Shown here in pieces: positions 1 to 64,000 of a DNA stretch of 64,000 nt. The position numbers and the translations under genes are program-made. The DNA is from Macrostomum lignano (lineage: Eukaryota). Position 1 is the stretch's first letter. The number at the start of each line of letters is the position of its first letter. The stretch is from NCBI GenBank assembly GCA_002269645.1, contig NIVC01000126.1:558001-622000 (forward strand), read 5' to 3'. The notes under the pieces were generated by a model. The model searched no databases. It was not told where the DNA came from and saw nothing but the letters and a program-made list of their open reading frames with translations.

Positions 1-24
1 TTTCAGTATGTCATCAGTATGTCA

Positions 25-480
25 CGTTAATCAAAATTAGCATGTCATATTTCTCAATATTAGCAGCTCATGTTTATCAAAATTAGCATGTCATATTTCT
101 CAATATTAGCAGCTCATGTTTATCAAAATTAGCATGTCATATTTCTCAATATTAGCAGCTCATGTTTATCAAAATTAGCATGTCATATTTCTCAATATTA
201 GCAGCTCATGTTTATCAAAATTAGCATGTCATATTTCTCAAAATTAGCATGTCATATTTCTCAATATTACCAGGTAATGTTTATCAAAATTAGCATGTCA
301 TATTTCTCAATATTAGCAGCTCATGTTTATCAAAATTAGCATGTCATATTTCTCAATATTAGCAGCTCATGTTTATCAAAATTAGCATGTCATATTTCTC
401 AAAATTTGCATGTCATATTTCTCAATATTACCAGGTAATGTTTATCAAAATTAGCATGTCATATTTCTCAAAATTAGCAT
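25..480. repeat. 46-bp tandem repeat (TCATGTTTATCAAAATTAGCATGTCATATTTCTCAATATTAGCAGC)
   Basis: The unit recurs with period 46 (e.g. TAGCAGCTCATG at 61 and 107), with a few shortened variants. Confidence 0.92.
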
Positions 481-2591
481 TTCATATGTCAGCAACCGGC
501 AAGCTTGGGCACAGCAGGCAGTATTTACATTGTGCTACCTCGATCATTTTTCCAACCAACCAATTGAATCAATAGAAGCGCAGAAGCCAGTGTCAGCTGC
601 TGTCCTCCTATTAATTTTCAATATTCAAACAAAAACGCATTGTGTGTTTTTCTCTTTCTTTCTCTCTGCTTTTTAGGTAAGACTTTGAAAACATACGAGA
701 CTTTTTTCTTTAAAGCTAGAGTCGGAAAATTACCAAGTCGTATATTGAAAGAAAGCAAGTCTTCGAAATTCGTCAATCTTCAATGCGCGTGTATACAGCT
801 TAGTAGCAGTGGAGGCTCTAGAAATAGAGGCTTTAAAAGTCCGAAATTTTGTTTCCGTGACCAGGAAACTTAAGTTAAGTCACTGGGTAACTTTAATTTA
901 ACTGCTAAATAACTCTAATTCGAGGCTTCTAATTACTGCATCAAGTTGTTGGAACAATATTATACTGTTGCTACAGAGCGGCAGTCAAACCAGTCTCGGG
1001 GCTGGAGGCGTTAGGTTTGAGCGCTTTCAATTATAATCTTTCCTATGAATCTCGTATGTTGTTATGCAGCCCACATAATTTTTTCTTAGAAATGAGCTGC
1101 AGAGGCCCGTAAGTAACGTATATTTATCGTATTGCTGGCGCATTTAGTTTACTCTGCTGCATATGTTAGTAGTAATCTATGCAACAGAAATCCCAATTTA
1201 CGTGTTGCAATTCTATGCAACACTCCTCCTTTGGAGAACGCATAGCGCTAAATGGGTTTTTGCCCGACAAGGCGACAAATAATTCGGTTCGAGAAAAATC
1301 TGATCTCTCGAGAGAATACTAAACCAGTTTTATAGATTTTACAAGTTACAAGCTACGGGCTGAATGGCTACAGGTTATCAAGCTACAAGGAGGATGGTTT
1401 CACAAAACTGCTTGAAAATTTCAACCAAAAACTTCACAAGTTGCTATTATTTTGAATCGTCTATGGCTAAAAGGTCTACGTCTCTGAGGACAAGTTGACT
1501 TGGACACCCCCATGGATGAATAAAAACATGGATTGCTCGTCTGCCTTAGATTCAGGGGTGTAATTTTGCCTCGCGAAGCCCCCGTTCGCACCGATTGGCT
1601 ACTTAAGATTTCTTAGTTGTCTATGGTAAAAACGTAAGTTTTATTCATCCATGGACACTCCATGCAGAGCGTCGGCTATACATGACGCCCCTTGCCCTTG
1701 TAGCCAAATGAAAAGTTTGCGCCTGTAGAAAAGTTTGCCCCTGTAGCCGAATGAAGAAGCTCGAATACTATCAGACGTACAATTCTTGTACATATTTTCC
1801 TCTTGTAATCGATCGAAACCTTGACATATGATTTTGCTGTTAGTTGACACTTCCCAGAGGAAATTGACCCTCGGTCTTAAGCACAATAATATAGTTGAAG
1901 TCAATAAGAACTGGAGTTTGGTTAGTGACATTATAATAACGTGGGCTTTAATAAGAAATTTACCAGCATGAGCAAAAGAAAACAACTTTTCTACTTGTTA
2001 GCCACTAAAAGTCGAATAATCTGTAGTGAGGATCATGTATATTCTGCCTCTCCGGTGTTGAGGAATGCGGAGCACTTCATCTGTGCCCGGCCCGGCCCGC
2101 CTTACTCAGGACAGGCTCACCTATCTCGGCCCAAACCCGGACCTTTCCAACGTTTTCAGGCCCGAGAATCTCTGCCAGCTCGTCCGCTTACCCAAGGGCT
2201 ACCGGGCGAGCGACCATCCACCTCCTAGGCTCTCCGGAGAGGGACCGCGCTGCGAACACCGGCACGTGGTCGCCAAAGGGGTGACATACATGTTGATACA
2301 TGTTGACATTACCAACTTGATGGGCGTCGTCACTGTATCCGGATGCATCAAAATGAAACAAATGCAAATTATAACAAACAAATGTGAGAATGCAATGCCA
2401 ACAGCGCCAAATAGTAAATATATTAACAATAATTGTCTCAGAGTTTATTTTCATTCTGATTAGCTAACTTCTCTCTGAACAAACATACAACAACAACAAC
2501 TGTTTTATTTCTGAGAGTTCACGTCTCCAATATTTTGGTTGCTGTCTGGCGTTCCAAGTGCTACTCCGTTCGTTTGTCAGTTGCCGCGCCA

Positions 2592-5500
2592 TCAGATACG
2601 GAGCCGAGAGAACACCAGACCGCGCTTTGAAGCCGGTATAGCGTTTCGCAAAATCAGCTTCAGCAATGAGTCGACTTTCACATCGACGTCCTTTCCGAGG
2701 CCAACCGAAGCTAAGGTCGAGAAGCGCTCCTCCGGCTTCTGCTCAACCGCAGGCGGCGAAGTTGCTGGCCGTTTAGTCAGCTCCTCTTCCATCTGCTCCG
2801 GATCGGCTAGCACGGAATGACGGGCTGAAATCGATTTATTTATGGTAGATATTTAGTTTAGATATTTAGTATAGGAGAATCAGACGCTTCAATGAAAGCA
2901 GTCGTGCCCATTCCACTGATCCCGCAGCACTGCTACACAGGGAGTCCACAGCTCCCCTGACTTTCCCATCCTCAGACAGGCATTGTTGCACAGGCCCCAA
3001 ATTAATGAGCTATCCCAGACTCACGGAGCAGCAGAGTCAGCAGAAGGCAGAGCAGAGTCAACCAAGTCCAACGACGATTACCAACTTGAGCGCACATCTT
3101 GTCCAGACTGCCCGTTCGTTGAGAAGTTGTTTTGCCTTGTACTGAGCAGAAAGTGTCGTTTTTTGAAATAGAAATCTCCCCAGTCGATGCTTGGTTATAT
3201 AGACTTCTGTAGGTGGGGGAGGGGCCTGCATCTCCCAGCTGGCGCCTTTTCTGTGCGCTGGTTCCACAAACAAGGCAAAGCCCGACGCTGCACCTGCTAC
3301 TGCCGACGCTCTGCGCAGAAAATTTCTTTGACTTTGAAGAATCTCCAGCCTCCAAAAGCCTGTGCTAACGCTATTTGATGGCTCAGGTGAGTGAGACACA
3401 AGAGAAAGAAGGAAATTATATTTAGAAATGGACCAACCATCTGTGCGCAGAAAATTTCCTACCCAAGATCGAGCCAGCGTCCTGGGTCTTTGCGCCACAT
3501 CTGTATGGAAATTAAACGCCTGGCTCAACAGCGAGTCTTTGCAAACATTTTCCAGCATCGTTTGCACCTGCAGCCAGCTGTCTTCCCGGGTTTACGACTG
3601 ATTTTGAAGACATCTTCTGGATTAAAAAGAAGCGCTAAGCGGGTTTTGGCTGACTGCAACAACAGAATACACTAGTAGTAGGGTATAGGAACAGCTTTAT
3701 TGTATTTTGCGAATAGCTTTATTAAACAGATTAACCATTAATATTGTTGTTGTTATTAACTGGAGATGACAGCAAAATCATCATGAAAACTGATGTCGAA
3801 CCGTCTGCATTGAAGTGCCGCAACCCTAAGGTGCGCCGTAGCCTACATTAATTTGGAGCTGAATTGGAATCTCGGCTTGGCTCTGCTCGTGCAATTAACG
3901 CCCAGCTTGAGGGCCAACCCCCGAGACACAGGGAAGTGTACATGCCTAACGATAAATAAAGTTAGGGCCGCTGTGCACTCCTGTGTGAGTGTGTGCCTGT
4001 GCGTATGACTGCGTACGTATCCGCGCGCTTGTGTGCCTGCTCAGGGAAGTCTGCGGAATGGGCAGTGATGCCTCTCGCCGGTTGTGTGCCAATGTCGCTT
4101 AAAGTGCGCCAGGGTGCACGCAGCCTCAGATTAGAAAAATCCTACGGATTGCGGCCCCCTCCAATAAAATTAGACGGTAACAAGTCACTCAATGTTACAA
4201 AACAGTCTATACAGGCGGAAGCTTAGAACATCTCCACGGAAGTGACGAAGTTGACAATAACAAGCACCAGCACCAGTACAGCCACGTGGCACAGCGCAAG
4301 CCTCGGCAGAGACATCAGCAAGTTCAAGCGTTCCCTACGCCGCAGGTTCACCATCAGTAGGCAGACAAAGACCAGCATCTCTTGTCGGCCATTCTGGATG
4401 ACTCGCAGCAGCAGTAGAAACACCGTGTGCGACAGTTTTGTACTGAGCAGCGGTACTATTCTATATTCGAACATTCGCTGTAAACTCAGTTTAATCTTCC
4501 ACCAGGCATTGCAAGATTTGGCTCCTTGAATGAAACTTGTCGGCGAGCTGAGCAGCAGCGGATACACGTCGTGGAGGAGCAGCTCCTGGCTAAGGACGTC
4601 GTCTACCGCTAATCTGCCAGTTAGAAGACTTTCGTAGAAGTTTCCGGCACTGCGCATGTAACTTCCGGTGCTGATCAGGATCATTCTTCCGATGGTTAGA
4701 GCGGCTTCTTGCAGCGAAATCAAGCTGCTGCAAAATTGGAAGCGAATTGGACTGACGTTGTTGTTGCTAAGTAACCTGTCGTTGCTAAGTAACTCGTCGT
4801 TGCTAAGTAACCTGTCGTTGCTAAGTAACTCGTCGTTGCTAAGTAACTCGTCGTTGCTAAGTAACCTGTCGTTGCTAAGTAACCTGTCGTTGCTAAGTAA
4901 CCTGTTGTTGCTAAGTAACCTGTCGTTGCTAAGTAACCTGTTGTTGCTAAGTAACCTGTCGTTGCTAAGTAACCTGTCGTTGCTAAGTAACCTGTCGTTG
5001 CTAAGTAACCTGTCGTTGCTAAGTAACCTGTCGTTGCTAAGTAACCTGTTGTTGCTAAGTAACCTGTCGTTGCTAAGTAACCTGTCGTTGCTAAGTAACC
5101 TGTCGTTGCTAAGTAACCTGTCGTTGCTAAGTAACCTGTTGTTGCTAAGTAACCTGTCGTTGCTAAGTAACTCGTCGTTGCTAAGTAACCTGTCGTTGCT
5201 AAGTAACTCGTCGTTGCTAAGTAACCTGTCGTTGCTAAGTAACCTGTCGTTGCTAAGTAACCTGTTGTTGCTAAGTAACCTGTCGTTGCTAAGTAACCTG
5301 TCGTTGCTAAGTAACCTGTCGTTGCTAAGTAACCTGTCGTTGCTAAGTAACCTGTCGTTGCTAAGTAACCTGTCGTTGCTAAGTAACCTGTCGTTGCTAA
5401 GTAACCTGTTGTTGCTAAGTAACCTGTCGTTGCTAAGTAACTCGTCGTTGCTAAGTAACCTGTCGTTGCTAAGTAACCTGTCGTTGCTAAGTAACCTGTT

Positions 5501-8500
5501 GTTGCTAAGTAACCTGTCGTTGCTAAGTAACTCGTCGTTGCTAAGTAACCTGTCGTTGCTAAGTAACTCGTCGTTGCTAAGTAACCTGTCGTTGCTAAGT
5601 AACCTGTCGTTGCTAAGTAACCTGTTGTTGCTGAGTAACCTGTCGTTGCTAAGTAACCTGTCGTTGCTAAGTAACCTGTTGTTGCTGAGTAACCTGTCGT
5701 TGCTAAGTAACCTGTTGTTGCTAAGTAACCTGTTGTTGCTGAGTAACCTGTCGTTGCTAAGTAACCTGTTGTTGCTAATGTAATTAATGTTGCTTATGTA
5801 AAAGCCGGTGCTAATTTTATATAAACCTTTGTTTCGTAAAATAACATTGATATGAAATAATTTCACTGTGGAGTTGCCAATAGCAACGCTCTGAACCACA
5901 TCGAGCTCAATTCACGGAAAATGTTACTCACTTATGCAACGTAAGGCTGAATATCACTTGAAAATAATAAGCGCACCGATCCAAGATGCAGTGGGACACA
6001 ATGAGCAGCAGCAGCAGGCGACAGACCATCCTAGTTTTGTTTACCAACAGGCGTCGGAGACCGCGCGATAGGGACTGATTGCGAGTTACTATCGCTTGAC
6101 TATGCTGCAGCAGGACTGACTTCTGGTCGCTGTTGCTAGGGTAAACTATACTGGACACGAATGTGGCGCACACAGTTGCTAGGGGACCTAGAAGCCGGGG
6201 GGATAGGGATAAACAAAATTATAGTTTTGAATTTAGCAGCCTGATGAACGCAGGGACATGCTCATTCCCCGTGTGATGGGAACCCCTGTTAGTGGAATCT
6301 CTGCGAAGGGGAATCCCTGCAATGAGAATCACTTTAGGGAATCTTTGTGGAGAATCCCTTTGAGGGGAATCTCTGTGAGGGGAATCCCTGTGAGGGGAAT
6401 TTCTGTGGGGAAATCCCTGCAATGAGAATCAATTTGGGGAATTTTGTGGAGAATCCCTGTGAGGGTAATCCCTGTGCGGAGAATCCCTTTGAAGGAATCC
6501 ATTTGAGAGGAATCCCTGTGAGGGGAATCCATTTGAGAGGAATCCCTATGAGGTGAGTTCCTATGAGGGGAATCCCTGTGAGGGAAATCCCTCTTTGAGG
6601 GGAATCCTTCTTTGAGGGGAATCCCTCTGAGGAGAATCTCTTTGAGGGGAATCCCTGTATGGGGAATCTAACCGAAGGAAATCCATGCTAGGGGAATGCC
6701 TTCGAAGAGAATTCCGCGGGGAAGTTCTGCTAGGGGTGAATTCCTGTGAGATGAGGGTAATTCTTCAGCGAGGGAGAATGTTTATTAAAAATGAAAAAAA
6801 GCCAAACCTAGCGTGCAGATGATCCTAGAACCCAGCACAAAATCCTTATGCGCCAGGTGATAGGGCCTGGCACTGGTGAGCAGGCACTGCACAGATCCGA
6901 TTAGCAGCAGGCTTTGCATCTCTGATTCAGTGAGTTTCGACAGCTGCGGTCGCAGAATGAGAATGCTGGTTAGCGGCGGTAGCTGGCAGACAGCCACAAG
7001 GAATAGGATAGACTCAACAGGGTCCATCAGGAAGTTGTATCTGCATTGTTGACGGTTTTTTGTAGTTGCTCTTTGTAAAAGAAATTCATTTCTCTGACTC
7101 CCTGAGCACAGACAAGAGCCAATGCTGTACGCAGGGCACGCACTCATCCACACAGCTCACACTGGGTGTACAGCGACCCCGACTTTCTAATCAGTCAGGG
7201 ATGTACACTCTGCTCAGCTGTTCTGCCCGTCTTATTAAAGATTTCTAAAATAGTGTTATTCTCGAAAAAAATGTTTTAGGTGATTATTTTCCATTTTTCT
7301 GCATACAATTTAGGAACCTTTTTTAGACTTACCTAAACAGCACCTGAAGCAGGTTAAGATGCTTTTGAAAGTTAACCAGCCTCAATAGCAGACTGATGGT
7401 CAGTATGTACGCCACGTGCAAGATGTTAGTAAAAAACCAATTTGATTCTCTGAGGCTGTCGTATTTTTTTAATACTGATTCTAGATCGTCTGAGGTCCTG
7501 TTGAACACTTCCACAGATCTGCGTGTTGGTTTGATTCTTTTAGATTGGAATTAGTCGATTAACAGGTGTCACAATCTACCGTACACTCTAATCAGCGGGT
7601 ATCACTCACTACTGCACTCTAATCAACAGGTATCACTCAGTAGTGCTCTCTAAAATCAACAGGTATCACTCACTAGTGCACTCTAATCAACAGGCATCAC
7701 TCACTAGTGCACTCTAATCAACAGGTATCACTCACTAGTGCACTCTAATCAACAGGCATCACTCACTAGTGCACTCTAATCAACAGGTATCACTCACTAG
7801 TGCACTCTAAAATCAACAGGTATCACTACTCACTAGTGCACTCTAAAATCAACAGGTATCACTCACTAGTGCTCTCTAAAATCAACAGGTATCACTCACT
7901 AGTGCACTCTAATCAACAGGCATCACTCACTAGTGCACTCTAATCAACAGGTATCACTACTCACTAGTGCACTCTAATCAACAGGTATCACTACTCACTA
8001 GTGCACTCTAATCAACAGGCATCACTCACTAGTGCACTCTAATCAACAGGCATCACTCACTAGTGCACTCTAATCAACAGGCATCACTCACTAGTGCACT
8101 CTAATCAACAGGCATCACTCACTAGTGCACTCTAATCAACAGGCATCACTCACTAGTGCACTCTAATCAACAGGCATCACTCACTAGTGCACTCTAATCA
8201 ACAGGCATCACTCACTAGTGCACTCTAATCAACAGGCATCACTCACTAGTGCACTCTAAAATCAACAGGTATCACTCACTAGTGCACTCTAAAATCAACA
8301 GGTATCACTCACTAGTGCACTCTAAAATCAACAGGTATCACTCACTAGTGCACTCTAATCAACAGGCATCACTCACTAGTGCACTCTAATCAACAGGTAT
8401 CACTCACTAGTGCACTCTAATCAACAGGCATCACTCACTAGTGCACTCTAATCAACAGGTATCACTACTCACTAGTGCTCTCTAATCAACAGGCATCACT

Positions 8501-11500
8501 CACTAGTGCTCTCTAATCAACAGGCATCACTCACTAGTGCTCTCTAATCAACAGGTATCACTCACTAGTGCACTCTAAAATCAACAGGTATCACTCACTA
8601 GTGCACTCTAAAATCAACAGGTATCACTCACTAGTGCACTCTAAAATCAACAGGTATCACTCACTAGTGCACTCTAATCAACAGGCATCACTCACTAGTG
8701 CACTCTAATCAACAGGTATCACTCACTAGTGCACTCTAATCAACAGGCATCACTCACTAGTGCACTCTAATCAACAGGTATCACTACTCACTAGTGCACT
8801 CTAATCAACAGGTATCACTCACTAGTGCACTCTAAAATCAACAGGTATCACTACTCACTAGTGCACTCTAATCAACAGGCATCACTCACTAGTGCTCTCT
8901 AATCAACAGGCATCACTCACTAATGCTCTCTAATCAACAGGCATCACTCACTAGTGCTCTCTAATCAACAGGCATCACTCACTAGTGCACTCTAATCAAC
9001 AGGCATCACTCACTAGTGCACTCTAAAATCAACAGGTATCACTACTCACTAGTGCACTCTAATCAACAGGCATCACTCACTAGTGCTCTCTAATCAACAG
9101 GCATCACTCACTAGTGCTCTCTAATCAACAGGCATCACTCACTAGTGCACTCTAATCAACAGGTATCACTACTCACTAGTGCACTCTAATCAACAGGTAT
9201 CACTACTCACTAGTGCACTCTAATCAACAGGTATCACTCACTAGTGCACTCTAAAATCAACAGGTATCACTACTCACTAGTGCACTCTAATCAACAGGCA
9301 TCACTCACTAGTGCTCTCTAATCAACAGGTATCACTCACTAGTGCACTCTAAAATCAACAGGTATCATTCACTAGTGCACTCTAAAATCAACAGGTATCA
9401 CTCACTAGTGCACTCTAAAATCAACAGGTATCATTCACTAGTGCACTCTAAAATCAACAGGTATCATTCACTAGTGCACTCTAAAATCAACAGGTATCAC
9501 TCACTAGTGCACTCTAAAATCAACAGGTATCACTCACTAGTGCACTCTAAAATCAACAGGTATCATTCACTAGTGCACTCTAAAATCAACAGGTATCACT
9601 CACTAGTGCACTCTAAAATCAACAGGTATCATTCACTAGTGCACTCTAAAATCAACAGGTATCACTCACTAGTGCACTCTAAAATCAACAGGTAATCAAG
9701 TGTTTATACCTGATAGCCTGAAAGAAAAATATTGGCATTTGCCACGCTGTCAAAATCAAATCGTGGATGTTGAGAATTTTATTAATAAACAGTAGAGACA
9801 CCGCCAGGCACATCAGGTGGAAGGCCTTGAACCAGAGAACAGATTTTAAACTGGTTGATAGGACGCAGCTTAATAGAAATACGTGTAGAAATGCTGAAAA
9901 ACGTTTTAAGAATTTAAATTTGACTTTGATAAGATAATACGGAAACAGACTGGCAAATTGAAAACAGACTGGCAAATTGAAAACAGACTGGCAGACTGGA
10001 AACAGACTGGCAAATTGAAAACAGACTGGCAAATTGAAAACAGACTGGCAGACTGGAAACAGACTGGCAAATTGAAAACAGACTGGCAAATTGAAAACAG
10101 ACTGGCAGACTGGAAGCAGACTGGCAGATTGGAAACAGACTGGCAAATTGAAAACAGACTGGCAGACTGGAAGCAGACTGGCAAATTGAAAACAGACTAG
10201 CAGATTGGAAACAGACTGGCAGATTGGAAACAGACTGGCAAATTGGAAACAGACTGGCAGATTGGAAACAGACTGGCAGATTGGAAACAGACTGGCAAAT
10301 TGGAAACAGACTGGCAGATTGGAAACAGACTGGCAGATTGGAAACAGACTGGCAAATTGAAAACAGACTGGCAGATTGGAAACAGGCTGGCAGATTGGAA
10401 ACAGACTGGCAGATTGGAAACAGACTGGCAAATTGAAAACAGACTGGCAGATTGAAAACAGACTGGCAGATTGGAAACAGACTGGCAGATTGGAAACAGA
10501 CTGGCAAATTGAAAACAGACTGGCAGATTGGAAACAGACTGGCAGATCGGAAGCAGACTGGCAGATTGGAAACAGACTGGCAAATTGGAAACAGACTGGC
10601 AGATTGAAAACAGACTGGCAGACTGGAAGCAGACTGGCAGATTGGAAGCAGACTGGCAGATTGGCTAATTGTCTCACCAATAAGGAGCTGCCATCGAATC
10701 AGCAGTTGTTCCATTCTGGTGTCCACCATGACGCAGATGATGCAGAGCAGGATCGGGACGCAGTTGCAGACGAGCATGAGCAGACGGCTGCGCAGAAACG
10801 ACTCAAACAGATAGCAGATGTGGTAGCTTATTGGCTTTGGCCTGTTCTTGATGGCTGGTGTAATTAATAATCACAAATTTATTAACTAGAATTGTCTTTA
10901 CTAAACTAAAACAATATTAGTTAACAGGGTCACGTTATTGGCGCAGTAAGAGGTTATGGCGCCACCTAAAGGACTCAATAAAGAGTGGCGCCACCTGAAG
11001 GACTCAATAAAGAATGGCGCTACCTGAAGGACTCAATAAAGAATGGCGCTACCTGAAGGACTCAATAAAGAATGGCGCCATCTGAAGGATTCAATAAAGA
11101 ATGGCGCCACCTGAAGGATTCAATAAAGAATGGCGCCACCTGAAGGATTCAATAAAGAATGGCGCCACCTGAAGGATTCAATAAAGAATGGCGCCACCTG
11201 AAGGACTCAATAAAGAATGGCGCTACCTGAAGGACTCAATAAAGAATGGCGCCATCTGAAGGATTCAATAAAGAATGGCGCCACCTGAAGGATTCAATAA
11301 AGAATGGCGCCACCTGAAGGGCTCAATAAAGAGTGGCGCCACCCGAAGGTTTCAATAAAGAATGGCGCCACCTGAAGGACTCAATAAAGAATGGCGCCAC
11401 CTGAAGAATTCAATAAAGAATGGCGCCACCTGAAGGACTCAATAAAGAATGGCGCCACCTGAAGGGCTCAATAAAGAGTGGCGCCACCTGAAGGACTCAT

Positions 11501-14500
11501 TAAAGAGTGGCGCCACCTGAAGGATTCAATAAAAGAATGGCGCCACCTGAAGGACTCAATAAAGAATGGCGCCACCTGAAGGATTCAATAAAGTAACGGC
11601 GCCACCGGAAGGATTCAATAAAGAATGGCGCCACCTGAAGGATTCAATAAAGAATGGCGCCACCTGAAGGACTCATTAAAGAGTGGCGCCACCTGAAGGA
11701 TTCAATAAAAGAATGGCGCCACCTGAAGGACTCAATAAAGAATGGCGCCACCTGAAGGATTCAATAAAGTAACGGCGCCACCGGAAGGATTCAATAAAGA
11801 ATGGCGCCACCTGAAGGATTCAATAAAGAATGGCGCCACCTGAAGGATTCAATAAAGAATGGCGCCACCTGAAGGGCTCAATAAAGAATGGCGCCACCTG
11901 AAGGACTCGATAAAGAGTGGCGCCACCTGAAGGACTCAATAAAGAATGGCGCCACCTGAAGGATTCAATAAAGAATGGCGCCACCTGAAGGGCTCAATAA
12001 AGAATGGCGCCACCTGAAGGACTCGATAAAGAGTGGCGCCACCTGAAGGACTCAATAAAGAATGGCGCTACCTGAAGGACTCAATAAAGAATGGCGCCAT
12101 CTGAAGGATTCAATAAAGAATGGCGCCACCTGAAGGATTCAATAAAGAATGGCGCCACCTGAAGGATTCAATAAAGAATGGCGCCACCTGAAGGATTCAA
12201 TAAAGAATGGCGCCACCTGAAGGACTCAATAAAGAATGGCGCTACCTGAAGGACTCAATAAAGAATGGCGCCATCTGAAGGATTCAATAAAGAATGGCGC
12301 CACCTGAAGGATTCAATAAAGAATGGCGCCACCTGAAGGGCTCAATAAAGAGTGGCGCCACCCGAAGGTTTCAATAAAGAATGGCGCCACCTGAAGGACT
12401 CAATAAAGAATGGCGCCACCTGAAGAATTCAATAAAGAATGGCGCCACCTGAAGGACTCAATAAAGAATGGCGCCACCTGAAGGGCTCAATAAAGAGTGG
12501 CGCCACCTGAAGGACTCATTAAAGAGTGGCGCCACCTGAAGGATTCAATAAAAGAATGGCGCCACCTGAAGGACTCAATAAAGAATGGCGCCACCTGAAG
12601 GATTCAATAAAGTAACGGCGCCACCGGAAGGATTCAATAAAGAATGGCGCCACCTGAAGGATTCAATAAAGAATGGCGCCACCTGAAGGATTCAATAAAG
12701 AATGGCGCCACCTGAAGGGCTCAATAAAGAATGGCGCCACCTGAAGGACTCGATAAAGAGTGGCGCCACCTGAAGGACTCAATAAAGAATGGCGCCACCT
12801 GAAGGATTCAATAAAGAATGGCGCCACCTGAAGGGCTCAATAAAGAATGGCGCCACCTGAAGGACTCGATAAAGAGTGGCGCCACCTGAAGGACTCAATA
12901 AAGAATGGCGCTACCTGAAGGACTCAATAAAGAATGGCGCCATCTGAAGGATTCAATAAAGAATGGCGCCACCTGAAGGATTCAATAAAGAATGGCGCCA
13001 CCTGAAGGATTCAATAAAGAATGGCGCCACCTGAAGGATTCAATAAAGAATGGCGCCACCTGAAGGACTCAATAAAGAATGGCGCTACCTGAAGGACTCA
13101 ATAAAGAATGGCGCCATCTGAAGGATTCAATAAAGAATGGCGCCACCTGAAGGATTCAATAAAGAATGGCGCCACCTGAAGGATTCAATAAAGTAACGGC
13201 GCCACCGGAAGGATTCAATAAAGAATGGCGCCACCTGAAGGATTCAATAAAGAATGGCGCCACCTGAAGGACTCATTAAAGAGTGGCGCCACCTGAAGGA
13301 TTCAATAAAAGAATGGCGCCACCTGAAGGACTCAATAAAGAATGGCGCCACCTGAAGGATTCAATAAAGTAACGGCGCCACCGGAAGGATTCAATAAAGA
13401 ATGGCGCCACCTGAAGGATTCAATAAAGAATGGCGCCACCTGAAGGATTCAATAAAGAATGGCGCCACCTGAAGGATTCAATAAAAGAATGGCGCCACCT
13501 GAAGGACTCAATAAAGAATGGCGCCACCTGAAGGATTCAATAAAGTAACGGCGCCACCGGAAGGATTCAATAAAGAATGGCGCCACCTGAAGGATTCAAT
13601 AAAGAATGGCGCCACCTGAAGGATTCAATAAAGAATGGCGCCACCTGAAGGGCTCAATAAAGAATGGCGCCACCTGAAGGACTCGATAAAGAGTGGCGCC
13701 ACCTGAAGGACTCAATAAAGAATGGCGCCACCTGAAGGATTCAATAAAGAATGGCGCCACCTGAAGGGCTCAATAAAGAATGGCGCCACCTGAAGGACTC
13801 GATAAAGAGTGGCGCCACCTGAAGGACTCAATAAAGAATGGCGCTACCTGAAGGACTCAATAAAGAATGGCGCCATCTGAAGGATTCAATAAAGAATGGC
13901 GCCACCTGAAGGATTCAATAAAGAATGGCGCCACCTGAAGGATTCAATAAAGAATGGCGCCACCTGAAGGATTCAATAAAGAATGGCGCCACCTGAAGGA
14001 CTCAATAAAGAATGGCGCTACCTGAAGGACTCAATAAAGAATGGCGCCATCTGAAGGATTCAATAAAGAATGGCGCCACCTGAAGGATTCAATAAAGAAT
14101 GGCGCCACCTGAAGGGCTCAATAAAGAGTGGCGCCACCCGAAGGTTTCAATAAAGAATGGCGCCACCTGAAGGACTCAATAAAGAATGGCGCCACCTGAA
14201 GAATTCAATAAAGAATGGCGCCACCTGAAGGACTCAATAAAGAATGGCGCCACCTGAAGGGCTCAATAAAGAGTGGCGCCACCTGAAGGACTCATTAAAG
14301 AGTGGCGCCACCTGAAGGATTCAATAAAAGAATGGCGCCACCTGAAGGACTCAATAAAGAATGGCGCCACCTGAAGGATTCAATAAAGTAACGGCGCCAC
14401 CGGAAGGATTCAATAAAGAATGGCGCCACCTGAAGGATTCAATAAAGAATGGCGCCACCTGAAGGACTCAATAAAGAGTGGCGCCACCTGAAGGATTCAA

Positions 14501-17500
14501 TAAAAGAATAGCGCCACCTGAAGGACTCAATAAAGAATGGCGCCACCTGAAGGATTCAATAAAGTAACGGCGCCACCGGAAGGATTCAATAAAGAATGGC
14601 GCCACCTGAAGGATTCAATAAAGAATGGCGCCACCTGAAGGATTCAATAAAGAATGGCGCCACCTGAAGGATTCAATAAAAGAATGGCGCCACCTGAAGG
14701 ACTCAATAAAGAATGGCGCCACCTGAAGGATTCAATAAAGTAACGGCGCCACCGGAAGGATTCAATAAAGAATGGCGCCACCTGAAGGATTCAATAAAGA
14801 ATGGCGCCACCTGAAGGATTCAATAAAGAATGGCGCCACCTGAAGGATTCAATAAAGAATGGCGCCACCTGAAGGACTCAATAAAGAATGGCGCCACCTG
14901 AAGGGCTCAATAAAGAGTGGCGCCACCTGAAGGATTCAATAAAGAATGGCGCCACCTGAAGGATTCAATAAAGAGTGGCGCCACCTGAAGGATTCAATAA
15001 AGAGTGGCGCCACCTGAAGGATTCAATAAAGAGTGGCGCCACCTGAAGGATTCAATAAAGAATGGCGCCACCTGAAGGATTCAATAAAGAATGGCGCCAC
15101 CTGAAGGATTCAATAAAGAGTGGCGCCACCTGAAGGATTCAATAAAGAGTGGCGCCACGTGAAGGATTCAATAAAGAGTGGCGCCACCTGAAGGATTCAA
15201 TAAAAGAATGGCGCCACCTGAAGGACTCAATAAAGAATGGCGCCACCTGAAGGATTCAATAAAGAATGGCGCCACCTGAAGGACTCAATAAAGAGTGGCG
15301 CCACCTGAAGGACTCAATAAAGAATGGCGCCACCTGAAGGACTCAATAAAGAGTGGCGCCACCTGAAGGACTCAATAAAGAATGGCGCCACCTGAAGGAT
15401 TCAATAAAGAATGGCGCCACCTGAAGGATTCAATAAAGAATGGCGCCACCTGAAGGATTCAATAAAGAATGGCGCCACCTGAAGGATTCAATAAAGAATG
15501 GCGCCACCTGAAGGACTCAAAAAAGAATGGCGCCACCTGAAGGACTCAATAAAGAATGGCGCCACCTGAAGGGCTCAATAAAGAGTGGCGCCACCCGAAG
15601 GTTTCAATAAAGAATGGCGCCACCTGAAGGATTCAATAAAGAATGGCGCCACCTGAAGGACTCAATAAAGAATGGCGCCACCTGAAGGACTCAATAAAGA
15701 ATGGCGCCACCTGAAGGATTCAATAAAGAATGGCGCCACCTGAAGGACTCAATAAAGAGTGGCGCCACCTGAAGGGCTCAATAAAGAGTGGCGCCACCCG
15801 AAGGTTTCAATAAAGAATGGCGCCACCTGAAGGACTCAATAAAGAATGGCGCCACCTGAAGGACTCAATAAAGAATGGCGCCACCTGAAGGATTCAATAA
15901 AGAATGGCGCCACCTGAAGGACTCAATAAAGAGTGGCGCCACCTGAAGGATTCAATAAAAGAATAGCGCCACCTGAAGGACTCAATAAAGAATGGCGCCA
16001 CCTGAAGGATTCAATAAAGTAACGGCGCCACCGGAAGGACCCAATAAAGAATGGCGCCACCTGGAGGGCGTTGATTTTCAAAGAATACAAAATTTTGAGT
16101 ACGTCGGCTCACAATTGGGATCCGTGGTTTGCAGCAGACCATACAAATGCCTAATCCGGCTCATGATATGACACGTTGCCATGGTGATAGTTCGAAGCGC
16201 AATAAAGTCGGTGAACCGAATAGCTAATTTTCGAATCGAGCTGGCGAGCGCAGTAAAAAACAAGCAGGTAAAACCAAGGATCCCGTAGCAAATGATTTTA
16301 TTCGGATAAATGGGGGAAATTTTTTCACATTTTCGTCCTTTAGGACGGCCTTGCATCCGCATAGAAAAAGCATCTTCGTCACTGAATTTGAGGTACAGGC
16401 GGTACAGAAAGGTGCAAGTTATGAAGGCCAGGATGTAGGGCACCAGCAGGCGTCTGAACAGGTTCATCAGAGAGCTGCCCAGCTCGCTCAGGCTCAACGT
16501 TTCACTGACGGACTTGCCTGTGTGAGAGTGCGGTTTGATGGCCACAGCTTTTGTATCGTCTTGTTTGAGATCTGAACACACAGAGATACCCTAACTATAG
16601 CTATTTTTAGCAGCTAATTCATTCTCACTGAATTGTCGGATTTACCAGCACCGGGATTTCCCCTGATAGCTATTTTTAGCATCCAGGTATTTACCACTTT
16701 CTTCTCGACGATTTCAATGCGGTTGGGATTCCCTAATTATAGCTATTTTTAGCAGCTAGTTCATTCTCACTGAATTGTCGGATTTACCAGCACCGGGATT
16801 TCCGATGATAGCTATTTTTAGTACCCAAGATATTTACCACCGTCTTTACGACGATTTCAATGCGATTAGGATTCCCTGGCAATTTGCAATTATAGCTATT
16901 TTTAGCAGCTAATTCGTTCTCACTAAATTGTCGGATTTACTACCACGGGGATTCCCATGATAACTATTTTTAGCATCCAGGTATTTACCACTGTCTTCTC
17001 TCGAAGATTTCAATACGATTTGGATTCCCTAATTATATTCGTAGGCGGTCGTAGCTATTTTTAGCAGCTAGCTCAGTGGCCCTGAATCGGTTGTGCCTTA
17101 AAGTGCGCCAGGGTGCACACTGCCCCCTGCTTATGATAAACCCCCTTACTGCAACATTCATAGATATTTTTCGGTGCGAAACATCACAGTTACACCCTGG
17201 ATAAACCAATTTACTGACAAATTACCCTGACATTGTGGCGTTTCCAGCTAACAGATGCAATAGAGAAATCAGTGCTTCGGTGCCACCTGTTAATTCGTCA
17301 ATGCAGGTGTATCTGAAAATTAAAGCTATTATCAAAAAATTTCTAAGCCCCCTCGACCAGCTAGTAAGTACCTGTGGCGTCAGCATGCAGACAGCATTTT
17401 GCTTTCGCGCAACTTCAATTAGCAAATGCGTCAACGAAACAAAACTTTTTGAATGCATATCTGTTGCCAACATAAATAACTAATCATTGATCTTAAGATG

Positions 17501-18061
17501 AAAAATAATTGGCTCATAATTTTGAGTTCAAAGAACTGATTAATTTGAAAAGCCAGGAAGAGACTGCTATTTTTTTTATTAGAGGCAGGGGTGGTGTGCA
17601 TCCTGGCGGACTTTAATCGACATTGTCACAACCGGCGAGAGGCATTACTGCCCATTCCGCCGACTCCCCTGAGCAGGCACACAAGCGCGCGGATGCGTAC
17701 GCAGTCACACGCACATGCACACACTCACACAGGAGTGTACAGCGGGCTGTTAATTTCGTGTCTTCTTCCCCTAGAAGAAGAGTTGTCCGATTTTTATTCA
17801 GGGAACGACTGAACTTCCGGTAAATATATCTAGGAATTGACTCAAGGGAACAGCGCTACATCCGGTTCAGCAGAAGGCCGAACTCTCACCTTCGTCGGCA
17901 GACCGGAAAGCCTCCTTAGGCATTCGAGTGAGCGGATGGCCGATTAAGAGCGCCTCCATGGTGCGGCTGGAGAGGTGCGCAGGCCGAGTCTTTGGGTGTC
18001 TGACAAAGTTCTCCAGCTCCTCGGCTCTGAAACTCGCCAGTCGAACAGTCTGGGCATCCAT
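2592..18061 (-). CDS. SLC9C1: SLC9C/sNHE-like (sperm-type Na+/H+ exchanger family) multi-pass membrane protein with C-terminal CNBD-like region, ~1050-1080 aa
   Basis: Phase-consistent exon chain: 18061-17890, 17460-17287 (or 17226), 16571-16113, 10854-10678, 9893-9710, 7518-7333, 7040-6808, 6187-5932, 4727-4238 (weak donor), 3567-3082, 3009-2886, 2824-2592; AATAAA on the minus strand near 2505. Motifs recalled from SLC9C1: LLQTTDP (NHE 'SATDP'), LTSILILRPQLSKL (~LTLLLISPVLSRV), SDQKSVLLQH (~SDKEKSQILFH), GNFLRTDGWSISKYNFLLS (~CNBD [20 protein letters not shown]), FQKTTL...AVWTRCALKL (~FIPKTHL...KMWLKLGLAI). The exon 2 donor and the 4238->3567 join are uncertain. Confidence 0.68.
3963..4120 (-). 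mobile_element. Short dispersed repeat (MITE/SINE-like), copy 1
   Basis: The reverse complement matches 17585-17752 closely (CAACCGGCGAGAGGCAT.ACTGCCCATTCCGC.GACT.CCCTGAGCAGGCACACAAGCGCGCGGAT) and matches 38222-38300 in part. Confidence 0.75.
4757..5779. repeat. 18-bp intronic minisatellite (GTTGCTAAGTAACCTGTC), ~57 copies
   Basis: Fills the intron between the exons ending at 5932 and starting at 4727. Source of the SNDRLL/LSNLSL repeat ORFs. Confidence 0.97.
6290..6760. repeat. Degenerate ~15-bp GAGGGGAATCCCT repeat
   Basis: Many GGGGAATCCC variants. The same family occurs inverted at 18740-19075. Confidence 0.85.
7575..9692. repeat. 31-34-bp intronic minisatellite (TCACTCACTAGTGCACTCTAATCAACAGGYA)
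   Basis: Period 31 (AATCAAC at 8041 and 8072), with +2 and +3 variants. Fills the 9710->7518 intron. Confidence 0.97.
9941..10665. repeat. 19-bp intronic minisatellite (GACTGGCAGATTGGAAACA)
   Basis: Period 19 (10201/10220). Fills the 10678->9893 intron. Confidence 0.96.
10955..16062. repeat. 5.1-kb 29-bp satellite (GAATGGCGCCACCTGAAGGATTCAATAAA), ~175 copies with higher-order structure
   Basis: Continuous 29-bp units with no unique spacers. Fills the 16113->10854 intron. The variant pattern repeats at a ~1019-bp offset (11042 vs 12061). Confidence 0.98.
16595..17075. repeat. Degenerate ~145-bp tandem repeat, ~3.3 copies
   Basis: TAGCTATTTTTAGCAGCTA recurs near 16597, 16739, 16891 and 17051, each followed by TTGTCGGATTTAC (first three copies). 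Confidence 0.8.
17585..17752 (+). mobile_element. Short dispersed repeat, copy 2 (intron 1 of the SLC9C-like gene)
   Basis: Homologous to 3963-4120 (inverted) and to 38222-38300. Confidence 0.75.
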
Positions 18062-18739
18062 TATTTCGATTTGTTGAAAGTTTCAATTTTTTTATATATA
18101 GTAAATATACAAGCCAGTTTTTAATATGGGATGAATTCGTTATATAAGCTTAGTCGTGCTGTGCTGTAAATGATTTTTGCTAACATCAATGTCTATGGCC
18201 GAAACCTCTGTTATTTAAACCTCACTGGCCAGGTGGTTTGTCGTGAGTCATTGATCAATGAACTGGCTTTCTAACTTTCATTCTTCCCTGTCTCAGTTTG
18301 AAAACCTCGTAAAAATAGTTTGGCTTTCATTTAGTATTGATAATTTTTAGAGCTTCCAGGACAGCGCTGTAATCACGTTGAACGATAACGAACATATCTA
18401 TTGTACTCATAGATCGATAGAGACAAACAGGCTTTATTACGAGATATTGCTTTTAATTTCGTGTATATTGTATAAGTCGATATTGCCAACTGATAATTTC
18501 TGTTTGAGTCAAATAAAAGTGCAAAGGCTGGTATACACGAGGCAAAAAATATAAAAAAGTAGTATAAAAAAAAGATTAAATTGTTGTTTGTTTGTACGAG
18601 CGTATTCTATCATATGAATTTATTACATTCGCAATAATTACCCTATTTATCATCGGACACATGTTCGTAAAGATCTACTCGTATGTAGCTTTACACACTA
18701 GGGTTACTCTGACTAAGCGGGGCCAACATAGTAAATCCC

Positions 18740-19075
18740 TGTCAGTGGAATCCCCTTCCGGGAAAACCCCCTCAGTAAAATCCCCTCTTTGTGGAATCCC
18801 CCTTGATAGAATCCCCCTCAGTGGAATCCCCCTCAGTGGAATCCCCCTCAGTGGAATCCCCTTCAGTGGAATCCCCTTCAGGGAAATCCCACTTTTTGTG
18901 GAACCTCCCTCTTTGGAAACCCCTCTTTGTGTAACCCCCCTCAATGGAATCGAATCCCCCTCAATGGAATCCCCTTAGGGAAATCACCTCCAGTGGAATC
19001 CCTCTCAGGGAAATCCTCCTCTTAGCGGAATCCCTCTCACTGGAATCCCCCTCGGTGGAGTCCTCTCAGTGGAAC
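18740..19075. repeat. Degenerate GGAATCCCCCTCAGT repeat (inverted relative of 6290-6760)
   Basis: Repeated GTGGAATCCCC units. Confidence 0.85.
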
Positions 19076-19391
19076 CCAAGTAAGCTCTACAACAGGTTTA
19101 CAAAGTTACAACTACAACTAATTCAAGCTCCTGTCTTTTCGTTTTTGGAGGAGCAACCCCCAACTGCCCTACACTACAGTGCACTGTTCTGCAGACATGG
19201 GTATATGGATAATGCTTACCAACTATGGCAAATAAGTATGGTCCAGAAAAAATAGATATTATATAGTTTGTAGTAAAGACAAAACATTGTGCTGTAAAAA
19301 TCTAAGAAAATTTAGAAAATAGAAGAAAAGTCTCACTAAAAATTCGGCAGTTCACCTTTCACGTTCATAATTGTCCCACATTTAATTAGCT

Positions 19392-19664
19392 TTAGTGGTA
19401 CAGCTTGCACTGTAGAACTTCTTTGTCGGCGCATTCTCGAACTTTGTTAAAATAATAGAAACTCCCGTCGCGTCGTTCGAGCTTTTTAATAAAACCGGAG
19501 CCATTCCAGCGTTCTGGATCGCTTCCACGCACAGACCGGTACTCCTGGGCGTCCCGGTAGCCGGCCAGCTGGAACCGGTAGGCGTCCTCCACCTGTTCGC
19601 TCCAGGCCTTCGGTCGGACACAGGTGGCAGCTGTTGCTGCTCCATCGGCGGCTGCGGCGGCCAT
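19392..19664 (-). CDS. MEIG1: Meiosis-expressed gene 1 protein homolog, 90 aa, single coding exon
   Basis: [22 protein letters not shown]...RW...[27 protein letters not shown] matches the MEIG1 pattern [22 protein letters not shown]...[27 protein letters not shown]. The ATG at 19664 follows a TTTTTTCAG acceptor by 7 nt. Confidence 0.95.
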
Positions 19665-21073
19665 ATTTAAGCTGAAAAAAATATTTGCATCATTAAAGTC
19701 TTTGAAAAATTTGTACATAAGACAGGTATTTATACTAAAGAAAAAACATTGAAATAAAAAATTGCAATTTGAAAAAAACTTTCTTACTTACACATTAAGG
19801 CAGCTAAAATTACTTTTAATTAATTGGAAAGACATTTAGAAATTTATCTAATAGCTAAGATACAATTTTTGGTTTTATTACTGTGTGGACAGTGCGTATT
19901 TGATTTTTTTAAATAACGTTCTGCAAGAAGATATTGCAGTAATCTATACGTACATACAGTAGTCACTACTACGAGCGCACATTATGATTCAAAGATGATG
20001 CTGCTAGTACTAAAAACAATGAAACTCATTTTATAGTTTATCCAAGTTTATTTTAATCGGGATAGATTAAATTTATCATCTCATTTAACTGATGCTTGTT
20101 ATTGTTATCGCATCAGTCAAAAATCCAAGATGCAAGATGCAACTGGTGCTAGTTAATAAATAATGCTAACACTTAGATAGGGTCGAAGAATAAAAATTTC
20201 AGTATACTTCACCCAGTAGTAATCAGTCAAAAAGAATTCCTAGCATCAACGAGAAACAACAATAAGCTTCTTACTTGACTACATACTTTGTAAACAATGC
20301 CCCCAACAACAACAACTAACTGTATTGGTATTAATAGATTTTTCCAGCAGAAAATCATTCTGTCGAATTCCTGAGACGTTAAAATTCGCTATTCTTACCC
20401 AAAAAGAATACTTTTGAATCGCTTTTGAATGAAAAAGGAAAAAGAGATAAATGACAAGTTGTTGACTGGGATTAGGCTGCACGGTTATATTAGGTTATTA
20501 AAGTGAGAGAAAATTTCAATGTTAAAAACATGAACAGAAGCTACTATGTATTATCTATCAAGGATATTATAAGAATAAAAATAACAAACATGTTTTTAAA
20601 TTAAAAAAAATTGTTTTACTAAAAAAGTAATTAAATTGTAGGTATGACGTTTTTAAATTTGTTAAGATGTACAACTTATACGCTTTTTTTAAAAAGTACA
20701 CATGTTCCAAGAAAAGAGGCGGAACAGAATTTAAACCAGGTCCAGGTTTGGTAAGTGTAGTTGTTAGTTATGGCTAAACATTTAAAGATGTTAAAGCGGA
20801 AGTACTATGGGCACGAGATTTAAATATATTGATAGTCAATATATATGCTATATTGCTCTCTTATCAAAGATTAACTGCGAAGTCTTATCGTTCAGTACAC
20901 TATAGTCTATAGTATACTGTACTGTAAATGACTGGTTAGGTAGGCCCCCTGCCACTAGCATCATACACGCGTCTAAAAGTTGAGGTCAAGCCTAAAAGAT
21001 TAACTAGCAAACATTTTCGTACAGTGTAACCATGTATCCTCCCTCACCCAGTGGGCCAGTGCCCATATACCAA

Positions 21074-21379
21074 GGTATCTAGTCAATCTGGCAACAGGAC
21101 GATCCAGCAACAGTCAAAACGGCGACAGTCTATCTGACAACAATTTGTAGCAAAGAGCTAATACATGTAAACTGGCTATTGTATACTATTGTATACTGGT
21201 CATCCCAAAGTGAATTATCTATATATAAAATAAAAAAATAAAGTTCATGTTAAATTTTGTTTGTATCTAAAATCCATAGAATACAATATAAAATTTGTCA
21301 CTAGATTGTCTATTATGGATTTGACTATTGCTAGATTGTCTATTGCCAGATTGTCTTGTCCCTGGATTGTTTGGAAGCC
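21074..21379. mobile_element. Degenerate MITE with GG...CC termini and 8-bp TSD
   Basis: TATACCAA at 21066-21073 and 21380-21387. Imperfect inverted ends built from ~15-bp (G/A)CAATCTGGCAA-type subrepeats. Confidence 0.55.
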
Positions 21380-21553
21380 TATACCAACCCCCTATCCCAA
21401 GGTGTAGGCCTACTTATACATTATACGTGCAGATTATATGGCTATTTTTGGTTGCCAATTGGCAACTAGCCAAATTTTTGAGGATGGATATTTCCAAGGC
21501 TACATTTGAAAAGTAGAAATTAATTCTCTGAACTTTAAGATTGCTATCTGTTC

Positions 21554-22222
21554 GGTTGACGGTCATTTCGTCTGCCGCCTTTTTGTCTGCCGCCTTTCCG
21601 TCTGCCAATATACGATATAGTCGTTTCGTCTGCCAATATATATAATATATAAATCGGAATAACTAATTATGTCATCAAGCTTCGCATGGAAGTGTAATGT
21701 AAATGTCTTATTAATTCTAATTTATTATAATGCTAGGATTTTTCTGCAAGTTCCGGAGCTAATATGTTGCATATATATAAATACACAAAGCCAGAAGCAA
21801 ATATCTCCAAGTTCCAACCGTTTAGTTTTCTTTCTTACTTTTTTTTCGTGTATGTAAACTCATATGCAATTTATTCACGAATACAAGTAGCTTAAATGCA
21901 CAAAGTGTAAAATGTAAGGAGCAATCGAAATTGTAGGCACAAAAAATGTAAACTCATATGCAATTTATTCACGAATACAAGTAGCTTAAATGCACAAAGT
22001 GTTAAAAAAAGGTAAGTTAGGTTTCGTAGAAAATGAAGAAAAACAAAATGTATCAATATAAATAAGAAAACATACTTAAAACTTGCTTATACTAATTTAT
22101 TTTAATTCCCTACATAAAAATTACGAAATAAGTGAACCAAAATAAACATAAATAAAAAAGTCGTTTCGTCTGCTAAAATTCTTTGGCAGACGAAAAGGCG
22201 GCAGACGAAATGACCGCGGACC
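21554..22222. mobile_element. 669-bp MITE with GG...CC termini, TIRs of GGCAGACGAAA subrepeats and 8-bp TSD
   Basis: TSD ATCTGTTC at 21546-21553 and 22223-22230. TIR CGGTCATTTCGTCTGCCGCCTTTT is mirrored at the right end. Internal ~56-bp direct duplication at 21853/21947. Confidence 0.88.
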
Positions 22223-22939
22223 ATCTGTTCTGTGCTACAAATAATAACAAACTAATAATTCCATCATATCAATTTATAAGACACTTTTATTACACTTACA
22301 AAATTATTTTTTGAAATTGGCAACTGGCACAAAGAAAATGAAGTTGTCAGATTGGCCTCTGATGTTTAAAATTCTATTGCTAATGAAATTTTCAAGGGGC
22401 CAAAAGCCATATGGCCCCAAAAATGCACATGCAAAACAAAAAAATTGACCAAGAAAGAGACTAAATAGCAGATTTTTTGCTAAAAAAAGTGCATATATTT
22501 TTGGATTTAAGATGTTAAAAAGCCTAGAGGCACCAATTCTAACACAAATATCTCTCTTTAGAATGAGAAGCAATATATTATAAGTAGAAAAAAGTAATGG
22601 TCTTTGTATGGGATGAGTAGGCCTAGTAGAGCCTATTGGGTATTTGAGTACCTAAGCCTTATCTAGAAATAAATAGTCATAGAACCATATATTGAATACT
22701 TGTTCTCCTATTCCATTTAAGAAATCAATGAAAATGAAAATTGCCATGTATTTTTGTCTTATAGTCATTGCAAAATTGTGCAGCACAGTTGCAACAAAAT
22801 AGCTAACCCATGCTAGTCTTGTAGGCAAGGCATGTTATAGGTAGAAAGTGTTCCATAAAAGCACTTTTTCATATAAAAAGCAATGAGAAATTTTTCCATT
22901 CAACCTTCTAAGGCATGTAATTGTATGTTATCTTTGGTC

Positions 22940-23108
22940 CATACTTGGGCGCAACCTAGGGATTCACCCGGCCATTTCTATTGGCAATGCAAGTCGCTAT
23001 TGGATGGAATAGTAGTCACGTGACTGCTCTCAGCCAATAGGCTAGCAACTTACATGTGTGTGTTGCCAATAGAAATGGCCAAGTGATTCCCAAGGTTGCG
23101 CATGTATG
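22940..23108. mobile_element. 169-bp palindromic hAT-type MITE (CA...TG ends, 8-bp TSD)
   Basis: TSD CTTTGGTC at 22932-22939 and 23109-23116. ~46-bp inverted arms (CATAC..GCGCAACC..GGCCATTTCTATTGGCAA) and a central AGTCACGTGACT palindrome. CA/TG termini with an 8-bp TSD are typical of hAT. Confidence 0.88.
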
Positions 23109-23925
23109 CTTTGGTCTATCAATATTAAGAGACTTCTCTAAGATAGGATGCATTGATCACAGTTTCAGAGTTATGGTTCTTTGGATTTATGTCAGGTTGC
23201 CACCTAACAAAATACAAGCCTTTACCCATATTCCAGTAACTTATTGCTTTAATTTGTTATGCTAAAAAGAAAATTGTAATACTTTAATAGTTTTTTTAAT
23301 ATGAAGTTTTTTATAATAATATATTCAAATATCATATTAGAAAGTAGGCCTAATATACATTGTAGGTTTCTTTGTTTCCTTATTCTACTATCTCACTAAT
23401 GCCACTAAGTTGTTGTAGTACTAGTAATCCTTTCTATAAAAATCCCACCCTTTGTTACCAAGTTATAATGGGATTTCTATTCTATGGCCATTATGCTACT
23501 ATAGGCCTAATTATATTTTCTACTCATGATTCTATGTCTAATTTCCTAATTCCTTACTAACTAAGTATGGGCTTGTCTATACAATTTACCCTTGATAGCT
23601 TTAGTGCCTGAGCAACAAGACACTGCTGACTACTAACTACTAGCTTATATAGTCCAAAATATTATTATTAATGATTGAGGGGTTTCTGGCTTTGAAGCCT
23701 AGCAACTAATATAAGATGTGTTCTTTGTTTGGCCAATAGCCTCAACTGTTCTCAAAGGAAGTAAGGCCTCTTAACCTTTAGCTTCATCACTGGCATGCCA
23801 CTTTCTGCTAAAAGCTTCAGCAGAAAAGTATATTAGCAGTTTGATATTTGCAATAGTGTAGTCTAGACTATATAATGGTAATAGGGACTAAGTTCAAATA
23901 CTCAATAAATAGTATACCAAGAGAT

Positions 23926-24470
23926 TTAGTATATTTGGATTATACTGGCAGCGGATATACTCACAGTTTTGGCAGCCATTGGTATGCCATTGTCAAACTG
24001 TATGCCTAGCTTTGTTGGTGGTGTTGGCATTGGCTTTGCATCTAGATACAGCTTGTTTCCTATGTTCTCATCCACAAAAGATGCGGAGCTGGCAATAGGA
24101 ACATTTGATGGGATTGTTGCCAGAGTCTGAGTTATCATGGCAAATCTCAGCTGATTGGCATCAACTAGCACTCTGCCAATCCTGATGTTAGCAAAGTCCT
24201 CTTCTATCATGTTGAGTTTAAATGTGTCAATGTTCATCTCCTCCACATCACAGTTGTTGAGCTGCATGAGTCCTGCGCACCAGGCAACAACTGAACCACA
24301 GACAATGGCTCCATACAGATTGTTGATTGGGCCTGAGGAGAACCACCTCCTCCTTGACCTTCAGGGCCACCTCCAGGCCCATTGGCAGGCAGAGGCAGTG
24401 GATAAGGCAGACCAGGTGGACTACCACCACAACTGCTAGCAGGACCTCCTAGAACGCGGAATGTCACATA
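23926..24470 (-). pseudogene. CpG-decayed, unidentified coding remnant (possibly TE or viral)
   Basis: GC-richer island with a ~140-codon open frame on the minus strand inside an AT-rich tract. Very few CpG. Gly/Pro-rich adjacent part. No splice structure or family recognised. Confidence 0.3.
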
Positions 24471-25647
24471 AGTGAGCGCCCCATTTGGAATCCTATTTTT
24501 GTTATTGAGGAACAGGGGCTCACTGTCAGCTGTGGCTAGCTAATGCAGAATGTGTTACTGAGTGCTTGTCCTATTCATACAAAAAATAGTTTTTTTTCTG
24601 CTAGACAAATAATAACATGGAGTCCAAATTTTATACAATGCAAGTAGTATTTATAAAAAACTATTTCTTGTGCCTTCTGACTGAACTATATTGTATAAGA
24701 TTATTAAGACCACTTTTAAAAAACTTTTTCATTGATTTTGTGATGGTATCAATTAAAAACAATCCACAAATGGCAATTATATAATAATTTATGCAGGTAT
24801 CAACTTTATCTCTGGGACTATCATATATTGTATCTATGTCAAATATTTAAGGTTTAAAGATACAAAAGCAAAGAAAAAAACCTAAAATTCAAATATGTAT
24901 ATCAACCTATAAGAAAAAATATAAAAGTTTCTTATTTTACCACTTGAGTTTTTTGTCTATATGGGACCTTTCTGTATAAATGGTCAAAAATAAATAGTCT
25001 AAGCATTTTTAATTTATGGATAATAAGTATAGCTTCATATAGGTCTATTATATAATGGCATTTAAAAATGTCAATGATTTTGTGTCATGATTTCATATGC
25101 CATTTTTGTTGTTTAATAATACTATATTATATATTAAAGTGCTTTTGAATTACTTAGGTACCTTGCTTTCGCTTTTTATTTCTATAATAATACAGTCCTT
25201 ATAGAAAAATATATAATAAAACTCAGTAGGGAGGGGTGCTTGTTGTCCTCCCCCCTATATTTACTACCAATGAAAGTTAATAATTGTTGGAAATATTTCA
25301 ATTATAACATTTATAAAACATAATGAAAAATATAAAATCATTACTTTTTATAGATAAAAAGATAATTACAAAAATAGGAAACTCAAGTCAGATAGTTATC
25401 TGACATTAAAAAACTAACAGACTGTCAAGCATTCATGGTTTGAATTCAGGATGGCCCAATGCCAAGATTAATTTTAAGGTACCATGACACATGCTTTGAC
25501 ATAATAACCTAGTTAAATTATGGATAATGAGCAGATGACTTGTTTCTTTTATGTTATAAAGTACTTGGCTAGGTTTTATTATTTTGGCCAAATCATTTTC
25601 TAGAATTAATATAGTATTTGTAAATATTATAATCTTCTGCTGCAAAT

Positions 25648-28600
25648 ATGACACTGACTGGGTTGCTCGGATCAATGTTGCTATTGGTATTAGCTATGCC
25701 ACTGCAAATGGCACTGGCTCAGTACTGGTGGAACTGGGAGGCTGTACTGCAAGGATTTATGACGCCCTACTTCACTCCCGTACCGAACTCTCGGTTCACC
25801 CACACTCCCTACATTACTTCGTTGTCGCCAAATGAATACGACGTTATCGTGAACGTGCCTAAGGCTGGTATGGGCGCTTATATTGGCCACTCGGGCTGGG
25901 TTGACTATGATTACACCTGGACTCAGTGGCCCGCGCCTAAAGGTCGTTTTGTCAATTATTTTCTTGGCATTCCGTATGCCGCTCCGCCTGTTAATGACCA
26001 GAGATTCCGGATTCCTAGGCCTGCGTTTTTGGATGTCAGGTTTGTTAGTTTCTTATATTCTTTATATTCTCATAATCTGTGTAATGGTCGCTATGTACAA
26101 TCGGCAAGTCGTGTGGCAATGTAACTTTGAGGGCAGAAGCGGTCCCACCAGTAGACACACAGCAGAGGGCAGAAGCGGTCCACCAGTAGACACAGAGGGC
26201 AGAAGCGGTTACGTCAGGGGACACAGCAGAGGGCAGAAGCGGTTACATCAGGGGACACAGCAGAGGGCAGAAGCGGTTACATCAGGGGACACAGCAGAGG
26301 GCAGAAGCGGTTACATTAGGGGACACTGCAGAGGGCAGAAGCGGTCTCATCAGGGGACACAGCAGAGGGCAGAAGCGGTTCCATCGGTGGACACAGAGGG
26401 CAAAAGCGGGTCTCATCAGGGGACACAGCAGAGCGCAGAAGCGGTCCCATCAGTGGACACATCAGAGGGCAGAAGCCAGACACAGAGTGGACACATCAGA
26501 GGGCAGAAGCCAGACACAGAGTGGACACAGAGGGCAGAGGCCAGACACAGAGGGCAGAGGCCAGACACAGAGTGGACACAGAGGGCAGAGGCCAGATACA
26601 GAGTGGACACATCAGAGGGCAGAAGCCAGACACAGAGTGGACACAGAGGGCAGAGGCCAGACACAGAGTGGACACAGAGGGCAGAAGCCAGACACAGAGT
26701 GGACACATCAGAGGGCAGAAGCCAGACACAGAGTGGACACAGAGGGCAGAGGCCAGACACAGGGTTTCACCGATGCCCCATCCACCATCGCCAGGCACGC
26801 GTGGCAGGCCAAGCGCTACAGGTCGGCCTGCATGCAGAACCCGGCCTACATGCAGGAACGCATACCAGGATTCAACGATTTCAACGAAGACTGTCTGTAT
26901 CTGAACCTGTTCTATCCTAACAACACATACGAGCCGCAGACTATGCTGTATCCTGTGCTAATATTTATTCACGGCGGCGACTTCGCTCACGGTAGCGCTC
27001 ACCTGTATCCGGGACACGCATTGGCCAGCCAGGGAGCCGTAGTCGTCACCTTCAATTATCGATTGGGCGTTTTCGGCTTCCTTAGTACCGGCGATTTTGC
27101 TTCGACTGGCAACTATGGACTGTGGGATCAGATTGAGGCTATGAAATGGGTTAGGGATAATATCAGGTGAGATTTGTGTGCGATATCATTTAATCAAATT
27201 CAAATTCGTGCCTCAGGATTCTTAATCCAATTCGAACCTAAGCCTCAGGATTCTTAATCCTATTTGAACTCGAGTCTCTGGATTCTTAATCCCATTCGAA
27301 CTCGAGTCTCAGGATTCTTAATCCTATTCGAACTCGAGTCTCAGGATTCTTAATCCCATTCGAAATCGAGTCTCAGGATTCTTAATCCTATTCGAACTCG
27401 AGTCTCAGGATTCTTAATCCCATTCGAACTCGAGTCTCAGGATTCCTAATCCCATTCTAAATCGAGTCTCGAGATTCTTAATCCCATTCGAAATCGAGTC
27501 TCAGGATTCTTAATCCCATTTGAACTCGAGTCTCAGGATTGTTAATCCCATTTGAACTCAAGTCTCAGGATTTTTACCCCATTCGAACTCGAGTCTCAGG
27601 ATTCTTAATCCCATTCGAACTCAAGACTAAGGTCTGGGGATTCTCAATACCGTTCGAACTCGAGTCTCGGTCCTCTTAAATCCTTTTGGAACCCAAGCGT
27701 TAAGATTGTTAATCTCACTTGATCTCAATGCTCAGAATTCGTAATCCCATTCGAGATGAAGTCTCAGGATTCTTAATAGTACAAACTATTCGAACTCGCA
27801 TCTGTTTTGCAGGTACTTTCGCGGCGATCCGAGCTCAGTAACGCTGACTGGCGAAGGAAGCGGTGCAGACTCTGTTGGCATCCATCTGGTGTCACCGGTG
27901 TCCAGGGAGCTGGGCCTGTTCCACCGGGTGGCCTTGATGTCCGGCAGCGATCTTGGCGCTTGGAGCGTTAATAACCCGTTGCTAGTGAGAACAATGGACT
28001 ACGCTAAGGAGTTGGCTAAGCGTCTTGGCTGCAGCACTAGGGACACCTACTATATGGTGTACTGTATTCGGTAAGACTGTTTTTCAACTAACCGCATGAT
28101 TTTATGTACGAATGGTAGCTGGTCTACTCGTATGCGTCTAGCAAGTAATTATCTTTGAAAAAGCCACCTTTGACGGGTGCAACTCTACTTCAGCCATTGG
28201 AATAATAGTCTCTGAACTACTCTATCGTCCCTAAATTACTAGAAAATTGCTCTGCTCCTGTTTAAGAATCGCCTCTGATTCTTTCTAAGAATCACCTCTG
28301 ATACTTTCTAAGAATCACCTCTGATACTTTCTAAGAATCACCTCTAATACTTTCTAAGAATCGGCTCTAATCTTTTCTAAGAATCGCCTCTGATACTTTC
28401 TAAGAATCACCTCTGATACTTTCTAAGAATCGGCTCTAATCTTTTCTAAGAATCGCCTCTGATACTTTCTAAGAATCACCTCTGATACTTTCTAAGAATC
28501 GGCTCTAATCTTTTCTAAGAATCGCCTCTGATACTTTCTAAGAATCACCTCTGATACTTTCTAAGAATCGGCTCTAATCTTTTCTAAGAATCGCCTCTGA

Positions 28601-30631
28601 TACTTTCTAAGAATCACCTCTGATACTTTCTAAGAATCGGCTCTAATCTTTTCTAAGAATCGCCTCTGATACCTTCTAAGAATCGCCTCTGATACTTTCT
28701 AAGAATCGCCTCTGATACTTTCTAAGAATCGCCTCTAATCTTTTCTAAGAATCGCCCTGATACTTTCTAAGAATCGCCTCTGATTCTTTCTAAGAAGCGT
28801 CCTTGAATAAAGCCTATTTCCCATCCCCAACAACCGCCAGCTACCTGCACCCGGACTCGGCTGCAATGCTCAGTGCAGCCTCCGCCGTGAAGCCTCATCA
28901 CCCGGCCTCGCCCTACGTGTGGACACCTGTAGTAGACGGCGAGGTCGGCCTGATACCGCGCGAGCCCGTAGTGGAAAGATCCCAGGGCCGGTTTGCTGCC
29001 CCGCCAGCTATTATGGGATTCACTCACGACGAGCTGGCTAAAGATGCGGATAGGAGGCTGCGGGAATGGGGCATCACTCCGCTGAGCTCTGGTGCGGATT
29101 TCACCGACAGCGATTTTGCCAAGGCGATTGAAAAATTTCTAGACTATTTGAAGGTAAGCAGTTTCTGTGTGTCCTTTTTGATTTCCTCTCTCTTGTCTCC
29201 TCTGTCCCCCTCTCTCTTGTCTCCTCTCTCCCCGTCTCTCCTGTCTCCTATCTCCCCCTCTCCTGTCTCCTCCCCCCCTCTCCTGTCTCCTCTCTCCCTC
29301 TCTCCTTTCTCCTATCTCCCCCTCTCCTGTCTCCTCTCTCCCTCTCCTGTCTCCTCTCTTCCTCTCTCTCCTGTCTCCTCTCTCCCAATCTCCTGTCTCC
29401 TCTCTCCACGTCTCTCCTGTCTCCTCTGCCCTCTCTCCTGTCTCCTATCTCCCCCTCTCCTGTCTCATCTCTCCCCTCTCTCCTGTCTCCTATCTCCCCT
29501 CTCTCCTGTCTCCTATCTCCCCCTCTCCTGTCTCATCTCTCCCCTCTCTCCTGTCTCCTCTCTCCTGTCTCCTCTCCCTCTCTCTCCTGTCTCCTATCTC
29601 CCCCTCTCCTGTCTCATCTCTCCCCTCTCCTGTCTCCTCTCTCCCCCTCTCCTGTCTTATCTCTCCCCTCTCCTGTCTTGTGTCTCCCTCTTTCTCTCTC
29701 CTGTCTCCCCCCTCTCCATCTCTTCTGCCTCCTCTCTCCACTCCTGTCTCTTCTCTCACCCGTCTAATGTCTGCAAAAATCCCCTAGTGTTTTAAATAAT
29801 CCCTTTCATGATTGGCGCACAATCCCCTCGCCGCAGGTGCGCCACATGAATGACACATACGAAGAGGTGTTCTTCCGCTACAACTGGTGGAGCCAGCCGG
29901 ACAACATGACAGCCAGGCGGGAACAGTTCATAGCCCTAATCTCGGACTGGGGCGTGAGGTCCGGTCTGGACTACGCTATCAAGATGCACTCGCAGCGGCA
30001 GCCAATCACGTACGCTTACGAATTCGCCTATCGCGGCTTGAACGACAGCACGCCAAAGCCGTTTGGCATTTATCAGGGCACCACCAGTCAGTTCCTGTTC
30101 GGTTTGCCATTCATGAACACGAGCTGGTGGCGAGAATTGCTAACGCCTCAACCGCCGCCCACACTGTTCCCCTGGGATCGAATCCTGGATTATAATATGA
30201 GCGAATTTGTTATGCAGATGTGGGTTAATTTTATGCGCTACGAGAATCCAACACCGTATGAGAATAGAAACTTCTCCTGGCTGCCCTATACTCTCCATGA
30301 GCAGAGCTATGCTCACCTGTTTATCAATGCATCGAATCGGAGAGCCTACCGGCCGAACCAGATGGCATTCTGGCGCCAGAGATATGAACTCGTGGCCGAA
30401 CCAATCGAACCTGTGCCCACTGAGTTTCCTTATCCATTGTACGAAGCTCAGATAGCAACTTATGTGCTCGGTATTGTATTGTTTATCTGTCTGATAGCGC
30501 TTGTTGGCATTATCGTCTTGCTAGTTCGGACACAGCGCTACGATCCGGACACGTACGTGCCGCCCGAGGACGCTTTCTCGGACGCTTTTAGGCAAGACTT
30601 TATTTCTGCAAAAAATGAAAGTCAAATCTAA
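25648..30631 (+). CDS. Type-B carboxylesterase/cholinesterase-fold, non-catalytic neuroligin-like single-pass membrane protein
   Basis: Exons 25648-26039, 26795-27166, 27813-28070, 28841-29153, 29837-30631, all phases consistent. Signal peptide; FLGIPYAAPPV, EDCLYLNLF, FIHGGDF, VVVTFNYRLGVFGFLS, GNYGLWDQIEAMKWVRDNI; nucleophile elbow GEGSG (Ser->Gly); His motif replaced (IYQG); TM IATYVLGIVLFICLIALVGIIVLLV; short tail ending ESQI. Confidence 0.93.
26120..26762. repeat. Composite GACACAGAGGGCAGAAGC-type minisatellite in intron 1 of the esterase-like gene
   Basis: Repeated CAGAGGGCAGA(A/G)GC and CAGACACAGAGTGGACAC units. Confidence 0.9.
27200..27795. repeat. 32-bp minisatellite (CTCGAGTCTCAGGATTCTTAATCCCATTCGAA) in intron 2
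   Basis: Period 32 (27301/27333), decaying toward the 3' end. Confidence 0.93.
28262..28795. repeat. 23-bp minisatellite (TCTAAGAATCGCCTCTGATACTT) with 3-unit (69-bp) higher-order pattern, intron 3
   Basis: Period 23 (28264/28287). GGCTCTAATC, GCCTCTGATA and ACCTCTGATA variants cycle. Confidence 0.93.
29185..29760. repeat. Polypyrimidine (CTCTCCTGT) low-complexity tract, intron 4
   Basis: Almost pure C/T with periodic GT. Confidence 0.92.
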
Positions 30632-31164
30632 TTTAATCATTTGATGTCTTTATTACACTACTTTAAACCAACTGCAACAGTAGTGCTAATCGATTTTGCT
30701 ATGGATATTTATCAAAACTGGTAAAATAATACGATTTTGTGGCAATTTAAATTTCAACTTTATTTAAAAAACAAAATTTGTTCTTTTAATTAAATACAGT
30801 CGTATTTTTCTGCTATAGCCATTATATGCATAGATGTTTCAAGTTAAAATGTAAGCATGAATTTTTTCTCTTTAATTTTATTAAAATTGGCTTTCATTAA
30901 TTTGCTTTATTGTAAATAATTGTTTTAATTATTAAAATTTTCACAACTTTTTTTATTAAAAATGCTAAAATGGTTTAAGCACGATTCAAACAGTAGCTTT
31001 TATGCTTTCCTAGTTTTCAGTTTTTAATACATTCCACAAAAAAGTGGTTATGTAGCATTGTTTCGCACGTTGAGTTCTTGCGGTTCATGTCGGTTATGTC
31101 ATCGTATTTTTTTACTTGCAGTGTGTTGTACTTTCTTCTGTTGCTGTGCCACTGCCGCCCTATC

Positions 31165-31665
31165 AGATCCTCAGTTGCTGGGCCACCGCTACCCTCCCAG
31201 ATCCTCAGTTGCTGGGCCAGCCTCCCATATCCTCAGTTACTGGGCCAGCCTCCCATATCCTCAGTTGCTGAGCCAGCCTCCCAGAGTGTCAGTTGCTGGG
31301 CCAGCCTCCCAGATCCTCAGTTGCTGGGCCAGCCTCCCGGATCCTCAGTTCTGGGCCAGCCTCCCAGATCATCAGTTGCTGAGCCAGCTTCCCAGATCCT
31401 CAGTTCTGGGCCAGCCTCCCAGATCATCAGTTGCTGAGCCAGCTTCCCAGATCCTCAGTTCTGGGCCAGCCTCCCAGATCCTCAGTTGCTGGGCCAGCCT
31501 CCCAAATCTTCAGTTGCTGGGCCAGCCTCCCAAATCTTCAGTTGCTGGGCCAGCCTCCCAGAGTGTCAGTTGCTGGGCCAGCCTCCCAAATCCTCAGTTG
31601 CTGGGCCAGCCTCCCGGATCGACGGTTGCTGGGCCAGCCTCCCGGATCGACGGTTGCTGGGCCAG
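31165..31665. repeat. 28-bp minisatellite (CAGTTGCTGGGCCAGCCTCCCAGATCCT)
   Basis: Repeated units downstream of the esterase-like gene. Explains the overlapping ORFs 31058-31821. Confidence 0.92.
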
Positions 31666-32094
31666 TATCATTTGATGCGGTGTTTACATTTATTAAAATA
31701 TGGAACTTTGGTATTAGCTGTGTATAACAACATTCCCATGGAGTTCATTCCACACGGACTTATCCATAAAATTTATTACATATCAACTGATTTAGCGTAT
31801 TTCGCTGTTACATTCCAATGAAATGACAACAATCCAAGCTTCATTGCTTTTTTATTTACTGGCTCTGCTCGTTACCAATCCAGATATGGTTATAACGTTG
31901 CTCTCTGGGTGTTAATATAACTATGTGTCTTCGTTACATTTTTATCCTAAGTATGTGTGTAAATTTTTTCATTGTAAATGTACTTCTGTAATTTCGTATG
32001 CCTTAATAAATACACTTGCTTGCAGCTGTTATTTATTAATGCTAATGTTAAAAAAATAGTTTGTCCTTTTCTTTCCGAAATAGTTTTTCAGAGA

Positions 32095-32912
32095 CGAGGA
32101 TTAATCTGAGAATAGTTATTAAACTAAGGATGAGTATTAATCTGAGGATAATTATTAATCTGAGGATAATTATTAATCTGAGGATAATTATTATTCTCGG
32201 GAAAATTATTAATCTGAGGGTAATTATTAATCTGGGGATAATTATTAATCTGAGGATAGTTATTAATCTGAGGACAATTATTATTCTCGGGAAAATTATT
32301 AATCTGAGGGTAATTATTAATCTGAGGACAATTATTATTCTCGGAAAAATTATTAATCTGAGGATAATTATTAATCTAGGGATAATTATTAAACTAAGGA
32401 TGAGTATTAATCTGAGGATAATTATTAATCTGAGGATAATTATTAATCTGAGGATAATTATTATTCTCGGGAAAATTATTAATCTGAGGGTAATTATTAA
32501 TCTGGGGATAATTATTAAACTAAGGATGAGTATTAATCTGAGGATAATTATTAATCTGAGGATAATTATTAATCTGAGGATAATTATTATTCTCGGGAAA
32601 ATTATTAATCTGAGGGTAATTATTAATCTGGGGATAATTATTAATCTCGGGAAAATTATTAATCTGAGGATAGTTATTAATCTGAGGACAATTATTATTC
32701 TCGGGAAAATTATTAATCTGAGGGTAATTATTAATCTGAGGACAATTATTATTCTCGGGAAAATTATTAATCTGAGGATAATTATTAATCTAGGGATAAT
32801 TATTAATCTGAGGATAATTATTATTCTCGGAAAAATTATTAATCTGAGAACAATTGTTATTCTGGGGAAAATTATTATTCTGGTGATAATTACTAATCAG
32901 AGGATAATTATT
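32095..32912. repeat. AT-rich 18-bp minisatellite (ATTATTAATCTGAGGATA)
   Basis: Period 18 with 21-bp variants. Source of the IINLRI ORF. Confidence 0.93.
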
Positions 32913-33007
32913 TAAGTCAGTCTAACTATACGATGAAGGTTTATAAAATCTATAAATTACTAAACAATGTCACCTAATGGCATAAACTTTCATGCCCCAG
33001 TGTTGCA

Positions 33008-33451
33008 ATGTCCCTATCAGGATTAGCTCGCGCCAGATGTGCACTGACTAGTTTAATAAACCAGCTGTCAATCAGATTCTTTCCGCCATCGTTTAGTCCA
33101 GCCCTGGCTGCTGTAACGGACTCTCCCTGTGCCCAGCATCCGCTGCCAGTTATTAATCTCAAAGACGAGCAAATTCGCCTGGCTGTGCCGAAACGGCGGC
33201 GAACAATCGAAACTCGCGCTACCAGGCGAATCACGCGGTTTGCTAACATTGTTGTGCCGATGATGGCTACTGCTAGGGTGGTGTCCTGTCCCAGCTGCGG
33301 CAACAGGCACGAGCGTGGCGTGGTGTGTCCGCTGTGTTATGAGCGAATCCGGGATGGCACTGATCAACAGAACGGCAGTGTCGGTTGCGAGTCTGACGGA
33401 ACTGCAGCACCGCATCCTAGCGCTGACACCGTTTCTGCAAGCAAAAACTAA
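33008..33451 (+). CDS. MRPL32: Mitochondrial large ribosomal subunit protein bL32m, 147 aa, intronless
   Basis: Basic/amphipathic N-terminal presequence, then LAVPKRRRTIE and the zinc ribbon CPSCG...VVCPLCYE typical of bL32m. Confidence 0.9.
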   Translation: MSLSGLARARCALTSLINQLSIRFFPPSFSPALAAVTDSPCAQHPLPVINLKDEQIRLAVPKRRRTIETRATRRITRFANIVVPMMATARVVSCPSCGNRHERGVVCPLCYERIRDGTDQQNGSVGCESDGTAAPHPSADTVSASKN

Positions 33452-33577
33452 AGACCAATTTTCTCTGATTTCTGTTGCATTCATATCTGCTTTGTTATAC
33501 TAGTTGTAAAATAAAATAAACAGCATATTAGGGTTTTATGGGTTGATTGTAAGATTAATCAGTACAAAGACTGCGAT

Positions 33578-34535
33578 TCTATGATTAGTGCTGTTAGAAC
33601 AAAGACTGTAGGTTATCGATCACTGAGACTATATGATTAGTGCTGTTAGAACAAAGACTGTAGGTTATCGATCACTGAGACTATATGATTAGTGCTGTTA
33701 GAACAAAGACTGTAGGTTATCGATCACTGAGACTATATGATTAGTGCTGTTAGAACAAAGACTGTAGGTTATAGATCACTGAGACTTTATGATTAATGCT
33801 GTTAGAACAAAGACTGTAGGTTATAGATCACTGAGACTATATGATTAGTGCTGTTAGAACAAAGACTGTAGGTTATCGATCACTGAGACTATATGATTAG
33901 TGCTGTTAGAACAAAGACTGTAGGTTATAGATCACTGAGACTTTATGATTAATGCTGTTAGAACAAAGACTGTAGGTTATAGATCACTGAGACTATATGA
34001 TTAATGCTGTTAGAACAAAGACTGTAGGTTATAGATCACTGAGACTATATGATTAATGCTGTTAGAACAAAGACTGTAGGTTGTAGATCACTGAGACTAG
34101 ATGATTAGTGCTGTTAGAACAAAGACTGTAGGTTATAGATCACTGAGACTATATGATTAATGCTGTTAGAACAAAGACTGTAGGTTATAGATCACTGAGA
34201 CTATATGATTAATGCTGTTAGAACAAAGACTGTAGGTTATAGATCACTGAGACTTTATGAATAGTGCTGTTAGAACAAAGACTGTAGGTTATCGATCACT
34301 GAGACTATATGATTAATGCTGTTAGAACAAAGACTGTAGGTTATAGATCACTGAGACTATATGATTAATGCTGTTAGAACAAAGACTGTAGGTTGTAGAT
34401 CACTGAGACTTTATGAATAGTGCTGTTAGAACAAAGACTGTAGGTTATCGATCACTGAGACTTTATGAATAGTGCTGTTAGAACAAAGACTGTAGGTTAT
34501 CGATCACTGAGACTTTATGAATAGTGCTGTTAGAA
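33578..34535. repeat. 52-bp tandem repeat, ~18 copies
   Basis: TGATTAGTGCTGTTAGAACAAAGACTGTAGGTTATCGATCACTGAGACTATA, period 52 (33601/33653). Confidence 0.96.
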
Positions 34536-35084
34536 GATTATAACTTAAACTTGCATGCCCTGCAATGGATCAGTACAAAGACTACTTCATCAAATGCTGT
34601 AATTGTAACAAAAGTGCATTCTAAATTAGGCAAATTAACTACAGGAGTGGGTTATTTTTAATGATAGAAAAATAATTTTAATAGCATTTTGTCATCTCCA
34701 AGTATATTATATTATATTGTATGATTTTATTGCTGTTATTCAATTAGCAATCATAATTTCTTATGAAATAACTTAAACAAATTTGCGCGTAGATTATGCG
34801 CTGTCTTTTGCGCACCTATGAATTAAAGAAAGAAACTGTCTTCTCTTCAATATATTTATTCAATTTAGTAAAAATGACAGTATGACAGTATCGCATCGCA
34901 GTAATAAATTCCTAGGAAAAATACTCTAGCATTATAGGAATTTTTATAATTTGCTTTTAAATCTGCTCAGGTTACAAGAGTTAAAGAGCTTGGACTTTTA
35001 TTGTACACTAATTTGTGTATTTGTACTTTGTGAATATAATTTATTCATTTTTACAAGCTAAGTACGTGCACCGAAAGGGAAATG

Positions 35085-35461
35085 GCTTCAAGGGAAGTGG
35101 CGTCAAAAGGGAAGTGACGCCAGAGGGAACTCACGCCAAAAGAAACTGGCGCCAAAGGAAACTAGCGCCAAAGGGAACTGGCGCCAAAAGGAACTCCACA
35201 CCAAAGGAAACTGGCGCCATAGGGAACTGGCGCCAAAAGGGAACTGGCGCCAAAAGGAACTCCACACCAAAGGAAAACTAGCGCCAATAGAAACTGCCAC
35301 CAAAGGGAACTGGCGCCAAAGAAACTGGCGCCAAAGGGAACTGGCGCCGAAGGGAACTGGCGCCATAGGGAACTGGCGCCAAAGGGAACTGGCGCCAAAA
35401 GAAACTCACGCCAAAAGGATTTGGCGCAAAAAGAAACTGGCGCCAAAAGGGAATCGGAGCC
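35085..35461. repeat. Degenerate ~16-bp GGCGCCAAAGGGAACT array
   Basis: Repeated (T/G)GCGCCAAA.GG units ending at AATCGGAGCC. Confidence 0.85.
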
Positions 35462-35550
35462 AAACAAAAGGAAGGTCGGCAGCAATGAAAAAGTGAAATA
35501 AATGCTAGCATTTGGCTTTAGATAAGCCCTGTTAAAACTAAGAGAACTCA

Positions 35551-35940
35551 TCAGTCCTGCGACCAGCGCTTTCTGGGATCCCTGGGCGCTCCGTTCCTCC
35601 AGGAGAAGCGCAGTAGCGCCCAGCTGGCCCGCAGCCGCTTGTCCAGCTGGAACATGAGCAGCAGGATCGGCGGCGCGGTCAGGCAGAAGCCAGTCGCCAC
35701 CACGACCGGGTACCAGTCGAAACAGCTGGCACCGCGGCCGCGAGCGCTCGAGGAGACGTCCAAGAATGTTGGGAAAGTGATCAGAGTCCAGAACAGGACC
35801 ACACCGGCTGATGTGTGACGCAGAGTTCTGGACACCTGCTCCCTGCTGCGTCTGTAGTCCAGGTACATCTGCAGCTGTCTGTCAGTGCTGTCCTTCAGTT
35901 GCTGCTGAGAGTCTTTCAATCCGCTGAATGAGACGCTCAT
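35551..35940 (-). CDS. Hypothetical small two-TM membrane protein (129 aa)
   Basis: GC/CpG-rich open frame in an AT-rich background, with two hydrophobic segments (AGVVLFWTLITFPTFL; WYPVVVATGFCLTAPPILLLMF). Acceptor-like sites just upstream and a GTGAGT donor at ~37625 suggest an upstream exon. Family not recognised. Confidence 0.5.
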   Translation of the reverse strand: MSVSFSGLKDSQQQLKDSTDRQLQMYLDYRRSREQVSRTLRHTSAGVVLFWTLITFPTFLDVSSSARGRGASCFDWYPVVVATGFCLTAPPILLLMFQLDKRLRASWALLRFSWRNGAPRDPRKRWSQD

Positions 35941-36359
35941 TGTTGCTGTTGTATTGCTTGCCCTGGGGACTGATATTAACCTAGCAAAACTTTTGGCGAA
36001 AAACTTGAAAAATGTGCTGTTTGATATTTCTTATATAACTCTACGTAGGTAGGTAGGTAGGCAGGTACGTACGTAGGTAGGTAGAGCTCTTTTGACATTG
36101 TGCTTTTCGTTGCTTTTCTGCCTCATATCTTACTCAGTGATTACAAAAATGACGCTCTTTGCTTGGCTCTGCTTTTATTCTAAGCCTGCTTGCGATAAGA
36201 CTGACCGTGTCTGTGCTCTGTCTGTCAGTTTGCTGGGATGGGCATTGGGTGAGTTCTGCTCATGCCATTTTTGTTTTGTGCGCTACCTGTAACTGGCTGT
36301 ACATGTGTGCAGAGCCTGTGTTCTGCCGTCTGTTTACTGGTTTAGTTGTAGGAATGTTC

Positions 36360-37470
36360 TAGTGTCTGTCTGTATCTCTGTGTCTCAGTGTCTGTCTGTC
36401 TGTGTCTCTGTATCTGTGTGTCTGTGTCTGTCTGTCTGTCTGTCTGTGTCTGTGTCTGTCTGTCTGTCTGTGTTTGTCTGTATCTCTGTGTCTTTGTCTG
36501 TCAGAGTGTGTCTGTGTCTGTCTGTCTGTCTGTGTCTCTGTGTCTGTCTGTATCTCTGTGTGTCTGTGTTTGTCTGTATCTCTGTGTCTGTCTGTCTGTG
36601 TCTGTGTCTCTGTATCTGTGTGTCTGTCTGTCTGTCTGTGTCTGTGTCTGTCTGTCTGTGTCTGTCTGTATCTCTGTGTCTCTTTGTCTGTCAGAGTGTG
36701 TCTGTGTCTGTCTGTCTGTCTGTCTGTCTGTGTCTCTGTGTCTGTCTGTATCTCTGTGTGTCTGTGTCTGTCTGTATCTCTGTGTCTGTCTGTCTTTGTC
36801 TGTGTCTGTCTGTATCTCTGTGTCTCTGTGTCTGTCTGTCTGTGTCTGTGTCTGTCTGTATCTCTGTGTCTCTGTGTCTGTCTGTCTGTGTCTGTGTCTG
36901 TCTGTCTGTCTGTGTCTGTCTGTCTGTCTGTCTGTGTCTCTGTGTCTCTGTGTCTGTCTGTCTGTCTGTGTCTGTCTGTGTCTCTGTGTCTTTCTTGTCT
37001 GTGTCTTTCTGTGTCTCTGTGTCTGTCTGTCTGTGTCTCTGTGTGTCTGTGTCTGTCTGTCTGTGTCTCTGTGTCTGTCTGTATCTCTGTGTGTCTGTGT
37101 CTGTCTGTATCTCTGTGTCTGTCTGTCTGTGTCTGTGTCTGTCTGTATCTCTGTGTCTCAGTGTCTGTCTGTCTGTGTCTCAGTGTCTGTCTGTCTGTGT
37201 CTCTGTATCTGTGTGTCTGTGTCTGTCTGTCTGTCTGTCTGTGTCTGTGTCTGTCTGTCTGTCTGTGTTTGTCTGTATCTCTGTGTCTTTGTCTGTCAGA
37301 GTGTGTCTGTGTCTGTCTGTCTGTCTGTATCTCTGTGTCTGTCTGTCTGTGTCTCTGTATCTGTGTGTCTGTCTGTCTGTCTGTGTCTGTGCCTGTCCGT
37401 CTGTCTGTCTGTCTGTCGGTCTGTCTGTCTGTCTGTCTGTCTGTCTGTGTGTGTGTGTGTGTGTGTGTAT
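36360..37470. repeat. Compound (TG)n/(TCTG)n microsatellite, 1.1 kb
   Basis: Mixed TCTG/TG/TATC units ending in a pure (TG)n tract. Confidence 0.96.
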
Positions 37471-38221
37471 CTGCCTGTCGCAGACAAAGTGATTTCACAT
37501 CATCTATATAAAACATAAGTAGCTAGAAGGCAATGAGGGGGCACATAGCAATGATGCGTGGGCGTTCCTATTGTGAGATAGCTGACGTCAATGCTTGCTA
37601 GCGATCTGTATTGTTTTCTACTCACCAGGCATATCCTCAGTCTGTAGCTGAAGCTTCTTTCTATTCAAGTGCATACTTTTATTGTCATCTTTAAAAACCC
37701 TAAATTGAGCTATAGAATCAATACCGGTATTCTGTGCTAAAGTTGAAATATGATTTAAGAAAGTGCATTGTGAGACACCAAATAACTAGAGCCAAACGGG
37801 ATCGGGAAAGAGTAGACTAATCAATTTTACTTAATCTGCTGCTCAATCAGTTATTATATATCAGGGCCTTACAAGTAGTTGCCAAGGCTATACAGCTCAT
37901 ATGTATAATACTTGCACAGGTAGTGTAGTATGCCCATGGCTTATTGTAAGCGGCGGACTTATTGTTCAAAGTTTTTTTATTAAATAATTCATCTCTACCG
38001 GCTCTGGCTAGGCCCATTGTGGCAGTCTGCACGGCCCACGCTGGGGAACAATGGGGCACAGCTGAAGCAGTGTCGGCAGGGCTGGGGGAGCAGACGTGAC
38101 TGCATGCCTTTTATTTGAAGTTGAAGATCCGGTGTCTGTATAGTGGCCGCCAGATGGGGGAAGTGAGGCGCTACTATACGTGATGCCCTACAATAGTAAT
38201 AGTGCTTCAAAATCACTCCAT

Positions 38222-38300
38222 AGCAACCGCCGACTCCCCTGAGCAGGCACACAAGCGCGCGGATACGTACGCAGTCATACGCACATGCGCACTGCACTTG
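38222..38300 (+). mobile_element. Partial copy of the short dispersed repeat
   Basis: CCGCCGACTCCCCTGAGCAGGCACACAAGCGCGCGGAT.CGTACGCAGTCA matches 17657-17710. Confidence 0.7.
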
Positions 38301-38694
38301 GAATCGAGCCTTGGCCGCCACCTGGTCATAGTGCTGAGGGTACAAGAGCACAATTCAATAGTTGCATTCGCCTGCACTACTCACTAGTAGGTCCAGTATT
38401 ATACCCACTCATTGCTTAACTTCATTGGCCTATATGCGGCCCTAAATTATATCTAACCAATCCCATGCCCCTCACTAGAGTCTGTACCAGTTGGACCATA
38501 AAACTGCTTGCCAAAGATTCACTGAAACAATGAGCAGCCTGCTGCACCGACTTGAGCCTCTGAACCCAGATATTGGCGCTTGTTGTTCAATTGGGGAAAT
38601 TCGATCGTTTAGGAGAATTTTCACACGGGTAAGCAATATACTTTACCATTTTGTGCAGTAATTATATGAGCTACCTCTGACAATGAGAGATTGT

Positions 38695-39075
38695 GGCCTC
38701 CCCTCTGTCACAGCAATGAGATGCCATTCTTACAGTAGTGACTCCCCTCTGTCACACAGCAGTGAGATGCCATTCTTACAGTAGTGACTCCCCTCTGTCA
38801 CACAGCAGTGAGATGCCATTCTTACAGTAGTGACTCCCCTCTGTCACACAGCAGTGAGATGCCATTCTTACAGTAGTGACTCCCCTCTGTCACACAGTAG
38901 TGAGATGCCATTCTTAGTGACTCCCCTCTGTCACACAGCAGTGAGATGCCATTCTTAGTGACTCCCCTCTGTCACACAGCAGTGAGATGCCATTCTTACA
39001 GTAGTGACTCCCCTCTGTCACACAGCAGTGAGATGCCATTCTTAAAGTAGTGACTCCCTCCCCTCTGTCACATGA
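38695..39075. repeat. 46-bp tandem repeat, ~8 copies, each with a GTGAC...GTCAC mini-hairpin
   Basis: GTGACTCCCCTCTGTCACACAGCAGTGAGATGCCATTCTTACAGTA, period 46 (38738/38784). Confidence 0.93.
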
Positions 39076-39383
39076 GTGGTCTATTGTCTCGGAAAGAAAT
39101 TTTAGAGCTGTTTTGAACTAACTTTTCCGTTTGATAGCAGCGAGTATAAAGAAGCCCAGCTCACTGCTGCTTACTCAAGTGATGTTTGATCTTGTCAATA
39201 TCAGAGCGAGTACTGAATTCTGTCAGTCAGTTTAAACTGTCAGCCCCTGGGTTTAGTCGTCTGTTTATTCAAATGTCAATTGTTGACGGCGTGGTTTAAC
39301 TACAGCTTCTATATTTTCTTATATTTTCAATCTTTTTCTTTTTTGTCTACAAATCTATCTACCTACCTTAAATACCTACAATC

Positions 39384-39962
39384 CAGGGGTCGGCAAACTG
39401 CGGCCCGCGGGTCACATGCGGCCCCTTGAAGCCTCTCTATCCGGCCCTCGGGTCCTCTGAAAGTTCACAATAGCAATCCGGACCGCTCAATGTTTGTGTC
39501 TTCTCTCAGCTCTATCCCTTCTCTCCTCTCTCCTCTCTCTCCCCTCTACTCTCTCCCCTCTCCTCTCCCCTCTACTCTCTCCCCTCTCCTCTCCCCTCTC
39601 TTCTCTCCCCTCTCCTCTCCCCTCTCTTCTCTCCCCTCTCCCTTCCCTCTACTCTCTCCCCTCTCCTCTCCCCTCTACTCTCTCCCCTCTCCTCTCCCCT
39701 CTACTCTCTCCCCTCTCCTCTCCCCTCTACTCTCTCCCCTCTCCTCTCCCCTCTCTTCTCTCCCCTCTCCTTTCCCCTCTCTTCTCTCCCCTCTACTCTC
39801 TCCCCCTCTCTCCCCTCTCCCCCTCTCCCTTCTCTTCCCACTCTCGTCTTCTCTCCTCTTCTCTCATTTATTCTCTCCCCTTTCCACTCTCATATTACCA
39901 GCAGCCATGTGCTGGATTTTTTTATCCGACCCTTGAGGTAAAAAAAGGATTGCCGACCCCTG
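39384..39962 (+). mobile_element. hAT/Charlie-like MITE with an internal CT-rich tract
   Basis: TIRs CAGGGGTCGGCAA ... TTGCCGACCCCTG. Copies lacking the left TIR start at 49201 and 58075. No clean TSD. Confidence 0.8.
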
Positions 39963-40784
39963 ACCTGCATGTTTTTCTATTAATGTTTACCCTCTAATCT
40001 GCTTTAAAACGTTACCTAGCTTCCTAAATGTCCTTATATTTACCTTACTAATTATTTAAATACTCTACCTACCTACCTAGTTACCTCCTGTCTACCCACA
40101 TAGTTATCTAACTACCAGAGTATCGAGTTACCTATCTATCTGACATACCTTGGTTACCTGGCTACTTTAGCTCGTACTAATCTATCTACCTAACTAATCT
40201 ACCTACCTATCTACTAATCTACCTATCAATCAATCTACGCACCCACAAATCTACCTACCTACCTACTAATTTACCTACCAATCAATCTATGTATATGTAC
40301 CAACTGATCTACCTACCTATCTTCCAATCCACCTACCAATCTATTTACCTACACTCAAGGGATCCACCTACCTACCTACCTGGTAGTTAATTTTTCTTTC
40401 TAACATTTCTTAATCCTCATCCATCAAATCCCGTCCCTTCGAGTCCCAGCTCCCTGTTCCCCATCATTAATGCTAATTAACCACTACTCCACTCGCATCC
40501 TTTCCCACCCCGCTGGTAGGCAGCGGGGGTCCCGGACTTTCTCTCCTCTCCCATTCTCACCCCTCCTCTCAAATCCTTCCTTTGTTTTCATAGCTTCATT
40601 TTTTGAGCCTATCTGCCTGTCTGTCTGTTTGCACAAGTGTCCTTTCCCATCCACTTTCCCCGCGGGTGACTGACACAAACTCACTCACGGGATTTCCATA
40701 GCTACACTGAGGAAAAAAGTATGCATATCTCCTATATCGACTCCCTTTCTACCGTGACAGGACTGGCTAGCCAAGAAGATCGGA

Positions 40785-43700
40785 ATGGTTGCTGCCCCCG
40801 TTGCTAGGCAGTTGCTATCCGTTGCAGCGGCAATTCTCATTGTCCAATTGTCCGCTGCATCCCCGACAACGGGTATTGCAGCTTCATCAACGAAAAGCCA
40901 TGGCTGCTCGGATGTATCTGGTAGAACTGCTCGTCTCAATTCAATGGTTTTAGCTAGCGAGTGTAAGTGCCTCTGAGTATTGGCTGCTTGTGTCTGAGAA
41001 TGTTCTCAATGTTTGTATTATGGACTCTGGAATGCTGTTTGAGTTCTATATGTTATTGCTTTTGGGAGCATTGATGTTCTTATACAGTTATCTGAAATCT
41101 TGCAATGCCAGGTGCTATGATGCTCATTCTAGATAGTCATTCTAGATGGCCACTCCAGATCGTCACTTCAGATGGTCACTCTACGAGTAGATGGTCACTC
41201 CAGATGGTCACTCCAGATGGTCACTCCAGATGGTCACTCCAGATGGTCACTCTAGATGGCCACTCCAGATGGTCACTCAAGTAGATGATCACTCCAGACA
41301 GTCACTCTAGTATCACTCCAGGTGGTCACAATAGATAGTCACACTAGATAGTTACTCAAGTAGATGGTGACTCGAGGTCGAGTAAATGATCACTCCAGAC
41401 AGTCACTCTAGTATCACTCCAGGTGGTCACAATAGATAGTCACACCAGATAGTTACTCAAGTAGATGGTGACTCGAGGTCGAGTAAATGATCACTCCAGA
41501 TCAGTCACTCCAGATCAATCACACCAAAGAGTCACTCCATCCGTTCCACCGTTAACTTTGTTCGCATTCGCAGATGTGGGCGGTTCCCTGATGCCCTACA
41601 CCAGAGCCACCGTGACCATAGACGGTGTGCCGGGACTGCACCAGGGCACAGGTCCAGAATTTGTCGGATCAACAGAGCAGCTGACTGGAGACAAAGCTGC
41701 AGGCTCCGATGCTTTCCCACTGTTACTGAATCTCTCGGGTCTGAGATGCCTGTGCACTTACAGTTCTGATGGAGCTTTTAGCAACTGTTCCGAGTAAGTA
41801 GCGAGATGAAGGGACAGAGATGAAGGGACAGGAGATGAAGGGACAAAGATAAAGGGACAAAGATGAAGGGACAAAGATAAAGGGACAAAGATGAAGGGAC
41901 AAAGATAAAGGGACAAAGATGAAGGGACAAAGATAAAGGGACAAAGATGAAGGGACAAAGATAAAGGGACAAAGATGAAGGGACAAAGATAAAGGGACAA
42001 AGATGAAGGGACAAAGATAAAGGGACAAAGATGAAGGGACAAAGATAAAGGGACAAAGATGAAGGGACAAAGATGAAGGGATAAAGATAAAGGGACAAAG
42101 ATGAAGGGACAAAGATAAAGGGACAAAGATAAAGGGACAAAGATGAAGGGACAAAGATGAAGGGACAAAGATAAAGGGACAAAGATGAAGGGACAAAGAT
42201 AAAGGGACAAAGATAAAGGGACAAAGATGAAGGGACAAAGATAAAGGGACAAAGATAAAGGGACAAAGATGAAGGGACAAAGATAAAGGGACAAAGATGA
42301 AGGGACAAAGATAAAGGGACAAAAATGAAGGGACAAAGATAAAGGGACAAAGATGAAGGGACAAAGATAAAGGGACAAAGATGAAGGGACAAAGATAAAG
42401 GGACAAAGATGAAGGGACAAAGATAAAGGGACAAAGATGAAGGGACAAAGATAAAGGGACAAAGATGAAGGGACAAAGATGAAGGGACAGGAGATGAAGG
42501 GACAAAGATAAAGGGACAAAGATAAAGGGACAAAGATAAAGGGACAAAGATGAAGGGACAAAGATAAAGGGACAAGAGAGGAAGGGACGAAGATAAAGGG
42601 ACAAAGATGAAGGGACAAAGATAAAGGGACAAAGATGAAGGGACAAAGATAAAGGGACAAAGATGAAGGGACAAAGATGAAGGGACAGGAGATGAAGGGA
42701 CAAAGATAAAGGGACAAAGATGAAGGGACAAAGATAAAGGGACAAAGATGAAGGGACAAAGATAAAGGGACAAGAGAGGAAGGGACAAAGATAAAGAGAC
42801 AGATAGGTGGGGACAGAGATGAAGGGACGAAATATAAAGGGACAAAGATAAAGGGACAAAGATAAAGGGACGAAAGATAATGAGACAAAAATGAAGGGAC
42901 AAAGATGAAGGGACGAAATATAAAGAGACAGATAGGTGGGGACAAAGATGAAGGGACGAAAGATATAGGGACAGAGATGAAGGCACAGAGATGAAGGGAC
43001 ATGCTTTAACTTGCAAGAAATTGGACGAACTAAATTGCAGTTTGTCAACTCCGGAACCGCCTTGGCCAGCCGCTGACAATTGTCAGTGGCATCTGACAAG
43101 CGGCGGTCAGCTAGTTGAAACTGACATCTCTAACCAAAATTTCACCTGCTTGGATCGGGCGACAACGTCCGTGAGCAATCCGGATCAGTTTTGGCCGAAA
43201 GTTTCGTCGGTCAACAATGATTTTGGATTCGACGACACTCTGTTTATAAAGTACAGCTACTCCGCTGTGCAGTGTAAGATCGTCAATGAGTCTGTTTTGC
43301 TTCTATATCGAGTCAGTAAGCTTGGAGATCTAGTGATTAGGGTTGGAGATCTAGTGATTAGGGTTGGAGATCTAGTCATTAGGGTTGGAGATCTAGTCAT
43401 TAGGGTTGGAGATCTAGTGATTAGGGTTGGAGATCTAGTGATTAGGGTTGGAGATCTAGTGATTAGGGTTGGAGATCTAGTCATTAGGGTTGGAGATCTA
43501 GTGATTAGGGTTGGAGATCTAGTCATTAGGGTTGGAGATCTAGTGATTAGGGTTGGAGATCTAGTCATTAGGGTTGGAGATCTAGTGATTAGGGTTGGAG
43601 ATCTAGTGATTAGGGTTGGAGATCTAGTCATTAGGGTTGGAGATTTAGTCATTAGGGTTGGAGATCTAGTCAGTAAGTTTGGAGATCTAGTCATTAAGGT

Positions 43701-46700
43701 TGGAGATCTAGTCATTAAGATCAGAGATCTAGTCATTAAGGTTGGAGATCTAGTCATTGGGGTTGGAGATCTAGTCAGTAAGTTTGGAGATCTAGTCAGT
43801 AAGCTTGGAGATCTAGTGATTAGGGTTGGAGATCTAGTCATTAGGGTTGGAGATCTAGTGATTAGGGTTGGAGATCTAGTCATTAGGGTTGGAGATCTAG
43901 TGATTAGGGTTGGAGATCTAGTGATTGGGGTTGGAGATCTAGTGATAGGGTTGGAGATCTAGTGATTAGGGTTGGAGATCTAGTCATTAGGGTTGGAGAT
44001 CTAGTGATTAGGGTTGGAGATCTAGTCATTAGGGTTGGAGATCTAGTGATTAGGGTTGGAGATCTAGTCATTAGGGTTGGAGATCTAGTGATTAGGGTTG
44101 GAGATCTAGTGATTAGGGTTGGAGATCTAGTCATTAGGGTTGGAGATTTAGTCATTAGGGTTGGAGATCTAGTCAGTAAGTTTGGAGATCTAGTCATTAA
44201 GGTTGGAGATCTAGTCATTAAGATCAGAGATCTAGTCATTAAGGTTGGAGATCTAGTCATTGGGGTTGGAGATCTAGTCAGTAAGTTTGGAGATCTAGTC
44301 ATTAAGATCAGAGATCTAGTCATTAAGGTTGGTGATCTAGTCATTGGGGTTGGAGATCTAGTCATTGGGGTTGGAGATCTAGTCATTGGGGTTGGAGATC
44401 TAGTCATTGGGGTTGGAGATCTAGTCATTGGGGTTGGAGATCTAGTCATTGGGGTTGGAGATCTAGTCATTGGGGTTGGAGATCTAGTCATTGGGGTTGG
44501 AGATCTAGTCATTAGGGTTAGAGATCTAGTCATTGGGGTTGGAGAACTAGTCATTAAGGTTGGAGATCTAGTCATTGGGGTTGGAGATCTAGTCATTAGG
44601 GTTAGAGATCTAGTCATTGGGGTTGGAGATCTAGTCATTGGGGTTGGAGAACTAGTCATTGGGGTTGGAGATCTAGTCATTGGGGTTGGAGATCTAGTCA
44701 TTGGGGTTGGAGATCTAGTCATTGGGGTTGGAGATCTAGTTAGTAAGAGCATAATTATTATATAATAAGTCTCATAAGTTATCTCCGGCATCAAGTAAGT
44801 GAACGAAGACAGCTTGTCAGTACTAGCAAAGATTAATATATTTATCATTCATATTTTTCTACAGACTTCAATGGCAGCCGTCATTTGGCATTCCTAGCCG
44901 ACGCTATCATCAATAGTCTATGGCCTGTCCGTATCAGCGTCCTGCGCCAACAGAGCGAAGGGGAGAGAGGCGGAAGCGGCGGCCAGGGGCGAGTGCTGAT
45001 CTATAGGAAATATTTTGGCTGGTCAGGGCACTGCCTACACGAGTGTCGGGCTGTGTACCGGGCGGGCTCCAGCTACCGGACTGTGGAGCAGAGTTGCACC
45101 GAGTAAGCGAAAGTGACAGATCGTGTGGAGAGAAGATGGCTGACAGATTAGAATTGAGTATAAGTGTGACAGATAGATTAGAAGTGAGAATAAGTGTGAC
45201 AGATAGATTAGAAGTGAGAATATTACGTGAAAGACAGGTTAGAAGTGAGAATATTACGTGAAAGACAGATTAGAGTGAGAATAAGTGTGACAGACAGATT
45301 AGAAGTGAGAATATTACGTGAAAGACAGATTAGAGTGAGAATAAGTGTGAAAGACAGATTAGGAGTGAGAATAAGTGTGACAGACAGATTAGGAGTGAGA
45401 ATAAGTGTGAAAGACAGATTAGGAGTGAGTATAAATGTGACAGATAGATTAGGAGTGAGAATAAGTGTGACAGACAGATTAGGAGTGAGAATAAGTGTGA
45501 AAGACAGATTAGAGTGAGAATAAGTGTGAAAGACAGATTAGGAGTGAGAATAAGTGTGACAGACAGATTAGGAGTGAGAATAAGTGTGACAGACATATTA
45601 GGAGTGAGAATAAGTGTGACAGACATATTAGGAGTGAGAATAAGTGTGACAGACAGATTAGGAGTGAGAATAAGTGTGAAAGACAGATTAGGAGTGAGAA
45701 TAAGTGTGACAGACAGATTAGAAGTGAGAATATTACGTGAAAGACAGATTAGAGTGAGAATAAGTGTGAAAGACAGATTAGGAGTGAGAATAAGTGTGAC
45801 AGACAGATTAGGAGTGAGAATAAGTGTGACAGACAGATTAGGAGTGAGAATAAGTGTGACAGACATATTAGGAGTGAGAATAAGTGTGACAGACAGATTA
45901 GGAGTGAGAATAAGTGTGACAGACAGATTAGAATTGAGAATAAGTGTGACAGACAGATTAGGAGTGAGTATAAATGTGACAGATAGATTAGGAGTGAGAA
46001 TAAGTGTGACAGACAGATTAGGAGTGAGAATAAGTGTGAAAGACAGATTAGGAGTGAGTATACGTGTGACAGACAGATTAGAAGTGAGAATAAGTGTGAA
46101 AGACAGATTAGGAGTGAGAATAAGTGTGACAGACAGATTAGGAGTGAGAATAAGTGTGACAGACATATTAGGAGTGAGAATAAGTGTGACAGACAGATTA
46201 GGAGTGAGAATAAGTGTGAAAGACAGATTAGGAGTGAGAATAAGTGTGACAGACAGATTAGGAGTGAGAATAAGTGTGACAGACAGATTAGAATTGAGAA
46301 TAAGTGTGACAGACAGATTAGGAGTGAGTATAAATGTGACAGATAGATTAGGAGTGAGAATAAGTGTGACAGACAGATTAGGAGTGAGAATAAGTGTGAA
46401 AGACAGATTAGGAGTGAGTATACGTGTGACAGACAGATTAGAAGTGAGAATAAGTGTGACAGACAGATTAGGAGTGAGAATAAGTGTGACAGAGAGATTA
46501 GGAGTGAGTATAAATGTGACAGATAGATTAGGAGTGAGAATAAGTGACAGGCAGATTGGGAGTAAGAACCGGCGTATGTATCTGATGCACATATTCACAG
46601 ACTTCAACAACTGACACCTGTCTAATTCAGGCTGGTCAGCGCTCAGACTGAAGCTCATACCGCATCTGAGTGCGTCTGGACATTCGCAGTGGACTGCAAG

Positions 46701-47620
46701 CCGGTGCTGGTGAGGGCTGACAATAGAAGCTTGGCCTGTACGAACCGGCAGAATAAAGAAGATGAGTCTACTGATTTAGCTGGGACCAGGTGAGTTCTGT
46801 GGGAGATGAGTGAGTGAAGGGGTGAGATTAGAGAAGGGAGAGGGGGATTAGAGAGGGGAGAGGGGTGAGATTAGAGAGGGGTGAGGGAGTGAGATTAGAG
46901 AAGGGAGAGGGATGGAAATTAGAGAAGGGAGCTCAGGGAGTGAGATTAGAGAAGGAGGACAAAGGGAGATCAGAGAAGGGAGAGGTAAGAGAGGGAGATT
47001 AGAGAAGGTAGAGGTGAGAGAGGGAGAGGTAAGAGAGGGAGATTAGAGAATGGAGAGGTGAGAAATTGAGATTAGAGAAGGAAGAGAGGAGAGAGATTAG
47101 AGAAGGGAGAGGTGAGAGAGGGAGATTAGAGAAGGGAGAGGTGAGAGAGGGAGATTAGAGAAGTGAGAGTTGAGAAGGGAGATTAGAGAAGTGAGAGGTG
47201 AGAGAGGGAGATTAGAAAACGGAGAGGTGAGAGAGGGAGATTAGACAGGAGAATGCACACCCTGCAGATTCTCAGAGAGCACATTGCACACTTCTTTCGT
47301 TAAACCGCAAATTCTCAAATTTAAAAACAAACTTCAGCCCTGCAAATCCTACAACTTCAACCGCGTACATGGAACCTGAGACTTCAACTGCGAGCATTGA
47401 GGCCACTGCTCACTGGCCAGACGACAATGTCACCGACTTTGTCACACCTTCACCGAGTTCTGATTGGTCGAACGAGACTCAATGCTACATTAAGCTGAGA
47501 CTTTTTGGCGGTGGAACAGCGCTGTCCCCAAACTTGCAGCTTCTTTTCATCAGCAAAATCTTAGTTGCCATGCTTGCTGTGTACGAATATAACTTGTTTA
47601 TTGATTTTGCTTTCATTTGA
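40785..47620 (+). CDS. Unrecognised secreted/GPI- or membrane-anchored Cys-rich glycoprotein, copy 1 (450 aa)
   Basis: Exons 40785-40962, 41574-41793, 43041-43315, 44865-45102, 46631-46789, 47338-47620 (1353 nt, all GT-AG, phases 1/2/1/2/2). Signal peptide MVAAPVARQLLSVAAAILIVQLSAA, 14 Cys, 8 N-glycosylation sequons, S/T/P-rich stalk, hydrophobic C-terminus. Confidence 0.85.
41145..41520. repeat. 13-bp GGTCACTCCAGAT repeat, intron 1 (also ~51040-51420, ~59920-60300, ~62890-63260)
   Basis: Period 13 (41221/41234), followed by longer degenerate units. Confidence 0.9.
41803..43000. repeat. 14-bp GAT(G/A)AAGGGACAAA minisatellite, intron 2 (1.2 kb here, ~0.35 kb in copies 2-4)
   Basis: Period 14 (41881/41895). 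Confidence 0.96.
43316..44745. repeat. 21-bp minisatellite containing TTAGGG (AGGGTTGGAGATCTAGTGATT), intron 3 (also ~52367-53925 and ~61240-61828)
   Basis: Period 21. The first unit overlaps the exon 3 donor. TTGGGG variants dominate the 3' half. Confidence 0.97.
45140..46550. repeat. 30-bp minisatellite (GTGAGAATAAGTGTGACAGACAGATTAGGA), intron 4 (also ~54320-55425)
   Basis: Period 30. Source of the VRISVTDRLG ORFs. Confidence 0.96.
46810..47250. repeat. GA-rich purine tract, intron 5 (also ~55685-56125)
   Basis: GAGATTAGAGAAGGGAGAGGT-like units. Confidence 0.88.
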
Positions 47621-48084
47621 GCACCTGGCCATTTCTAGGAAACTTTAACGTTGTGCGCAGTCTTTCATCCTGAAATACCATTGATTGAGGCTTCTCAAAA
47701 ATGTTATGATTGTGTAACATCGTAAAATATATTTAGTCTACAAGTGTTTTGGTGAAATTCCATATGCCCTAAAAACTGCTTCCCAAAAATTAGATCTGTT
47801 ACACCTATTTTTCCTGACTCGCTTAACTTTTCTCCGAATTTGAATCCATGCGAAAATTTGGAAAGTTTTAACTTTCGTTTAATTAAATAAACAAATAAAA
47901 CAAATAATTTAAATAATTAAATAAACAAACTGCGCAATTATTTGAATGTTTTTACAGTAAAATTTATCATTAATGATTTAAACAGACGAGCTACTATAAG
48001 TAGAAATAAACAAAAAACTTACTTTAGGTGCATTTTTAAAAGGTGCTCATTTTAGATGGTTTTCGATGATTCTGGCTAATGTCA

Positions 48085-48330
48085 GATGATGCCGGATGAT
48101 GCTGGGTGATGCTGGGTGATGCTGGATCATGACGGATGATGCCGGATGATGCTGGGTGATGCTGGATTATGACGGATGATGCTGGGTGATGCCGGATGAT
48201 GCTTCGTGATGCTGGATGATGCCGGATGATGCTGGGTGATGCCGGATAATGCTGGGTGATGCCAGATGATGCTGGTTGATGCTGAATGATGCTGTGTAAT
48301 GCTGAATGATGCTGGGTGATGCTGGGTGAT
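48085..48330. repeat. 10-bp TGATGCTGGG repeat (also ~56960-57205)
   Basis: Period 10. Confidence 0.88.
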
Positions 48331-48789
48331 GCTAGATAATCTGATATTTAAAGAAAACATCTGGTTCATTATATGATGCAATAAAAGCTACGCTTGAGAA
48401 CTGGAGGCTAAAAGAATAAATATTTTTTATGCCCTATTTTTCGAAAATTGTTGACAAGCCAGGTAATAAGTTTTTTTCGTACTATTATCTTCCTTGAACT
48501 TGAGCTGGAAAAGGTCAACATATTCGTGTCACTGCTCCATCAAAATCGTGCTCAAGAGGTGAGCACAAAAGCTAGGAACACTCCAAGCTAGGTTAGTTGA
48601 AACCGTATTGAGTGCATTTTGTTGTTTTATGGGCCGAGCATTTCTATAAAAACCGCCTACGCTGGTAGGCTGACCTTTGAGCTGGACTTTCGCGCGAATG
48701 CTTTCAGTCAAGTGCTTCAGAATGCTTCAGGCATGAAGGGTCAAGTTTAGGAAAAAGTTATTTCTATTGGCTGTTGCTGAGGGGATGCC

Positions 48790-49187
48790 CTTTGGGGGCG
48801 CTTTGGGTGGCGCCTTGGGTAGCGCTTTTAGTGGCGCTCTGGGGGCGCTTTTAGTGGCGCTTTGGGTGGCGCTTTGGGTGGCGCTTTAGGTGGCCCCTTG
48901 TGGGTGCTTTTGTGGTGCTTTGGGTGGCGCTTTGGGTGGCGCTCTGGGGGGGGGCGCTTTGGGGGGCGCTTTGGGTGGCGCTTTGGGTGACGCTTTGGGT
49001 GGCGCTCTGGGGGGCGCTTTGGGTGGCGCTTTGGGTGACGCTTTGGATGGCGCTCTGGGGGGGCGCTTTGGGTGGCGCTTTGGGTGACGCTTTGGGTGGC
49101 GCTCTGGGGGGCACTTTGGGTGGCGCTCTGGGGGGCGCTTTGGGTGGCGCTTTGGGGGGCGCTTTGGGTGGCGCTTTGGGTGGAGCC
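48790..49187. repeat. 12-bp GGCGCTTTGGGT G-rich array (also ~57665-58061)
   Basis: Repeated GGCGCTTTGGG(T/G) units ending GGTGGAGCC. Confidence 0.9.
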
Positions 49188-50678
49188 CAAAGACTGACTC
49201 CGGCCCGCGGGTCACATGCGGCCCCTTGAAGCCTCTCTATCCGGCCGTCGTGTCCTCTGAAAGTTCACAATAGCCATCCAGACCGCTCAATGTTTGTGTC
49301 TTTTCTCAGCTCCATCCCTTCTCTCCTTTCTCCTCTCTCTCCAATCTACTCTCTCCCCTCCCCTCTACTCTCTCCCCTCTCCTCTTCCCTCTCTTCTCTC
49401 ACCTCTCTTCTCTCTCCTCTCTCCACCCTCTCCACTCCACTCTCTCCCCTCTCCCCTCTCTCCCCTCTCTCCCCTCTTCCCTTTCTCCCTTCTCTTCTTT
49501 TTCTCTCGTCTTCTCTTCTCTTCTCTCATTTATTCTCTCTCCTTTCCACTCTCATATTACCAGCAGCCATGAGCTGGATTTTTTATCCGCCCCTTGAGGT
49601 AAAAAAGTTTGCCGACCCCTGACCTACACGTTTGTCTATTAATTTTTACTTTCTAATCTGCTTTAAAACATACCTAGCTTCCTAACTATCTTTATATTTA
49701 CCTTACTAATTAATTTAATACTCTACCTACCTACCTAGTTACGAGAGTACCTCCTGTCTACCCACATAATTATCTAACTATCAGAGTATCGAGTTACCTA
49801 TCTATCTGAAATGCCTTGGTTACATGGCTACCTTAAAAATCTATCTACCTAATCTGCTTAAATATCTAACCAACAATCTGACCTCACTACTTGCTTACTT
49901 TCCCACCTAACTAATCTAGTAAAAACCCACCTACGTACCTAGTTTATACCTAAACCTAACAATCCACCAAAAGCCTACCTAGTATATCTACAAATCTACC
50001 TACCTATCAGCTAATCTAGCTAAAAATGTACCTACCTACCAACCAAAATATCTACCTAACTACCTACTCATCTATTTACGTACCTACTAATCTACCTACC
50101 TATCTACCAATCTACGTACCAATCAATCTACGCACCCACTAATCTACCTACCTATCTACCAATCTACCTAATAATCTATCTACCTACATGTACCTACTAA
50201 TCTACCTATCTTCCAATCCACCTACCAATCCAATCTATTTACCTACACTCAAGGGATCCACCTACCTACCTACCTGGTAGTTAATTTTTCTTTCTAACAT
50301 TTCTTAATCCTCATCCATCAAATCCCGTCCCTTCGAGTCCCAGCTCCCTGTTCCCCATCATTAATGCTAATTAACCACTACTCCACTCGCATCCTTTCCC
50401 ACCCCGCTGGTAGGCAGCGGGGGTCCCGGACTTTCTCTCCTCTCCCATTCTCACCCCTCCTCTCAAATCCTTCCTTTGTTTTCATAGCTTCATTTTTTGA
50501 GCCTATCTGCCTGTCTGTCTGTTTGCACAAGTGTCCTTTCCCATCCACTTTCCCCGCGGGTGACTGACACAAACTCACTCACGGGATTTCCATAGCTACA
50601 CTGAGGAAAAAAGTATGCATATCTCCTATATCGACTCCCTTTCTACCGTGACAGGACTGGCTAGCCAAGAAGATCGGA

Positions 50679-53600
50679 ATGGTTGCTGCCCCCGTTGCTA
50701 GGCAGTTGCTATCCGTTGCAGCGGCAATTCTCATTGTCCAATTGTCCGCTGCATCCCCGACAACGGGTATTGCAGCTTCATCAACGAAAAGCCATGGCTG
50801 CTCGGATGTATCTGGTAGAACTGCTCGTCTCAATTCAATGGTTTTAGCTAGCGAGTGTAAGTGCCTCTGAGTATTGGCTGCTTGTGTCTGAGAATGTTCT
50901 CAATGTTTGTATTATGGACTCTGGAATGCTGTTTGAGTTCTATATGTTATTGCTTTTGGGAGCATTGATGTTCTTATACAGTTATCTGAAATCTTGCAAT
51001 GCCAGGTGCTATGATGCTCATTCTAGATAGTCATTCTAGATGGCCACTCCAGATCGTCACTTCAGATGGTCACTCTACGAGTAGATGGTCACTCCAGATG
51101 GTCACTCCAGATGGTCACTCCAGATGGTCACTCCAGATGGTCACTCCAGATGGTCACTCTAGATGGCCACTCCAGATGGTCACTCAAGTAGATGATCACT
51201 CCAGACAGTCACTCTAGTATCACTCCAGGTGGTCACAATAGATAGTCACACTAGATAGTTACTCAACTAGATGGTGACTCGAGGTCGAGTAAATGATCAC
51301 TCCAGACAGTCACTCTAGTATCACTCCAGGTGGTCACAATAGATAGTCACACCAGATAGTTACTCAAGTAGATGGTGACTCGAGGTCGAGCAAATGATCA
51401 CTCCAGATCAGTCACTCCAGATCAATCACACCAAAGAGTCACTCCATCCGTTCCACCGTTAACTTTTGTTCGCATTCGCAGATGTGGGCGGTTCCCTGAT
51501 GCCCTACACCAGAGCCACCGTGACCATAGACGGTGTGCCGGGACTGCACCAGGGCACAGGTCCAGAATTTGTCGGATCAACAGAGCAGCTGACTGGAGAC
51601 AAAGCTGCAGGCTCCGATGATTTCCTACTGTTATTGAATCTCTCGGGTCTGAGATGCCTGTGCACTTACAGTTCTGATGGAGCTTTTAGCTACTGTTCCG
51701 AGTAAGTAGCGAGATGAAGGGACAGAGATGAAGGGACAGGAGATGAAGGGACAAAGATAAAGGGACAAAGATGAAGGGACAAAGATAAAGGGACAAAGAT
51801 GAAGGGACAAAGATAAAGGGACAAGAGAGGAAGGGACAAAGATAAAGAGACAGATAGGTGGGGACAGAGATGAAGGGACGAAATATAAAGGGACAAAGAT
51901 AAAGGGACAAAGATAAAGGGACGAAAGATAATGAGACAAAAATGAAGGGACAAAGATGAAGGGACGAAATATAAAGAGACAGATAGGTGGGGACAAAGAT
52001 GAAGGGACGAAAGATATAGGGACAGAGATGAAGGCACAGAGATGAAGGGACATGCTTTAACTTGCAAGAAATTGGACGAACTAAATTGCAGTTTGTCAAC
52101 TCCGGAACCGCCTTGGCCAGCCGCTGACAATTGTCAGTGGCATCTGACAAGCGGCGGTCAGCTAGTTGAAACTGACATCTCTAACCAAAATTTCACCTGC
52201 TTGGATCGGGCGACAACGTCCGTGAGCAATCCGGATCAGTTTTGGCCGAAAGTTTCGTCGGTCAACAATGATTTTGGATTCGACGACACTCTGTTTATAA
52301 AGTACAGCTACTCCGCTGTGCAGTGTAAGATCGTCAATGAGTCTGTTTTGCTTCTATATCGAGTCAGTAAGCTTGGAGATCTAGTGATTAGGGTTGGAGA
52401 TCTAGTGATTAGGGTTGGAGATCTAGTCATTAGGGTTGGAGATCTAGTGATTAGGGTTGGAGATCTAGTGATTAGGGTTGGAGATCTAGTGATTAGGGTT
52501 GGAGATCTAGTCATTAGGGTTGGAGATCTAGTGATTAGGGTTGGAGATCTAGTCATTAGGGTTGGAGATCTAGTCATTAGGGTTGGAGATCTAGTGATTA
52601 GGGTTGGAGATCTAGTGATTAGGGTTGGAGATCTAGTGATTAGGGTTGGAGATCTAGTCATTAGGGTTGGAGATCTAGTGATTAGGGTTGGAGATCTAGT
52701 CATTAGGGTTGTAGATCTAGTGATTAGGGTTGGAGATCTAGTTATTAGGGTTGGAGATCTAGTGATTAGGGTTGGAGATCTAGTGATTAGGGTTGGAGAT
52801 CTAGTCATTAGGGTTGGAGATTTAGTCATTAGGGTTGGAGATCTAGTCAGTAAGTTTGGAGATCTAGTCATTAAGGTTGGAGATCTAGTCATTAAGATCA
52901 GAGATCTAGTCATTAAGGTTGGAGATCTAGTCATTGGGGTTGGAGATCTAGTCAGTAAGTTTGGAGATCTAGTCAGTAAGCTTGGAGATCTAGTGATTAG
53001 GGTTGGAGATCTAGTCATTAGGGTTGGAGATCTAGTGATTAGGGTTGGAGATCTAGTCATTAGGGTTGGAGATCTAGTGATTAGGGTTGGAGATCTAGTG
53101 ATTGGGGTTGGAGATCTAGTGATAGGGTTGGAGATCTAGTGATTAGGGTTGGAGATCTAGTCATTAGGGTTGGAGATCTAGTGATTAGGGTTGGAGATCT
53201 AGTCATTAGGGTTGGAGATCTAGTGATTAGGGTTGGAGATCTAGTCATTAGGGTTGGAGATCTAGTGATTAGGGTTGGAGATCTAGTGATTAGGGTTGGA
53301 GATCTAGTCATTAGGGTTGGAGATTTAGTCATTAGGGTTGGAGATCTAGTCAGTAAGTTTGGAGATCTAGTCATTAAGGTTGGAGATCTAGTCATTAAGA
53401 TCAGAGATCTAGTCATTAAGGTTGGAGATCTAGTCATTGGGGTTGGAGATCTAGTCAGTAAGTTTGGAGATCTAGTCAGTAAGTTTGGAGATCTAGTCAT
53501 TAAGGTTGGTGATCTAGTCATTGGGGTTGGAGATCTAGTCATTGGGGTTGGAGATCTAGTCATTGGGGTTGGAGATCTAGTCATTGGGGTTGGAGATCTA

Positions 53601-56495
53601 GTCATTGGGGTTGGAGATCTAGTCATTGGGGTTGGAGATCTAGTCATTGGGGTTGGAGATCTAGTCATTGGGGTTGGAGATCTAGTCATTAGGGTTAGAG
53701 ATCTAGTCATTGGGGTTGGAGAACTAGTCATTAAGGTTGGAGATCTAGTCATTGGGGTTGGAGATCTAGTCATTAGGGTTAGAGATCTAGTCATTGGGGT
53801 TGGAGATCTAGTCATTGGGGTTGGAGAACTAGTCATTGGGGTTGGAGATCTAGTCATTGGGGTTGGAGATCTAGTCATTGGGGTTGGAGATCTAGTCATT
53901 GGGGTTGGAGATCTAGTTAGTAAGAGCATAATTATTATATAATAAGTCTCATAAGTTATCTCCGGCATCAAGTAAGTGAACGAAGACAGCTTGTCAGTAC
54001 TAGCAAAGATTAATATATTTATCATTCATATTTTTCTACAGACTTCAATGGCAGCCGTCATTTGGCATTCCTAGCCGACGCTATCATCAATAGTCTATGG
54101 CCTGTCCGTATCAGCGTCCTGCGCCAACAGAGCGAAGGGGAGAGAGGCGGAAGCGGCGGCCAGGGGCGAGTGCTGATCTATAGGAAATATTTTGGCTGGT
54201 CAGGGCACTGCCTACACGAGTGTCGGGCTGTGTACCGGGCGGGCTCCAGCTACCGGACTGTGGAGCAGAGTTGCACCGAGTAAGCGAAAGTGACAGATCG
54301 TGTGGAGAGAAGATGGAATTGATTAGAATTGAGTATAAGTGTGACAGATAGATTAGAAGTGAGAATAAGTGTGACAGATAGATTAGAAGTGAGAATATTA
54401 CGTGAAAGACAGGTTAGAAGTGAGAATATTACGTGAAAGACAGATTAGAGTGAGAATAAGTGTGACAGACAGATTAGAAGTGAGAATATTACGTGAAAGA
54501 CAGATTAGAGTGAGAATAAGTGTGAAAGACAGATTAGGAGTGAGAATAAGTGTGACAGACAGATTAGGAGTGAGAATAAGTGTGACAGACAGATTAGGAG
54601 TGAGTATAAATGTGACAGATAGATTAGGAGTGAGAATAAGTGTGACAGACAGATTAGGAGTGAGAATAAGTGTGAAAGACAGATTAGAGTGAGAATAAGT
54701 GTGAAAGACAGATTAGGAGTGAGAATAAGTGTGACAGACAGATTAGGAGTGAGAATAAGTGTGACAGACATATTAGGAGTGAGAATAAGTGTGACAGACA
54801 TATTAGGAGTGAGAATAAGTGTGACAGACAGATTAGGAGTGAGAATAAGTGTGAAAGACAGATTAGGAGTGAGAATAAGTGTGACAGACAGATTAGAAGT
54901 GAGAATATTACGTGAAAGACAGATTAGAGTGAGAATAAGTGTGAAAGACAGATTAGGAGTGAGAATAAGTGTGACAGACAGATTAGGAGTGAGAATAAGT
55001 GTGACAGACATATTAGGAGTGAGAATAAGTGTGACAGACAGATTAGGAGTGAGAATAAGTGTGAAAGACAGATTAGGAGTGAGAATAAGTGTGACAGACA
55101 GATTAGGAGTGAGAATAAGTGTGACAGACAGATTAGAATTGAGAATAAGTGTGACAGACAGATTAGGAGTGAGTATAAATGTGACAGATAGATTAGGAGT
55201 GAGAATAAGTGTGACAGACAGATTAGGAGTGAGAATAAGTGTGAAAGACAGATTAGGAGTGAGTATACGTGTGACAGACAGATTAGAAGTGAGAATAAGT
55301 GTGACAGACAGATTAGGAGTGAGAATAAGTGTGACAGAGAGATTAGGAGTGAGTATAAATGTGACAGATAGATTAGGAGTGAGAATAAGTGTGACAGACA
55401 GATTAGGAGTGAGAATAAGTGACAGGCAGATTGGGAGTAAGAACCGGCGTATGTATCTGATGCACATATTCACAGACTTCAACAACTGACACCTGTCTAA
55501 TTCAGGCTGGTCAGCGCTCAGACTGAAGCTCATACCGCATCTGAGTGCGTCTGGACATTCGCAGTGGACTGCAAGCCGGTGCTGGTGAGGGCTGACAATA
55601 GAAGCTTGGCCTGTACGAACCGGCAGAATAAAGAAGATGAGTCTACTGATTTAGCTGGGACCAGGTGAGTTCTGTGGGAGATGAGTGAGTGAAGGGGTGA
55701 GATTAGAGAAGGGAGAGGGGGATTAGAGAGGGGAGAGGGGTGAGATTAGAGAGGGGTGAGGGAGTGAGATTAGAGAAGGGAGAGGGATGGAAATTAGAGA
55801 AGGGAGCTCAGGGAGTGAGATTAGAGAAGGAGGACAAAGGGAGATCAGAGAAGGGAGAGGTAAGAGAGGGAGATTAGAGAAGGTAGAGGTGAGAGAGGGA
55901 GAGGTAAGAGAGGGAGATTAGAGAATGGAGAGGTGAGAAATTGAGATTAGAGAAGGAAGAGAGGAGAGAGATTAGAGAAGGGAGAGGTGAGAGAGGGAGA
56001 TTAGAGAAGGGAGAGGTGAGAGAGGGAGATTAGAGAAGTGAGAGTTGAGAAGGGAGATTAGAGAAGTGAGAGGTGAGAGAGGGAGATTAGAAAACGGAGA
56101 GGTGAGAGAGGGAGATTAGACAGGAGAATGCACACCCTGCAGATTCTCAGAGAGCACATTGCACACTTCTTTCGTTAAACCGCAAATTCTCAAATTTAAA
56201 AACAAACTTCAGCCCTGCAAATCCTACAACTTCAACCGCGTACATGGAACCTGAGACTTCAACTGCGAGCATTGAGGCCACTGCTCACTGGCCAGACGAC
56301 AATGTCACCGACTTTGTCACACCTTCACCGAGTTCTGATTGGTCGAACGAGACTCAATGCTACATTAAGCTGAGACTTTTTGGCGGTGGAACAGCGCTGT
56401 CCCCAAACTTGCAGCTTCTTTTCATCAGCAAAATCTTAGTTGCCATGCTTGCTGTGTACGAATATAACTTGTTTATTGATTTTGCTTTCATTTGA
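50679..56495 (+). CDS. Cys-rich surface glycoprotein, copy 2 (complete, 450 aa)
   Basis: Exons 50679-50856, 51482-51701, 52092-52366, 54042-54279, 55506-55664, 56213-56495. Differs from copy 1 in exon 2 (A->D, P->L, N->Y). Confidence 0.85.
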
Positions 56496-59400
56496 GCACC
56501 TGGCCATTTCTAGGAAACTTTAACGTTGTGCGCAGTCTTTCATCCTGAAATACCATTGATTGAGGCTTCTCAAAAATGTTATGATTGTGTAACATCGTAA
56601 AATATATTTAGTCTACAAGTGTTTTGGTGAAATTCCATATGCCCTAAAAACTGCTTCCCAAAAATTAGATCTGTTACACCTATTTTTCCTGACTCGCTTA
56701 ACTTTTCTCCGAATTTGAATCCATGCGAAAATTTGGAAAGTTTTAACTTTCGTTTAATTAAATAAACAAATAAAACAAATAATTTAAATAATTAAATAAA
56801 CAAACTGCGCAATTATTTGAATGTTTTTACAGTAAAATTTATCATTAATGATTTAAACAGACGAGCTACTATAAGTAGAAATAAACAAAAAACTTACTTT
56901 AGGTGCATTTTTAAAAGGTGCTCATTTTAGATGGTTTTCGATGATTCTGGCTAATGTCAGATGATGCCGGATGATGCTGGGTGATGCTGGGTGATGCTGG
57001 ATCATGACGGATGATGCCGGATGATGCTGGGTGATGCTGGATTATGACGGATGATGCTGGGTGATGCCGGATGATGCTTCGTGATGCTGGATGATGCCGG
57101 ATGATGCTGGGTGATGCCGGATAATGCTGGGTGATGCCAGATGATGCTGGTTGATGCTGAATGATGCTGTGTAATGCTGAATGATGCTGGGTGATGCTGG
57201 GTGATGCTAGATAATCTGATATTTAAAGAAAACATCTGGTTCATTATATGATGCAATAAAAGCTACGCTTGAGAACTGGAGGCTAAAAGAATAAATATTT
57301 TTTATGCCCTATTTTTCGAAAATTGTTGACAAGCCAGGTAATAAGTTTTTTTCGTACTATTATCTTCCTTGAACTTGAGCTGGAAAAGGTCAACATATTC
57401 GTGTCACTGCTCCATCAAAATCGTGCTCAAGAGGTGAGCACAAAAGCTAGGAACACTCCAAGCTAGGTTAGTTGAAACCGTATTGAGTGCATTTTGTTGT
57501 TTTATGGGCCGAGCATTTCTATAAAAACCGCCTACGCTGGTAGGCTGACCTTTGAGCTGGACTTTCGCGCGAATGCTTTCAGTCAAGTGCTTCAGAATGC
57601 TTCAGGCATGAAGGGTCAAGTTTAGGAAAAAGTTATTTCTATTGGCTGTTGCTGAGGGGATGCCCTTTGGGGGCGCTTTGGGTGGCGCCTTGGGTAGCGC
57701 TTTTAGTGGCGCTCTGGGGGGCGCTTTTAGTGGCGCTTTGGGTGGCGCTTTGGGTGGCGCTTTAGGTGGCCCCTTGTGGGTGCTTTTGTGGTGCTTTGGG
57801 TGGCGCTTTGGGTGGCGCTCTGGGGGGGGGGCGCTTTGGGGGGCGCTTTGGGTGGCGCTTTGGGTGACGCTTTGGGTGGCGCTCTGGGGGGCGCTTTGGG
57901 TGGCGCTTTGGGTGACGCTTTGGATGGCGCTCTGGGGGGCGCTTTGGGTGGCGCTTTGGGTGACGCTTTGGGTGGCGCTCTGGGGGCACTTTGGGTGGCG
58001 CTCTGGGGGCGCTTTGGGTGGCGCTTTGGGGGGCGCTTTGGGTGGCGCTTTGGGTGGAGCCCAAAGACTGACTCCGGCCCGCGGGTCACATGCGGCCCCT
58101 TGAAGCCTCTCTATCCGGCCGTCGTGTCCTCTGAAAGTTCACAATAGCCATCCAGACCGCTCAATGTTTGTGTCTTTTCTCAGCTCCATCCCTTCTCTCC
58201 TTTCTCCTCTCTCTCCAATCTACTCTCTCCCCTCCCCTCTACTCTCTCCCCTCTCCTCTTCCCTCTCTTCTCTCACCTCTCTTCTCTCTCCTCTCTCCAC
58301 CCTCTCCACTCCACTCTCTCCCCTCTCCCCTCTCTCCCCTCTCTCCCCTCTTCCCTTTCTCCCTTCTCTTCTTTTTCTCTCGTCTTCTCTTCTCTTCTCT
58401 CATTTATTCTCTCTCCTTTCCACTCTCATATTACCAGCAGCCATGAGCTGGATTTTTTATCCGCCCCTTGAGGTAAAAAAGTTTGCCGACCCCTGACCTA
58501 CACGTTTGTCTATTAATTTTTACTTTCTAATCTGCTTTAAAACATACCTAGCTTCCTAACTATCTTTATATTTACCTTACTAATTAATTTAATACTCTAC
58601 CTACCTACCTAGTTACGAGAGTACCTCCTGTCTACCCACATAATTATCTAACTATCAGAGTATCGAGTTACCTATCTATCTGAAATGCCTTGGTTACATG
58701 GCTACCTTAAAAATCTATCTACCTAATCTGCTTAAATATCTAACCAACAATCTGACCTCACTACTTGCTTACTTTCCCACCTAACTAATCTAGTAAAAAC
58801 CCACCTACGTACCTAGTTTATACCTAAACCTAACAATCCACCAAAAGCCTACCTAGTATATCTACAAATCTACCTACCTATCAGCTAATCTAGCTAAAAA
58901 TGTACCTACCTACCAACCAAAATATCTACCTAACTACCTACTCATCTATTTACGTACCTACTAATCTACCTACCTATCTACCAATCTACGTACCAATCAA
59001 TCTACGCACCCACTAATCTACCTACCTATCTACCAATCTACCTAATAATCTATCTACCTACATGTACCTACTAATCTACCTATCTTCCAATCCACCTACC
59101 AATCCAATCTATTTACCTACACTCAAGGGATCCACCTACCTACCTACCTGGTAGTTAATTTTTCTTTCTAACATTTCTTAATCCTCATCCATCAAATCCC
59201 GTCCCTTCGAGTCCCAGCTCCCTGTTCCCATCATTAATGCTAATTAACCACTACTCCACTCGCATCCTTTCCCACCCCGCTGGTAGGCAGCGGGGGTCCC
59301 GGACTTTCTCTCCTCTCCCATTCTCACCCCTCCTCTCAAATCCTTCCTTTGTTTTCATAGCTTCATTTTTTGAGCCTATCTGCCTGTCTGTCTGTTTGCA

Positions 59401-59551
59401 CAAGTGTCCTTTCCCATCCACTTTCCCCGCGGGTGACTGACACAAACTCACTCACGGGATTTCCATAGCTACACTGAGGAAAAAAGTATGCATATCTCCT
59501 ATATCGACTCCCTTTCTACCGTGACAGGACTGGCTAGCCAAGAAGATCGGA

Positions 59552-61239
59552 ATGGTTGCTGCCCCCGTTGCTAGGCAGTTGCTATCCGTTGCAGCGGCAA
59601 TTCTCATTGTCCAATTGTCCGCTGCATCCCCGACAACGGGTATTGCAGCTTCATCAACGAAAAGCCATGGCTGCTCGGATGTATCTGGTAGAACTGCTCG
59701 TCTCAATTCAATGGTTTTAGCTAGCGAGTGTAAGTGCCTCTGAGTATTGGCTGCTTGTGTCTGAGAATGTTCTCAATGTTTGTATTATGGACTCTGGAAT
59801 GCTGTTTGAGTTCTATATGTTATTGCTTTTGGGAGCATTGATGTTCTTATACAGTTATCTGAAATCTTGCAATGCCAGGTGCTATGATGCTCATTCTAGA
59901 TAGTCATTCTAGATGGCCACTCCAGATCGTCACTTCAGATGGTCACTCTACGAGTAGATGGTCACTCCAGATGGTCACTCCAGATGGTCACTCCAGATGG
60001 TCACTCCAGATGGTCACTCCAGATGGTCACTCTAGATGGCCACTCCAGATGGTCACTCAAGTAGATGATCACTCCAGACAGTCACTCTAGTATCACTCCA
60101 GGTGGTCACAATAGATAGTCACACTAGATAGTTACTCAAGTAGATGGTGACTCGAGGTCGAGTAAATGATCACTCCAGACAGTCACTCTAGTATCACTCC
60201 AGGTGGTCACAATAGATAGTCACACCAGATAGTTACTCAAGTAGATGGTGACTCGAGGTCGAGCAAATGATCACTCCAGATCAGTCACTCCAGATCAATC
60301 ACACCAAAGAGTCACTCCATCCGTTCCACCGTTAACTTTTGTTCGCATTCGCAGATGTGGGCGGTTCCCTGATGCCCTACACCAGAGCCACCGTGACCAT
60401 AGACGGTGTGCCGGGACTGCACCAGGGCACAGGTCCAGAATTTGTCGGATCAACAGAGCAGCTGACTGGAGACAAAGCTGCAGGCTCCGATGATTTCCTA
60501 CTGTTATTGAATCTCTCGGGTCTGAGATGCCTGTGCACTTACAGTTCTGATGGAGCTTTTAGCTACTGTTCCGAGTAAGTAGCGAGATGAAGGGACAGAG
60601 ATGAAGGGACAGGAGATGAAGGGACAAAGATAAAGGGACAAAGATGAAGGGACAAAGATAAAGGGACAAAGATGAAGGGACAAAGATAAAGGGACAAGAG
60701 AGGAAGGGACAAAGATAAAGAGACAGATAGGTGGGGACAGAGATGAAGGGACGAAATATAAAGGGACAAAGATAAAGGGACAAAGATAAAGGGACGAAAG
60801 ATAATGAGACAAAAATGAAGGGACAAAGATGAAGGGACGAAATATAAAGAGACAGATAGGTGGGGACAAAGATGAAGGGACGAAAGATATAGGGACAGAG
60901 ATGAAGGCACAGAGATGAAGGGACATGCTTTAACTTGCAAGAAATTGGACGAACTAAATTGCAGTTTGTCAACTCCGGAACCGCCTTGGCCAGCCGCTGA
61001 CAATTGTCAGTGGCATCTGACAAGCGGCGGTCAGCTAGTTGAAACTGACATCTCTAACCAAAATTTCACCTGCTTGGATCGGGCGACAACGTCCGTGAGC
61101 AATCCGGATCAGTTTTGGCCGAAAGTTTCGTCGGTCAACAATGATTTTGGATTCGACGACACTCTGTTTATAAAGTACAGCTACTCCGCTGTGCAGTGTA
61201 AGATCGTCAATGAGTCTGTTTTGCTTCTATATCGAGTCA
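59552..61239 (+). CDS. Cys-rich surface glycoprotein, copy 3 (exons 1-3 only, cut by the nested duplication)
   Basis: Exons 59552-59729, 60355-60574, 60965-61239. Intron 3 is interrupted at ~61828 by a jump back to upstream sequence. Confidence 0.75.
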
Positions 61240-62520
61240 GTAAGCTTGGAGATCTAGTGATTAGGGTTGGAGATCTAGTGATTAGGGTTGGAGATCTAGT
61301 CATTAGGGTTGGAGATCTAGTGATTAGGGTTGGAGATCTAGTGATTAGGGTTGGAGATCTAGTGATTAGGGTTGGAGATCTAGTCATTAGGGTTGGAGAT
61401 CTAGTGATTAGGGTTGGAGATCTAGTCATTAGGGTTGGAGATCTAGTCATTAGGGTTGGAGATCTAGTGATTAGGGTTGGAGATCTAGTGATTAGGGTTG
61501 GAGATCTAGTGATTAGGGTTGGAGATCTAGTCATTAGGGTTGGAGATCTAGTGATTAGGGTTGGAGATCTAGTCATTAGGGTTGGAGATCTAGTGATTAG
61601 GGTTGGAGATCTAGTTATTAGGGTTGGAGATCTAGTGATTAGGGTTGGAGATCTAGTGATTAGGGTTGGAGATCTAGTCATTAGGGTTGGAGATTTAGTC
61701 ATTAGGGTTGGAGATCTAGTCATTAGGGTTGGAGATCTAGTGATTAGGGTTGGAGATCTAGTCATTAGGGTTGGAGATCTAGTGATTAGGGTTGGAGATC
61801 TAGTTATTAGGGTTGGAGATCTAGTGATTACCTACCTATACCTACCTATCAGCTAATCTAGCTAAAAATGTACCTACCTACCAACCAAAATATCTACCTA
61901 ACTACCTACTCATCTATTTACGTACCTACTAATCTACCTACCTATCTACCAATCTACGTACCAATCAATCTACGCACCCACTAATCTACCTACCTATCTA
62001 CCAATCTACCTAATAATCTATCTACCTACATGTACCTACTAATCTACCTATCTTCCAATCCACCTACCAATCCAATCTATTTACCTACACTCAAGGGATC
62101 CACCTACCTACCTACCTGGTAGTTAATTTTTCTTTCTAACATTTCTTAATCCTCATCCATCAAATCCCGTCCCTTCGAGTCCCAGCTCCCTGTTCCCCAT
62201 CATTAATGCTAATTAACCACTACTCCACTCGCATCCTTTCCCACCCCGCTGGTAGGCAGCGGGGGTCCCGGACTTTCTCTCCTCTCCCATTCTCACCCCT
62301 CCTCTCAAATCCTTCCTTTGTTTTCATAGCTTCATTTTTTGAGCCTATCTGCCTGTCTGTCTGTTTGCACAAGTGTCCTTTCCCATCCACTTTCCCCGCG
62401 GGTGACTGACACAAACTCACTCACGGGATTTCCATAGCTACACTGAGGAAAAAAGTATGCATATCTCCTATATCGACTCCCTTTCTACCGTGACAGGACT
62501 GGCTAGCCAAGAAGATCGGA

Positions 62521-64000
62521 ATGGTTGCTGCCCCCGTTGCTAGGCAGTTGCTATCCGTTGCAGCGGCAATTCTCATTGTCCAATTGTCCGCTGCATCCCC
62601 GACAACGGGTATTGCAGCTTCATCAACGAAAAGCCATGGCTGCTCGGATGTATCTGGTAGAACTGCTCGTCTCAATTCAATGGTTTTAGCTAGCGAGTGT
62701 AAGTGCCTCTGAGTATTGGCTGCTTGTGTCTGAGAATGTTCTCAATGTTTGTATTATGGACTCTGGAATGCTGTTTGAGTTCTATATGTTATTGCTTTTG
62801 GGAGCATTGATGTTCTTATACAGTTATCTGAAATCTTGCAATGCCAGGTGCTATGATGCTCATTCTAGATAGTCATTCTAGATGGCCACTCCAGATCGTC
62901 ACTTCAGATGGTCACTCTACGAGTAGATGGTCACTCCAGATGGTCACTCCAGATGGTCACTCCAGATGGTCACTCCAGATGGTCACTCCAGATGGTCACT
63001 CTAGATGGCCACTCCAGATGGTCACTCAAGTAGATGATCACTCCAGACAGTCACTCTAGTATCACTCCAGGTGGTCACAATAGATAGTCACACTAGATAG
63101 TTACTCAAGTAGATGGTGACTCGAGGTCGAGTAAATGATCACTCCAGACAGTCACTCTAGTATCACTCCAGGTGGTCACAATAGATAGTCACACCAGATA
63201 GTTACTCAAGTAGATGGTGACTCGAGGTCGAGCAAATGATCACTCCAGATCAGTCACTCCAGATCAATCACACCAAAGAGTCACTCCATCCGTTCCACCG
63301 TTAACTTTTGTTCGCATTCGCAGATGTGGGCGGTTCCCTGATGCCCTACACCAGAGCCACCGTGACCATAGACGGTGTGCCGGGACTGCACCAGGGCACA
63401 GGTCCAGAATTTGTCGGATCAACAGAGCAGCTGACTGGAGACAAAGCTGCAGGCTCCGATGATTTCCTACTGTTATTGAATCTCTCGGGTCTGAGATGCC
63501 TGTGCACTTACAGTTCTGATGGAGCTTTTAGCTACTGTTCCGAGTAAGTAGCGAGATGAAGGGACAGAGATGAAGGGACAGGAGATGAAGGGACAAAGAT
63601 AAAGGGACAAAGATGAAGGGACAAAGATAAAGGGACAAAGATGAAGGGACAAAGATAAAGGGACAAGAGAGGAAGGGACAAAGATAAAGAGACAGATAGG
63701 TGGGGACAGAGATGAAGGGACGAAATATAAAGGGACAAAGATAAAGGGACAAAGATAAAGGGACGAAAGATAATGAGACAAAAATGAAGGGACAAAGATG
63801 AAGGGACGAAATATAAAGAGACAGATAGGTGGGGACAAAGATGAAGGGACGAAAGATATAGGGACAGAGATGAAGGCACAGAGATGAAGGGACATGCTTT
63901 AACTTGCAAGAAATTGGACGAACTAAATTGCAGTTTGTCAACTCCGGAACCGCCTTGGCCAGCCGCTGACAATTGTCAGTGGCATCTGACAAGCGGCGGT
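62521..64000 (+). CDS. Cys-rich surface glycoprotein, copy 4 (exons 1-2 and start of exon 3; runs off the window)
   Basis: Exons 62521-62698, 63324-63543, 63934->end. Confidence 0.78.

Follow-up and report, generated by a model that had tools for sequence, protein, structure and literature searches.

A head-to-tail array of near-identical gene copies in Macrostomum lignano, encoding a lineage-restricted and probable surface glycoprotein

Gene-bearing macrosatellites, such as human D4Z4/DUX4 and CT47, are multi-kb tandem arrays with a gene in each unit. The locus described here resembles them in having a unit of about 9 kb that holds a complete gene and is repeated head to tail in nearly identical copies, but differs in that only three to four units are visible within the window (the whole 64,000-nucleotide stretch analyzed, positions 558,001 to 622,000 of contig NIVC01000126.1), one of them truncated. 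At the protein level, two described systems come closest. GPI-anchored glycoproteins on a mucin-like stalk have the same succession of signal peptide, folded Cys-containing ectodomain, Ser/Thr/Pro stalk, omega residues and hydrophobic C-terminus, although anchoring is only predicted for the window protein and its ectodomain has no sequence relationship to those of characterized GPI proteins. The CUB domain (PF00431 / PS01180), known from cubilin, procollagen C-endopeptidase enhancer and the neuropilins, is likewise extracellular. The nearest relatives of the gene itself are two homeologs, BOX15_Mlig016975g2 (PAA93624.1) and BOX15_Mlig014724g1 (PAA58531.1), which have the same six-coding-exon structure, splice sites and protein architecture, coding exons 92-100% identical to those of the window gene, and upstream carboxylesterase-family DNA or gene in common with it.

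Self-BLAST resolved positions 39397-64000 into a head-to-tail array on one strand, with a unit of 8.9-9.8 kb; the window contains two complete copies (A and B) and two partial ones (C and D), and the far end of the array lies beyond it. Both self-BLAST and exon mapping bear out an earlier note on this DNA, which had described at least four copies (two complete) of a 6-exon gene over 39401-64000. With copies of the complete gene following one another head to tail on one strand, the locus is a tandem gene array. Its features are as follows:

38539-38628, + strand: 5′ leader (or untranslated) exon of the annotated copy A transcript
39397-49196, + strand: repeat unit A, 9.8 kb, bearing gene copy A
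40785-47620, + strand: gene copy A, coding part, 436 aa, stop included
40785-40962, 41574-41793, 43041-43273, 44865-45102, 46631-46789 and 47338-47620, + strand: exons of copy A
43307-44740: intronic 21-mer minisatellite in intron 3 of copy A, 68 copies (TRF)
49197-58070, + strand: repeat unit B, 8.87 kb
50679-56495, + strand: gene copy B, complete, 436 aa
50679-50856, 51482-51701, 52092-52324, 54042-54279, 55506-55664 and 56213-56495, + strand: exons of copy B
58071-61830, + strand: repeat unit C, truncated, stopping within the 21-mer satellite of intron 3
59552-59729, 60355-60574 and 60965-61197, + strand: exons 1-3 of copy C
61839-64000, + strand: repeat unit D, restarting at the equivalent of 58871 and running past the window end
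62521-62698 and 63324-63543, + strand: exons 1-2 of copy D, with exon 3 starting at 63934 and cut by the window end

Outside the satellites the units are 99.8-100% identical, the first 2.4 kb of A excepted. Over 3161 nt, the head of unit C shows one mismatch and one indel against B (99.94% identity), while unit D is 99.95% identical to B and likewise to C, from which it is separated by 1 indel in 2162 nt. The tails of A and B are 99.8% identical and differ by 5 single-base indels only; their heads are 86-97% identical. Every intron, as well as the 3′ flank, carries its own satellite array, made up of 13-, 14-, 21-, 30-, 29/57-, 10- or 12-mers (TRF), and most of the difference between units arises because the copy numbers of these arrays differ. 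Thus, the 14-mer array has 85 copies in A vs. 24 in B, and the 21-mer array of intron 3 has 68 in A, 74 in B (52358-53917) and 28 in C. At the C/D junction, the 21-mer satellite gives way suddenly to (CCTA)n-like low-complexity DNA. No coding-exon difference separates B, C and D, whereas A departs from them at 4 nt, every one in exon 2; the affected stretches read DAFP and SNCS in A but DDFL and SYCS in B-D. We read the region as a very recent tandem duplication, real yet fairly ordinary.

Window positions 28539-57620 (locus L002) are 100% identical over 29 kb to the Macrostomum lignano assembly Mlig_3_7, contig NIVC01000126.1. Copy A is GenBank PAA90150.1, "hypothetical protein BOX15_Mlig016975g1", and its translation equals the deposited protein (P0004) from the Met onward; copy B matches UniProt A0A1I8I7H7 (P0006) across that entry's 371 aa and is without GenBank annotation. 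At the level of sequence, the locus can thus no longer be called undescribed, as had been supposed, its sequence being part of a published, annotated genome. GT-AG borders are found at all six coding exons in both A and B, and the ATG-bearing exon of copy A begins at acceptor 40761. The GenBank splice pattern, which is the same for all three homeologs, yields 436 aa, 13 Cys and 6 NxS/T sequons, and its exon 3/4 junction is also supported by a divergent paralog (P0012). An in-frame alternative donor of exon 3, located 42 nt downstream, yields 450 aa, 14 Cys and 7 sequons; its use accounts for the 450 aa and 14 Cys of the earlier note, which had counted 8 sequons and whose figures the GenBank splice sites do not reproduce. 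A first splice model of our own (492 aa, with longer exons 3 and 6) was dropped on comparison with the deposited proteins.

An exhaustive phmmer search of 1.84 billion representatives returned 6 hits, all of them M. lignano UniProt entries, and a word-indexed profile search returned 8, again all from M. lignano. Across these representatives and 5.8 billion clusters, the family is found only in M. lignano and appears lineage-restricted, in agreement with what had been proposed. Only about 4 distinct loci are known, and one paralog (P0012) stands at 42% identity. UniProt A0A1I8IBR2, known only as a 219-aa fragment and only 42% identical, shares with the window protein the conserved core PPWPA..C.WHLT ... 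LWPVR ... YFGWS..CLHEC. The homeologous loci L001 and L003 each have a single copy within ±10 kb, compared to the 3-4 tandem units seen here, and each has carboxylesterase-family DNA or gene upstream. The coding exons are 97.7-100% identical to those of L001 vs. about 90-94% for flanks and introns, and dN/dS is below 1 between paralogs or homeologs, consistent with constraint on the coding sequence.

The translated sequence has the N-terminal signal peptide, the S/T/P stalk and the GGG ahead of a hydrophobic C-terminus that had been noted before. Residues 1-25 include Arg8, the hydrophobic stretch LLSVAAAILIVQL and then a small-residue SAAS site, and Kyte-Doolittle windows exceed 1.4 in this segment, so that by inspection it has the makings of a signal peptide. 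A Ser/Thr/Pro-rich stretch covers approximately residues 335-390. At the C-terminus, GGG (399-401) precedes a 35-residue tail, in which the spacer TALSPNLQ leads into the hydrophobic LLFISKILVAMLAVY...FAFI. This tail contains K415 (its one Lys), an Asp and a Glu, and neither Lys nor Arg comes after its hydrophobic core. By pattern, small omega residues, spacer and hydrophobic tail are those of a GPI C-terminal signal, and the tail looks like one. Thirty-five residues after GGG is rather long for such a signal. Conceivable, though on the whole unlikely, is a secreted product or one that crosses the membrane once in type I orientation: LQLLFISKILVAMLAVY has the length needed for a membrane span, and 11 further residues lie beyond it. 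However, these contain no basic residue, only Glu and Asp, and the protein ends within a hydrophobic region with three consecutive Gly placed 8 residues ahead of the hydrophobic segment, in what is the classic GPI arrangement. Judging from sequence features, the product is probably a membrane-anchored glycoprotein of the secretory pathway, which lends support to the earlier suggestion of a cell-surface or secreted protein.

No domain had been recognized in the ectodomain before, and this still holds for Pfam and PDB sequence searches. Pfam-A hmmscan gave no hit at E≤10 for any of six family members, the CUB model included, and nothing for the 492-aa splice model; a sequence search of the PDB and a family-profile search were equally negative, and none of these searches yielded a strong match to a known family. 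The statement is only partly right, however, because the family profile scored against CUB above all shuffled controls, even though at low probability. Aligned by hhalign with 8 real CUB domains taken from PDB hits, it scored 23.9-26.0 (probability 5.8-11.6%) over CUB columns 6-107, a score reached by 0/150 column shuffles (mean 13.1, max 22.9), with a reversed control at 15.2. The alignment pairs PPWPaadnCqWHLT with the CUB motif 'YPxxxxCxW' and LFIKYSYS with the 'l.i.F.sD' strand, and places C147 at CUB C2 (the CxW motif), with C131 and C169 as possible C1 and C3. The two thus have in common a 'P..P....C.W.L' motif with alternating hydrophobic strands after it, aligned along almost all of the CUB domain, but differ in the lack of a Pfam match, in an hhalign probability of only 6-12% and in the absence of a recognizable C3-C4 disulfide pair, the C4 position having no Cys and the next Cys being C267. 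With this weak signal, the ectodomain probably includes a single degenerate module of CUB type, around residues 125-225. AlphaFold2 models from alignments of 6-7 sequences predicted mostly beta strands, with mean pLDDT (29.1 and 34.3) too poor to use. Comparison of the exon-encoded segments with one another gave no signal of internal domain repeats (best pair z=2.1, a score reached by 8/200 shuffles).

The automatic names given by UniProt are inconsistent across the family (CUB, Ricin B-type lectin, Dirigent). Several members are called 'CUB domain-containing protein', presumably on the basis of a signature other than that of Pfam. Ricin B-type lectin, the name of three N-terminal fragments, was rejected: it has no Pfam match at E≤10, there are no internal repeats, and the N-terminal part has no QxW motif because no Trp occurs before residue 141.

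The explanation we favor, as moderately probable, is a very recent head-to-tail duplication at one of the three homeologous loci of the hidden-polyploid M. lignano, involving a gene (Mlig016975) that encodes a probable surface glycoprotein and belongs to a family found only in this species. Its product would begin with a signal peptide, followed by an ectodomain of about 300 aa that is rich in beta structure and holds 12 cysteines; after a mucin-like Ser/Thr/Pro linker would come GGG, a short spacer and the hydrophobic tail. Once in the ER pathway, the protein would receive N-glycans on up to 6 sequons and O-glycans along its stalk, and a GPI anchor would replace its C-terminal peptide; displayed on the cell surface, it may then engage a partner, either protein or glycan, through the CUB-like module. 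For the origin of the array, unequal recombination between the satellite-rich flanks, or replication slippage there, is the most likely route, and the near-identity of its copies would reflect concerted evolution or sheer youth.

Some of the same observations might be read in other ways. The earlier note proposed diversifying selection, as in a rapidly diversifying recognition or immune-type gene family, and a lineage-restricted family with a 42%-identical paralog and a fairly high dN/dS among homeologs (0.44-0.94) has something of this character. We consider it very improbable, since coding exons identical between copies bar four bases leave no diversification to explain; moreover, dN/dS exceeds 1 in none of the pairwise comparisons, the nonsynonymous changes are few (3-34 per pair), and so few loci of the family are known. 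A better case can be made for assembly inflation: some or all of the additional copies, and most of all the cut-short unit C and the point where D restarts, would be false duplications of a true locus with 1 or 2 copies. Inflation is conceivable because B, C and D are so alike (0-1 mismatch per 2-3 kb, plus single-base indels), and the exclusively single-base indels between the A and B tails and the abrupt C/D junction point in the same direction; this junction may be an assembly error. The inflation would stem from assembling noisy long reads of a genome that is rich in repeats and partly aneuploid, an origin that we rate as rather unlikely. In Mlig_3_7, duplicated non-repetitive blocks (≥95% identity) are reported to total 180 Mb; the assembly is stated to be highly redundant, and the sequenced line to bear extra chromosomes (PMC5730564). 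On the other hand, the differences between A and B are unlike those of an echo. The four exon substitutions, the diverged heads and the very different satellite lengths, notably of the 14-mer array, make the two distinguishable, so that at least the A/B duplication is no trivial product of assembly. In addition, the tandem order is supported by a UniProt gene model (P0013), probably built on the older ML2 assembly, in which exon 6 runs on into exons 1-2 of the following copy. As we read the discussion in PMC5730564, ML2 and Mlig_3_7 share PacBio data, and the independence of this support would be partial. Overall, we think it rather unlikely that the extra copies are false.

Whether the downstream copies are used is a separate question. 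The N-terminal extension of PAA90150.1 maps at 100% to the leader exon at 38539-38628, which is followed by the donor GTAAGC. The window has a single instance of this exon, 770 nt ahead of the start of the repeated unit, which does not include it; it also lies outside the interval given in the earlier note. In both L001 and L003 it is kept at 84-93% identity. The annotated leader exon and its upstream region thus belong to copy A only, which makes a dosage effect of the array doubtful. Taken further, copies B-D might be dead-on-arrival duplicates, with only A normally transcribed and the array of no consequence for dosage. This is a reading we take seriously without preferring it: neither the leader exon nor the promoter that precedes it is part of the duplicated unit, and copy A alone is annotated by GenBank within the 29 kb checked. 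However, all copies retain intact reading frames and splice sites and have the same 3′ acceptor, 24 nt ahead of the ATG, which could be joined to the one leader exon or, by trans-splicing, to a spliced leader; the latter process serves 38.8% of M. lignano genes (PMC5730564). The GenBank submission also left out transcripts overlapping repeat annotations (PMC5730564), and this exclusion could hide copy B. No expression or functional data on Mlig016975 or Mlig014724 were found in the M. lignano papers and supplements. We regard as improbable the further possibility that the ectodomain is a new Macrostomum-specific fold, centered on the conserved block at residues 226-335 (LWPVR...YFGWS..CLHEC...ECVWTF), and the array a small gene-bearing macrosatellite whose downstream copies, lacking promoters of their own, are expressed either off the one leader exon ahead of the array or through trans-splicing of a spliced leader onto a read-through transcript. 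Were it true, the dosage of a surface protein would depend on copy number.

If the favored explanation of a recent duplication is correct, one homeologous locus out of three has amplified a gene that is confined to this lineage and likely encodes a surface glycoprotein, a result of little import beyond the species. Should the copies be real and expressed, the locus could be a modest natural system for studying gene dosage and concerted evolution in young tandem duplicates; should they be artefacts, it would usefully illustrate how an assembly rich in repeats can gain genes falsely. M. lignano can be made transgenic. For the Mlig_3_7 annotation, the locus raises three issues, namely that the complete copy B is unannotated, that copy A is marked 'partial' and that the C/D junction is suspicious. 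Downstream of the homeolog Mlig016975g2, at L001, lies an IP3-receptor-type gene; the exons of the IP3-receptor gene in the loci examined are very short and satellite-ridden.

From position 39397 to its end, the window consists of a direct head-to-tail repeat with a unit size of 8.9-9.8 kb, comprising four units, A to D, that carry copies A to D of a gene:

39397-49196, unit A
49197-58070, unit B
58071-61830, unit C, ending abruptly within a 21-mer satellite
61839-64000, unit D, restarting at the equivalent of position 58871 and continuing past the window end

The tandem copies proposed in an earlier note, made by a model from the sequence alone, are borne out, and the observation is well above chance. 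Satellites aside, the units are nearly identical: the heads of B and C differ by 1 mismatch and 1 indel over 3161 nt, C and D by 1 indel over 2162 nt, and the tails of A and B by 5 single-base indels over 2630 nt. Between A and B, the exon-4 region is 100% identical and the first 2.4 kb 86-97% identical. Satellite copy number varies by unit (the intron-2 14-mer, for example, has 85 copies in A vs. 24 in B). At the C/D junction (61830/61839), the 21-mer satellite passes directly into (CCTA)n-like DNA at the equivalent of position 58871; either a mis-join in the assembly or a genuine deletion derivative could account for this.

Stop-free segments and splice signals define six coding exons on the + strand, with splice sites set by the GenBank pattern of deposited M. 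lignano proteins. In this pattern all introns are GT-AG and copies A and B encode 436 aa each; copy C keeps exons 1-3, and copy D exons 1-2 and the beginning of exon 3. The coding exons are 100% identical across copies, save that copy A has four substitutions in its exon 2. The 450 aa and 14 Cys of the earlier note were reproduced with an in-frame alternative exon-3 donor 42 nt downstream, but not with the GenBank pattern, and its 8 N-glycosylation sequons fell to 7 even in the 450-aa model and to 6 in the 436-aa protein. Both the three GenBank models and P0012 (UniProt A0A1I8IBR2), a divergent paralog, favour the shorter exon-3 form.

At the sequence level the gene is not undescribed, contrary to what had been supposed: copy A is already deposited as GenBank PAA90150.1 ("hypothetical protein BOX15_Mlig016975g1, partial"). 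The window's own locus is contig NIVC01000126.1 of GCA_002269645.1 (Mlig_3_7), with 29,082 nt at 100% identity to window 28539-57620. Copy B is complete and has no gene call in the GenBank contig record; its product matches UniProt A0A1I8I7H7. Several UniProt models of the family (P0009-P0011, P0013 and P0014) are frameshifted or chimeric predictions, one of which fuses the last exon with the next copy's first exons. We read the array as a young tandem duplicate of a hypothetical gene that was already deposited, within a genome known to be redundant and rich in repeats.

Could part of this array be an assembly artefact? Speaking for this are the near-complete identity of units B, C and D, a C/D junction that shifts abruptly inside low-complexity DNA, and the known redundancy of the Mlig_3_7 assembly. 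However, two observations favour a real duplication of at least A and B: exon 2, the heads and the satellites all differ between them, and UniProt model P0013, which we take to be derived from the earlier ML2 assembly, continues past exon 6 into the following copy's exons 1-2. We consider a partial artefact unlikely, though a serious contender, and retain the tandem duplication as our reading.

M. lignano has been described as a hidden polyploid (PMC5704211), and the same gene is found at homeologous loci on two further contigs: L001 (NIVC01000023.1, Mlig016975g2), lying downstream of a carboxylesterase-family gene and upstream of an IP3-receptor-type gene, and L003 (NIVC01002364.1, Mlig014724g1), with a large unannotated gene downstream. 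At both, the gene's exons occur once each within +/-10 kb, and the amplification is therefore specific to the window locus. Judged by sequence identity, the duplication is much younger than the homeolog split (at least 99.8% between units, ~90-94% in homeolog flanks). Window and L001 exons are 97.7-100% identical, with a synonymous divergence of 1.3-1.6%, several-fold below that of flanks and introns (~6-10%), which suggests either nucleotide-level constraint or gene conversion between homeologous exons. The earlier proposal of diversifying selection does not fit the near-identity of the coding exons or a dN/dS of 0.44-0.94, itself derived from very few substitutions; these values fit a gene under constraint, possibly with homogenisation through gene conversion.

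The family's lineage specificity was supported. Only two matches came from 5.8 billion protein clusters, six from 1.84 billion representatives searched exhaustively with phmmer, and eight from a profile search, all of them M. lignano proteins; A0A1I8IBR2 (a 219-aa fragment) was the sole divergent relative among them, at 42% identity. Six family members had no Pfam match at E<=10, and the family profile had none in the PDB. Automatic UniProt names conflict (CUB, Ricin B-type lectin, Dirigent). The Ricin B-type lectin label found no support: Pfam gave no match, internal repeats were not detected, and Trp is absent before residue 141. Against a reference alignment of eight real CUB domains from PDB matches, hhalign placed family residues ~125-223 on CUB columns 6-107 with a score of 24-26 and a probability of only 6-12%; PPWPaadnCqWHLT falls on the 'YP....C.W.I' motif and LFIKYSYS on the 'l.i.F.sD' strand. 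None of 150 column-shuffled alignments matched this score (mean 13.1, SD 2.6, maximum 22.9); reversing the alignment gave 15.2. The fourth CUB cysteine is missing, and AlphaFold2 reached a pLDDT of 29 and 34 in two runs from shallow alignments. A degenerate CUB-like module is a plausible, if tentative, assignment; the conserved block at residues 226-335 received none.

Of the architecture previously outlined, the Cys and sequon counts did not stand; the six exons, signal-peptide-like start, Ser/Thr/Pro stretch and GGG with hydrophobic tail did. Within residues 1-25, Arg8 is followed by a hydrophobic core and then an SAAS site; 12 Cys are present in the mature protein, with C392 replaced by Ser in two homeologs; and Ser/Thr/Pro make up 40-45% of residues ~335-390. 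The GGG (399-401) is followed by a spacer, TALSPNLQ, and the hydrophobic tail, with no basic residue beyond the tail core. This matches the classic GPI-attachment signal pattern; a single-pass anchor whose tail is 11 residues long is a possible alternative. The gene product is best read as a cell-surface protein that is glycosylated and probably GPI-anchored, with a putative CUB-like module that would bind an extracellular partner. The M. lignano papers and supplements searched make no mention of Mlig016975 or Mlig014724.

The annotated copy A transcript opens with a leader exon (38539-38628), whose splice acceptor lies 24 nt ahead of the ATG. This exon occurs once in the window, external to the repeat unit, and is conserved at both homeologous loci. 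Copies B-D keep the identical acceptor and lack a leader exon of their own, making their transcription uncertain and, with it, the idea of selection for dosage, which requires it, unsupported. In principle, they could be served by spliced-leader trans-splicing or by the one leader exon acting as a shared splice donor; trans-splicing is reported for 38.8% of genes (PMC5730564).

The entire window is eukaryotic DNA exceptionally rich in minisatellites, with an array of its own in every intron of the repeated gene. Other arrays include:

4759-5783, 18-mer, 57 copies
7584-9694, 31-mer, 66 copies
10956-16067 (5.1 kb), 29-mer, 176 copies
33580-34535, 52-mer, 18 copies

This load agrees with the reported share of 15% simple and tandem repeats in Mlig_3_7, an assembly described as highly redundant (PMC5730564). 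The intron-3 21-mer satellite (52003-53136; also at ~43 kb in unit A) is stop-free for >1 kb in the exon-3 frame, reading (GDLVIRV)n, and intron retention would yield a product with a long heptad-repeat tail. The open frame is probably a mere by-product of a stop-free unit of length divisible by three.

Three other genes or ORFs were seen in the window:

19392-19718, - strand, single-exon 108-aa ORF matching Pfam Meiosis_expr (MEIG1-like; E=3e-33)
~25648-30631, + strand, multi-exon gene of the carboxylesterase family (Pfam COesterase), with a 710-aa product in GenBank, interrupted by satellites
33008-33451, + strand, 147-aa ORF, a probable gene for mitochondrial ribosomal protein L32 (Ribosomal_L32p match with E=5e-5, above the Pfam cut-off)

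Because of a C-terminal transmembrane-like segment, the carboxylesterase-family product has the appearance of a neuroligin/cholinesterase-like adhesion molecule.
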